Position numbers and translations under genes: made by a program | Origin: an uncultured bacterium | Lineage (GTDB): Bacteria; Oederibacteriota; Oederibacteriia; Oederibacteriales; Oederibacteriaceae | NCBI GenBank assembly: GCA_965112635.1 | Contig: OZ218778.1 | Coordinates: 32,001-96,000 of the forward strand | Direction of reading: 5' to 3' | DNA length: 64,000 nt | Part shown: positions 1-64,000 of the stretch, piece by piece | How positions within the stretch are numbered: the first letter of the stretch is position 1 | How the letters are laid out: each line of letters starts with the position of its first letter | The notes under the pieces: model-generated | Told to the model about the DNA's origin: nothing | Database searches by the model: none | Seen by the model: the letters and a program-made list of their open reading frames with translations, nothing else

Positions 1-2410
1 ACATTTGCAGCATCGCGATGCCTCCCGAGAACGTTCCCTTGGCCACGACCGGGTCCACAGCCGATCTGAAGATATGGTCGCCTTGGATCTCTTTATAGAT
101 CCGGATCTGCTGGATGGCGCTGTCATAGGCGCTTCCTATCTGGTTTATCTGGGTCTTCATCCACGGCACGAAATAAGCGTCCGAATTGACCGTGAACTTC
201 TCAATGAGGACATTGGTGGAGCCCTGGCTCACGGTGCCCGTGGGCGTCAGGCTCGTGCCGTTGACCGTCATGATCCTGGGCTTGGGCGAGATCGTGATAA
301 CGCCGGTGGAGATAGGCAGGCCCGTGGTGGTCACCCAGCAGGGCGAAGAAAATATCTGTCCGCTGGGAGAATTCAGGCTCGCGGTCAGGGTCACCCCTGG
401 GTTAGCCAGGTTGGCCACGTCAAAGACCACGAAGAAACTCTGATACGGCAAGGTCGCCGTGACGGTCAAAGGCGTCAGGGAGGGATTGCTGGCCAAAGGC
501 TGGGCCGTGATGGTCAGGAAACAGATGCCGTTCACAAAAACATTGTTTTGCGGGACGCTCACCAGCGGGTCTTGCTGATACGCTCCCGCAACAGTCTGCC
601 ACCGCATGATTTTATCATTATTGACATCCTGGTAAATACTGACGTCCTGGATGTCCGTGTCGCTGGCTGTGCCCTGATTGATGATCTGGAGGTTTTGCCA
701 CAGGGCCGTGGAGTTATTGGCATTGACCGTAAACATGAACACCGCCGTATTGGTCACGCCCTGCATCATCTGGCTGGGCGACGGGTAACCGCCATTGGTA
801 AAGGTCATCATGGACGGATACTTTTCGATCGTGGCGGCTATTCCGTTCAACCAGGGGAAATGCTTGTTGACCACGAATTTGGGCGGCCCCACCACCACCG
901 AGCTTGTGTTGGTCACGGTCAAGGCGATGGTATCGTTGAGCACGGCCAGATAATTGACATCCAGGCAGATAAAGAAGTTCTGGGGCGTGGTCGTGAATAT
1001 GGGCGGCACCGAGAAATTGATCGTGGCGGTATGGCCCGTGAAGGTGACGTTCGCCGGGCTGACCAGGTCCGCCGTGTCGGTCAGTCCCGTCGCCTGGTTG
1101 AGGACCAGCATCGTATCGGCCAGCGAGGTCGTGGTGATGTTGGTGGGTTTCTCCCTATAGACCTTGATGGCCTTGATGTCCGAGTCCGCGGCTGACCCTA
1201 TCTGGTTGACCGTCAGCTGCTGCCAGAACGCCGTGTTGGAGGTGGTGGAGACGCTCACCTCAAAGAACACCACGTTCGTGTCCCCCTGCACGACTTGCGG
1301 CGGAGCCAGGCTCGTAGAGACCATGTTCACCGGGTCGACCGTCGCCGTGATAGTGATGGTGTGCGTGGTAAAGGGGAAAAAGGCCGGAGGCGCGTTAACA
1401 TAAGAGGGATTATTGATATTAAAGTTTGAGCTCCCGGAAATACCCATATTCAGGCTTCCGCCAATGGTGGCGCTGGGGTCGATGTCATAAGATATAAAGT
1501 AATTCTGGGGACCGGTGCCGATGACTTGGCCTGTGATGGTGATGTTAGCCAGGCCGTTCTTGAACGTGTCATAACCGGACGAGATCATTTGATCCAATCC
1601 CGGCTGGAATAAGCCGCTGCTCGGAGTATCTTTCCATACCTTTATGGCGTTTATGTCACCGTCATGGATGGTACTGGGAACAGTATAGGCGACTTGCAGG
1701 GAGACCAGGGTCTGGGTATAGGCGTTGGTGGACATGGTCATCCTGGCCATGCCCACGTTCTTGGCTCCCTGCCAGACCGAGCTGTTGGGAGTGCCCGGGT
1801 TTCCGGTCCCCGCCACGACCGTGATATCCATGGGTACGACCGTGACCAGGCCCGGCGTGTTACTGATAGGAGTCAGGGTGGTGCCCATGGGGAAGAAGTT
1901 CTGGGCCACCAGGATGGAGCCGTTGGCCGTGTTCACCTGGAACAGGTTGCTGCTGTTGAGGTAAAAGCCCGTCGTGTTATTGAACTGAGCCGTGCCAGCC
2001 ACATCCACGGTCAGGAAATAGACCTGGGAAGGACCGGCCGACAGCGAGGTCAATACCTGCGGCTGGGTCAGCTGGATATTGAAGGTCCCGTTAGAATTCA
2101 GGAAACTGCCGCCGCCGGACGAGGTATTGCCCAGGAAAAGGTCCGCGTTGGTATCCAAAAGACCCGTCCCCTTGATATCTTTCCACAAACTGATGTTGGT
2201 GATATCCGTATTGGGCACGGCCGTGCCGGTCAAGGAACCAGCCACGCTGAGCCAGGTGGAGGTAAAGGCCGTGTTGGTGGCGTTATTGTTCATCAGCAAA
2301 CGCAATAAGGGGATATAGTTGGAACCCTGGGCTACCGAGTTCCCGATCAGCCAAGGGGACTGGTCGGTAGGCTGCGTGATCACGCCGACGACCAAGAGGT
2401 CGATATTCCG
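1..2410 (-). repeat. At least five larger repeats (about 170 aa) with DI..I..(W/Y)K(D/E) motif
   Basis: DITNISLWKDINGTG (~2200), DINAIKVWKD (~1655), DIKAIKVYRE (~1175), DIQDVSIYQDVNND (~640), AIQQIRIYKEIQGD (~110). Confidence 0.7.
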
Positions 2411-5400
2411 CACGATCTGGGCGGTGTTCACCGGGTCGTATTCCACCACGCCGGTGCTGCCGGACAGGCTGCCGTCCGTGGCCGATATTTTGATCGTCTC
2501 GGCGTAGATATCCGTGACCTGGAACTGGGCCACGCCGCGGTCAGAATTCTGGAACGTGTAGGAGGTCGGGTTGGGCACCCCGTTGTTGTTGCAGGAGAAG
2601 CTCACCTTGCCGTTATAGTAGTTGCCGTTGGCCGGGTCCCCGGTGCACAGGTTGTTGTACTGGTCCCTGGCCATGACCGTGATGAGCTTGCCGAGCGTGA
2701 CGTTGGCCGGACCCTGGTAGGTCAGGGTGAACCTGGACGGCGCCGCGTTGGTGATGGTTTCCAGCTGTGAGCTGGGCAGCCAGCCTAGCAACACTGGTGA
2801 CTCGTAGGCCGTCAGGGTCACAAAATTAGCGATAGTGTCCTTATAGTAGAACGGCGCGTTGCTCCCCCCTGATTTGACCGCCAGGGTCTCCTGGCTGACC
2901 CAGTTGACCTGGTCCGTGGAGAACAGACCCTGCGAGCTGGTGGTCTGCATAGCGATGCTGGCGCCGCCGGGGAACGTGGTCTGGTTGCCGTAGAGGTCCT
3001 GCGCCTGCAGGATCATCTGGGTGGAGGACTGGCCGGCCACGGTCTTGGTGGAATTCGTGACAAAGGCCACCCTGGTTACCGGTCCAGGCAAGACCATCTC
3101 TACCTGATTGCCCGGGATCCAACCCTGGGTATTTTCCTTGGCCGTGACCGTGGCGCCTGTCGGCGACACCACGGGGTCTTTGTAATAGAAGTTCACGCTG
3201 GTCATGCCGCCCGTGATGCTCACGCTCATGGGACCGCTGCTCCAGTTGTTCTGGTCAATGGAAAAGCCGTAATTACCGTAGGAATTGCCCGGGCTGGTCG
3301 AAGACAGGTTGATGGCCAGCGTTCCCAGCGCCCCCGGAATGGGGCTGGGGTTGCCGAACTGGTCCTCGGTCTGGGCGGTCATGGTCTGCGAAAAACCCGT
3401 GGCCGGGAACGACTGGGGCGCCGTCGCGAACCCTATCTGGGTGATGGGGCCGGGCAGGACCGTCTGGACCTGGGAGGCCGGCACCCAGAACTGGGCCGGG
3501 CTTCCCACGCCGGTGACGGTCACGTCGGCGTAACCCGCCTTGGTGTCCTCGTAAAAGAACTGGATGGTGTTCTGGCCTTGGCCCATGATGACGCTCGTGA
3601 CCGACAGCCACGGCACGGCCGCGACCGAGAAGTAATGGGCCCAGGGAGAATCCGAGGTCAGGTTAAAGGTCGTGTTGGCTGACACGGTCTGTGGGTTACT
3701 GAACTTGTCCTGCGTTTGCACCGTCATCAAGGTGGAAGGCAAACCTGTGGTCATGATGTTGTCCGGAGGCGAAGTAAAGACCTCTTTGTTGATGACATCG
3801 GGATAGACATTGATGTTCGCTGTGGGTACGGGCGCCAAACCGCTGGAGAAGGCGCTCAGGACCCAGGCTCCGGACCTCTCGTCGTAATATTTGAAACTGG
3901 CGTTGGACGAGCCTTTGGGTATCACGACCTGCTGAGTGCTCTGGGTGGCGGGATTTAACAATTGCTGGTCCGTGAGCGGGTCCCTGAACTGCGTTACCAC
4001 GCCGGTCTGGACCGCCGTCGAGGTGGTGGTCAGGTTGATGGTGATGGCATTCAGGGCGGACTCGTTCTCATACGGGTCATAGGCGGTCACCGTGAACAGG
4101 GCGTCCGTCCCAGCCACGATAAAGGGCGCGGTGGTGGTGAACTCCAGATGGTTGGCCGCTCCGCCGATGGTGGTCATCAGGGGGCAGGTCCCGGACACGT
4201 TGGCCGTCAGGGTCATGTTCAGGGACGCGAGGGTGATGGTCGCCGTGTCTCCGGCCTTGGTCGAGACCGCGTAAAGCACGGGGAGCGTGTTCCCTATCTG
4301 GCCGGTATTGTCCGTGGCCGTGGTGGTCAGGGACAGGGACCCTGACTTGGTGCCGCCCCAATTGATGGTCAGGTTGCAGGCGATGTTGGACCACTGCACG
4401 GCGTTGCCAAAGGTGTCCGCCAGCTGGCCGATGATGTTCACGGAATTGCCCGCCGGGACAGGCAGGGCGGCCGGCGGCCCGGAGAAGGTGAACTTGGTCG
4501 GCAAGCCGGGTATGACCATGATATTGTTCTCCACCCCGGTCAGCCCGGTGGCCACGTCCTGCACCGACACGCTCTGCGTGCCGATGGACCCGTCACCGTT
4601 CCTCTTGACCGTCACCAGGGTGATGGACGGGAAGGTATGGAGCCCGTTATCCGGGCTGGGCCCTGTCGTGGTGAATTGGTAGTTCCCCAGCTGGGTGGGC
4701 AGTTGGGCGTTGAGGTCCGTGCTAAAGAACCTGATATAACCGTTGTATTCCAACACCTGGTTAGCGTAGGGGTCCCTGGCCTCTACCGTGACGCTGCTGC
4801 TGGAGCCCGCCGTGATGGTGAGGGGGATGCCCGTGACCGTGAAATAGCTGATGGCCGTGTTGGTCACCCGGATGGGCGCGCTCATCCCTGCGGTCAGACC
4901 CGTCGTGAGATCCGTAGCCGTGAGCGTGGTCAACTGGGCCGTAAATAGTTTGACTTGGAAGGGATAAGTCCCGTAGCTCAAGTTGGCCGCCCCGGGCAGA
5001 GAACCCACAGCCTGGGTATCATCGCAGCTCAACTGGACTTGCGAGGTCATGGTCACCACGTTGTAATAGCTGTCGATCGAATTGACGGTCGTGGTAAAGG
5101 TGGTCCCGGCGGTCTGGGTCAAAGGCTGGCCGGTCTTGCCCGGAGCGAACGAACCCGGCACGGCCGTTTCACCGGGCAGGATGACCTGCAGGCTACTCGG
5201 GCTGCTGGCATTCATGGTCATATGGTCCGTGCTGGAGTTATAGGAATTGAGGTTGGGATAAGAATAGGCCGTCAGGGTCGTAGCACGCGCTCCGGTAGCC
5301 GTCCTGAAGGTGATGGTAAAGTTCGCGGACCCGAGGTTCGTGGTCGGCGGGAGCGCCGGCAGGCCGGCAAAGAGGTCCGTGGCGGTCAGGGTGACCTGGG

Positions 5401-8400
5401 TGCTGTAGCCCGTGGCCACGTTCCAGTAGGGATCGACCAGGTTGACCGTCACGGTCACGGGCATGCCCACGACCTCGCTGGCCGGCGAGCCCAACTTGCC
5501 GTTGCCGGTCCCAGGCGCGCTGGTCTCTCCGGGCAGCAGTAACTGCAGGTTGGACGGGGGTGCTGGTTTCACCTGGACCGGCGCGCTGGGACCTGGCTGG
5601 ATGGCGTTACCCGTGTCTGTCGCGGTCAGGGTCACCCACTCGGCGGTGACCAGCTTGGTAGAGAGTTGTCCGGTCCCGTTGACCAGGCCCTGGTTGCCGG
5701 CCGGCGGGTTGGAATTGGCATCCGTGGAGGCCAGGGATACCACCGGGTTGTAAGAAGCAATGTTCCAGTTCTCGTCCACGTCACTGACCGTAGTATTGAA
5801 GGCTGTTCCGGCGGTCTCCTGGTCGGGCGAACCGGTCTTGCCGGTCAGGCTTCCCGGGTCCGGCGTTTCACCCGGCAGCAGGACCTGCAGTTTCTTGCCA
5901 GTGTCGGCCTTGACATTGAACAGGGTGCTCTGGTTGGACAGGACGCCGTGGGCCGGGTCCGTGGCCGTGATCCAACGGGTCCAATTCCCGCTGTTGGGAT
6001 TCTGGCTCGTGGCTATATTGAGCGTGACATTATAGGTCGTCGTGCCCCCCGCCATGGCCTGCGGAGCCGGCAGAACTGGATTGGCGTAACCGTCATTGGT
6101 GCTCAAGTTGGTTGTGGTCGTCATGGAATTCACGATATTCCAACGAATATCCACCCCGTTGACCACGACCGGGAAGCTGACCCCGGCGGTCTCCGTGACC
6201 GGCATGCCGGTCTTGCCTGTTAAACTGCCCGCATCAGGATTTTCACCGGGCAATAGGACCTGCAACTGGTACGGTAAGCCGGGCAGGACTGTGACCGCCC
6301 CCGTGCCGGCCTGAAGCCCCTGAGCGTCCATATCCGTGGCGGTCAGGACCACGTTCTTGGCTGTTACCAGGGTGACATTGAACAGGAGCATCCCGTTATT
6401 AAGAGAAGCATTGACCGGCATGGTCGCGTGCAAGTCGGTCGAGGTGATGCCCACCAGCGGGGTAGAGCCTATGCCGGAGACCTGGTTCCAGTTGGCGTCC
6501 ACGGCTGAGACCGTGATGTTGAAGGGTACCCCCGCGTTCTGGACAAAGGCCGTGCCGGAAACACCCAAAGGACTGCCAGGCACACCATACATGCCGGGCA
6601 CCAGGACCTGCAGTTGATAGGGCGCGCCAGCCTGCACCGTGATGGGAGCGCTGGTATAGGAATTAAGGGACGAGACCGGCGCCGTGTCGGTCACGGTCAG
6701 ATGGCTGGTCTTGGCTGTCTTGAAGGTGGCGCTCAATAGAGCGTAACCGGCGACCAGCTTGGTGTTGGGCGGCATGGACCCTGTGGCATAGACATCATCG
6801 GAGGTGGTCGCCACATAAGGCGTGGCCGAGGTCTGGTTCCAGTTGTTGTCCACGGCATACACGCCAAAGGTGTTGGCTGTGCCGGCTGTCCAGACCGAGG
6901 CCGTACCGGATACTCCGGTCCCTGAACCGGGCACATAGCTTTGTCCAGGCAGGACAACGAGCAGTTTGACCGGTGCGCCGGCTAGCACGGTCAGAGCCGA
7001 AGTACGGGCGGTCCAGCCGTTACCCTGGGCGGTCACGGTCATGCTGTTGGTGGCCGTCACGGGCGCTATCGCATATACTCCAGTGCCGTTGTTGAGGCCG
7101 GCCTGGGCTGGCTCCACGTCATAGAGGTCGGAAGTGGACACGGTAACCTGCGGGTTGCTCGTGGGGTTGATATTCCATTCCGCATCCACGGCATTGACCG
7201 TGACCGGGTAGTAAGAACCGGCCGTGAGTTGCTGAGGCGTTCCGCTCCTGCCTGAGGCGGAGCCAGGTACCGAGACTTCGCCCGGAGCCAGGACCTGCAG
7301 CCCTATTGCGTTGCCGGGATTGACTACGAAAGTTGAACTCGTCCCTGTGGCCAGCCCGTAAGACCCGCCATTGCCGGTAATGGTCTGGGTTGCCGCGGTC
7401 CTCAAGGTCGTACTGTAGGATTGCGTGGAAATGCCTGTGAAATTAAGGGTTGTCGGCAAGCCCACCGGGAAATTATCCGAAGTGGTCATATCGACCAGGG
7501 CATAGCTGGGCGCTGACGGGTTGAACCAGTTGTCCACGATATTGACCGTAAAGGTAAAGGCGTACCCTGCGGTTTCAGCCGTGGTCGCGGTCTGGGTCTT
7601 GCCGGTCGGTGATCCCGGCACAGCCTGTTCACCCGGAAGCAGGACCTGCACCTTGGTCGGATTGCCCGGATTAAGGGTGAAGATGGGGCTGGTATAGGGT
7701 GTCAGACCCAGGCCGCTGGGCAGCCACTGGGCCGTCACCGTCAAGCTCCTCTGCCCTGCGGTCAGCAGGGTGATGTTATAGACAGTTTTGCCGTTGCTCA
7801 AGACCTGCGGCCCGAACGAAGGCGCGTAAACGTCATTGCTGGCCAAATTCGAAGTCGGGGTGACCGGTACCCCGAGGGTCACAGGCACCGTGTTCCAGAA
7901 AGTGTCCACAGCCGTGACCGTGACAGGGAAAGCCGTCCCGGCCTGCAGGCTGGTATAAGGCGTCCCGCTCTTGCCCGTGCTGAAACCCGGGTTGGCGGTC
8001 TCGCCGGGTAAGAGGAGCAGCAACTTGATGGGGCTGCCCGGATTGACCGCAAAGAAACTGCTCGTGCCCGCGGCCAAGCCCAGGGTGCTTTCGGTGGCCA
8101 TGATCTGGCGGCCAAAACCCGTGGTGGCCGTATTGAGGGTCACGCCGATGGTGGCTGTGCCGTTGGTCAGGTTCCAGCTTCCCGGAATGGTCAGGAGATT
8201 GGGGTCGTTGGAGGCCAGGGATACGGTCGTCGCGGTGGTGGTCACCATGTTCCAGTAGTTATCCGTGGCGTTCACGGCTACATTGAAAGCGACCCCGGCG
8301 TTTTGCGTCAAGGGCGTGCCCAAAACCCCGCCGGTATAATTGCTGCCCGGTACCGCGGCCTGGCCGGGCAGGACCACCTGCAGCCTGCTGACCGTGTCAT

Positions 8401-11400
8401 GGTTGACAATAAGCGGCGTGGTCACGGACGGGGTATGGGTCCCGTCATTGACCGTGACGGTCGAGGTCCCGGCGATCCTGAGGGTCAGGGCACCGGAGTA
8501 GTTCCTGGTGCCGTTGACCAGTTGCTGGACCCCTGGCAGTGTCGCGAAATTATCCGTGCTGGTAAAGGTGATCGAGGGCTGCTGGGCCGGCAGCAGATTG
8601 GCCTTGTTCCAATAATTATCCGTGACCCAAACCTGGGCGCTGAAAGCATGCCCCGCGGTCAGCACAGCAGGCGTCCCTAACCTGCCGTTATTGGCCATAT
8701 TGCCGGGATCATAAACCTCATTGGGGACAAGGATAAGCAGTTTGGTATCCGTATTGGCCGTGACCGTTACCAAAGAGCTGATTGCTTGCGGATTGGCCAA
8801 CAAGTGGGCCGTGTCTGTGGCAGATATGGTGAGGGGCCTGCCTGCCGTGATCAGGGTCGCGTAGAAAGTACCCGTGCCACTGGCTAAATAGGCCGGAAAT
8901 ACAGGGAAATTGGCGTTCCCATAGATGTCCGAAGAAGAAAGGGCCACCTGCGGGTTGGCGGTCATATCTATGTTCCAGTGAGCGTCAACGGCGTTGACCG
9001 TGACGGTCACCGGGTTGCCCGCGACTTGATTGATGATATTGGACGAATCCTTCCCTGTCGAGCTGCCCGGCACGGCCACCTCGCCCGGCAGGAGGATCTG
9101 CAGCTGCGAGGCCGGGGCATTGGTCACCGTGATGGCTGGCGCGTTGTTGGCGTAAAGCGATTCGGTCGCTTCAAAGCCGGTCAGGGTCAAACTCCCGGCC
9201 GTGTAAGGCGTATAACTGAAAACTCCGATCCCTCCGGCCAGGCCCATCTGGGCCGGATTCAACTGGGCATAATCATCCGTGGAGTCAATGCCCACGGTCG
9301 ATGTCGCGGTCAGGTTCACGTTCCAGTAGTGGTCCACGGCGTTGACAGTGATGCTGTAGGATGTGCCCACCATCATTGGGCTGGCTGAACCGGTATAGCC
9401 CGTGGTCAGGCTGCCCGGGTCAGGGGTTTGGCCGGGAACAAGGATCTGCACCTGGTAAGCGCCGCCCGGATAAACGCCGAACCTCGCGCTGTTGCAGGTG
9501 GAAGTCAGACTAGTGATCTTGATCTGTGCGGTCAGGGTCGTGTATTGGGCTGTATAGAGCGTGACCGGTATATTACCGCTGGTGCCGTTGGTCAGAGAGA
9601 CCACGCCCTGGTTTGGCGCGTGCGGGTCTGTGGAGGTGATGGTCACGTTAGTATAATTGGTATAATTGGCGGTCGTGGCCACGTTCCAGTTGGAGTCCAC
9701 CGCGTTGACCTTGATGTTAAACGACACGCCGGCGGTCGGGAAATTGGGCGTCCCGGTCTTGCCCGAAGCTGTCCCCGGCGCCGCGTTTTCGCCAGGCATC
9801 AGGAGCTGGAGTTTGACCGGCGGCCCAGGCTGGACCGGGATGGTCCCTGAGCCGGTCGGCCCAAGGTTCCACCCGTAACCGGCAGGCAGGCCGACCTGGG
9901 CTGTGGCCGTCACGACCCTGTTCCCCACGGTGATCAGGGTGATGGGCATGGTCGTGGTCCCCTGGTAAAGCGCGGTCGCCACCCCCGGATTGGGCACATT
10001 GGGATCGTTGCTAAGAAGAGCCGCGGTCGGGGTCACCGGGATGCCGTTCCAGGACTGGACCTTATTCCAGTAGGGGTCCACGGCATTGACGGTCATACCA
10101 AAAGATGTCCCGGCAGTCTGGGTCACGGGCAAAGCCGTGGCCAATTTGCCTTTATCAGAGGTATTGCCCGGGTCAGCGATTTCGCCCGGAGCCAGGATCT
10201 GCAGTTTGGTCACGGCACTCGGGGTAACGCTCACCATCGTGCTGGTGTCGCCGTTCAGGGCACCGGGATTCGGGTCCGTATTATTTGCGTAAATGACCTG
10301 GTTGGTGGCGGTATAAAGCTTGACCCCGTTGGTCATGGTGATAACACCGCTGGAAAACCCTGTTTCACCCGGCAAGGAAGCGTAATGCCCGGGGTCGGTG
10401 CTCAAGGTCACGGCATCGGACGAATCCGTGGTGTCGATATTATAGTAGGGGTCAACGGCATAAACTTTGGCCGTAAAGGCCTGGCCGGCGGTCTGGGCGA
10501 ACGGCGTGCCGGTCTTGCCCGAAGCAGAGCCGGGCTCGGCCGATTCGCCGGGCAGCAGGATCTGGACCCCTACGGCCGGCTGGGCCTTGACCGTGAAATA
10601 GGGGCTGGCATAGGTGGTCATCGCTCCGGCGTTGTCCGAGGCCGTGATGCTGGTGCTCTGGGCCGTCAACAGGGTCACAGGATTGAAAATATAAGATCCG
10701 GAAAGCAGGTTGTGGCTGCCCAGGTTGGGCACATTGGGATCGTTGGAGGTCAGGTTGACCAGCACATTGGAAGCCGTGGTGACGTTGTTCCAATAGGCGT
10801 CAGCCAGGTTGACCGTCACTCCAGGAATCACACCATTCGTTAAAGGAACTCCGGCGGTCTGGGCGAACGGCGTGCCGGTCTTGCCCGAAGCAGAGCCGGG
10901 CTCGGCCGATTCGCCGGGCAGCAGGACCAGGAGCTTGACGGGAGAACTGACCGATACCGTGAAGGCCGCGGAATTCTGGCCCTGGATGTTCTGGTCCGCG
11001 TCCACGACCTGGAAATTCCACTGGCCGGCTGTCTTGATGACCGCGTTGAAGGTGGTCGTGCCCGAGCTATAGGTCTTGACCGTCGACTGGTCGTTGACAT
11101 TGACCGGGTTAAAGTCCGTGTATCCGTTGCCCGAGGACATGTAGTTGGCCCAGATCTGGCCATGATACAAGCCGGTCGTGACCACGTTCCACAGGGCGTC
11201 CGTGACATTGGCCGTGATGGTCAGGTAGTTGCCGGCCGTCTGGTTGCTGGGGCTGCCGGTCTTGCCTGACGCGCTGCCTGGAGCCGCGTTTTCGCCGGGC
11301 ATCAGGATCTGCATATAGGTCACCGTGCCTGGCGTGACCACCAGTCCCGGGCTGCTCGATTTGACCAGGTTGTAGGATGAGGCCGTGATGGTTGTGCTAT

Positions 11401-14400
11401 TGCCATTGACTGGTAATGAAGCTGTATTTAAAGTGACCGACTGAGTATAAGTGCCGTTGACCAGGGATACGACCCCCAGATTGGCCGCGTTGCTATCCGT
11501 GGAGGTGAGGGTCACTCTGGTCGCCACGGCACTGGTATTGATGTTCCAGCCGCTGTCCACCGCGTTGATGACCACGTTAAAGGAAGTCCCCGCTTTCTGG
11601 ACGATCGGGGTGCCGGTCTTGCCCGAGGCGGTCCCTGGAGCCGCGTTTTCGCCGGGCGCCAAAACTTGGAGCTTGACCGCCGGGCCCGGATTGACCTGGA
11701 CCTGGGCGCTGGGCCCGTTGGCGAGGGTCCAGTTCTGGGCCGTGGCTGTGAGGACCCTGACCCCGCTGGTGATAAAGGTGTACATGAAAGTCCCTGTTCC
11801 GCTGACCAGGGCCTGCGCGGCCGGGGTGACCCCGTTGGGGTCGTTGCTCGTCACCAGAGCCGTGGGAGTGACCGGCGAGACGTTGAACCAGTTGTCCACG
11901 GCGTTGACCGTGATGGTCACCGGCACGCCGACCAATTCCACCATTGGCGACAAAGTCTTGCCCGAGGTCGTCCCAGGAGCGGGATTCTCGCCCGGAAGCA
12001 GGAGCTGCAGCTTGGTGGCGGTGTTGGGGTTCACGTTGACGAGCGCGCTCGTATAGGGTGCCAGGGTTCCCGGATTGGTATCCGTGGCGGTCACGGTCCA
12101 GGTCCCCGCGGTTTGGAAGATCATGTTGAAATTCCTGCCGCCGTTGACCAGGGTCCCGGACACGGGGTAAGGAAGCTGTGCGTTCAAGTCAGAACTGCTG
12201 ATGGTCGCCTGGTTGGCGGCGGAGAAGTTCTGGTTCCACCAATCGTCCACTCCCAGCACGGTAAAGGTCGTGGCCACCCCGGCGGTCAGGGTGTTGGGCG
12301 ACCCTGTCTTGCCTGAGGCGGTGCCCGGGGCCGGCGATTCGCCGTTCATCAGGACCAGCAGTTTATGGGCCGTATTGGCCGCCACGGTGATGGCCGGGCT
12401 GCTGTTGGCCGTGTAATGGGTCGTCCCGCTCACGTCCGTGGCGGTCAGGGTCACGTAGGTCGCCGTGACCAGGGTGGTGCTGAAATTCCCCGAACCGGCT
12501 GACAGATAGATATCGCCGGGCATGGTGGAGTTGCTGTCCGTGGAGGTCAGATGCACCTGGGGCGTGGCCGAAGAAACGATATTCCACCTGGAATCCACGC
12601 AGTTGACCGTCACGCTAAAGGCGGTCCCGGCCGTCTCCTGGTCAGGCGTGCCGATCTTGCCGGTCGTTGAGCCCGGCACGGGAGATTCGCCGGGCACCAG
12701 GAGCTGCAGTTTGGTGGCTGCCGCGGCCGTCACGGTCAGATAGGCCGAGGTCCCCGCGGAAAGGTAATGGGATTCATCCGTCGTGTTGACGCTGGCACTG
12801 CCGGCCGCGGCCGTGTTCAGGGTCACGCCAAAACCGGCCGTGCCGTTGACCAGGCTTTGGGAGGCCGGGTTGTAGGCCCCGTAGGTATCCGAAGAACCTA
12901 TATCCACCACGTTGGAATTGCTGGTATTGACATTCCAATGGTTGTCCACCGCGTTGACGGTCACGGTAAATTGGGCGCCCACGATCTGGCCTGCCGGGGT
13001 CCCGCTCTTGCCCGTGGCTGAACCCGGCAACGGGGTCTCTCCGGGCAGCAGGACCTGCAGTTTGTGGGCTGTATCCGGATTGACCGTGAGGGCCGGACTG
13101 CTGCTGGCTATAAGGCCGGCCACGCTGGCCGTGAGGGTCGTATTTCCCGCGGTGATCAGGGTCACGGGCATGATCGTCGTCCCGGTCGCCGTGATGGAGG
13201 TGACACCCAGGTTAGCCGCGTAGGTATCGGTCGAGGTGACGGCAATGTTGCTGGGCGTGGCGCCGGTCACGATATTCCAACGGCTGTCCGTGGCGTTGAT
13301 GACCACGTTAAAGGAAATTCCTGATGTTTCCGGGTTGGGCGTGCCGGTCTTGCCCAAGGTCGTCCCGGGAGCGGGATGCTCTCCCGGCAGCAGGAGCTGG
13401 AGCCTGGCGGGCGTACCGGGTATGACCAGGAAGTTCGGGCTGGTCTGGCTGGCGTAATTGGTCGCCTGCGTGTCGCTCGCCTTGACCCACTGCGTCCCCG
13501 CCGCGTTGATGCTGATGTTGGTCGTCCCCGTGCCTCCGGTCAGGGTCACGTAGGCCGGGCTGAAGGTCGCGTTGGTGTCGGAACTGCTCAGGGCCGCCAA
13601 AGCCGTCAGGGTCACCGGGTTCCAATTGGCGTCGGTCAGGTTCAAAGTAGCCGGGAACGCCACGGTCGCGGTCTGGGTGACCGGGTAACCCGACTTGCCG
13701 CTGCTTGACCCGGGCACGCTGGCTTCGCCCTGCAGTAAAAGCTGTAATTTAGAAGGAGTTCCCGCCTGGACCGCGAAAGAGGGGCTGCTATTGGCGGTAT
13801 AGTGTGTCGTCCCGCTCACATCGGTCGCTGTCAAAGTCACGCTCTGGCTCGCCGTGACCAGCAGGACGTTAAAGGTCAAGGCGCCGTCGCTCAGAGACGC
13901 GGACGGCGGCGGAGAGGCATTGGTGTCGGTGGAAGAAATGGCCACGAGCGGGGTGGTCCCCCGCACCCTGTTCCAGGTGTTGTCCACACAGTTGACGATC
14001 ACGGTAAAGGAAGTGCCGGCGGTTTCGGGGTTGGGCGTGCCGGTCTTGCCCACGCTGTTGCCTGGATTGGGATTTTCGCCAGGCAGTAAAAGCTGCAGTT
14101 TGACCGGAGCGCCCGGAGCCACATAAATGGCCGGGCTGCTGTCCGGGGTAAACCCGTGGGCTTGGTCGGAAGCCGTGATGGTCAGGCTCCAGGCCGTCGC
14201 CGGCGTGAAATAGAAGATGCCGGTGCCGTTGGACAACCCGCTCGGGGACGGAGGCGTGGCGTTGCTGTCCGTGGTGGTGACGACCACGATGGGGTTGGCC
14301 GTGGACACGATGTTCCAGAAAGTATCCACGCAATTGACCGTGATGGTCACCGGCGAACCCGTGGCCTGGTTGCTCGGTGAACCTCCTAATCCGGTCGGCG

Positions 14401-17400
14401 AACCCGGCACAGCCCACTCGCCGGGCACGATGACCTGCAGTTTGACCGCGCTCGGTTCGGGGTTGACCGTGATGGCCGGGCAGGTATTGGCCGGATAGTT
14501 CGGGATGCCCAGGACATCCGTGGCCGTGATATTGGACGACCCTGCGGTCTTGAGAATGATACCAAAAGTGGCCGACCCGCTGCCCAGGTTGCTGTTGGCC
14601 GGCAGGCTCGCGTAAGTGTCGCTGCTCGTGATCTGGATGGTATGGTTGCCCGCCGAAGAATAGACGTTAAAGTTGGCGTCCACCGCGTTGACCTGGATGT
14701 TAAAGGAAACCCCGGCCGTCTCCGGCGAAGGCGAGCCGGTATAGCCGGTCGCGGAACCCGGGTCAGGCGTCTGGCCCGGCGCCAGGAGCTGGAGCTTGAG
14801 CCCCACGGAGTTGGGCGAGACCACGAATACCGTCGAGGTATTGGAGGCAATGTTCCACCCGGCCGGCACTGAGGCGGTCAGGCTGCGGTTCCCCGCTGTC
14901 TTTAAGATGACGTTATTGAAGGTATAAGTCCCGTTGACCAGGGCCGCGCTCCCGATGGTGGGAACATGCGGGTCCGTGGAGGATAAGGTCGCCGTGGGCG
15001 TGATGGAGACCACGTTCCAGTAAGAGTCCACGCTGTTGACGATGACGCTAAAGGCCACGCCCGCGGTCTGCCCCGCGGCGGTGCCGGACTTGCCCGAGGA
15101 AGAGCCTGGGACGGGCGATTCACCGGGTAGCAGCACCTGCATGCTCACCGCGCTGCCGGGATTGACCGTGATAGAGCCGGTCGTATTGCCGGTCAGGCCC
15201 GCCAGGGTGCTGGCCGAAACCGTCTGGGCACCCGCGGTCTTGAGGGTCACGTTCATGGTCCCATAACCGGCGGTCAGAGTCAGGCCTGGCGCTACGGAGC
15301 TGAAATAGGTATCAGAACTGCTCAGGGTCACGTAGGGCGTGGCCGAGAAGGCCCTGTTCCAGTAGCCGTCCACCGCGTAGACCGCTACTGTAAAGGCCGT
15401 TCCGGCGGTCTGTGGGCCGGGCGTGCCGGTCTTGCCGTTGACGGTGCCTGGAGCCGGGTTTTCGCCCGGAGCCAGGATCTGCAGCCTGGAAACGGTCCCG
15501 GCCGAGACCGTGATACTCGCTGAAGTATAAGGCGCGAACACCCCTGCCGTATCCGTGACCGTGATGGGCCACAGGCCCTGCGTGACCATGTTGATCGTGA
15601 AGGTACCCGTGCCGCTGTTGAGCGAAGCCGGTGTCGGCGGCAGGGCGTTGGTATCGCCCGGGATCACCGTCACCAGCGGATGGTCGCTGGTATTGATGTT
15701 CCAGTAAGTATCCACCGCGTAGACCGCGATATTGAAAGGCGTCCCTGCCGTCTGCGTGTTGGGCGTGCCGGTCTTGCCGTTGGCGGTGCCCGGCGCCGGG
15801 TTCTCACCCGGCAGGATGGACTGCAGCATCACGCCCGTCCCTGGCAATAAGGTAAAGTTACCGCTCGAGGTGGAGGTCAGGGGCGTGGCCGTTGTATCGG
15901 TCAGGGTCAGGGTCCTGCTCGGGCCGGCCGTGACCAGGGTCACGGTCATCATGCCGGTCCCGTTGGTCAGACCGTAATTGGACGGCATGGTGGCATTGGT
16001 GTCGTTGGAGGTCATGGCCACTACCGGGTTGGCGGTCGGCACGATGTTCCAGTAAGTATCCACGGCGCTCACCGTGATGGAGAACGGTACCCCGACGTTC
16101 TCCGCGGAGGGCGAACCGGTCTTACCCAGGGTCGAGCCGGGATTGGCCGCTTCGCCGGGCATGACCATCTGCAGTTTGAGGGCCGTGGCCGGGTCGACCG
16201 GGATGGTGCCGGTGGTGGAACTGCCGTACTGCGGCACGCCGGACACGTCGGTCCCTGTCACGTTCTGGTTGCCCGACCGCTTGAGGGTGACCGGAAGGGA
16301 GATGGTGCCGTTGGACATGGTGTTGTTACCGGCCAAGACCGCGTAAGGATCGCTGCTCGTTAAGCCCACCGTGGGATTGGCCGTATTGACCACGTTCCAA
16401 AAGGGATCCACGCAGTTAACCGTCACATTAAAAGAAGTCCCCGCGGTCTGGTGGCTGGGCGTGCCGGTCTTCCCTGCCGTGCTGCCAGGCGCCGGGTTTT
16501 CCCCAGGTGCCAAAGTCTGCAGTTTGACCGCTCCGGCCGGCGACAAGGTCAGGACCGAGCTCGTATTGGGAGCCAGGGCCGGGGCGCCGCTCTGGTAAGT
16601 GGCCGTGATGGTGATGGAACCGGCGGTCTTCAGGGTTACGCTGAAGCCGTAGGAGCCCGTGGGGGTCAGGTACTGCGGCGAAGGCATGGTGGCGTTGCCG
16701 TCGTTGGAGGTCAAGCCCACCAGTTCCGAGGCCGAACCGACCTGGTTCCAATAGCCGTCCACGGCCATGACCGTCGCCGTAAAGCCTGTCCCGGCGGTCT
16801 GGATACTGGGGCTGCCGCTCTTGCCGTTGGAGGAGTTGGGCGCGTTGTTTTCTCCAGGCAGCAGGACCAGGAGCTTGACCGCGGTCCCGGCCGTGACCGT
16901 AATGCCGCTCATCTGATTGGTCAGGTTGTTTTGCACGTCCTGGGCCTTGACCGCTTGCAGTCCGACCGTAAAGAAGGTGATGTCGTTGGTGAATACGTGC
17001 ACCCCGGCGTCTCCCGCGTTAAAGGTATAGCTGGTCGGGGTCAGGCTGGCCGCCGAGTCCGTGGTGGTCATGTTGATAGTGCCGCGGTAACCGGTGCCGG
17101 TCAGGTTATTGGCCGCAAAGGCTCTGACCCGGTAACTGTAAGGCACCCCGACCACGGCCGGGTTGCTGATGCTGTCCACCACGATATTGGTGATGGGCGA
17201 GTAGTAGGTGAATGTCCAGCCGGCCGAAGGCGTTTCCACGTTGGTGGCCTGGTCCGTGGCCTTGGTCCGGACCAGATAGGTATGGCCGTCGGTCATCTTG
17301 CTCGTCGGCGGGGCGGTAAAGCTCCAGGAACTGCCGCCGGTGCAGGGCAGCCAGGTCTCGGAGCCGGCGTTGAATTGGCCGCCGTCGTACCAGACATTGC

Positions 17401-20400
17401 CCGCCGTAGTGTCTTTGAGGCTGAGGACCACCGAGGCGGTGTCAGAGGATGAACTGCCCTGGATGGACAAAAGCCCGTTGACCGAGGAACCCGGCGAAGG
17501 CGAGGTCATGAGAGAAGTGGGCGGCGTCATGTCGTAGGTGAAGGTGATGCCGCTGCCCGGCGTCTCCGGGTTGCCCGGCTGGTCGGTCGACTTGCTGATG
17601 ATCTGGTACTGGTTGCTGTCCAGCCAGAAGATAGCGGAGCTGTTGTAGGCCCAGTTGACGCTGGCCGTGACCGTCAGCCAGGTCGGGGTGGCGGTCCAGG
17701 TCACCGAGTTCCAATACAGGTTGCCCGCGGTCGTGTTCTTGATCTGGATATAGACGCTGGCGATCGCCGAGGAGGCGTCGATGGCCGTGCCGGCGACGGT
17801 CGTCACGCTGTTGTAACGCCAGTTATTGGCCGGATAAGCGACCGTGCTCACGGGCGGCGTCGTGTCATACACAAAATTGGACAGCGTCGTGGGCGACTGG
17901 TCATTCTGGGCGATATCCGTGGCCTTGCTCTCGATCTGGTAGGCCAGTCCTTCCTGCCACGGGTTGGAAAGCGGCGAATAGGTCCACACCGTGGTCCCGG
18001 TCGCGCCAAGCCAGGGCTGGCTGCCGGTATCGAACTTGTTGCCGTTCCAGTAGGCGCCGTCCCAAACTCTCTTGATGCGGATGAGCACATAGTTGACCGT
18101 ACCGCTGTCCGGATCGCTGGAAGTCCCCGCGAGGGTCGTCAGGCTGTTGTAGTTCACGCTGTTGAGCGGCAAAGTGATCGCCGAATTGGGCGGCGTGATG
18201 TCGTAAGTGAAGGTCACCCCGGCCCCTATCGGGCTCTCGGGATTGGTCGCCTTGTCAATGGCCTTGGATTGAATGAGGTAGCTGGTCCCGTCCGACCAGG
18301 TCGGGCTGGCATAGCTCCAGTAGCTCCAGCTGGCCGTCGTGGTGCAGTTGAGCCAGGTCTGGGTGGTGACGCCCGGCCAGCTGCCGTTGTAGTAAGAGCC
18401 GGTCCCCACGTTCTTGATGGACACCTGGACCTGGGCGACCCCGACATTGTCATTGGCCGTGCCGGTGATGTAACCGAGACTGTTTATGCGCAGCCCGTCC
18501 GTGGGCATGGAAATGACGGAATGGGGCGGGTCGGTATCATAGGTGAAATACACGCCCGAGGTGGGGCTTTCGGTGTTGCTGGCGGAGTCCGTGGCCATGG
18601 ACTGGATGTAATAGGTATGCCCGCTGGTAAAGCCCGTGGGCATGGCGTAGGTCCAGTTGTTGGTCCCGCTGGAAACGGGGTTCCACAGCGGCCCCGGTGC
18701 CCAGCCGCCGCCGGTCCAATAGGAGTTACCGTAATAGGTGTCTTTGATGGCCACCTGGACCCCGGCGATACCGGCCAGGGCTGAGGTCGCCGTCCCTGAA
18801 ATATTGGTCAAATAGTTCAAAATAGCGTTATTTCCGGGCACTGTGACCGCGGAAGTGGGAGGCGTGGTCACGAAAGTAAAGGATGTCCCGATGCCGGGGA
18901 CTTCCTGATTGCTCGCCAGGTCCGTGGCCTTGGTCTGGATGATATAGACCCGTCCGTTGATCCAGGCCGGCGAATTAAAGGTCCAGTAGGAGGTCCCGGA
19001 CACCTGGATCCATTGCTGGGTGGAGTTCCAGGCCGTATAGGTATTGCCCTGGTAGTAAACCCCGCCGTCCGTGGCGTTCTTGATGGAAATGTAAACCTTG
19101 TCCAGACCGGCCGGTCCGTTGGCCAGGGCTGAACCGGAGATCACGGTCAGGGAGTTGGTATCCTGGCCCTGGTAAGGCACGGTGACGGATGAAGAAGGCA
19201 GCGCGTTGTCAAAGATGAAGGAAACTCCGGCTCCCGGGGTCTCCTGTCCAAAGTTGACGTCTATCGCCTTGGACTGGAGGGCATAGCTCTTGCCGGTCAT
19301 GAACCAGGTCTGGTTGATGCCTCCGGTATAGGTCCAGGAAGTTGACCCCACCGCGTTGACCCAGAAAGGCGAAGCGTAAGCGGTCCAGGTCGTGCCGTTC
19401 CAGTAGGTCGAATCCGTGGAATTCCTGATCAAAAGCTGGACGCCGGTCGTTAACGGAGAGGCGGAACCGGAAATGACCGGGATGTTGTTGTAATAGGTCT
19501 TGCTGTTGTCAGGGAAGCCGATGGTCGAGGTCGGCGCCGCCGTGACGGTCAGGATGCTGTAGGAAGTAGAGAGACCGTAGTCGTTGCCGTTCACGACGGT
19601 CATATTATAAGGTCCGATAGGCACCGCCCCGCTGATGCTGATGTCCACATTGATGGAGGTATTGCTCCAGTTGGTAGGCACCGCCACGATACCGCCGTTA
19701 TTGAATACGACATGGCCGGTACTGGAACCGAAGTAGTTCCCGGTGATAACGGCTGTCACGCTGACCGCGCCCTGGCCGATAATACCCTGCGACAGGGTGA
19801 TGACAGGCTTGGGATCGATCGTCAGCGCGCCCGGCAGAGTATAGGTGCCATAGTCGGGGTTGAACAAGGTCAGGGTCCGCGCGGTCGTGGTATCCGCCGT
19901 CGCGTCCACGTTGACCGTGACCGTGGCTGAAGTGCCGTTGTTATAGGTTAAAGCGGTCTGGGTAATGCCGTTGTAACCGACCGTTGCCGTGAAAGTGACC
20001 CCGAACCCGGCGCCGTTCGTGAAATTGGTGCCGGTGATCACGATGTCTTGGCTGGAAGCGCCCTGCCCCAGGGCCACAGGGAGGATGCTGGTGATGGTCG
20101 GCCGGCCGTTGACCGTAAAGGCGATAATGGAGGAACCGTTGCCCGCGCCGTCCGTATCCGAAGCCGTTACGGTGATCATCACCGGCCCGGTCGGTGCCGT
20201 GGCCAGGATATCGATGGGAACAGCGATGGAACCGCTGTTCCAGCTGGTGGGCGCGTGGACGACGATGCCGCTGTTGGCGAACTGGACCGTGCCCGTATTG
20301 GCGCCAAAATTGGAGCCGGAGAGGGTGATGGTGCGGCCCGTAGCACCCTGGCCCAGGCTGCTGGGCGCGGCCGAGGTGATGGAAGGCTTGGCTAAAATGT

Positions 20401-23400
20401 TGAATTTATTGGCAAAAGTAGCCTGGCCGGCGTCAGAACCCTTGATGATGGTGATATCGCCCAGGCCCTGGGGCGTGGACCCCGCGATGTTGACGGTCAG
20501 GATGATGGAAGAAGTGTTCCAGTTGTAGTTGGTGACGCTGATGCCCGAGGCACTGAAGCTGACCGTGCCGGTGATGCCGTCAAAATTGTTGCCCAGGATG
20601 GTCAGGGTCTGGTTCAAGGCGCCCTGGCCGCGGGTGTTGGGAGTGATGCTGGTGAAGGTCGGCGCCGCTCCCACGATAAAGAACCCGTTGCTGGAGGTCG
20701 CGTTGCCCGCGTTGTCGTTGTTGGCGATGGACACGGTCGCGGGCCCGGCGGAAGCGCCGGACAGGTCCAGGGTGGCCGTGATGGAGGTATTGCTCCAGTA
20801 ACCCACGCTGCTCACCAGAACTCCGTTGCTGAAGGTCAAAGTGCCGTTGGACACGCCGAAATTGTTGCCGCTGAGGACCACGGTCTGGCCCGTGGACCCG
20901 TAACCGCGGGTGTTCGGCGTGATGGAACTGAAGCTGGGAGCCGGGTTGACCGTAAATTGATTGCTGAAGGTCGTGCGGCCCTGGTCGCTGCCGTTGACGA
21001 CCGTGATGTTGCACAACCCCGTGGTGGCGTTCGAGGCCACGTTGACCAGGAGCACGATCTGGCCGGAGTTCCAGCTGCTGTAACCGGTCACGCTCACTCC
21101 GCTGGCGCTGAAGCTGACCGAGCCCTGGGTGTTCCCGAAGTTGGTGCCCAGCAGGGTGATGGTCTGGGCCGAGGCGCCCTGGCCGCGGTTAGCTGGGTTC
21201 ACGTTGGTCAAGGTCGGCTGTCCATTGACGGTAAAGAAGCCCAGGCCCGAGGTGCCCACGCCGTTGTTGTCCCCGTTGGTGATCGTGACCGTGGCCGCTC
21301 CGGAAGTGGCCAGCGTGCAGTCCAGGGAGACCAGGACCGAGCTGGTGGACCAGCCCTTGACCGTGGCCAGGACCCCGTTGCTGAACGATACGGAACCGGC
21401 GCTGCCGAAATTGTTCCCGGTGATGGTCACATAGGTGCCGGACGCTCCCACCCCCAGGTTGGTCGGAGAGATGGCGGAGAAGCTGGGTTTGGGATCGACC
21501 GTGAACGCGCCGTTGAAGGTGGCCTGGCCGGCGTCATCCCCGTTGACCACGGTGAAGCTTCCGGCCCCGGTCGCGGAGTTGGAGGACAGGTTCATGTTAA
21601 GGTTGATCTGGGTGTTGCTCCAGTTGTTGTAACTGGTCACAACCACCCCGCTGGCGCCAAAGGTCACGGTCCCCTGGCTGTTGCCGAAGTTGTTGCCGGT
21701 GATGGCGATGATCTGGCCCGTCGCTCCCTGCCCGCGGTCAGCGGGATTGATGTTACCCAGCGTGAAGGTAGGCGCCGGATTGACGGTGAAGATGCCCACG
21801 GTGGACCAGACGCCGGCGTTGTCGCCGTTGGTCACCGTGATGGTCACATTGCCCGCCGTGGCGGCGGCCAGGTTGAGATTGAGGGAGATGGACCCGTTGG
21901 CCCAGCTGTTGATGCTGGAGCCGACCCCGTTGGTCAGGGTGATGGTCCCCGTCGCGTTGCCGAAATTACCCCCGCTGATAATGACGGTTTGGTTGGTCGC
22001 CCCGATACCGCGGCTGGGCGGATTGGCGCTGGTAAAGCTGGGGTGGCTGTCCACCGTGAACACGCTGGTAAAGGTGGTCTGTCCGGCATTGGCCCCGTTG
22101 ATGACCGTGATATTGCCTGCCCCGGGCGTGGCCCCGCTGCTGATATTGGCCGTCAGGACGATCTGAGCATCCGCCCAGCTGGTGTAACCTGTGACGTTGA
22201 TGCCCGGATTGCTGAAGGTCACCGTACCCTGGGTCGTGCTGAAATTGCTCCCGTTGATCGTGAGGGTCTGCCCCAGTGCCCCCTGGCCGCGGTCGCTCGG
22301 GGTCATATTGGTAAAGGTCGGCGCTCCGTTGACCGTGAAGAACCCGGCCACCGAGGTCGCCTGGCCCGCGTTGTCGTTGTTGATAATGGTCACCTGTGGC
22401 CGCGCCGGCCGTGGCCGAGGCCAAATTCAGGGTGACCGTGACCGAGGTGTCGCTCCAGCTGTTGACCGAGGACACCACGACTCCGTTGCTGAAGTTAATG
22501 GTCCCTTGCGTGGTCCCGAAGTTGCTCCCGCCGATGATCACCTGCTGGCCCGTGGAACCGATACCGCGGCTGGGCGGAGCGCAGGTAATAAAGCTGGGTT
22601 TGGGATCGACCGTGAACTTATTGGTGAACAAGGTTTGGCCCGCGTCAGAGCCATTGACCACCGTGATATTTCCCAAACCGGTCGCTGCCGAGGACCCGAT
22701 AGTGGCGGTCAAAACGATCTGGGTCATCCCCCAGTTGCTGTAACCGGTGACCGAAACGCCGCTGGCGCTGAAGGTCACGCTCCCCTGGCTGTTCCCGAAA
22801 TTATTGCCGTTGATGGTGATGGTCTGGCTGGACGCTCCCTGTCCGCGGTCAGACGGGTTGACACTGGTGAAGCTCGGCGCCGGGTTGACCGTGAAAATGC
22901 CCGCCGTGGACCACAGGCCGGCGTTGTCGCCGTTGGTCACCGTGATGGTCACGTTGCCGGCCGTCGCGTTGGACAGGTCCATGGAGACCGTGATGGAGGT
23001 GTCCGACCAGCTGCTGATATTGGAGACGATGCCGTTGGTCACGGTGATGGAACCCGTCGCGTTGCCGAAATGGCTGCCGCTGATGACCACGCTCTGGTTG
23101 GTCGCCCCGATACCGCGGCTGGATGGATTGGCGCTGGTAAAGCTTGGTTTGGGATCCACCGTGAACTTATTGGGGAACAGGGACTGGCCTGAGTCGGCTC
23201 CGTTGATGACCGTGAGGTTGCCCAGTCCCAGAGTGGCGGTGTTGAGGATGTTGGCCTTGAGCACGATCTGCGTGTCGGACCAGCTGGTATAGCTGGTCAC
23301 CGAGACGTTGGCCGCCCCGAAGATCACGGTCCCCTGGGTGTTGCTGTACCCGCTGCCGGTGATGGTGATGGTCTGGTTCAGCGCCCCTTGGCCGCGGTCG

Positions 23401-26400
23401 CTCGGGTTCATGCTGGTGAAGGCCGGCGGCCCGTCCACGGTAAAGAACCCGGCGTAGGAAGTGGCCCGGCCCTGGTCGTCGTTATTGATGATGGTCACGG
23501 TAGACGCGCCGGCGGTCGCGTTGGTCAGGTCCAGGGTGACGCTGACGGAATTGGCGGACCAGTTATTGACCGCTGAGACCACGACCCCGTTGCTGAAATT
23601 GATGGTCCCTTGCGTGGTCCCAAAATTACTGCCGCCGATGACCACGGTCTGCCCTGAGGAGCCGATTCCAAGGTTCCCTGGAGCGCAGGACACAAAACTC
23701 GGTTTAGGATTGACCGTAAAGACATTGGCAAAGGTGGCGATACCGTTGTCAGTTCCGTTGGTGACCGTGATACTGCCCAGGCCGGTGTTCGCGGAAGAAC
23801 CGAAGTTAGCCATCAGGACGATCTGGTTGTTGTTCCAGCTGCTGTAGCCGGACACCGACACCCCGCTGGCGCCGAAGACCACGGTTCCCTGGGTGTTGCC
23901 GAAATTGTTGCCGTTGAGGGTGATGGTCTGGTTCGGCGCTCCCTGCCCGCGATTGGTCGGATTGACGCTGCTAAAGATGGGCGCTCCGTTGACCGTGAAG
24001 AACCCGCTGGCCGAAGTGGCCTGGCCGGCGTCATCCCCGTTGGTGACCGTCACGGTCGCCGCGCCTGGCGTGGCTCCGGTCAGGTCCAGGGTCACGGTGA
24101 TGGCGCCGGTCCCCCAGCTGTTGACGTTGGAGACCACGACGCCGTTGCTGAAGCTGATACTGCCGTTGGCCACGCCGAAATTGCCGCCGTTGATCGTCAC
24201 CTGCTGGCCCGAGGAGCCGTAACCGCGGCTGCTGGGCAAGGCTGAGGTGAAGGTCGGCTTGGCGTTGACCGTGAATTTATTGGCAAAGGTGCTTTGGCCG
24301 GAGTCGGAACCGTTGATGACCGTGATGCTGCCCAGCCCCTGGGTGGCGGTTTGGGCGATATTGACGGTCAGCACGATCTGGGTGCTGTTCCAGCTGCTGT
24401 ACCCGGTCACGCTGATGCCGCTGGCGCCGAAGATGACCGCGCCCTGATTGGTCCCGAAATTGCCGCCGTTGATGGTGATGGTCCGGTTTTGCGCCCCTTG
24501 CCCATAGTTATTAGGGTTCATGCTGGTAAAGGTCGGAGCAGGGTCAATGTTAAAGAACCCTAAGGACGAGGTATTTCGTCCCGCGTCATCGTTATTGACG
24601 ATTGAAATAGTGGCCTGTCCGGTCGTGGCTGCCGTGCAGTCCACCAGGACCAGGATCGAAGAATCGGTCCTTTGGGCGATCGTGTTGGACACCCCGTTGC
24701 TGAAGGTAATCGTGCAGGTGTTGGTGACCCCGAAATACGAACCTGTGATGGTGACGCTCTGGGCCGTGCAGCCGATACCTTTGGCCGACGGAGAGCAGGT
24801 TATGAACAAAGGCTTGGGATCGACCATGAACTGGTTGACCAGGACCGCCTGGCCCGCGTCGTCGCCTTTGATGATGGTGACGTTATTGGCGCCCTGCGTG
24901 GCGTTGGGGTCGATATTGACGGTAATGACCACCGAGCCGTTGCCCCAGCTGGTGTAGCCCGTGACGCTGATACCGGCCGAGGCGAACACCACCTGGCCCT
25001 GGGTGTTGCCAAAGTTGATACCGGACAGGGTAATGGTCTGGTTTTGCGCCCCCTGGCCTCGGTTGGCCGGGCTGATACCGGAAAGGGTAGGCGCGCCGTT
25101 GACCGTGAAGAACCCTAGGCCGGAGGTGATCTGGCCGGCGTTGGCGCCGTTGATCACGGTGATAGAGGCTGGCCCGGCCGTAGCTCCGGAAAGGTTGAGC
25201 ACCGCGGTGATAGAGTTGTCCGCCCAGCTGGTGATGGAGGAAACCATCACTCCGTTGCTGAAGGACAGGCTTCCCTGGGTGTTGCTGAAATTACTGCCCG
25301 TGATGACCACGGTCTGGTTGACCGCGCCTACGCCGCGGTTATTGGGGGACACACTGATGAAGCTCGGTCCATTGTTGACCGTAAAGACACTGCTGACTGT
25401 GGTGCGGCCAAAATCCGCTCCATTGACGATGGTGATGTCGGAAGTGCCTACCGTGGCGCTCGTGGTCAGGTTGGCGGTCAGGACGATCTGGTCATTGTTC
25501 CAGCTGTTGTATCCGGTCACGCTGACCCCGGTGTTGGCAAAGATGACCTGGCCCTGATAAATGCCGAAATTATTGCCGTTGAGGGTGATGGTCTGGTTTT
25601 GAGCTCCCTGGCCCCGGTTGGCCGGGTTCATCCCGGAATAGGAAGGAGGCAGGTTGATCGTGAAGAATCCGGGAGCCGAGGTCACCACGCTGGCGTCGTC
25701 GGAGTTATACAAGGTCACGGTAGCCGGACCGGTCAGGGCCGCCGCGCAGTTAAGGGTGGCCAGGACATAGGTATTGATCCAGGTATCGATCACGCTGCTG
25801 ATATTGTTGCTGAAGGTCAAAGTACTGAGGTGATCGCTGTCGCTTCCAAAGGGAATACCCGTGATGGTCACGCTCTGGCCCATGGCACCCTGGCCCAGGC
25901 TGGCGGGAAAGGCGCTCGTCAGGGTCGGTTTGGCGTTGACCGTGAACACGTTGACAAAAGTGGACTGGCTGGCATCCGTGGGGTTGACCACCGTGACATT
26001 ACCCGCGCCCAGGGCCGCGTTCTGGGCCACATTGACGATCATATCGATCTCGGTGCTGCCCCAGCTGGTATAGCTGGTCACGCTGATGCCATTGGCGCTG
26101 AAACTCACGGTCCCCTGGTTATTGCCGAAATTGTTGCCGATGAGCCGCATCAGCTGGTTGGTAATACCCTGGCCGCGGCTAGAGGGCGAGAGGCTGGTGA
26201 AAGTGGGCGGCGGGTTCAAGGTAAAGAAGCCCAGGGCTGAGGTTACGGCGCCGCCGTTGTCGCCGCTGGTCACGGTGACCGTGGCCTGGCCGGCCGTGGC
26301 TGAGGAGCTGTCCAGGGTCAATTGGATCTGGGCCGGACTCCAGCTGGTGATGGACGAGACGACCGCGCCGTTGCTGAAGGCCACCTGGCCCGTGGAAGTG

Positions 26401-29400
26401 CCGAAATCGCTCCCCTGGATGGTGATGGCCTGCCCGGTCGAACCCACACCGCGGCTGGCTGGGTTGATGGAGCTGAGGGTCGGCGCGGGGTCCACGGTAA
26501 ACACGCCGCTAAAGGTCGCGCGGCTCGCGTCCGAACTGTCGTAAATGGTGATGCTCCCCAGCCCCAGAGTGGCCGTGGAATTAAGGTTGGCCACAAGCTG
26601 GATCTGGTTGTTGCCCCAAGCCGGATAGCTGGTGATGCTGATGCCGCTGGCTCCAAAGGTGACGGTCCCGACATTGGTGCCGAAATTGGAACCGTTGATG
26701 GTGATGAGCTGGCCCACGCCTCCCTGGCCGCGGTCGCTCGGGTTCACGCTGGTGAAGGTCGGCGCCGGGTCCACCGTAAAGAACCCGCTGGCCGAGGTGT
26801 TTTGGCCGCCGTCGTCGAAATTGTGCACCGTGACCGTGGCCGGACCGGCTGTGGCGCTGGAGCAGTCCATCGTGACATTGATGGAGGTGTTGGTCCAGCT
26901 GCTGACCACGGCCACGATGCCGTTGGAGAAGCTGACCGTGCCGGTGCCATTGCCAAAATTGGAGCCGGTGATGGTCACGCTCTGGGCCGTGGCCCCGACG
27001 CCGCGGTCAGCCGGATAGATGCTGATAAAGGTCGGTTTGCCGTCCACCGTAAAGACTCCGGTGAACCTGGCTTTGCCCTGGTTGTCGTTATTGAGCACCG
27101 TGATGTCGCCCGCACCCAGGGTCGCGTTGGAAGCGATATTGATGACCATGCTGATCTGCGTGTTGCCCCACGAGGAGTAGCTGGTCACGCTGACGCCGCT
27201 GGCGCTGAAGGTCACGGTCCCGATGCTGCTGCCGAAGTTGTTTCCGGTCATGATGATGGTCTGGTTGCTGGTCCCCTGTCCGCGGGCGTTGTAGTTCAAA
27301 TTATTGAAGGTCGGGGCCGGATCGACCGTAAAGATGCCGGAAGAGGTTGCCCGGCCGGCATTGTCGTTATTGACGACCGTGACCGTGGCCGTGCCGATTA
27401 CGGCGCTGGTCAGGTCGAGGTTCAGGGAGATGGAGTTCATGCCCCAGCTGTTGACGCCGGTGACATTGATGCCGTTGCTCATCGAGACGGTCCCGTTGGT
27501 CAGACCGAAATAGTTTCCGCTCAAGACCACGGTCTGGTTGTTGTTCCCTGCCCCGCGGTCAGGCGGGTTGGTCCCCGTAAAGGACGGGGCCGCGTCAACC
27601 GTAAAAACATTGGAAAAGGTGGTCTTGGCGCCGTCAGACCCTCTGGTCAGGGTGAGGCTGCTCAGACCCTGGGTCGCGTTGCCTGCGATTGTGACCATGA
27701 AGATGATCTGGGTGTCGCTCCAGCTGCTGTAACCCGTGACGCTCACTCCGGCGGCGCTAAAGGCGATGGTGCCCTGGGTGCCCCCGAAACTGGCACCCTT
27801 TAAGGTCAGGGTCTGGGCAATGGCTCCCTGACCCAGGTCACCTGGCTGCAGGCTCGTGAAGGTCGGCAAACCGTTGACCGTGAAGAATCCGCTCGCTGAG
27901 GTCGCCTGGCCTTGGTTGTCGTTGTTGACGATGGACACCGTGGCCGGCCCTACCGTGGCGCCGGTGCAATCCACGATCGTCAGGATCTGGGTATTGCTCC
28001 AGGTGGCGATGACATTATTGATGCCGTTGCTGAAAGTCACCGAGCCTGTCGAAGTGCCGAAGTTATTGCCCGTAATGGTCACGCTCTGGGCCGTGGCTCC
28101 GAGACCGCGGCTGCTGGGCACGCAGGTGTTGAAGGTCGGGGCTGGATCCACGGTAAAGGCGCCGGAGTCCGTGGCCTGGCCCATATCAGAACCTTTGACC
28201 ACTGCGATATCCCCTGCCCCCGGCGTGGCTCCGCTGGCAATATTGACCTTTAAGATGATGGCGGTGTTGCCCCAGCCGGTATAGCTCGTGACGCTGATGC
28301 CCAGTGCGCTGAAGGTCACGGTCCCCTGGATGGTCCCGAAATTATTGCCGTTGATAGTGACCGTCTGGTTGGCGGCGCCCTGGCCGAGGTTGTTGGGCGA
28401 AATGACCCCAAAGGTAGGGGCTGGGTTCACGGTAAAGAATCCGCTGGCCGAAGTGGCCTGTCCTTTATCGTCATTGTTCAAAATGGTGACCGTGGCCGGC
28501 CCGGCGGTCGCGCTGGCGCAGTTCAGGGAAACCGTGATGGAACCGCTGGCCCAGCTGACCACATTGGAGACCACGATGCCGTTGCTGAAGTTGATGGTGC
28601 CCTGCGTGTTGCCGAAATTATTGCCGGCGATGACCACGGTCTGCCCGGTGGCTCCCTGGCCGCGGCTGGAGGGCGTCGTGGAGGTGAAGCTCGGGGCGGA
28701 ATTGACCGTGAACACGTTGTTAAAGGTCGCTTTGCCTCCGTCCACCAGGTTCTGTACCGCGACATTGCACTGGCCCTGGGGGGTGGAGGAGCTGATATTG
28801 ACCGTCATCACGACCTGGGTGGCGCTCCAGCTGGTATAGCCGGTCACGCTGATGCCTGTGGCGCTGAAGGTCACGATGCCCTGTGACCCGCCGAAATAGT
28901 TGCCGCTCAAGGTAATGGTCTGGTTGGTGGCGCCCTGCCCGCGGCTGGTCGGGTTGATGCTGCTGAAACTCGGCGGCGCGTTGATGGTAAAGAGGTTGGT
29001 CCCGGAAGTGGCCACGCCGGCATCGTTGCCGTTGGTGACCATCACCGTGGCGGCACCGCCTGTGGCTGAGGAGCAGTCCAGGGTCACCAGGATGGAGCCG
29101 TTGCTCCAGCTGTTGATGGCGGTCACATTGATGGTGTTGCTGAAAGACACCGAGCCTGTCAAGGTGCCGAAATTGTTGCCTGTGACGGTCACGTACTCGC
29201 CCGTGGCCCCGGCGCCCAGACTGCTGGGGCTGACCGCGATAAAGCTGGGTTTGGAATCGACCGTGAAATCACCCGTAAAGGTGGATACGCCGGCATCGTC
29301 GCCGTTGACCACCACGATATTGCAGGCCCCCGCCGCCGCGGAGCTCCCGACGTTCACCACGAGCTGGACTTGGTTGTTGCTCCAGTTGGAATAGCTGGTC

Positions 29401-32400
29401 ACGCTGACCCCGGTGGCGCTGAAGGTGACCGAACCCTGGCTGTTGCCGAAATGGTTGCCGTTGAGGGTGAGGGTCTGGTTTTGGGCTCCCTGCCCGCGTG
29501 TCGCGGGGTTGATGCTGGTAAAGGAAGGCGGGGCGTTCACAATGAACAGGCCGCTGGCCGAGGTGGCCGTGCCCTTGTCGTCGTTGTTCAGGACCGTGAC
29601 GGTGGCATTGCCGACCGTGGCGCTGGAACAGTCGATATTGACCGTGATGGAGCCGCTGCCCCAGCTCGCAATGGAATTGACTAAGATACCGTTGTTGAAA
29701 GTGACGGTCCCGTTGGTCAGGCCGAAATTCGCGCCTGCGATGGTCACGTTCTGGTTGGTGGCGCCCTGGCCTCGGCTATTAGGCGTCGTGGAGGTAAAGC
29801 TGGGTTTGGCGTTGACCGTGAAAGCCCCGTTGTCGGTCCCCTGGCCGCCGTCCGTGCCGTTGACGACCGTCACGTTGCAGGCCCCCAGGGTCGCCGTGGC
29901 GGCCACGTTGAGGGTGACCTGGATAGAGGTATTGGTCCAGGTGCCGTAACTGACCACGCTGACGCCGGTAGCGCTGAAGGTCACGGTGCCTTGGGTAGTG
30001 CCGAAGTTATTGCCCGTGATGGTCACGCTCTGGGCCTGAGCACCCTGGCCGCGGCTGGCCGGGCTGATGCCGGTAAAGCTGGGCGCGCTGTTGACCGCGA
30101 ATAGGCTGTTCGAAGAGGTCGCCACGCCTTTATCGGTGTTGTTGGTGACCGTGGCCGTGGCCCCGCCCGTCGTGGCGTTGGTCAGGTCCAGGATCACGTT
30201 GATAGCGCTATTGCTCCAGCTGTTGATGGAGGTCACGTTGATGCTGTTGCTGAAAGAAATGGAGCCCTGGGTGGCGCCGAAGTTATTGCCGGTGATGGTC
30301 ACGCTCTGGCCCGTAGCTCCCTGGCCGCTGCTGCTCGGCGTGGCGGCAATAAAGCTGGGCTTGGGGTTCACAGTAAAATCGTTGTTAAAGGTGGCCACGC
30401 CCGCGTTATCGCCGTTGACCACGATGAGCGGGCACGACCCCGTGGCCGCGTTGGTGCCAAAGGAGACCGTCATCACCACTTGGCTGTTGTTCCAGCTGGC
30501 GTAGCCGGTCACGCTCACGCCCGTGGCGTTAAAGGTGACGGTGCCCTGGTTGGTGCCGAAATTCCCGCCGACCAGGGTCAGAGTCTGGCTGGTAGCGCCC
30601 TGGCCGCGGCTGGTGGGATTGATGCTGGTAAAGGTCGGGGCGGGATTGACCGTGAAGAAGCCGCTGGCCGAAGTGGTCTGGCCGCCGTTGTCGCCGTTGA
30701 CCACCGTGACCGTGGCCGCCCCGCTGGTGGCCGAGCTGCAGTCCAGAACGACCGTGATGGCCGTCGAGCTCCAGCTAGTGATCGAAGAGACCATGACCCC
30801 GTTGCTGAAGGTGATCGTGCCCGTGCTGTTGCCAAAATTGCCGCCGTTGACCGTCACGGTCTGGCCGGTGGAACCCTGGCCGCGGCTGCTGGGGTTGGTA
30901 TTGGTGAAAGTTGGCGCGCCGTTGACCGTAAAGACCCCGGCGAAGGTCGCCTGGCCCTGGTTGCTGGAGTTGTAGATTGTGATACTGCCGGCCCCGCTGG
31001 TGGCGTTGCTGGCCACGTTGATGGTCAGGGTAATGCCTGTGTTGTTCCAGCTGGTATAGCCGGTCACGCTGATGCCGCTCGCCCCAAAGGTCACGACCCC
31101 CTGGGTGTTGCCGAAATTGTTGCCGGCGATGGAAATGCTCTTGTTATTGGTCCCCTGTCCGGCGTAGTTCGGGGTGGCGCTGGTGAAGGTCGGGGCCGGG
31201 TTGACCGTAAAGAAACCGGCGGCTGAGGTGTTGACGCCGGCATCGTCGTTGTTGGATACCTGGACCGTGGCCGCTCCGGCCGTGGCGCTGGTCAGGTCCA
31301 GCTTGACCAGGATGGCGGTATTGGACCAGGTCTGGACCGAGGTCAATCCGATATTGTTGCTGAAGGAGATAGTCCCATTCGTCGTCCCAAAGTTACTTCC
31401 CGTGATGGTCACATACTGGCCCGAGCATCCCGCGCCCAGACTGGCCGGCTGGGCCAGGGTGAAGCTGGGTTTGGGATTGACCTGTAAAGTCGTTGCTGAA
31501 GGTGGCCTGGCCCGCATCCTGTCCGTTGACGACCTGGATGGAGGTTAGGCCCAGGGCCGCCGTGGAGGCCAGCGACACGGTCACCTTGATCTCCCCGTTG
31601 CTCCACAGGGAGTAACCGCCCACGTTGATACCGGGATTGGTGAAGGAAACACTGCCGCTGCCCTGAGTGGCCCCGAAATTATTCCCAAGCAGGTCCAGGG
31701 TCTGGTTGGTCGCGCCCTGGCCGCGGCTGGACGGCAAAATACTGGTGAACGAAGGCGCCGCGTTGACGGTAAAAAGACCGCTGACCGAAGTGGCCTGGCC
31801 GGCATTGTCTCCGTTGACCACGGTCACGGTCGCCGGCCCGGCTGTGGCGCTGGTCAGGTTCAAATTGACCGTGATGGCGCTGTTGCTCCAGTTGGTGATG
31901 GAGGAGACCACGATCCCGTTGCTGAAAAAGACCGCGCCCTGGCTGTTCCCAAAATTGTTCCCGTCGATGATCACGGACTGTCCCGAGGAACCGATACCGC
32001 GGCTGCTGGGATTGGTGTCCGAGAAGGTCGGCGCCGCGTTGACCGTGAAAAGCCCGGAGAAGGTCGCCTGGCCGGCGTCCGAACCTTTGACGATGTTCAC
32101 GGTGCTGGACCCGACTGTGGCCCCGCTGGCCACGTTGATGTTGATCTGGATGGAGGTGTTGGTCCAGGTCCCGTAGCTGGCCACGCTGAGGCCTGCGGAC
32201 CCGAAGCTCACCGTGCCCGTGATATTGCCGAAGTTGGAGCCGGTGATGGTCAGGCTCTGGGCCGAGCTGCCCTGGCCGCGGCTGCTGGGAGTGATCAGGG
32301 TGGCCGAGGGCGCGGGGTTGACCGTAAAGACGCCCGTAAAGGTCGCGCTGCCGTTATCCGAGCCGTTGGTCACGGTCAAATTGGAGATGCCGGTGGCCGC

Positions 32401-35400
32401 CGAGGAGGAGATGTTGGCGGTCAGGGTGATGGCCGTGCTGCTCCAGGCCGTGTAACCGGTCACATTGATGCCTGCCGTGCTGAAAGAGACCGTCCCCTGA
32501 ACGCTGCCGAAATTGGTCCCGCTGATGATAAGGGTCTGGTTGTTGGCGCCCTGGCCGCGGTTGTTGGGGGTGATGCTGGTAAAGGTGGCGTTGGGATTGA
32601 CCGTAAAGAAACCGCTGGCCGAAGTCGCCTGGCCAAAATTGTCGCCGTTGATGACCGTCACGGTGGCCGGCCCGGCTGTGGCGCCGGAGCAGTCCAGGGT
32701 GACGCTGATGGAGCTCGTGCCCCAGCCATTGACCGAGGAAACGACCACCCCGTTGCTGAAGTTGATGGAGCCTGTGGCCACGCCAAAGTTGGTGCCTACG
32801 ATGGTCACGGTTTGTCCGGAGGACCCTTGGCCGCGGCTGCTGGGAGAGCAGGAGGTAAAGGTCGGCGCGCTGGCCACGGAGAACACGTTGTTAAAGGTCG
32901 CCTTGCCCGCGTCCGTGTTGTTGTAAACCGTAATATTCCCCAGTCCTGTGGGCGTAGCGGAACCGATATTGACCGTCAGCACGATCTGGGTCGCGTTCCA
33001 GCTGGAATAACCGGTGACGCTTACCCCGGCCGCGCTGAAGGTGACCACCCCTTGGCTGCCGCCGAAATTGCCTCCGTTGAGCGTGATGGTCTTGTTTAGG
33101 GCTCCCTGACCGAGGACATTGGGGTTCATATTGGAGAAAGAAGGGGCCGGATTGACCGTGAACATCCCGCTGGAAGTGCCTGTGCCGTGGTCCGTGGCGT
33201 TGGTGACCGAGATGGTGGCGCTGCCGGCCGTGGCCGCGCTGCAGTCGAGGGTCACGAGGATGGAGTTGCTGCTCCAGCTGTTGATGGTGGTGACCCCGAC
33301 ATTATTGCTGAAGTTGATCGTTCCGGTGGAGGTGCCGAAATTACTGCCTGTGATGGTCACGGACTGGGCCGTGGCGCCGATGCCTCGGCTGCTGGGCGTG
33401 CAGGCTGTGACGCTGGGCTTGCCGTTGACCGTGAACTGATTGGCAAAAGTGGCGGTCCCGGAGTCTAACCCGTTGGTCACGGTGATATTGCAGGTGCCCT
33501 GGGTCGCGTTGCTGGCGATGTTGGCCGTCAGCACGATCTGGTTGGTGCCCCAGCTGGTGTAACCCGTGACGCTGATACCCACCCCGCTGAAGACCACGGT
33601 TCCCTGCGTGTTGCTGAAATTGGTGCCCACGATGGTCAGGGTCTGGTTGGAAGCGCCTTCGCCGAGGTTGTTGGGGGTGACGCTGGTGAAGGTCGGCCCT
33701 GGGTTGATGGTGAATATCGTGCTGGAGGAGTTACGGCCGTAATCCACGCCGTTGATGATAGTGACCGTCACCGGCCCCGTGGTCGCGCTGGAGCAGTCCA
33801 GGGTCGCCTGGATCGAGCTGGTCCCCCAGGTCACGCCGGTCACGTTGATGTTGTTGCTGAAAGTAATGGTCCCGGTGGAGCCGAAATAGTTGCCTCCGAT
33901 GGTGACGACTTGGCCCTGAGAACCCTGGCCTAGGCTGGTCGGGCTGGCGGAATTGAGGCTCGGTTTGAAATCCACGATGAACTGGTTGTTAAAGGTGGAT
34001 TTCCCGCCGTCTTGCCCGTTGGTGATGGAAATATTGCAGCTGCCCTGGGTCGTGGTCGGGCTGATATTGACCGTGCAGTCGATCTCATTGGAGGTCCATT
34101 TGGTGTAACCGGTCACGCTAATGCCCGCCGCGCTGAAGGTCACGGTACCCTGGGTATTGCTGAAATAATTGCCGTTGATGACGAGGGTGACACCCTGCGC
34201 TCCCTGGCCCACATTCGCGGGATTGATCGAAGTAAAGGTCGGCGGATGGTTAACCTGGATGCCGTTATAAATAGTGCCGACGCCCGAGCCGCTCCCCGTA
34301 GCCGCTGTGACGGTCAGGGTAAAGTAGCCGTAGGCCGCGCCGCTGGACACGCTGGCGGTCAGGGTGATGGAATTGGCGCTCCAGGCCGTGGGCAGGCCCA
34401 GGGTGATGTCCGGGTCGTCCGTGATGATGGAGCCGGTCGTGGCTCCGAAATACCCGTCAGGATCAAAGAGATTGATGACGACATTGTTGGCCCCCTGGCC
34501 TAGCCCCGTGGGATTGACCACGGTATGGCTGTTGGCGTTGGGCTTGGGCACCACATAAAAGACGGGCGAGGTCGTGGTCTGGCCGGAATTATCTCCGTTG
34601 ACGATGGTCAGGGTCCGGTTGGCCGACCCGGCCGTGGCCGCGTTGCTGGCCACATTAACGGTCATGGTAATAAGGGTATTGCTCCAACTGTAGTTGACTA
34701 CCGTGACGCCGGTGCCGCTGAAAGTGACGGCCCCCTGGTTGCTGCCGAAATTACTTCCGGCTACCGTGACCGTGGCGCCGGTCGCGCCCTGGCCCAGGTA
34801 AGCCGTAGCCCCGCCGTTGATGGTGCTGAATACGGGCGCCGGAGCGACCTGGAACTTCCCGCTGACCCCGCCCACGCCGCTGCCGCTGGCTGTGCCGGCC
34901 GTAACGGTCAGGGTATGGTAACCCACGGTCGCGCTGGCCCCCACGGTGGCCGTCAGGGTGATGGAATTGGCGCTCCAGGCCGTGATGGAACCCAGGGTCA
35001 CGTTGGGATCGTTGATGACCACCGACCCGGTGCTCGACCCGAAATAGCCCGCCGGGTCGAACAGGTTGAGGGTGATGTTGGAGCAGTTGATGCCCAGCGT
35101 CCCTGGGGTGATGACCGTGCTGCCGGTAGAGTTGGGTTTGGGCACCACGTAGAACACGGCAGCCGTGGTGATCTGGCCGTTATTATCGCCGTTGACGATA
35201 ATCAGGGTCCGGTTGGGCGTGCCCGAGGTGGCCGCGGCCGGGTCCACATTGACCGTCAGGACGATGCTGTTGGGGCTCCATGCGTAGTTGGTGATGGTGA
35301 CCCCGCCTCCGCTGATGGTCACGCTGCCCTGATGGGTGCCGAAATTACCGCCGGAGATGGTCAGGGTCGCCCCAGTGGCGCCCTGGCCCAGGAAAGCGTG

Positions 35401-38400
35401 GTCGATGCCGCTGTAGGTCGGCGGCAAGGCGATCTGGAACTGGCTGTAAGCGCCGATGCCCGAGCCGCTCCCCGCGGCCGCCGTGATGGTCACGCTGTAA
35501 TACCCCGTGGCCGCGCTGTTGCTGACCGTGGCGGTCAGGGTGATGGAGTGGGCATCCCAGGCCTGGATGGTGTACGGCCAGATATTGGCATTACCGGTAG
35601 CCTGGTCCAAAAGCAGGGACCCGGTCTGGACCCCAAAATAACCGTCGGGATCGAAAATATTGACCGTGGCGTTCGTCGCTCCCTCACCCAGGGAGACCGG
35701 GGTCATCACCCCGTGGCTCCCAGCATTGGGTTTGGGCACCACGTAGAACGCGCTGCCCGTGACCAGTTTGCCGCCATTGTCCCCGTTGGTGATGGTCAGG
35801 AATCGGTTGGGAGAGGAGGCCGTGGCCGCGGCCGGGTCCACGTTGACCGTCAGGACGATAAGGCTGGGGCTCCAGTTATAGTTCGTGACCGTGATGCCGC
35901 CGCCGCTGAAGCTCACGGTCCCCTGGTTGGTCCCAAAGTTACTGCCGTAAATGGTCAGCTGCTGCTGGGTGGCGCCCTGGCCCAGGTAGTTGAGGTTGGC
36001 GGAGTTGGTGATGCTGACAAAAGTGGGTGCGCTGACGATCTGGAACTTGCTGAAGGCGCCGATGCCCTGGCCGCTGCTCGTCGCCGCGGTGATGGTCACG
36101 CTGTAATATCCCGGTACCGCGCTGCTGCTCACTGTGGCGGTCATCGTAATGGAATGGGCGTCCCAGGTCGTGGGGTTATAGGCCGTGATATTGCTGTTCC
36201 CCGTGGCTGAATCGAGCAAAAGCGAACCCATGCTGGAGCCGAAATAGCCGTCCGGATCGAACAAATTGAGCGTGGCCGTGGCACCCTGTCCGATGCTCCC
36301 TGCAGTCATCACGGTGTGGTTGTTGGCGTTGGGTTTGGGCACCACGTAGAACACATTGCCGGTGGTGACCTGTCCGCCATTGTCTCCATTGGTGATCGTG
36401 AAGGTCCGGTTGGCCACCGCGGATGTAGAGGCGGCCGGGTCCACGCTGACCGTCAGGACGATCTGGCCGCTGCCCCAGTTGTAGTTGGTGATGGTGATGC
36501 CGCCGCCGCTGATGCTTACGGTGCCCTGGTGCACGCCAAAATAACTCCCGTTGATGGTGAGGGTGGCCCCCGTGGCCCCCTGGCCCAGGTAGCTCGGACT
36601 GCTATTGTCATAGGTCGGCGGCACTGCGATCTGGAACTGGTTGAACACGCCGATACCCTGCCCGCTGCTCGTCGCTGCCGTGATCGTGACCGCATAGTAT
36701 CCGACCACCGCCGAACCGCTGATATTGGCTGTCAGGGTTATGGAATGAGCGTCCCAGGCCTTGATGTTATACGAGGTGACATTGGAATTGCCCGATCCGG
36801 CGTCCAGAAGAAGCGACCCTATATTGGCCCCAAAATACCCGTCAGGATCAAAGAGGTTTATGGTCGCCCCGGAAGCGCCCTGCCCCACTGCCGCAGGGAT
36901 CATGATGGTGTGGTTGTTGGCGTTGGGCTTGGGGACAATATAAAAGATCGGGCTAGTCGTCAGCTGGCCGTCGTTGTCGCTGCAAAAGATGGTCAGGGTC
37001 CGGTTGGGGGACCCAGCTGTGTTGGCACTGGGGTCCACATTGACGGTCAGCGTGATGAGGGTGCTGCTCCAGACCGTGTTGGTGATGGTGATGCCGCCGC
37101 CGCTGAAAGTCACGCTCCCGGCGCTGCCGAAATTAGTCCCCACGATGTTGACGGTTGCGCCTGTTGCGCCCTGGCCAAGATAAGCCGTGGCCCCTCCGTT
37201 AATAGAGGTAAAGGTCGGCGCGCCGACCACATGAAGGAGGTTGAAATAACCCACCCCGCTGCCGTTGTTAGGCGAGGCAGTAATGGTCAGGGCGTAGTAG
37301 CCCAGCACCGCCGTGCTGCTGACCGAGGAGGTCAGGGTGATGGAATTGGCGCTCCAGCGGCTTACCAGGTAGCTGGTGAAATTAGTGTTGCCGCTGGCGG
37401 CATCTAATAGAACAGTGCCGGTATTGGACCCGAAATACCCGTCAGGGTCAAAGAGATTGATGGTCGCCCCTGACGCGCCCTGCCCGATATTGGCCGGGGT
37501 GACCACGGTGTGGCTGCCCGCGTTTGGCCGCGGGATAACATAAAATTCATTGGGAGTGGTCAATTGGCCGCCGTTATCCCCGTTGATAATGGTCAGGGTC
37601 CGGTTGGGCGAGGAACCTGTCGTGGCCCCAGTGGCCACGTTGACGGTCAGGACAATGGTCGTGCTGCTCCAGCTGTAATTGGTAATGACAATACCGCCTC
37701 CGCTGAAGATCACGCTCCCCTGGCTGTTGCCGAAATTGCCGCCTTGGATGGTCAGGGTGGCAGCGGTCGCGCCTTGGCCCAGGAGGGGATCACCGTTGAC
37801 GTTCTTGACCGTGTTAAAGGTGGGCAGGCCGACCACTTGGAGTTGGTTAAAGGTGCCGACCCCGGCGCCGCTGGCGCTAGCTGCCGTGATGGTGACCGCG
37901 TAGTAGCCGGTCACGGCCGCGTTGCTCACCGTGGCGCTGATGGTGATGGAATGAGCGTCCCAGGCCTGGATCGGGTAGCTGTTAATGTTGGCGTTACCCG
38001 TGGCGGTGTCTATCACCAGGGAACCCGTGGCTGCACCAAAATAACCGTCAGGGTCAAAGATATTGATGATTTCGCCGCTGGCTCCCTGCCCGACCGAGAG
38101 AGGCGTGATGACCGCGTGGCTTCCCGCGTTGGGCCTGGGCACCACATAGAACACGCTGCCGGTGGTCAACTGCCCGTTGTTATCCCCATTAATAATAGTA
38201 AGGCTCCGGTTCGCCGAACCCGAGGTCGTCGCCGTCGAGGCCACATTTACGTTCAACACGATCTGGTTCGGACCCCACGAATACACCGTGTCCGTCACGT
38301 CCCCGCCGCCGCTGAAGATAACTGTCCCGGTCTTGACCCCGAAATTGCTGCCATATATAGTCAGTTGCTGGTTCGTCGCGCCCTGGCCCAGGTAGTTCAA

Positions 38401-41400
38401 GTTCGCCGTATTCGTAATGCTCACAAAGGTCGGTTTAGCGGCTACCTGGAATCCGTTATATGCTCCCATCCCGGACCCATTTGCCGCTGCAGCCGTGATG
38501 GTCACTGCGTAATACCCCGCGACCGCGCTCCCCGCCACGGTCGCCTGCAAAGTGATGGAATTGGCGCTCCAGTTCTGGATGGAATAGGAAGTAATATTGG
38601 CGTTCCCTGTCGCTGCATCCAGCAGCAAAGTCCCCGTATTGGACCCGAAATATCCGTTGATGTCATACAGGTTGACCGTCACCCCGCTGGCTCCCTGGCC
38701 CAGGCTGCTGGGTGTCATCACCGTGGTCCCGCTGGAGTTGGGCCCGGGAACCACGTAGAACACATTGCTTGTCGTGAGCTGCCCTTTGTTCCCGCCGTTG
38801 GTGATGGTGAGGATCCGGTTGGGAGAACCTGAGGTCGCGGCGTTCGTGGCCACGCTGACCGTCATCACAATGGAACTGTTGCTCCATGTGGGATAACCCG
38901 TCACGCTGAGTCCTGTGCCGCTGAAGGTCACCGTGCCGGAGCTCCCCAGACCACCCCCCGAAATGGTAAGGGTGGCATTGGTCGCCCCCTGGCCCAGGTA
39001 ACTCTGGCTGAGACTGCTGTAGCTGGGGCCGTTCACCACCTGGAATGAGTTGAAATATCCGACCCCTGCCCCGCTCGCCGTGGCCGCTGTGATGGTGACC
39101 GTGTAATAACCCGTCCCTGCGCTGTTGCTTACCGTGGCCGACAGGGTGATGGAATTGGCGCTCCAGTTCTGGATGGAATACGAGGTGATATTGGCGTTGC
39201 CTGAGGCGGTATCAAGCTGGACCGACCCGGTGTTGGCCCCAAAATAACCGTCAGGGTCAAATAGATTGATAATAGAGTTCGAGGCGCCCTGCCCGACGGA
39301 ACTGGGCGTCATCACCGTATGGCTGCCGCCGTTGGGCTTGGGCACGATATAGAAGATGGGGCTCGTCGTTAACTGGCCCAGGTTATCGTTATTGATGATG
39401 GTGATGGTCCTGTTAGGCGAGCCCGCGGTGTTGGCAGCGGGGTCCACGTTGACGGTCAGCGTGATGAGGGTGCCGCTCCAGACCGTGTTGGTGATGGTAA
39501 TGCCGCCGCCACTGATGATGACACTGCCACCGCTTCCGAAATTCGTCCCCACGATGTTGATGGTCGCGCCGGTCGCACCCTGGCCAAGGTAGGCCGTGGC
39601 CCCTCCGTTAATAGAGGTAAAGGTCGGCGCGCCGACCACATGCAGAAGGTTCACGGAACCTATCCCGCTGCCGTTGTTCGCGTTGGCCGTGAGGGTCACC
39701 GCGTAATAGCCCTGGACCGCCGCGCTGGCCACCGAGGCTGTCAGGGTGATGGAATTGGCGCTCCAACGGCTCACCAGGTAGCTGGTAAAGTTGGTGTTCC
39801 CACTGGCCGCGTCCAGCAACACCGTGCCGGCATTGTTCCCGAAATACCCATCAGGATCAAAGAGGTTGATGGTCGCCCCTGACGCGCCCTGGCCGATATT
39901 GCCCGGGGTGACCACGGTGTGGCTGCCTGCGTTCGGCCGAGGGATGACATAGAACTCGTTAGGGGTGGTCAGCTGGCCGCCGTTATCCCCGTTGAGGATG
40001 GTCAGGGTCCGGTTGGGCGACCCGCCGGTCGTGGCATTGGACGCCACGTTGACCGTAAGGACTATAGTGGTATTGCTCCAGCTGTAATTGGTGATGACAA
40101 TGCCGCCTCCGCTGAAGATAACGCTTCCCTGGCTGTTGCCGAAATTACCCCCATCGATGGTCAGGGTCGCGCTGGCCGCCCCCTGGCCCAGAAGGGGATC
40201 ACCGTTGATATTCTTGATGGTGTTGAATGTAGGCAGGCTGGACACGCGCAACTGATTAAAGACTCCGACCCCGGCTCCGCCGCTCGCGGCCGCCGTGATC
40301 GTCACCGAATAATAACCGGTATTAGCGCCGTTGCTGACCGTGGCGCTGATAGTGATGGAATGAGCGTCCCAGGCCTGGATCGGGTAGCTGTTAATGTTGG
40401 CGTTGCCGGTGGCCGTGTCGATGGCGAGCGAACCCACCCCATTGCCGAAATAACCGTCAGGGTCAAAGATATTGATGATCTGGCCGCTGGCTCCCTGGCC
40501 CACCGAGGACGGCGTTATCACGGTATGGCTCCCGCCATTGGGCCGGGGCACCACATAGAACACGCTGCCGGTGGTCAACTGCCCGTTGTTATCCCCATTA
40601 ATAATAGTAAGGCTCCGGTTCGCCGAACCCGAGGTCGTCGCTGTCGAGGCCACATTTACGTTCAACACGATCTGGTTCGGACCCCACGAATACACCGTGT
40701 CCGTCACGTCCCCGCCGCCGCTGAAGGTCACGCTCCCGGTCTTGACCCCAAAATTACTGCCATAAATAGTCAGTTGCTGGTTCGTCGCGCCCTGGCCCAA
40801 GTAGTTCAAGTTCGCCGTATTCGTAATGCTCACAAAGGTCGGTTTAGCGGCTACCTGGAATCCGTTATATGCTCCCATCCCGGACCCATTTGCCGCTGCC
40901 GCTGTGATGGTCACCGCGTAATACCCCGCGACCGCGCCTCCGGCCACGCTCGCCTGTAAAGTGATGGAATTGGCGCTCCAGTTCTGGATGGAGTAAGAGG
41001 TGATGTTCGTGTTGCCCGGTGAATCCAGCAACAGGGTCCCCGTATTGGACCCGAAATATCCGTTGATGTCATACAGGTTGACCGTCACCCCGCTGGCTCC
41101 CTGTCCCAGGCTGAGAGGCGTCATCACGGTCGTTCCGCTCGTATTCGGACCCGGCACCACGTAAAAGACATTCCCGGTGGTGACCTGGCCGCCGGTGGTT
41201 CCATTGATGATGTTAAGGGTCCGGTTGGCGGAAATAGAGGTCGTGGCATTGGAGGCCACACTGACATTCATGCTGATAGAACTGCTGTTCCAGGAGTTAT
41301 AACTGGTCACACTGACCCCGCTCCCGCTGATGGTCACGGTCCCGCTGCTCCCAAATCCTCCTCCAGAAAGGGTGATCACCGCGTTGGTCGCTCCCTGGCC

Positions 41401-44400
41401 CAGAAAAGCCTGGCTGATCCCGGAATAAGTGGGAGCGCTGGCCACCTGGAATTGGTTGAAATACCCTATCCCTGCGCCATTGGCCGTGGCTGCCGTGATG
41501 GTGACCGTGTAATAACCCGTGGCAGCGCTAGCACTGACCGTGGCCGACAGGGTTATGGAATAGGCGCTCCAGTTCTGGATGGAATAAGAGGTAATATTGG
41601 CATTGCTCGAGGCATAATCTAAAAGCAATGAGCCGATGGTGGACCCAAAATAACCGTCCGTATCGTAAAGATTGACCGTTACATTGGACGCCCCCTGGCC
41701 TACCGAGGACGGCGTTATGACGGCATGACTCCCGCCATTGGGTCTGGGCACCACATAGAATACGTTCCCGGTGGTCAACTGGCCGTTGTTATCGCCATTA
41801 ATAATAGTAAGGGTCCGGTTCGCCGAACCCGAGGTCGTCGCTGTCGAAGCCGCGTTCACGGTCAAGACGATCTGGCTCGGCGCCCATGAATACACCGTGT
41901 CCGTCACATCCCCCCCGCCGCTAAAGGTCACGCTTCCCGTCTTGACCCCAAAATTGCTCCCATAGATGGTCATCTGCTGGTTGGTCGCGCCCTGGCCCAG
42001 GTAGTTAAGGTTCGCGGTATTGGTGATACTGACAAAGGTCGGTTTGGCCGCCACCTGGAATCCATTAAAAGCTCCTACCCCAGAACCGTTGGCTGCGGCC
42101 GCCGTCATCGTCACCGCGTAATATCCTACGGTGGCATTGCTGATCACAGTCGCGGTCAAGGTGATGGAGTGGGCATCCCAGGTCTGTAATGTGTAGGGGT
42201 TGATATTAGTGTTCCCTGAGGCGGCATCCAGCAACAGAGTGCCGGTGTTGGAACCAAAATTCCCGTTAACGTCGTACAAATTAACCGTTATCCCGCTGGC
42301 TCCCTGACCTAGGACAGCCGGCGTCATCACGGTCGACCCGCTCGCGTTCGGGCTGGGTACCACATAGAATACGTTCCCCGTCGTAACTACCCCGCCATTG
42401 GTTCTATTAACAATGGTCAGGGTCCGGTTGGCCGAGATCGAGGTGGTCGCGTTGTTGGCCACGGTCACATTCATACTGATGGAACTGTTGTTCCAGGAGT
42501 TATAACTGGTCACGCTGACCCCGGTCCCGCTCACGGTCACGGTCCCGCTGCTCCCAAATCCTCCTCCGGAGATGGTCACCACCGCATTGGTCGCACCCTG
42601 GCCCAAGTAGGCCTGGCTGATACTGGTATAGCTTGGCCCGCTCACCACCCAAAACGAGTTGAAATACCCGATGCCCGCTCCGTTGGCCGTAGCAGCGGTA
42701 ATGGTCACTGTGTAATACCCGGCCACGGCATTTGTGGCTGCCGTAGCCTGCAGGGTAATGGAATTAGCGCTCCAATTTTGGACCGTATAGGAAGAGATAT
42801 TGGCATTGCCAGTGGCTGAATCCAGCAAAAGAGTCCCGGTATTGGATCCAAATTTGGCATTGGGATCAAAAAGATTGACCGTCAGGTTTGATGCCCCCTG
42901 CCCCAGCGAAGAAGGGGTCATGACCGTGGAACTGAGCGCATTGGGAGCGTTGACCACATAAAAAACATTCCCGGTCGTGACCTGGCCTCCGTTATCCCCG
43001 TTGACAATGGTCAGGGTCCGATTCGGGGAGGATGCGGTCGCCGCATTACTGGCCACGTTCACTGTCACGATGATCTGGCTGGTGCTCCAACTGTAGTTGG
43101 TGACCGTGATGTTGCCTCCGCTGAAGGTCACTGAACCCTGGTTGGTCCCAAAACTGCCCCCGTAAATGGTCAACTGCTGTTGGTAAGCGCCCTGGCCCAG
43201 GTAGGTGAGATTTGCAGTATTGGTGATACTAATAAAGGAAGGAGCCGGAGCGATCTTGAACCCGTTAAAAGCCCCCACTCCATACCCGCTGCTACCCGCC
43301 GCAGTCATGGTCAAGGCATAATAACCGGTGGTGGCGGAACTGCTGATATTGGCTGTCAGGGTGATGGAATTGGCGCTCCAGCCTCCTGAGTTTATATAAT
43401 AACTCGTCACATTTTGGTTGCCGGTCGCGGAATCCACCAGAACAGAACCTTGGGCGGTCCCAAAAAACCCGTTGGGGTCAAAAAGATTGATGGTGGCGTT
43501 GGTCGCTCCCTGGCCGATGGTCGGTGGAGACACATTGGTCTTGCCGTTGACGGTCATGATCGTGGAATTATAGGAATTAGGCCCGTTGATGATGGTCAAG
43601 GCATTGGAGCTAGTGCTTACGCCGTTGTCGGTGCTCCGCTTGACCGTGATGCTATAAGGCCCGGTGGTGGCATTGGAAGCCACGCTCACGGTGCAGACAA
43701 TGGTCCCGGAAACCCACGAGGTATAGCCGGTCACACTGACCCCGGACCCAAAGGAGAGGGTTCCCTGGGTATTTCCAAATCCGCTTCCCTGGATGGTCAA
43801 AGAGGTATGAGCGCCCTGGCCCAGGGTCGAGGGGGAGACTGTACTGACCACGGGCGCCGAAGAAATGGTCAATTTGCCCGAATTATCGGTGTTTATCCCC
43901 AGGTCGCTGCCGTTCTGGATGGTGATGGAAGGGTTTCCAGTCGTGGCGTAAGTGCAATCCAGGTTGGCCACAATATACTGGGGGCTTGACCCGCCGTGCC
44001 AAACCGCTGACCCTATAATATTGATATTGTTGCCAAAACTTAAATTACCGCTGGTCCCGAAATCCGAGGCGTCCGAAGTGATGGTCACGCTCACATTGGT
44101 GGCGCCCACACCTATGGTGCTGGGCGAGATGGAGGCAATGGACGGATGGGCTGTGATGGTGATCCGGCCGTAAAACACCGCCTGGGCATAACCCTGGCTG
44201 GTGCCGGTATAGAGGGTGAAATTCTGGGGCCCGGTCGTGGGAAAAGTGGTCCCTCCGTTGGCCGACAGGGTCAGGTTCATCCCGATGGCGCTGCTGCTCC
44301 AGCCTCCGGTGTAGCCTGTCACGCTGATATTGGTGTCCGTGAACTTGACATAACCCCCGGTCTGGTTGGACCCGAAATTAGTGCCTCCTAGGGTAATGGT

Positions 44401-47400
44401 CAGCTGGGCCCCCTGGCCGACCGGCGCTCCCAGAGTCAGCCCTGTAGGAGTCTCGCTGACAAAGGTGGGTGGCGCAAGCACGGAAAACAGCGTAGCCACT
44501 TTAGTAACACCGTAATTATCACTATTGATGACCGTAATTGTGCAGGGGCCGGTCACGACCCCTCCACCTGACAAGTCCATGGTCAAGGGGATAAAGGTGG
44601 AATTCCCGGTCGATCCCACCGCATCATTAACCCCGTCGTTAAAAGACACGCTGGGAGTACTGTTGCCGAAATTACTGCCGTAGAGGGTCATCCCCTGGTT
44701 GGAGCATCCGGCTCCCAGGCTGGAGGTGCTGAAAGAGGTCTGGACACTGGTCACAGAGGGAGCATTGGCCACGGTCAAGGGATTGGGGGAGGAGATGACG
44801 GCTTTGCCCTGGTTGTCGTTGTTGGTGATGGTGATACTGCAGTTCCCCGCCGTAGCTGTACTGGCCACCTGCACGGACATAGTGATGGTGGTGGAGGTCG
44901 TCAACAGGACCGTTCCGGTCACTCCGGCATTGCCAAAGGCCACGGTTGCATTGGTGGAGCTGGAGGGGTTGTTGACCGTCCCGTTGAAACCAGTGCCATT
45001 GATGGTCAGGGTCGTGGAAGCTCCGGCGCCCAGAGTGGATGGGGATACTGAGGAGATGGTCGGAGCAGCGTCAATATCCAGATAATTGGCCCCATCCGAC
45101 TTATAACCTCCGGTTTGAGGATTGTTCACCCAGACCGTGGCCGGCCCGCTGGCAACGGCATTGCAACTGATCACCGCAACGATGGAGTTCGTGGCCCAGC
45201 TCGTGATACTGTTGACGGCGATTGCCCCAACGCCTGCTGTGATACTAAGATTATTGACGGTCCCGCCCGTGCCAAAAGTACTGCCACTCCCAGTGATAGT
45301 GATGGTTTGGTTCTGTGCCCCGACCCCGATGTCCATGGGCTGGACATTGGTAATGGTCGGGCCGGCCACAATGGTGATGAATTGGTAATAGGCTCCCACG
45401 GATTGCCAAGTAGGAGTTGAATTAGGTTCGGTCAAATACACGGAGATGCCGGACCCTACGTCAGAATCTCCGGCGCCTTTCTGGAAAGTCGGGACCCAGG
45501 TGACGGAACTGTTATTGTACGCAGTAAGGGAGGTGATGGTGAAATCATTATCATAACCGCCGTAATCAATAGTCCCAGCGGCCAGGGCATTATAATTTCC
45601 AGCACCGCCGGTAAATTTGACCGAGATGGAGGTATAGCCCAAACCGTTCCCCACACCGATAAAAGCAGGGTTAGGCGTGACGCTGGTCAGGTTGGGAGGC
45701 GCAAAAAACTTGAGAAAAGCGGCGTTGCTCATTCCCGCCGAAGTACCGCCATAATTCGGAAGGACCGTGACTGTGGGATTATTGGCCGCGACACCTCCCA
45801 GGGACATGTCCACCAAGACCGTGATCTGGCTGTCGGACCACGACACGATACTCTGGACGATATTGGTCCCATTGCTGACGATGGACACGCTACCGTTGAA
45901 TCCGGTGCCGGATGCGGTGGTATCCCCAAAATGGGGGTTGGCACCGCCGGGATAGATGGTAATGTCCCTTAAATTTTGGCCGTTGAGTGCGAACGCCTGC
46001 AGACCCATGTTCACGGGACTGCAGGGAACGGCGTTGGATAAGGTGGGTAAGGGGGCGACAAAAAGCGCGCCTTGGGCCGTGCTGACACCTCCATTGGTGC
46101 CGCTATGGACTTGCGCGGTTCTGGTCCCCGAAACCGCACCTGCCGTCGTGACCAGCACCTGGATCTGGGTGTCGGACCAGCTAACGTAACTGGCTGAATT
46201 GCAGTTTGTCCCGCTCCAGGACACAGTACCCTGTACATTACCAAAGCCGCTGCCGGTAATGATAACCGGGTAATTGGCGACCGTGGTGGCGATGTCGTTA
46301 TTTTGGCCCAAAAAGTTTCCTGCGGTGATGTTGGTGATGGTGGCCGAATAGGGCACGACCTGGAGGGTCTGGTTGCTCGAAGGATAGGTCGGGAAATACT
46401 GGTCCACATACCCTTGGCCTCCCCAGGGAGCAGCGTCGGTCCTACCCGTGATGGTGAGGGTGTAATAAGTCGGATTGGCTGCATTGGATACATCGACCGT
46501 GATGGTGATGCTCTGTGCGTTGGCCCAGTTTAATACCTGGCTCGGAAAAGCGGTGGAGTCCAAAAAGCAGGTGGCACCCGTGCCATGTGCCCCAAAAGTC
46601 CCGTTGGGATCGTAGAAATTGATGGGGACACCGGTAGCCCCTTGTCCGATCTGGGTATTGCCCGCGACCGAATTGACGGTGATGACCACGCCTCCGCTAT
46701 AGCAAGGCGGAGCGATAATGGTGGCCGTACCGGTGACTGTGGCGTAATCCTGCCATTTCGTGGAGTCGTTATTATTGGTCCAGATCACGGGAAAAGTGCT
46801 TCCCACCACGGCAGAGCATGTCCGGCATCCGGAATTAGTTTGGACCCCGTTGAGGACAAAGGTGGTATTGGTCGACGGCGAAGTTGGGCCGGTAAAGGTG
46901 GGAGCATTGGCGCCTGTCATCACGGACATTTGCGGGGTGCCGCCTATGAGCAGGCCGCCATTGACATTTTCAGTTATATTGCAGGGATATCCGTCGTACC
47001 CGGCGTTCTGTCCAATGTTGAGGACTAGATGCGGTTGGACATAAAAAGGCACGCCGTTAGTGTTTAGGCCAAAGGCTGTGACCGTGATGTTGCCCAGGCC
47101 CTGGGCGTTGGCAGGAATGGTCGCGGTGACCCTGGTATCGACATTGGGGATACCCGAATAATTGTTGCAACCGGTCGTAGCGACCGCACCAGGGAAGGTA
47201 AATACAGAACTGATGGGTGCACCCTGCTTTTGACCAAAATCTGCGCCGTAAATGGCGATGATATCACCCTGATAACCGTAGACGATGTTCGTAGGGCCGT
47301 AATACTTATTGGCTGTGGTGTTGACAACCATGCTCGTGTAAGCCGAACAGGTCAGACTGCCGTAAATATAAGGCTGAACATTCAAAACACCGTTGGCTTC

Positions 47401-48156: not shown

Positions 48157-48235
48157 GATTTCCCCTTATTTTTCCTATGTTTTCTGACTCTATTCAGTTC
48201 ACATAGGCTTTTCTTCTACTGGTATTAACATATAA

Positions 48236-48251
48236 AGCAATTCCCGTGCCA
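48236..48251 (-). promoter_or_regulatory. Sigma-54 (RpoN) -24/-12 promoter of the giant gene
   Basis: Minus strand reads TGGCACGGGAATTGCT, matching TGGCACG-N4-TTGCW exactly. It is about 80 nt upstream of the ATG, correctly oriented and adjacent to a sigma-54 activator gene. Confidence 0.9.
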
Positions 48252-48391
48252 AACTGCCCAAATTTAATATTTTTTAACTATTTATTCGATTTTTAAGAAT
48301 TTTGATTGGTTTTAAAGGAGATATAATTTTATTGCTTTAGGGTTTTATTAGGGTTACCAAATGCTTATAAAGGCTTAAAGGCTTTTTGGGG

Positions 48392-48426
48392 TGGTCAGAA
48401 ATTAACCACTGGTCAATAATTGACCA
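48392..48426. promoter_or_regulatory. Tandem palindromic upstream activator sites (putative enhancer-binding-protein sites)
   Basis: TGGTCAGAAATTAACCA (48392-48408, imperfect) and TGGTCAATAATTGACCA (48410-48426, perfect 7-3-7 palindrome). They lie about 170-200 nt upstream of the predicted start site, beyond an AT-rich tract. Confidence 0.7.
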
Positions 48427-48470
48427 ATCGGCAAAAGTTGGGAAAATATTTTTGGGAGTTGAAAAGCGGG

Positions 48471-49833
48471 CTAAACGGACCGACGGCGGTGGCGCGCCTT
48501 TATCCGATTCCTCTTGATCTTGGCCCGCAGGGTGGAACGGGTGATACCGAGGATTTTGGCGGCTTTGGTCAGGTTGAATTTGGTAGTGTCTAAAACCCTT
48601 AAAATATGGTCCTTTTCCACCATTTCCAGGGAATGGTGCGCATCTTCTCTCCGTAAAAAAGTGGGTTCCAGAGGCAGGAACTCCGCCTCCATGATGTTCT
48701 TTTTTTCCAGCAAGACTCCGCGCTCTATCACATTTTTTAACTCCCGCACATTGCCCGGCCAGTCATAGGCCAGGATCATGTTCTCCGCCTGCTTGCTGAA
48801 AGCCTTGATCTTTTTCTTGAAGGTCTTGTTAAACTCTTTTAAAAAATGTTTGGCGAGGACCAGGATGTCCTCCTGGCGTTCCCTCAGGGGCGGAATATGG
48901 AGCGGGATGACCTTAAGCCGGTAATAGAGGTCCTCCCTGAACTTGCGGTCGTGAACCGCCTCTTCCAGGTCCTTGTTGGTCGCGGCAATGATGCGCACAT
49001 CCACTTTGACGTCCTGAGTGCCGCCGACCCGCTTGAAAGTTTTGTTCTCCAGAAATCTCAAAAGCTTGACCTGCGCGGTCAGAGGCATTTCGCCGACCTC
49101 ATCCAGGAACAGGAACCCTCCGTGGGCCATCTCGAACAGTCCTTTTTTGAGCTTGTGCGCTCCGGTAAAAGCGCCTTCCTCGTAACCAAAGAGTTCGCTC
49201 TCCAGCAACGTTTCCGGGATGGCCGCGCAGTTGACCTCCATGAACGGCTTAGAGGATCGCCGGCTCTTGTAAAAGATAGTGCGGGCCAAAAGCTCCTTGC
49301 CTGTGCCGGTCTCGCCCTGGATGAGGATAGTGGGCGCTTCGCTGCGGGCAATGGTCTCGGCCATCTCGTAAAGGGCTTTCATCTTTTTGGAACTGCCCAT
49401 GACAAAGCCGGTCTCGAACTGGCTCTTGGCCTGCTGGCGCGTCCGGCTGACCTCTTCTTTAAGCTCATGTGTTTCCATAGCCTTGCGGATAGTGTGCTTG
49501 AGTTCGGCGATATCAAAGGGCTTATTGATGTAATCGTAGGCGCCCAGCTTCATGGCCAGGACCACAGTGGAAGTATCGCCGTAGGCGGTGATCATGATGA
49601 CCGGAATGTCCATTCGATTCTTTGGGTTTTAATTTTTTGAGCATGTCCAGGCCGCTCATGTCCGGCAGCCGGATATCGAACAGGGCCAGGTCTGGTTCCA
49701 ACTTTTTGAATTTGGCCATCCCCTCTTTGCCCGTGGCCGCTGTTTCCACGGTATACCCTTCGTCTTTGAACGCTTCGGACAAGGACCATCTCAGGATTTT
49801 TTCATCATCTACCACTAGGATTGTTTTGGGCAT
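48471..49833 (-). CDS. NtrC/AtoC-family sigma-54-dependent response regulator (REC-AAA+-HTH), split by a +1 frameshift near 49615-49640
   Basis: REC start ILVVDDE…LFDIRLPDMSG (ORF 49522-49833) continues as DIPVIMITAYG…GAYDYINKPF in ORF 48471-49613. Also GETGTGKE, ESELFGYEEGAFTGA, FLDEVGE, WPGNVRELKN and a C-terminal Fis-type HTH. Confidence 0.93.
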
Positions 49834-49847
49834 AACGACTCTCCTCT

Positions 49848-52800
49848 TTAAGACTGCCGGGGCACCGGCAGGATGACCGTGAAGGTCGTGCCTTTGTCCT
49901 TTTGGCTGTTGACCATGATCTTGCCGCCGTATTCCACCACGATCTGGTTGGCGATGGAGAGGCCCAGCCCGGACCCCTCCTGTTTGGTCGTGAAGAACGG
50001 GTCAAATACGCGGTTGAGGTTCTCCTTGGCAATGCCCACCCCGGTATCCATCACGGAAAACTCCACCCACGCCTTTTTGGCCGAGGGAGCCGCGCCCTTT
50101 TGCGTAAGGAGGACCAGTTTTCCGCCGTGGGGCATGGCCTGGACGGCGTTGAGGATGAGGTTCAAAAATACCTGCTGGATCTGCTTGGGGTCGGCGTGGA
50201 TCTGGGGCAGGTTCTTATCCAGCTTCTGGATAAGGTTGATCTTCTGGGGGGTCTTGCCGCCCGGGAAAATGAACGGTAAAACCCTGTCTATTTGCTTGTT
50301 GATGTCGATAAGCTCCATTTTTGGCTTGCCGGAACGCGTGAAATTGAGGGTGTTGTTGACCACAGCGTCCAGCCTCTTGACCTCGCTCAGGGTCCGGTCG
50401 ATGTAGTTCTTGGCCTGGTCCTGCGTCACCTTATCCCTTAAAAGCTGCAGGGTCGTGCTGATGCCGGCAAGCGGGTTCTTGATCTCGTGGGCGATGCCGG
50501 CGGACATCTGCCCGATGGCGGCCAGCCTGTCCTGGCGCCGGCCATGCTCCTCCATTTCCTTGATCTTGGTCAGGTCCGTGAACACGCCGATCACCCCGTC
50601 CACTCCCTTGTTGTTGTCCCCGCTCAGGACCGACAGGCTCATCCCCACCAGCAGGGTGCGGCCGTCGCTGGCTCTCACCGTGGTCTCGATATGCCGCAGG
50701 GCTCTCTTGGACTTGAGTACTCTGGCAAAGACCCCGTCCTCTTTTTGGGGCGGTATGAAATACTCCTCCACCGGCTTTCCGATCACGTCCGCGAACCGGT
50801 AGCCCAGGATCTCTTCGGCGGAGCGGTTAAAGGTGGTGATGTTCTTGTCGGCGTCCACGGTCACCACGCCGCTGCTCATGCTCCACAACATCTTCTCGTT
50901 GTACTCCAGCAGTTTCTTGAGCCGGCTGTTGGCTTCCTGGACCTTGCGGGTGGCCACCCACACCTCTCTCCTGGACTCCAGGATGAAAAGCAGGATCAAA
51001 AACGCCACCAGGAACGCGAACCAGTTGGTCGTCTTGGACCGGCAGTGGATAATATAAAGGGTCTTGGCCTTCAAAAGATCGGTCAGGGAGAGCCTCCAGA
51101 ACGCCTCCCGGTCCCCGACCTTTTTGCCGTTGGTCTGGACCACGCTGGAGGGCATCTGCACCTGCACCTCCACCATCATGGTGTTGATCATGGTCCGGGC
51201 CAGTCCCTTGCCCAGGCTTTCCATCAGGTCGTTCAAAAGGGTTTCCCGGTAGTCGTAGTAGGTGAAGAACACGTTGGTGCGCTTGGAGAAGGTGATTGGG
51301 TATTGCTTGGCCAGTTCGTCGAAGTTGGGGTACTCGCCCATGATCTGGAAATGGTACTTGCCGTCCTTGACGAACTCCGTTTTCCACAGGGCGCCCTTCT
51401 GGGTATTCTCCTTATAAACATCCGGCTGGCGGAACATGGCATCCACGATGACCTCGATCTCGCGCCTGCAGGACCCCTCCGGCCTGACCAGGGTGGTGAT
51501 CTGGACGATGGGCTGGTCGATGAGGTCGATCACGTACATGTCGGGGCGGTCTAAAAGATTTATCCTGCCGTCGCCGTTGGTGTCCCGACGCCAGCTTTCA
51601 AAGACCATTTTCTTGCCGTCCGGGAAGAACGAAAGGAGCTGGTTGTCATAGCGGTCCGAAACGACCAGCCTTTCCTCTTCCCCGTTGATATTGACCAGAT
51701 AGATGTCCCGGTTGTCCCCGGTATCGATCTTCCCGTTGTGGTTGGTGTCCCGTCGCCAGCTCTGGAAAACGATCTTACGGCTGTCCGGGGTGAAGGCCGC
51801 GAACTCATTGTCAAAGCGGTCGCTGACCACGGCCACCTCTTCCCCACCCGAGGTGGGAACAAGGTAGATGCCCCGGTTGTCCTTGTAGTTGATCATCCCG
51901 TCGGCGTTGGCGTCCCGGCGCCAGCTCTCATAAGCCACCCATTTGCCGTCCGGGGAAAAAGAAAGGAAATTGTTTTCATACCCGTTGGCCACCAGGGTCC
52001 TCACATCCCCGCCTCTGGCCCTGACCACCATCAGGCTGTCCTTGCCTTTCTCGAAATCTTTGCCTTGAAAAAGGATATACCGGCCGTCCGGCGAAAAGAC
52101 CGCCTTTTTGATGTAATACTGGGGCGGAACGACCAGGTGTTCGCTGCCGCTCAAGTCCACGGTGTACAGACTGCAGTGGTCCTTGGCGTCTATCTTGCCG
52201 TCGCCGTTGGTATCCTCCCTCCAGCTCTGGTAAAGGACCATGTTCCCATCCGGGGAAACAGCCGGGGCGTAATGGAGGTATTTGCCGCTCACCAGGCAGT
52301 GTTCCTCCCCACCGTTGGCATCGACCCAATAGATGCCGCTGTGGTCCTTGAAATCGATCTTGCCGTCCCCGTTGGTGTCCTCCCGGTAGCTTTCGAAAAG
52401 GATCTTGGTCCCGTCCGGAAAGAATTGGGGCGACACATTGATGGTGTTCTTGCTAGTGATCTGCTTTTTGTTCCCGCCGTCAATATCCATGATGAGAAGC
52501 GAGCTGTATTCCCCTTCGCCTATCTCTCGGCCCTGCCAGCTCTGGAACACGATCCGTTTGCCGTCCGGCGAGAACGCCGGCGAGAAGTCCTCTTCCATGG
52601 CTGAGGGGGTATTTTTTGGCCACCCCGGAGATCTCGATCAAGCGCCTCAGGATGTATTTGTTGGGGCGCAGCTTGATGGCCTGCAGGAAGCTGCTGATCA
52701 GCTCCTGAGGGTTGGCGGATTTTTTGTAATAGGCGGCCCCTTTTTCCTGGAAACGGCTGATATCCGACTGGACACTTTGGAGGACTGAGGCGAAATCCTG

Positions 52801-52977
52801 GATGGCCTGGTTGAACTGGTAGATATCGAGGACCTTGGCACCGCTCTCCGACTGGCTGCTTTTGACCGCGGTGTTCTGGGGCGCAACGCTAGGCTTAGCG
52901 GGCAAAAAAGACGGCATCAGGGCTGGTAAAGTAAAGAACATAACAGCCAAGGCTATAATGATGATTTTACGCCGCAT
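49848..52977 (-). CDS. Membrane sensor histidine kinase: signal peptide, 7 PD40/TolB-like blades with Ca-binding-type loops, further extracytoplasmic domain, TM, PAS, HisKA, HATPase; +1 frameshift near 52605-52618
   Basis: ORF 49848-52598 has FSPDG repeats, TM WFAFLVAFLILLFIL, a PAS domain (FNRSAEEILGY), H-box AHEIKNPL, N-box QVFLNLILNA, DTGVGI, FDPFFTTK and GSGLGL. The overlapping upstream ORF (MRRKIIIIALAVMFF…, ATG 52977) supplies the missing export signal and joins if one base is removed from the A6/C5 run (…VAKNTPSAMEEDFSPAFSPDG). Confidence 0.85.
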
Positions 52978-53029
52978 CTCCGCTTTCCTTCTTTTAACGA
53001 TAGCCCTCATCTTGGCGGCAAAATTTAAC

Positions 53030-53160
53030 AGGCTGCTGAAAAAACCCAATAGAGTGTCCTCTAGCAGCCTGTTACGTCGCAAATCCATAGGGATTTGCGA
53101 CGTTGTAGATTCAAATAAATCCTAAAAAAATCTCTTGGAGGAACTTTTTTATAACACCCT
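53030..53160. repeat. Small intergenic hairpin-rich element, possibly a MITE/REP-like remnant
   Basis: Inverted repeat TAACAGGCTGCT (53026-53037) / AGCAGCCTGTTA (53063-53074). Perfect 13-bp stem ACGTCGCAAATCC-ATAG-GGATTTGCGACGT (53074-53103). Ends AGGCTGCTGAAAAAA and TTTTTTATAACACCCT are imperfectly inverted. Confidence 0.45.
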
Positions 53161-53188
53161 TTTAATTATCAAAAACCAAATTGAAAAC

Positions 53189-55030
53189 CTACTTCGTTGG
53201 GTTATAGCTGCTCACGCCATTATTGGTCGCGAACCAGAGCGTGTCGCCTTTGACGGCGATGCCTTTGACGTCGCTCCCGGCCAAGCCCTGGGCGCTGGTA
53301 AAGGCCTGGACCTTCTTGCCCCTGAGCAACGCAGCCCCTCCGGATGTCGCCAGCCAGGTGTCATCGTCCTTGAACACGACGGCCCTGACCTCGTTGCCGG
53401 GCAGTCCGTTCCCCAGGCTGAAGACCTCCCACTTTTTATCGTTGCTGTAACGGGACGCGCCGCCCGCGGTGCCGAACCACTTGGTGTTCGCCTTATCCAC
53501 TGCCGCGCAATAGACCAGGTCATAGACCAGGCCCTGCGTGTGGTTCAGAGTCGTCCATTTGGTTCCGTTGAACATACTGACCCCATTCTCGGTCGCCACC
53601 CAGACCACGCCGCCGTGGCCCATGCATATCCCGTGGACATTATTGTTGGCCAGGCCGGAATCGGCGTTGATGACCTGCCAGGTCTTGCCCTTTTGGACAT
53701 TGATCCCGCCTCCCAGCGTGCCGACCCAGATCTTACCGTCAGCGTCCTTGGCCACGCTCGTGATGTCATTGAGGGAAATCCCTTCCTTTGTCGTATAACT
53801 AGTCCAAGCCTTGCCGTTAAAAACGCTGAGTCCGCCATGGGTCCCTACCCAGAGTTTTTCACCGTCAACGCAAAAACAGGTGACGGAATTGTTGGCCAAG
53901 CCGTCCGCGGTGGTATAGAGCGACCAGTTCTTGCCGTCGAACTTGTTGAGACCGGCATTGGTCCCGAACCACAGGATGCCCTTTTTATCCACGGTCACCG
54001 CCTGGATATTATTGCTCGAGACCCCGCCCGTCTTGGCCAGGCTGGCCCACTTGGCCCCGTCAAACCTGGCCGCTCCCGCATTGGTGGCCACCCAGACACG
54101 GCCTTGGCCGTCCGCCATGAGGTTGTTGATGAACCCGTTGCTGACCGCGTCAAAGGACGCGTAGTTCTGCCAGGCCTTGCCGTCGAACACGGACACGCCT
54201 TTGCCGTTGGTCCCGACCCAGACCTGGTCGCCCACGGCCGTGATGCTCTTGACATAATCGCTGGCCAAGCCGTCTTTGGTGCCGTAGGTCTTCCAGGCCG
54301 AACCGTCGAAAACACACACGCCGCCGCCGTTGGTGCCGGCCCAGATATTACCTTTTTTATCGACAGCGATCGCCGCTACGGAACCATTGGACAACCCGTC
54401 CGTCACCCTCCAGTAGGACCATTTGTCCCCGTCTTTCCTGACCACCCCATCCTCGGTGCCCATCCACACGCTCCCGTGATCATCCACGGCAAGGCCGTAG
54501 ATGATAGGGCTGCGCAATCCGCTGGTAACGCCCGCGTAGGGGTTCGCGGTCGTGGTCACGCCAGCCAGAGCTAGCACGTCCGCCGAGGGAGCTATGGAGG
54601 TCCACTGCTTCCCGTCCCAGATCGAAAGGCCCCGGTCGGACCCCACCCAAATCTTCCCTTCTTTATCCTCTGCGCTGCAGAGGACGAGGGGACTGACCAG
54701 TTCATTGGCGAAAGAGGTCCATTTCTTTCCGTTAAAGGAGGTGATCCCCTTGGCGGTCCCGAACCATTTGTGCCCTTGCTTGTCCACAAGGACCGTCCGG
54801 ACGTTGTTGGAAACCAGGCCGGAAGCGGTGGTATAGAACGCCTTGCGCTGCAAAGTCTTGGCGTCATAAACCTCCACCCCGCCGGTCGTACCGATCCAAA
54901 CCTTGTCTTTTTCCGCAGCCAAAGCCTGGGCCTGGCTGGTCACGGTATAGACCTGCCAGGTACCGGCAGCCACTTGGCTGGCGCAGATCAAAATCAGGGC
55001 CAGGCCCACCAAACTTATTTTTGTTTTCAT
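53189..55030 (-). CDS. Exported beta-propeller protein of two-component regulator propeller (Reg_prop) repeats
   Basis: Signal peptide MKTKISLVGLALILICASQVAA; about 14 repeats of GL.SN.V..I..D..G..W.GT..G...FDG..W; RBS AAGGAGGT. Confidence 0.9.
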   Translation of the reverse strand: MKTKISLVGLALILICASQVAAGTWQVYTVTSQAQALAAEKDKVWIGTTGGVEVYDAKTLQRKAFYTTASGLVSNNVRTVLVDKQGHKWFGTAKGITSFNGKKWTSFANELVSPLVLCSAEDKEGKIWVGSDRGLSIWDGKQWTSIAPSADVLALAGVTTTANPYAGVTSGLRSPIIYGLAVDDHGSVWMGTEDGVVRKDGDKWSYWRVTDGLSNGSVAAIAVDKKGNIWAGTNGGGVCVFDGSAWKTYGTKDGLASDYVKSITAVGDQVWVGTNGKGVSVFDGKAWQNYASFDAVSNGFINNLMADGQGRVWVATNAGAARFDGAKWASLAKTGGVSSNNIQAVTVDKKGILWFGTNAGLNKFDGKNWSLYTTADGLANNSVTCFCVDGEKLWVGTHGGLSVFNGKAWTSYTTKEGISLNDITSVAKDADGKIWVGTLGGGINVQKGKTWQVINADSGLANNNVHGICMGHGGVVWVATENGVSMFNGTKWTTLNHTQGLVYDLVYCAAVDKANTKWFGTAGGASRYSNDKKWEVFSLGNGLPGNEVRAVVFKDDDTWLATSGGAALLRGKKVQAFTSAQGLAGSDVKGIAVKGDTLWFATNNGVSSYNPTK

Positions 55031-55077
55031 ACCTCTACCTCCTTAGGAATATTTCGTAGCGGGTCAACTATCCCCGC

Positions 55078-56703
55078 TCATTTTTTGCCGCTGATCCTTT
55101 TAATCTTCCTGATTGAATCCGAGATGATATCCTGCACCCAGGCTCTTTTTTCCTTGTCCCTCGCATCTTCCAGGTCCGGGATGCACTGCGGGTCGCCTAT
55201 CTCCCCCAAGGAGTAAGCCACGGTCCAGCGTATCTCCGGCTCCGGGTCGTTGAGGAGTTGCACCAGGTCTGGGACCGCGGCATGGTCGCCTATGGATCCG
55301 AGGGCGCCGATGACATTGCCCCTGACCAGGGAAGAGCGGTCGTTGAGCGCTTCCCTTAGGGCGGAAACCGCCGAACGGTCCTGCATATTTCCCAGGGACC
55401 AGGCGGCATTGGCCCTGACGATATAATCGTCATCCTTGAGCGCGTCGATGAGGGTCGGGATGGCCGAGGCATCCCTCATATCCCCAAGGATAAGGGCCGC
55501 GCTGCGCCTTACCTTGGGCGGGCTCTTGGACTCCATCTCCTTGACCAGGGACAGGATGATGGACTGGTCTTCCGTATAGCCCAAAGCCACCCGCGCGATC
55601 TCTCTGACCTCAACATCCGAATCCTGCAACAAGCCCCGCAAGGCGTGAGTGGCCCTGTCATCGGTGAGATTGCCCAAGGCCGCGGCCACTTGGCCCCGGA
55701 CCCGCGGGTCTTTTTCCTTTAACTCCTCCAGCAAAGCGGGGATGACCCGATTATCCTTGAAATTGCTCAAAGCCTGGACCGCGCTGGCCCGAACCCTGGG
55801 GCTTTCATCCTTTAAAGCCTTGAGCAGGTCCGGGATGGCGGTTCGGTTCCTGAGCTCACCCAAGGCAAAGGCCGCCTGTTTCCTGACGGTAGGGTCTTCG
55901 TCCTTGATGGACTGCAGGAGAGGGTTCAGGGCAGCTTTGTCCTTCAAAAGTCCCAGGGCCCTGGCCGCCTGACCCCTGACCTCAGAGTTTTCATCCTTTA
56001 AAACATTGATCAAAGGCCGCACCGCGATACGGTTGCCCAAGACCCCCAGAGACATGGCGGTATTGATACGGACATCCGCATCAGGGTCCTTGAGGGTCCC
56101 CAGCAAAGCCGGGGCCGCGGACCGTTCCCCAATACGCCCCAGGATGGAGACGGCAATAAGCCTGATCCCCGCGTCGCTCTGCTTGAGGTCCTGCTTGGAA
56201 GCAGCCAGATTTGACTTGCCTTTCAAACCGCTCAGGGCCGCGACCACGGACCATCTCAAATTCCCTTGGTTGTCCACTAGGGCCGCCCCCAAAGACGACC
56301 TCCCTTTACGGTCTTGGATGGAACTCAAGGCCGAGATCGTCCTCACCCTGACCACCGGATCCTGGTCGCTCAAAGTGTTCATCAAGGCAGGCAAAGCCGA
56401 ACGGTCCCCTATGTTGCCCAGGGCCAGGACAGCCGCGCCCCTCACCTGGGTGCTCTCATCGTCCAAGGCTTCCACAAGACCCGTGACCGCGGCGTCGTCA
56501 CCCAGTTTCCCCAGGGTGTCCGCCGCTTTCTTCCGGATATCCTTATCCGGGGATTTGAGTTGGATAATATAATTCTGGACGGTCCTGCCCTGCTGCCGAC
56601 CTTCCAGGTAAAACAACAAGATAAGGCCCAAGACCAAGATCCCCACCAAGACCAAAGCGACACTAACCTGTCCCTGTTCCTTCCTAGAACTTTTCACCAA
56701 CAT
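55078..56703 (-). CDS. Membrane-anchored HEAT/PBS-lyase repeat protein
   Basis: N-terminal hydrophobic segment followed by about 15 repeats of L.D.D..VR..AA.ALG.IGD..A.P.L. Start is probably ATG 56703 or GTG 56697 after AAGGGGG, rather than 56727. Confidence 0.88.
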   Translation of the reverse strand: MLVKSSRKEQGQVSVALVLVGILVLGLILLFYLEGRQQGRTVQNYIIQLKSPDKDIRKKAADTLGKLGDDAAVTGLVEALDDESTQVRGAAVLALGNIGDRSALPALMNTLSDQDPVVRVRTISALSSIQDRKGRSSLGAALVDNQGNLRWSVVAALSGLKGKSNLAASKQDLKQSDAGIRLIAVSILGRIGERSAAPALLGTLKDPDADVRINTAMSLGVLGNRIAVRPLINVLKDENSEVRGQAARALGLLKDKAALNPLLQSIKDEDPTVRKQAAFALGELRNRTAIPDLLKALKDESPRVRASAVQALSNFKDNRVIPALLEELKEKDPRVRGQVAAALGNLTDDRATHALRGLLQDSDVEVREIARVALGYTEDQSIILSLVKEMESKSPPKVRRSAALILGDMRDASAIPTLIDALKDDDYIVRANAAWSLGNMQDRSAVSALREALNDRSSLVRGNVIGALGSIGDHAAVPDLVQLLNDPEPEIRWTVAYSLGEIGDPQCIPDLEDARDKEKRAWVQDIISDSIRKIKRISGKK

Positions 56704-56763
56704 CCCCCTTGTGCAATCAGAATACAATGAATCTTAACGCCCCACCTCACCGTGGAACAACGA

Positions 56764-57597
56764 TCACTTTAATTTTTCTATCGCGGTCTTGATTTCCAGT
56801 CTCGCCAAGCCGTCTGTCTCCGCGTCCAAAGCATCCCTGAGGTCCTCTAAGACCCTCTTGTCTTTGAGTTCCCCCAGGGCGTAAGCGCTGGCCAGCCTGA
56901 CATTGGGATCAGTATCCTTGAGCAGCCTCTTTAATGCCGACAAGGCTGTCTTTTCCCTTATTTTACCAAGAGCTGAGGCGGCCATCACCTTCAATTCATT
57001 TTTTTCACTTTTCAAATTATCCAGAAGAACCGGAACCCCGCTGCGGTCCCCCAGCAACGCCAGAGCATAGGACGCCTGGATCGCCACAAAAGGGTTCAGG
57101 TTCTTGGTCTGGTCGGTGAGCACGGGTATCCCCGATTTATCGCCGAACTCGCCCAGGGCGGACGCCGCGTTGATCTGGACGGTGGGGTCCGTGTCCTTCA
57201 AGGCCCCCTGAAGCGGCTCGATGGCTTGCTTGTCCCTGATCTTGCCCAGGGCGGTTGCCGCGTTGCTGCGCACGATCATGGCCTTGTCCTGCAGGGCTTG
57301 GATCAGTCCATCCACGGCCTTTTTATCCTCCAGGGCCCCGAGGGCCACGGCCGCTTGCGAGCGCACATTGACATCGTCATCAAGAAGCCTGTTGACCAAA
57401 GCGGGAACGCACTCTTTACTTTTCAGCGTGTTCAACATGACCACGGCCTGAAGGCGTAACCTGGCCTCTTTGGAATCCAGCTGGTCGATATATTTTTGAA
57501 CATCCGTCTTTTGATCCGCGGCAAGGGATGCCGCCAGACACAGGATTCCCGCAACCAGGAACCCCTTCATCAAAAAAATTGCAACTAAACGGCGCAT
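56764..57597 (-). CDS. Exported HEAT/PBS-lyase repeat protein
   Basis: Signal-peptide-like N-terminus (…GILCLAASLAA) and about 7-8 HEAT repeats; RBS GGGAAGG. Confidence 0.88.
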   Translation of the reverse strand: MRRLVAIFLMKGFLVAGILCLAASLAADQKTDVQKYIDQLDSKEARLRLQAVVMLNTLKSKECVPALVNRLLDDDVNVRSQAAVALGALEDKKAVDGLIQALQDKAMIVRSNAATALGKIRDKQAIEPLQGALKDTDPTVQINAASALGEFGDKSGIPVLTDQTKNLNPFVAIQASYALALLGDRSGVPVLLDNLKSEKNELKVMAASALGKIREKTALSALKRLLKDTDPNVRLASAYALGELKDKRVLEDLRDALDAETDGLARLEIKTAIEKLK

Positions 57598-57625
57598 TCA
57601 GCCTTCCCTCTCCAAAGATTTGATC

Positions 57626-59404
57626 TCAAGGCAACGCGATGCTGCAGACCCCGCTGTTCGTAGCGCACCAAAGAGCGTCATGAGAGTAAACGATCTTGCG
57701 TATCTCGCTGGAGGCGGCTCCCGAGGTCCCTTCGAGCGCCACGATCTTTTTCCCCTGCATCCTCGCCAAGCCCTCCGCCGTACCGAACCAAATTCCCTTA
57801 TCACTAACACAAATCGCCTTAACAACGTTGGAGGGAAGCCCGTCGTCCATGGTATAGGAGCGCCATTGACCGCTGTTAGACAGGACAGACACGCCTCCTG
57901 CTGTGCCGAACCACTTATTATTATCGCTATCCACGGCCACGGCGTAAACCACATCATTGGCCAACCCGTCTTTTTTGGCATAGTGGAGCCAATGGGAACC
58001 CGCAAAAACTCTCACCCCGTCCTCTGTGGCTAGCCAGGCCTGTTTTTTGTGGTCAAAAGCGATGTCGTGGACATAAACCAAGCCCTCATCTTTGCCGTAA
58101 TTGGTAAAATCCTGGCCGTCAAAAACAGAAATGCCGCCGCCCAGGGTCCCTATCCACAACTTGCCCTCGGGACCTTTCGCCAGCGCTGATACATAATTGT
58201 GGGCCAACCCCCTTTTGGTGGTGAATTTAGCCCATTTCTTCCCGTCAAACGAGGACAAGCCTCCGCCCGCTGTCCCGACCCAGATCTTCCCGTTTTCCAG
58301 GAGCAGGCTGACCGCCACATTGTTGACCAACCCGTCAGCGGTCGTATAAATCTTCCATTTCTTCCCGTCAAAACAATCCAGGCCGCGGTCCGTCCCGAAC
58401 CACTGATTGCCTTTGCTGTCAAAACCCACGGCAAAGATTCCGTTGCTGGCTATCTCGTTCTGGGCCACGAAGTTGTTCCATTTCTTACCGTCAAAACTGG
58501 CCAGCCCTCCGCCGGTCGCGAACCATAGCTTGCCGGAGGCCTCGGGAACCATGGCGTAAACATAATTGTTGGTGAGTCCTTCCGCGGGGGTATAAGTCTT
58601 CCATTTGCCTTCCCTGAGCACCGAGACCCCGTCCCCGTTGGCGCCCACCCAGATCTCCTCGTTGCGCTGGGTGATGCTGCGGACATAATCGCCGGCCAAG
58701 CCGTCCTTGGTTGTAAAGAACTGCCATTTGGAACCGTCAAAAATGCCTACCCCGCCGCCATTGGTCCCTGCCCACACGCCGCCCTTCTTATCGATAAAGA
58801 CCGCATAGATTGTATTGTTGGCCAGGCCCTCAGCGGTGGTCCAACGCGTCCATTTCTCGCCGTCCCAACGGGCCAACCCCTCTGCGGTCCCAGCCCAGAT
58901 GTCCGAACCGTTGCCCCGGACCAAGGAATAAACCGAAGTCGCCCTTAAACCGTTGGTCACATCATACTTGGTCCATTTGCTTCCATCCCAGACGGCTATC
59001 CCGTTATTGGTGCCAAACCATAACCTGCCTTTCTGGTCTACGACGCTGGAAAGCACGGAAGGGTCGGGCAGCTCTTTTTTCCAAGAATTCCAAGTATCGC
59101 CGTTATAAACAGAGATGCCCGCTGCGGTGCCGAACCAATGATGGCCCTTTTTATCGACAAGGACAGTCCTGACGTCGTTGTGGACCAGTCCTGAAGCGAT
59201 TGTAAAAAAATCTTCCCTATGTCCTGTGATCGTGGATACGACCTTGACCCCGCCTTTTGTACCCAGCCAGAGGTTGTCTTGATCTAAAACCAAGGCCTGC
59301 ACTTGGTCGGTATTTGTATAAACATGCACTTGGGCCAGGCCAACAGATACCCCAATGATCGATAAAACAGCAGAGGTAATTAATTTAACGACAATATTCT
59401 TCAT
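57626..59404 (-). CDS. Exported beta-propeller protein of Reg_prop repeats (paralog of 53189-55030)
   Basis: Signal peptide ending …SVGLA; same repeat motif and colinear similarity with the 613-aa protein, e.g. shared NxVRTVLVDKxGHxWFGTA. Confidence 0.9.
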   Translation of the reverse strand: MKNIVVKLITSAVLSIIGVSVGLAQVHVYTNTDQVQALVLDQDNLWLGTKGGVKVVSTITGHREDFFTIASGLVHNDVRTVLVDKKGHHWFGTAAGISVYNGDTWNSWKKELPDPSVLSSVVDQKGRLWFGTNNGIAVWDGSKWTKYDVTNGLRATSVYSLVRGNGSDIWAGTAEGLARWDGEKWTRWTTAEGLANNTIYAVFIDKKGGVWAGTNGGGVGIFDGSKWQFFTTKDGLAGDYVRSITQRNEEIWVGANGDGVSVLREGKWKTYTPAEGLTNNYVYAMVPEASGKLWFATGGGLASFDGKKWNNFVAQNEIASNGIFAVGFDSKGNQWFGTDRGLDCFDGKKWKIYTTADGLVNNVAVSLLLENGKIWVGTAGGGLSSFDGKKWAKFTTKRGLAHNYVSALAKGPEGKLWIGTLGGGISVFDGQDFTNYGKDEGLVYVHDIAFDHKKQAWLATEDGVRVFAGSHWLHYAKKDGLANDVVYAVAVDSDNNKWFGTAGGVSVLSNSGQWRSYTMDDGLPSNVVKAICVSDKGIWFGTAEGLARMQGKKIVALEGTSGAASSEIRKIVYSHDALWCATNSGVCSIALP

Positions 59405-59601
59405 TTGGCTTTTCTTTACCTACCTTCTAACTGTATTGATTCCTGATTCTTGTTTGGCTGAAGATAATAAAACCCAGCAAAAACAATATTTTTCAGCCAA
59501 CTTTATGCATATTTAACGAATTTTAGCATAATCCTTTTGCCTTCGCCTCTTTTTAAGCTTTTTTTTCCTTAGAAAATACGGCCCCTTTACATCCCCTTAA
59601 C

Positions 59602-59640
59602 AAAAAAGCACAAACAGGAATTTGACCCTGCTTGTGCTTT
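59602..59640 (-). terminator. Rho-independent terminator after the SDR gene
   Basis: Minus strand reads AAAGCACAAGCAGG-loop-CCTGTTTGTGCTTT, running into a T tract, 30 nt past the stop at 59670. Confidence 0.75.
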
Positions 59641-59669
59641 AACCTGGCCCAAAATGAAAGACTGCTTGA

Positions 59670-60407
59670 CTACAACTTTAACCGTTTAAAAACTGCCTCC
59701 GGCAGGCATTTGATAATGGCCATGATCCAACGCCAGAACCAAGGGACATAAACGACGGATTTGCCTTTTTTCATGGCCTTATAAATAATCTTGCCCACTT
59801 TAGCCGGGTCAGCGAATAAAAGGTTTTTCTTCAGAGAAGCGGTCATGGGCGTGTCCACAAAGCCAGGTTTAATGGTGACTACGGAAACACCCGACCTGAA
59901 AAGCCGGTTCCTTAACCCTTGTAAAAAGACGTTTAATGCCCCTTTGGCTGTGCCATAGACATAATTGCTTTGCCGGCCCCTGTCCCCGGCCACTGAAGAG
60001 ATGACCGCCAAGCAACCGTGTTTTTGCTTCTCCATGTAATTGGCCAATAGGGTCAAAAAAGACACGATGCTGACAAAATTATTCTGCAATTCCGCAGCTG
60101 TTTCTTCTGGGTTTTTTTCACAGGTTTCCTGATCGCTTGGGGTCCCGTAGGCGATAAGCACCGCATCCAGGTTGTCCAGGGCCTTGAGCGCATTTTCAAT
60201 GATAAGGCCATGATGTTTCACCTGGCTCAGGTCTGCCGTGTAGATCTCGGCTTTTTGGGCCCCCCTGACCAGCAGGTCATCAGCCATTGCCTTGACCTTT
60301 TCTCCGGAACGGCCGACCAGGTACAACTCGGCCCCCTCCTTGGCCAGGATCTTGGCCGTCTCATAGGCGATAGCCGAATAAGCACCCAGGATCAAGACCT
60401 TTTTCAT
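59670..60407 (-). CDS. Short-chain dehydrogenase/reductase, DprE2-like
   Basis: MKKVLILGAYSAIA, ISSVAGDRGRQSNYVYGTAKG (YxxxK) and IKPGFVDTPMT. The true start at 60407 overlaps the upstream stop as ATGA. Confidence 0.88.
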   Translation of the reverse strand: MKKVLILGAYSAIAYETAKILAKEGAELYLVGRSGEKVKAMADDLLVRGAQKAEIYTADLSQVKHHGLIIENALKALDNLDAVLIAYGTPSDQETCEKNPEETAAELQNNFVSIVSFLTLLANYMEKQKHGCLAVISSVAGDRGRQSNYVYGTAKGALNVFLQGLRNRLFRSGVSVVTIKPGFVDTPMTASLKKNLLFADPAKVGKIIYKAMKKGKSVVYVPWFWRWIMAIIKCLPEAVFKRLKL

Positions 60408-61732
60408 CGCTGGAAAGCTCCTGTCACCCTCCTCCAGAAACTCGAGGAAAATTTTGGGTCGATATATTTGGAGAACTTTTCCCACTGGGGATAATAATTT
60501 TGGAAACTGCTGGCCGACATCCTGGCGTCCTTGGCCGGGTAGACCCTGCCCCCGCATCCCTGCACGACTCTGTCCAGCTCATCCAGCAGGATCAGGGTCT
60601 TCTCGCCCTTGTAGGGGAAATCCATGGCCAGGGTCGACCCCGGCATAGGGAAGGACATCATGCCCGGAGAGGCGACTTCCCCGAATTTCTTGAGCACTAC
60701 CAGGAATGAACCCGCGCCGGCCAGGCTCACCCTCCCCAGAAGTTCTTTGATCACTTCATGTTCCTGGGCCGGAGGGACCGCACACTGGTACTGCAAAAAT
60801 CCTCTTTTGCCGTACATGCGGTTCCAGGACTCCAGAAAATCCAAAGGGTAAAAGAAAGGGTCATAAGAAACAAGTTTACGGGTGTGTTTGGCTGCCTGCG
60901 AATGGTAATAAGTCGAATTGAACGCGCGCATGGAAAGACTGTTCAGGAGGATGGAGGGCATATCCAACGGGACAAAGGGTTTAAAACCCTCGGTTTTATA
61001 CCGGAATTTCCTGGTGATCTCCGGCCCCGCATGGTTGCCCCGGTAAAAATGGCCCCTGCCGATCTTTTTGCCCTTGGCCAGGCAGTCGATCCAGGCGACC
61101 GTGTATTCGAATTTCTTGTCCGAATCCGCGGCGACCTCAAAAAATTCTTTAAGGTCGGTCAGTTTGATGCTTTCTTTATCTATATAAGGGTTGGCGATCT
61201 TTTTCAGGAGGAACTCGGCCCACAAAATGATACCGGTCAAACCCATCCCGCCTATGGTGGCGCTGAAAAATTCCTTATTGTGTTCCGGGGAGCAGAGCAG
61301 CCGCTCACCGTTGGATCGTAAAAGCTCAAAACAGGTCACATGGCAGCCGAAGTTCCCGGACCGGTGGTGATTCTTGCCGTGCACATCATTGGCGATGGCG
61401 CCGGCCACGGTCACGAACTTTGTGCCTGGCGTGACCGGTAAAAACCAGCCCCGCGGTACGATCAATTTCAGGATGTCCGCCAGGCTGACCCCGGCCTCGC
61501 AGCGAAGGATCCCCCTTTGGTCATCGAACGAGATGTAGCGGCCCAGATAACTGGTATCGATCAATATGCCTTTGTCATTGAGGCAGCTGTCCCCATAACT
61601 CCGGCCCAGGCCGTAACAAAGCATGGGTTGGGTATAGGCGTCAAAATCAGGTTTATCGGAGCGCCAGCGCAAAGGGAGGACCTGGTTGGCCGTCAAAACC
61701 GGATATCTCCCCCAGGACTGATAGCTTTTCAT
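60404..61732 (-). CDS. FAD-linked oxidoreductase, DprE1-like (polyprenylphosphoryl-ribose 2'-oxidase family)
   Basis: GLGRSYGD, LPVTPGTKFVTVAGAIANDVHGKNHH, YGKRGFLQYQ, SFLVVLKKFG, LAMDFP and GGRVYPAKD are hallmark DprE1-family motifs. Confidence 0.9.
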   Translation of the reverse strand: MKSYQSWGRYPVLTANQVLPLRWRSDKPDFDAYTQPMLCYGLGRSYGDSCLNDKGILIDTSYLGRYISFDDQRGILRCEAGVSLADILKLIVPRGWFLPVTPGTKFVTVAGAIANDVHGKNHHRSGNFGCHVTCFELLRSNGERLLCSPEHNKEFFSATIGGMGLTGIILWAEFLLKKIANPYIDKESIKLTDLKEFFEVAADSDKKFEYTVAWIDCLAKGKKIGRGHFYRGNHAGPEITRKFRYKTEGFKPFVPLDMPSILLNSLSMRAFNSTYYHSQAAKHTRKLVSYDPFFYPLDFLESWNRMYGKRGFLQYQCAVPPAQEHEVIKELLGRVSLAGAGSFLVVLKKFGEVASPGMMSFPMPGSTLAMDFPYKGEKTLILLDELDRVVQGCGGRVYPAKDARMSASSFQNYYPQWEKFSKYIDPKFSSSFWRRVTGAFQR

Positions 61733-61947
61733 GGATGGAAAACCTTTCCTTTACCAAAACTTGGCTGCACGAACTGGTCAATAGCAAGAACTTTCAGGAT
61801 TGAGGTTAAAATATCCTTTAAATATAAGCATGGCAACCAATACACTTCTCTTCGTAAACCAAAGGCTATCGCACCCTCAATGGGGTAGAAACTGATTAAT
61901 TGATCGTTCACCCTGGAATTTTCACTAAAATTCTCCAAAAGGGCCAT
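61729..61947 (-). CDS. Possible small hypothetical protein or gene remnant
   Basis: 72-aa ORF whose stop overlaps the DprE1-like start (ATGA); no recognisable motif. Confidence 0.25.
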   Translation of the reverse strand: MALLENFSENSRVNDQLISFYPIEGAIAFGLRREVYWLPCLYLKDILTSILKVLAIDQFVQPSFGKGKVFHP

Positions 61948-62046
61948 TATTGGCTCTTTAAAAGATAGAGGTAGGCATTTCTTCGTCTGAATACATCCCT
62001 TTATTTATTTACAATCTAAAACTCTTTGGTTGCTATATTTAAAAAA

Positions 62047-62394
62047 TCATTTTTCTTTATCAAAAACCTTTAAGATTGTGGGTTTTAAAATTAACATATC
62101 TTCCTTCACGGATTTCCATACCACAGTCACGTTCATCCCAAAATAATGATGTATCAACTTATCCCTGAATCCTGCCATCTCCCGCCACGGCACCTCTGGA
62201 TACTTATTTTTAACTGTTTTGGGTATATTTTTAGAAGCTTCTCCAATCACTTCTAAGGCTCGAATCACAGCGTGGATTGTTTTTTCGTCTTTTTTAAACT
62301 GTGTTAAATCTATCCCTTTGACAAACTGCTCAATCCTTTCGATTTCTGTCAATATATCCTGCAATGAATCAATAAAAGACCTTTTGGATTTCAT
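62047..62394 (-). CDS. HepT-like (DUF86) HEPN ribonuclease toxin
   Basis: AVIRALEVIGEASK…PEVPWREMAGFRDKLIHHY contains the RX4H HEPN motif; ATGA-coupled to the upstream MNT gene. Confidence 0.92.
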   Translation of the reverse strand: MKSKRSFIDSLQDILTEIERIEQFVKGIDLTQFKKDEKTIHAVIRALEVIGEASKNIPKTVKNKYPEVPWREMAGFRDKLIHHYFGMNVTVVWKSVKEDMLILKPTILKVFDKEK

Positions 62395-62711
62395 ACTGCA
62401 ATAACCTCATGCAAAATATTCTCACCGATATTAGGTTTTAATCCACTTTTCATCACCAAATCTACCTTTACCCCTAAAATGTCACTCAGATAATTTTCTA
62501 ACCCAACAAATTTGATTAGGCTGGGTGCCACATTAAACTCTATAAGGAGATCAAGATCACTTTGCCTATTTTCCTCATGACGCACATAAGATCCAAAAAC
62601 CCCAAGAGACTTTACCCCATAATGCTTTTCAAGCTGAGGCTTAACTCGTTTAAGATCAAGCTTAATATCACTCAAAGATTTTCCTTGTTCATTAACTCTT
62701 TTTCTTATCAC
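62391..62711 (-). CDS. Minimal nucleotidyltransferase (MntA-like) antitoxin
   Basis: GVFGSYVR.E....SDLDLL…LGVKVDLV carries the GS-x10-DxD motif; canonical MNT-HEPN gene order. Confidence 0.92.
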   Translation of the reverse strand: MIRKRVNEQGKSLSDIKLDLKRVKPQLEKHYGVKSLGVFGSYVRHEENRQSDLDLLIEFNVAPSLIKFVGLENYLSDILGVKVDLVMKSGLKPNIGENILHEVIAV

Positions 62712-62812
62712 AGCGATTTCTCTCCTAACAGAGTTGTTGTTGCGTTATCAAGGGAGCAGTATATCCTTACGGGTTATTTCATCTTCAGCCATAACCTGCT
62801 CATAGAAACAAT

Positions 62813-62839
62813 AAAAAAACGCCCTTTCGAAAAAGAGCC
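62813..62839 (-). terminator. Rho-independent terminator
   Basis: Minus strand reads GCTCTTT-TTCG-AAAGGGC followed by GTTTTTTT, 30 nt after the stop at 62869. Confidence 0.7.
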
Positions 62840-62868
62840 TTTGATGACAACAAAGCTTTTGTCTGGGT

Positions 62869-63126
62869 TTATTTTGCCGCCCTTAATAGCTTCTTGTCAT
62901 TCCAAAGCTTTTTACGGTCAGCCGTTAGCGTGGTCATATCTTGGGCTTTCAATGCTTTGTTGCCGCTCTTGGTATCCGCTTTCAGCTTGGCTAGGTCGGC
63001 TTTGACAGTTGCCCTGTCCTGAACAATGGTCTGCTTAATCTGGTCTTTAGTAGTCTGTGTAAAGCCAAGAGTAAGCCCCCCCAATAAAAGGGATACCCCG
63101 ACTAAACCAGCCTTAATCTTTTTCAT
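62869..63126 (-). CDS. Small exported Lys-rich helical hypothetical protein
   Basis: RBS AGGGGG; signal-peptide-like MKKIKAGLVGVSLLLGGLTLG; followed by a terminator. Confidence 0.75.
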   Translation of the reverse strand: MKKIKAGLVGVSLLLGGLTLGFTQTTKDQIKQTIVQDRATVKADLAKLKADTKSGNKALKAQDMTTLTADRKKLWNDKKLLRAAK

Positions 63127-63179
63127 TTTTTACACCCCCTGACCTGTTTTTGAAATTTTCCACTGAGCGTACTTGAAGC

Positions 63180-64000
63180 TCAGCGGGTGATGGCGATTTT
63201 ACCGGCCTTCCTCACATGGCTGGAACCACGAACAACCTCAACGCTATAGAAATAAAGCCCGTTACTCAACCCAAATCCATTGGCATCTTTAACGTCCCAC
63301 ATAATGGAGTTGGTTCCATAGGCCTTAGGACAATTTCCAATAACTTTAATCAGCCTGGCGGATATTGTATATATCCTAATAGTAACACTATCTACATCCG
63401 AAGTAGGAAGGAAATAGCTCAGGCTGATCACATCTCCCTTTGTCAAAGGATTCGGATATGGAATCACATTCTGCACGCCTAAAGCGCTAATGACAGGGGT
63501 TGGAGTCATCGTAATGGTATTCGTATAGGTCAGGCTCACCGACGCAGTTAACCACTCAGAATAGCTCCATGTAGCCGTAACCGTTGGCGTAGACATAGCT
63601 GTGGCCGTATTCTCCACATGATAGACTCCCAGGCTCAACTCTGACACCCCACCGTTACCTCCCCCTCTCACGAACCCAGGGGTAAAGCCTGACGCCTGAG
63701 TATAGGTAACTGTAGCAGTGGATGTTTTGCTTGCCGTGGCCGTCGCCGTTTGGGTTTTGGACGGTGTAAGCGTAATCGTATAAGTTGAGGTGGTGGTATT
63801 GGCGCAAGTACAGGAGGCGGCAGTGCTAATTCTGAAATCAGCTATCGGAGCCAGGCAGGAATAATAGCCGGGGTACCCGCCATCTCCTGCGGTCGCTCCC
63901 AAGTTAAACATGGAGCTACTGCCCCAGCTGTTTGTGGCCGCAGTATAACTACTGGTTTGAACCAGAACATCATTAATGTATAGATAGGTATGCGTTCCAT
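63180..64000 (-). CDS. 3' part of a secreted protein: LamG-like domain end, Thr-rich linker, FlgD-Ig/T9SS type-A-like C-terminal domain
   Basis: The frame is open to the window end (GTHTYLYINDVLV…FNLGA…IADFRIS). It contains T-x-T repeats and a C-terminus with PYPNP…VTIRIYTISARLIK…WDVKDANG..LSNGLYFY…GKIAITR. Confidence 0.85.
   Translation of the reverse strand, partial: GTHTYLYINDVLVQTSSYTAATNSWGSSSMFNLGATAGDGGYPGYYSCLAPIADFRISTAASCTCANTTTSTYTITLTPSKTQTATATASKTSTATVTYTQASGFTPGFVRGGGNGGVSELSLGVYHVENTATAMSTPTVTATWSYSEWLTASVSLTYTNTITMTPTPVISALGVQNVIPYPNPLTKGDVISLSYFLPTSDVDSVTIRIYTISARLIKVIGNCPKAYGTNSIMWDVKDANGFGLSNGLYFYSVEVVRGSSHVRKAGKIAITR

Follow-up and report, generated by a model that had tools for sequence, protein, structure and literature searches.

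Does the minus strand of this window (the whole 64,000-nucleotide stretch analysed here) hold three long genes, the remains of a decayed one, or a single gene of unusual size? The ORF lists divide the region into three frames:

31393..48156, minus strand: frame 1, 5,587 aa
21966..31517, minus strand: frame 2, 3,183 aa
2..22393, minus strand: frame 3, 7,464 aa within the window, open at the window edge

We found that these frames abut with one extra base at each junction, in line with the original prediction of one gene of more than 48 kb and over 16,000 amino acids that runs off the window. The joined reading goes from an ATG at 48156 to a stop codon 2,638 nt past the window start (G000:C1:29359-29361 in the whole-genome reading; also L001:17359-17361) and spans 50,798 nt and 16,931 residues (5,558 + 3,029 + 8,344 aa, with an X at each break). 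It makes up 1.8% of the 2.88-Mb genome, and the predicted product has a mass of 1.72 MDa and a pI of 4.5. The start codon lies three codons past the upstream stop of its frame, with AAGGGG five bases before the ATG, and the ORF reading of 2..22393 contains no in-frame stop. The repeats of the gene are divergent (self-matches of at least 150 nt reach 74% identity at best, and 349 31-mers out of 50,768 recur); hence, their copy number is not a product of assembly collapse or expansion. We consider it probable that this is one real, intact gene of an uncultured peat bacterium, encoding a 16,931-residue cell-surface fibre, and that each break is a single base wrongly inserted by the assembly.

Domain architecture

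Domains were counted with self-built repeat models, a full copy being one that covers at least 70% of its model. From the N to the C terminus, the giant protein comprises:

48022..48156, minus strand: signal peptide, residues 1-45, read by eye
47308..48021, minus strand: orphan N-terminal "tip", residues 46-283 (238 residues), family-less
19526..47307, minus strand: 94 TIG/IPT-like domains, residues 284-9545, by Pfam and self-built model; this array holds both breaks
17186..19522, minus strand: seven repeats of ~111 aa, residues 9547-10325, by self-built model
4880..17176, minus strand: 34 full 116-aa "PGE" repeats, ~4,000 residues, by self-built model
2771..4876, minus strand: five invasin/Big_1-like domains, residues 14429-15130, by self-built model (Invasin_D3 E 0.13)
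1..2341 (first part), minus strand: eight repeats of 160-175 aa, residues 15274-16637, by self-built model
L001:17362-18249, minus strand, beyond the window: Fn3-like stretch, then a C-terminal sorting domain

This census of 94, 7, 34, 5 and 8 copies bears out the order and numbers read at first sight (about 95, 7, 34, several and at least 5), as well as the single signal peptide placed at 48156: read by eye, residues 1 to 45 show Sec-type features, beginning rich in Lys and continuing with a hydrophobic core of 17 residues and a Ser-Ser-Ala/Ala site. All but one of the TIG-like domains (93 of 94) cover at least 70% of the model, and three short non-TIG inserts lie near the start of the array. 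Pfam confirmed this array through TIG PF01833, which exceeded its cut-off in five of the eight scanned pieces (E 5.9e-11 to 9.9e-95), and Qn_am_d_aIII was also matched there. Single-domain Pfam scans of the other repeats all stayed below threshold (Big_13, MG4/Big_1, Invasin_D3 and BNR_assoc_N). The ~111-aa repeats are probably Ig-like, their sole Pfam hint being Big_13 at a sub-threshold E of 0.057. The PGE model gave 37 matches, 34 of them covering at least 70% of it, and of 7,999 candidates scored with the corresponding profile, 295 proteins reached E<=1e-5, many of them bearing Big_1/Invasin_D3 and FlgD_ig/Por_Secre_tail. Profile searches found no solved relative of either the PGE repeat (best E 0.027) or the 175-aa repeat (0.13), values that were taken as chance. 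The Pfam scans of the giant protein returned no enzyme domain; apart from beta-sandwich repeats and the secretion tail, we found nothing in them.

The tip had no Pfam match at E values up to 1 and no paralogue was found in the genome, while residues 1 to 500, compared with 1.84 billion representatives, retrieved nothing but the giant protein and a single weak match to TIG. This lack of homologues leaves no basis for proposing a ligand of the tip.

The two frame breaks

The two junctions fall within the TIG array:

31482..31485, minus strand: break 1, extra base in ACAG before GTC, in a TIG domain with model positions 1-93 covered
22394..22397, minus strand: break 2, extra base in ACAG before GTG, in a TIG domain with model positions 2-93 covered

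Both are +1 shifts in which a Thr codon ACA is followed by an extra base and a Val codon GTN (window 31485-31479 and 22397-22391), with the extra bases placed at about 31482 and 22395. Paralogous repeats read ACN-GTN and are one base shorter at exactly the break columns, and both breaks lie inside complete TIG-like domains, so that the repeat register is indeed kept across the two 1-nt breaks, as had been noticed. Letter 22395 is missing from two contigs with 0 other differences, one of 300 nt (run X1) and one of 161 nt (run X4), which come from independent peat metagenome runs of two studies; each has a depth below 5, and X1 may be the sample of origin. At break 1, the bin 31393-31700 had a depth of 0 in all four metagenome runs, the exact 26-nt pattern beside the break occurred in 0 metagenome contigs, and a protein-based metagenome scan found no near-identical contig, only relatives at 35-42% identity.

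Similar breaks affect further genes of this record. rpoN is split into two frames (G000:C1:1484206-1484228), the sigma-54 activator beside the giant gene has one extra base near 49611-49616 and the N-terminal half of its receiver in another frame, a GH78 rhamnosidase gene is split across its domain order, and the gene of a sorting-domain protein is split, as judged from its own internal duplication, exactly at a plus-strand ACCTGT. Because of these same-record single-base breaks, assembly error is the best reading of those in the giant gene, and long genes gather assembly errors because of their length; both breaks are, therefore, most likely errors of assembly or sequencing.

Four breaks sit at the hexamer ACCTGT, all as ACC-T-GT on the plus strand of the record, in genes on different strands. 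Genome-wide, breaks were not enriched at ACCTGT/ACAGGT: long frames merged at 12 of 1,229 sites when the base was deleted, and ten control hexamers gave 3-25 merges among 1,096-3,648 sites. The first genome-wide scan had flagged 3 of 1,231 ACAGGT sites, two of them being the breaks of the giant gene, against 0-6 for control hexamers, and strand counts were near equal both for ACCGT versus ACGGT and for ACCTGT versus ACAGGT. A pervasive motif-specific error was dropped as an explanation given this lack of enrichment, which leaves four cases plus the breaks outside the motif; the link to the motif rests on those four. Three flagged sites (RecJ; an amino-acid permease beside SpoU; GH57) appear, by Pfam, to be ordinary neighbouring genes, and a 4,518-aa ORF considered as having lost its tail by frameshift was rejected, its own tail being at its end.

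An unlikely alternative history is that the breaks are real mutations of a recent pseudogene, the product of which would consist of the first 5,558 residues and a short out-of-frame tail, with the signal peptide kept and the sorting domain lost, intact alleles existing in other cells. The deposited record does contain both extra bases, segment 1 is present in a public protein collection as a 5,587-aa protein, the contigs without base 22395 could derive from other strains, and break 1 has no independent cover. However, rpoN, the NtrC-type activator and the GH78 gene are broken alike in the same record, the 34 kb downstream of break 1 are free of stops and further damage, and the same hexamer with the same kind of insertion occurs at four sites.

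We regard it as very improbable that translation itself connects the three frames, by a programmed +1 ribosomal frameshift at ACA-G-GTN or by four-base decoding there. Both shifts are +1 and share ACAGGT, of which there are only 7 in the gene, but four further ACA-GGT sites, likewise in frame, would have to be read normally, and among 48 tRNAs none with a four-base anticodon was found. Moreover, the same insertion disrupts another gene whose coding sense is opposite (ACC-T-GTG), the extra base of break 2 is absent from the two independent contigs, and the three flagged ACAGGT sites fall within the range of the control hexamers. Three separate genes, with proteins of about 5,600, 3,200 and 8,300 residues, are scarcely credible, since the possible ATG/GTG starts that the ORF lists allow at 31517 and 22393 fall mid-domain (about model positions 86 and 65 of 93), no signal peptide was seen for segments 2 and 3, the sorting domain is found in the last segment only, and independent DNA is continuous from frame 2 into frame 3.

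C-terminal domain and candidate secretion system

Extended beyond the window, the joined frame of the single intact gene ends in a T9SS-like C-terminal sorting domain. This tail scores below the curated cut-offs of FlgD_ig (25.8 bits; cut-off 27), Por_Secre_tail PF18962 (17.2; 27) and TIGR04183 (20.1; 23), with E-values of 4.5e-4 to 1.1e-5, and it matches the tail of the PorU model at 33.6 bits (E 1.1e-8); compared with the tail of a Pedobacter T9SS cargo, the pairwise E is 0.13. The domain is at the very C terminus, as it is in 80 ORFs of the genome. A SprA/Sov translocon is encoded ~35 kb from the giant gene, outside its cluster (L030:1017-6557; TIGR04189, 244 bits; cut-off 200), and its nearest named homologues are in candidate division FCPU426 and Elusimicrobiota MAGs (27-30% identity). 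A pattern scan for SprA gave no match, and GMP synthase was no guide to the lineage, its matches being scattered across many phyla at 61-68% identity. SprA was found in 92 of the 99 genomes of the phylum (91 of 98 without this genome).

Models for GldK, GldL and GldM (TIGR03513, TIGR03517, PF12081 and TIGR03525) had no match in the genome, two of these models matching no control genome either. The catalytic part of the PorU sortase (NF033707) was not found in the genome, in which only the C-terminal domain part of the model (~984-1095) was matched, in 19 places. The presence of SprA, barrels and LptFG indicates a diderm cell. The original prediction had set the protein apart from type-I-secreted RTX adhesins by its Sec-type N-terminal signal, and this distinction stands, with the signal read by eye and no RTX or T1SS family in the Pfam scans of the giant protein. 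Among the papers matched for type IX secretion together with Elusimicrobia, none appeared from its title or listing to be on this subject, and supplementary lists of giant proteins may include this lineage.

Downstream barrel and motor cluster

The giant gene is followed on the same strand by genes for a PorV-TPR barrel, a FliF-FliG-like protein, MotA, MotB and an 824-aa family-less protein, and the 245-nt gap behind it showed no terminator-like site. The barrel is a member of the PorV/PorQ family fused to TPR repeats, with 116.5 bits for PorV_fam (cut-off 90) and scores under the equivalog cut-offs of PorV (32.6; 250), PorQ (59.8; 220) and PorV2 (69.3; 325), and the NCBIfam scan (E<=0.001) gave no match to any PorP model. 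Of the 80 ORFs in this genome with a sorting-type domain at their end, 26 have a barrel on the same strand at most 800 nt away. The rotor protein contains FliG_M and FliG_C, two membrane helices and a weak YscJ_FliF_C. A second such motor has as neighbours a 3,740-aa protein with a sorting domain, a barrel and a TPR protein, and a third locus encodes an ordinary FliG with MotAB. A giant tail-bearing protein, a PorV-type TPR barrel and a flagellar-type rotor/stator are found together twice in one genome.

A possible but doubtful extension of the single-gene reading is that the intact fibre is not simply an anchored adhesin but serves as load, or else as substrate, for a pared-down flagellar rotor and stator, namely the single-chain FliF-FliG-like protein and MotA/MotB encoded next to it. 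The rotor and stator would then replace the unfound GldLM/PorLM and drive secretion or surface movement of the fibre. The one-strand gene order from giant gene through barrel and rotor to MotA and MotB, the similar company of the second motor, and the failure to find GldL and GldM in the genome are consistent with this. However, the evidence is one of adjacency, with both instances in a single genome, and full-length rotor homologues occur in 3 of the 98 other genomes of the phylum, where the neighbours are CheA, MCP, an AAA_22 ATPase and family-less proteins of 1,200-1,600 aa, with neither barrels nor MotAB among the ORFs scanned. Furthermore, 91 of those 98 genomes have SprA, so that a FliF-FliG-like motor is not required for the secretion system. 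A related-locus search with the rotor protein retrieved ordinary FliG only. Among the matches listed for non-flagellar FliG/MotA, no paper names PorV, and the accessible part of PMC12505986 contains no such cluster. We favor an anchored adhesive fibre over one coupled to the motor.

Probable upstream regulation

The region upstream of the giant gene contains:

48237..48251, minus strand: sigma-54 -24/-12 promoter, exact TGGCAC-N5-TTGC, ~80 nt upstream of the start codon
48392..48427, no strand assigned: two tandem dyads TGGTCA-N5-TGACCA from a repeat search, 141-190 nt upstream of the promoter
48471..49833, minus strand: NtrC-type sigma-54 activator (receiver, AAA+, HTH_8; Pfam), split by one extra base
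49848..52598, minus strand: sensor histidine kinase (PD40 propeller, PAS, HisKA, HATPase_c; Pfam)

No other exact match to the promoter motif occurs in the window, where shuffles predict 0.15, and the whole genome, which also encodes rpoN, has 2 in all. The dyads are candidate binding sites for a sigma-54 activator, and the histidine kinase is the probable partner of the activator encoded next to it. A sigma-54 promoter and a sensor kinase of its own would provide a handle on when the fibre is made.

Comparison with known giant surface proteins

Type-I-secreted repeat adhesins such as SiiE, MpAFP/MpIBP and LapA have no N-terminal signal peptide, exit through a T1SS and use a C-terminal signal for this. 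Unlike T1SS adhesins, the giant protein has a Sec-type start, a T9SS-like tail and no RTX match, and its gene is accompanied by those of a barrel, a rotor protein and MotAB instead of the ABC, MFP and TolC components of T1SS adhesin loci. It shares with SiiE (595 kDa), MpAFP/MpIBP (1.5 MDa) and LapA a long string of Ig-like domains, which in those proteins distances the binding region from the cell, according to the available text of PMC6272769 and PMC3492233. Tens of tandem Ig-like domains in the largest protein of the proteome are likewise described, in the accessible part of PMC10619420, for the Mobiluncus mulieris adhesin, of 7,651 residues, sortase-anchored and internally cross-linked; that adhesin belongs to a Gram-positive bacterium, whereas the cell here is diderm.

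The locus also resembles SprB/SprF of Flavobacterium johnsoniae, where the adjacent barrel SprF binds SprB, a repetitive T9SS cargo of 669 kDa, and is expressed together with it (PMC9143113, in the portion available). Both systems have a repetitive giant surface protein with a Sec signal and a C-terminal domain that is of T9SS type in SprB and T9SS-like here, and in both the next same-strand gene encodes a FadL-type 14-strand barrel, by analogy with which (PMC9143113) the barrel here may anchor the cargo. However, the giant protein is ~2.6 times heavier than SprB (1.72 MDa versus 669 kDa), its tail resembles type A/FlgD_ig and not type B, the barrel is of the PorV/PorQ family fused to TPR and not PorP/SprF, and the organism lies outside Bacteroidota, with GldK, GldL and GldM not found.

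The description of the protein as exceptionally large is justified in comparison with LapA, SiiE and SprB. It is qualified by the proteins of at least 10,000 aa reported as frequent in several phyla, Elusimicrobiota included, in the accessible part of West-Roberts et al. (10.1101/2023.11.21.568195), and the 16,931 aa of this protein are far under the 30,000-aa class of that work. Like the giant genes described there from Omnitrophota and other groups, this is a very long ORF from a metagenome-derived genome; unlike them, tied in that text to cell-wall degradation by predatory bacteria, it has no enzyme domain that we could find.

Proposed pathway and implications

The giant protein is most likely a regulated, T9SS-type exported, barrel-anchored adhesive fibre. 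Transcription would start at the sigma-54 promoter under the adjacent NtrC-type two-component pair, and the protein would pass the inner membrane by Sec. Its T9SS-like C-terminal domain would then be recognised and the outer membrane crossed through the SprA/Sov-type translocon of the genome. At the surface, it may be held by the PorV/PorQ-family barrel-TPR protein encoded directly downstream, in parallel with the hold of SprF on SprB in Flavobacterium, and the ~150 tandem beta-sandwich domains would hold the orphan tip at several hundred nanometres from the cell, the whole serving as an adhesin. The filament length of about 0.5 micrometre or more put forward in the original prediction is likewise an inferred value.

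Read in this way, what would be listed as three "genes", or as a pseudogene, conceals a protein that ranks among the largest of bacteria. Outside Bacteroidota, a cargo ~2.6 times as heavy as SprB appears to rely on a translocon of the SprA type together with its own PorV-family barrel. Neither the motor, the ring nor the sortase usual for T9SS was detected in this genome, which raises the question of what a minimal T9SS is and what powers it. If the adjacent rotor and stator do act on the fibre, a flagellum-derived motor would be a second, independent solution to the role that GldLM plays in gliding Bacteroidota.

The giant gene and its frames

Three minus-strand frames (31393..48156, 21966..31517 and 2..22393) abut in the window, which is G000:C1:32001-96000 of the one-contig, 2.88-Mb genome G000. 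The third exits the window, and reading on in the genome we found its stop at G000:C1:29359-29361, 2,638 nt past the window start. From the ATG at 48156 to this stop the gene spans 50,798 nt, 1.8% of the genome, and its product, with an X at both breaks, has 16,931 residues (5,558 + 3,029 + 8,344), a mass of 1.72 MDa and a pI of 4.5, with Thr, Gly, Ser, Ala, Asn and Val abundant. The original prediction of a single giant gene is supported, and the finding is real. The frames abut with +1 changes, and the extension beyond the window located both the stop and a T9SS-like C-terminal domain.

Nature of the two breaks

Both frame changes are +1 and consist of a Thr codon ACA, one extra base and a Val codon (break 1, 31485-31479; break 2, 22397-22391). 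In the alignments made at each break, five or six paralogous repeats have ACN-GTN there, exactly one base shorter. Both fall inside TIG-like domains, which the model covered end to end across the X, and both are the same lesion in minus-strand ACAGGT, a hexamer found only 7 times in the giant gene. Contigs of four public peat-metagenome runs (X1, X2, X4 and X5) were aligned to 22200-31700. The letter at 22395 (break 2) is absent from a 300-nt X1 contig and a 161-nt X4 contig, from different studies and otherwise identical to the window, although single contigs at depth <5 can err and X1 is possibly the source sample; X2 and X5 have no cover at 22395. Break 1 is judged by analogy, because its bin has depth 0 in all four runs and neither of two metagenome scans returned a near-identical contig over it. 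Similar breaks occur in other genes:

G000:C1:1483011-1484454, rpoN (sigma-54), a conserved gene: two frames, split near 1484206-1484228, with one extra C by eye
48471-49833, minus strand, NtrC-type activator: one extra base at 49611-49616, mid receiver domain, the N-terminal half of which is in another frame
G000:C1:727914-733914 (locus L112), GH78 rhamnosidase: one-base split across the canonical domain order, with plus-strand ACCTGT inside the frame overlap
G000:C1:216179-223179 (locus L113), tail-bearing protein of 460 + 1,033 aa at G000:C1:219679: one-base split exactly at plus-strand ACCTGT, as shown by the protein's own internal duplication

The last two share their hexamer with both breaks of the giant gene, and all four of these breaks read ACC-T-GT on the plus strand of the record although the genes lie on differing strands, so a translational signal fits less well than an error in the record. 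The 64-kb window has three breaks, roughly one per 20 kb, at which rate a gene of 50.8 kb should have about two. Recoding, in which the ribosome would shift frame at the breaks, is unlikely, since the giant gene has four further ACA-GGT sites in frame that must be read normally and no unusual anticodon loop was seen in 48 tRNAs. ARAGORN reported two tRNAs of unusual length, a 96-nt Ala-GGC (G000:C1:1279584-1279679) and a 97-nt Lys-TTT (G000:C1:1910050-1910146). A pervasive error at the hexamer was rejected: when the base was deleted, long frames became joined at only 12 of 1,229 sites, a figure no different from the range that ten control hexamers gave.

Domain anatomy

A census with models built from the giant protein itself agrees closely with the domain order and counts read originally.

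Domains of the giant protein, from N to C terminus
Residues 1-45: signal peptide, read by eye
Residues 46-283: orphan tip
Residues 284-9545: 94 TIG-like domains; three short inserts lie near the beginning
Then: seven 111-aa repeats
Then: 34 full 116-aa PGE repeats and three partial hits
Then: five invasin-like domains
Then: eight 160-175-aa repeats
End: Fn3-like stretch, then C-terminal domain

The TIG-like array matches Pfam TIG down to E 9.9e-95. As the best DNA self-match of at least 150 nt within the gene is only 74% identical, the copy number of the repeats is trustworthy; the repeats themselves are old. An ancient internal duplication of 5 kb also lies within the TIG-like array (gene offsets 6293-11332 and 8699-13717, window ~34440-41864; 74% identical, offset 2,406 nt), and residues ~2100-4000 form a two-domain super-repeat. 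Among 1.84 billion representatives the tip found only itself and one weak TIG match, and it had no Pfam match even at E 1. The PGE profile matched 295 proteins at E<=1e-5 among 7,999 scored candidates, from Elusimicrobiota, Bacteroidota, Ignavibacteriales, Eisenbacteria and others, many of them also with Big_1/Invasin_D3 and ending in FlgD_ig or Por_Secre_tail; from these matches, PGE is an Ig-like module that has no name and is widespread in tail-bearing surface proteins.

Export

The final ~90 residues match FlgD_ig, Por_Secre_tail, TIGR04183 and the PorU-model tail (E 4.5e-4 to 1.1e-8), all with scores under the curated cut-offs. A 1,846-aa SprA/Sov translocon scores over its cut-off (244 bits vs 200; L030:1017-6557, G000:C1:115017-120557); its gene stands alone, adjoining lptF/lptG, and proteins of this type occur in 92 of the 99 genomes of the phylum. 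Its nearest named homologues, at 27-30% identity, come from MAGs of candidate division FCPU426 and Elusimicrobiota. The lineage is deep, and no genome in the collection searched belongs to the same family. Searches of the genome, with weak controls, recovered neither GldK, GldL and GldM nor the catalytic portion of PorU, and we found no account of T9SS parts in this lineage in the literature.

Downstream of the giant gene by 245 nt, with no terminator-like site found between them, lies a PorV/PorQ-family barrel gene (116.5 bits vs 90) fused to TPR repeats. With self-trained models the genome has 80 tail-ended ORFs and 37 PorV-family barrel ORFs, and 26 of the 80 lie within 800 nt of a barrel on the same strand, in most cases one immediately downstream, a pattern that the giant gene follows. 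Other very long frames in G000 encode 6,084 aa (2639996-2658247), 4,518 aa (1840224-1853777), 3,740 aa and 2,870 aa, the first two each followed by a barrel-TPR paralogue. At the window's far end, a tail-bearing 1,819-aa frame (63180-64000, into L029:2-4639) carries DUF7948 and SBBP beta-propeller repeats.

Regulation and upstream genes

The exact sigma-54 consensus TGGCAC-N5-TTGC occurs once in the window, at 48251-48237 and ~80 nt ahead of the ATG, against 0.15 matches expected from shuffles, and the whole genome has two, the other at G000:C1:2099583-2099597. Another 141-190 nt upstream are two tandem dyads, and the next two genes encode the NtrC-type activator and a PD40-PAS histidine kinase. 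Such an arrangement is established for sigma-54 promoters, and we infer that this textbook layout would drive the giant gene. The stretch upstream of the kinase (53189-59404) encodes, all on the same strand, two proteins with Reg_prop beta-propellers (613 and 592 aa) and two with HEAT repeats (549 and 277 aa).

Motor genes downstream

The barrel gene is followed, in order, by:

Rotor protein: FliF-FliG-like, 581 aa, two membrane helices, weak YscJ_FliF_C, FliG_M and FliG_C
MotA and MotB
824-aa protein without family

A second rotor protein in the genome occurs with MotAB, a TPR protein, a barrel and the 3,740-aa tail-bearing protein, and an ordinary FliG with MotAB is found elsewhere. A functional link between motor and fibre is a bold and rather improbable reading, since full-length rotor-protein homologues occur in only 3 of the 98 other genomes of the phylum and there adjoin, among the ORFs scanned, chemotaxis genes rather than barrels. 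Three loci, each in another genome of the phylum (L024, G002:C74; L026, G045:C24; L025, G028:C50), carry FliF-FliG-like proteins, some TPR-fused, which two of these genomes have as tandem pairs; they adjoin an AAA_22 ATPase, CheA, an MCP and 1,200-1,600-aa proteins without family.

Comparison with known giants

The closest studied case to the giant protein and its barrel is SprB/SprF, as described in PMC9143113. At 1.72 MDa the protein outweighs SprB (669 kDa; PMC9143113), SiiE (595 kDa) and MpAFP (1.5 MDa) (PMC6272769, PMC3492233). The exceptional size originally claimed holds against LapA, SiiE and SprB; several phyla, however, are reported to have proteins of at least 10,000 aa frequently, and Omnitrophota include giants >30,000 aa (10.1101/2023.11.21.568195). 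The evidence supports a giant fibre of T9SS type that has a barrel of its own, and what is unusual in it, along with the usual T9SS parts going undetected, is its genomic context.
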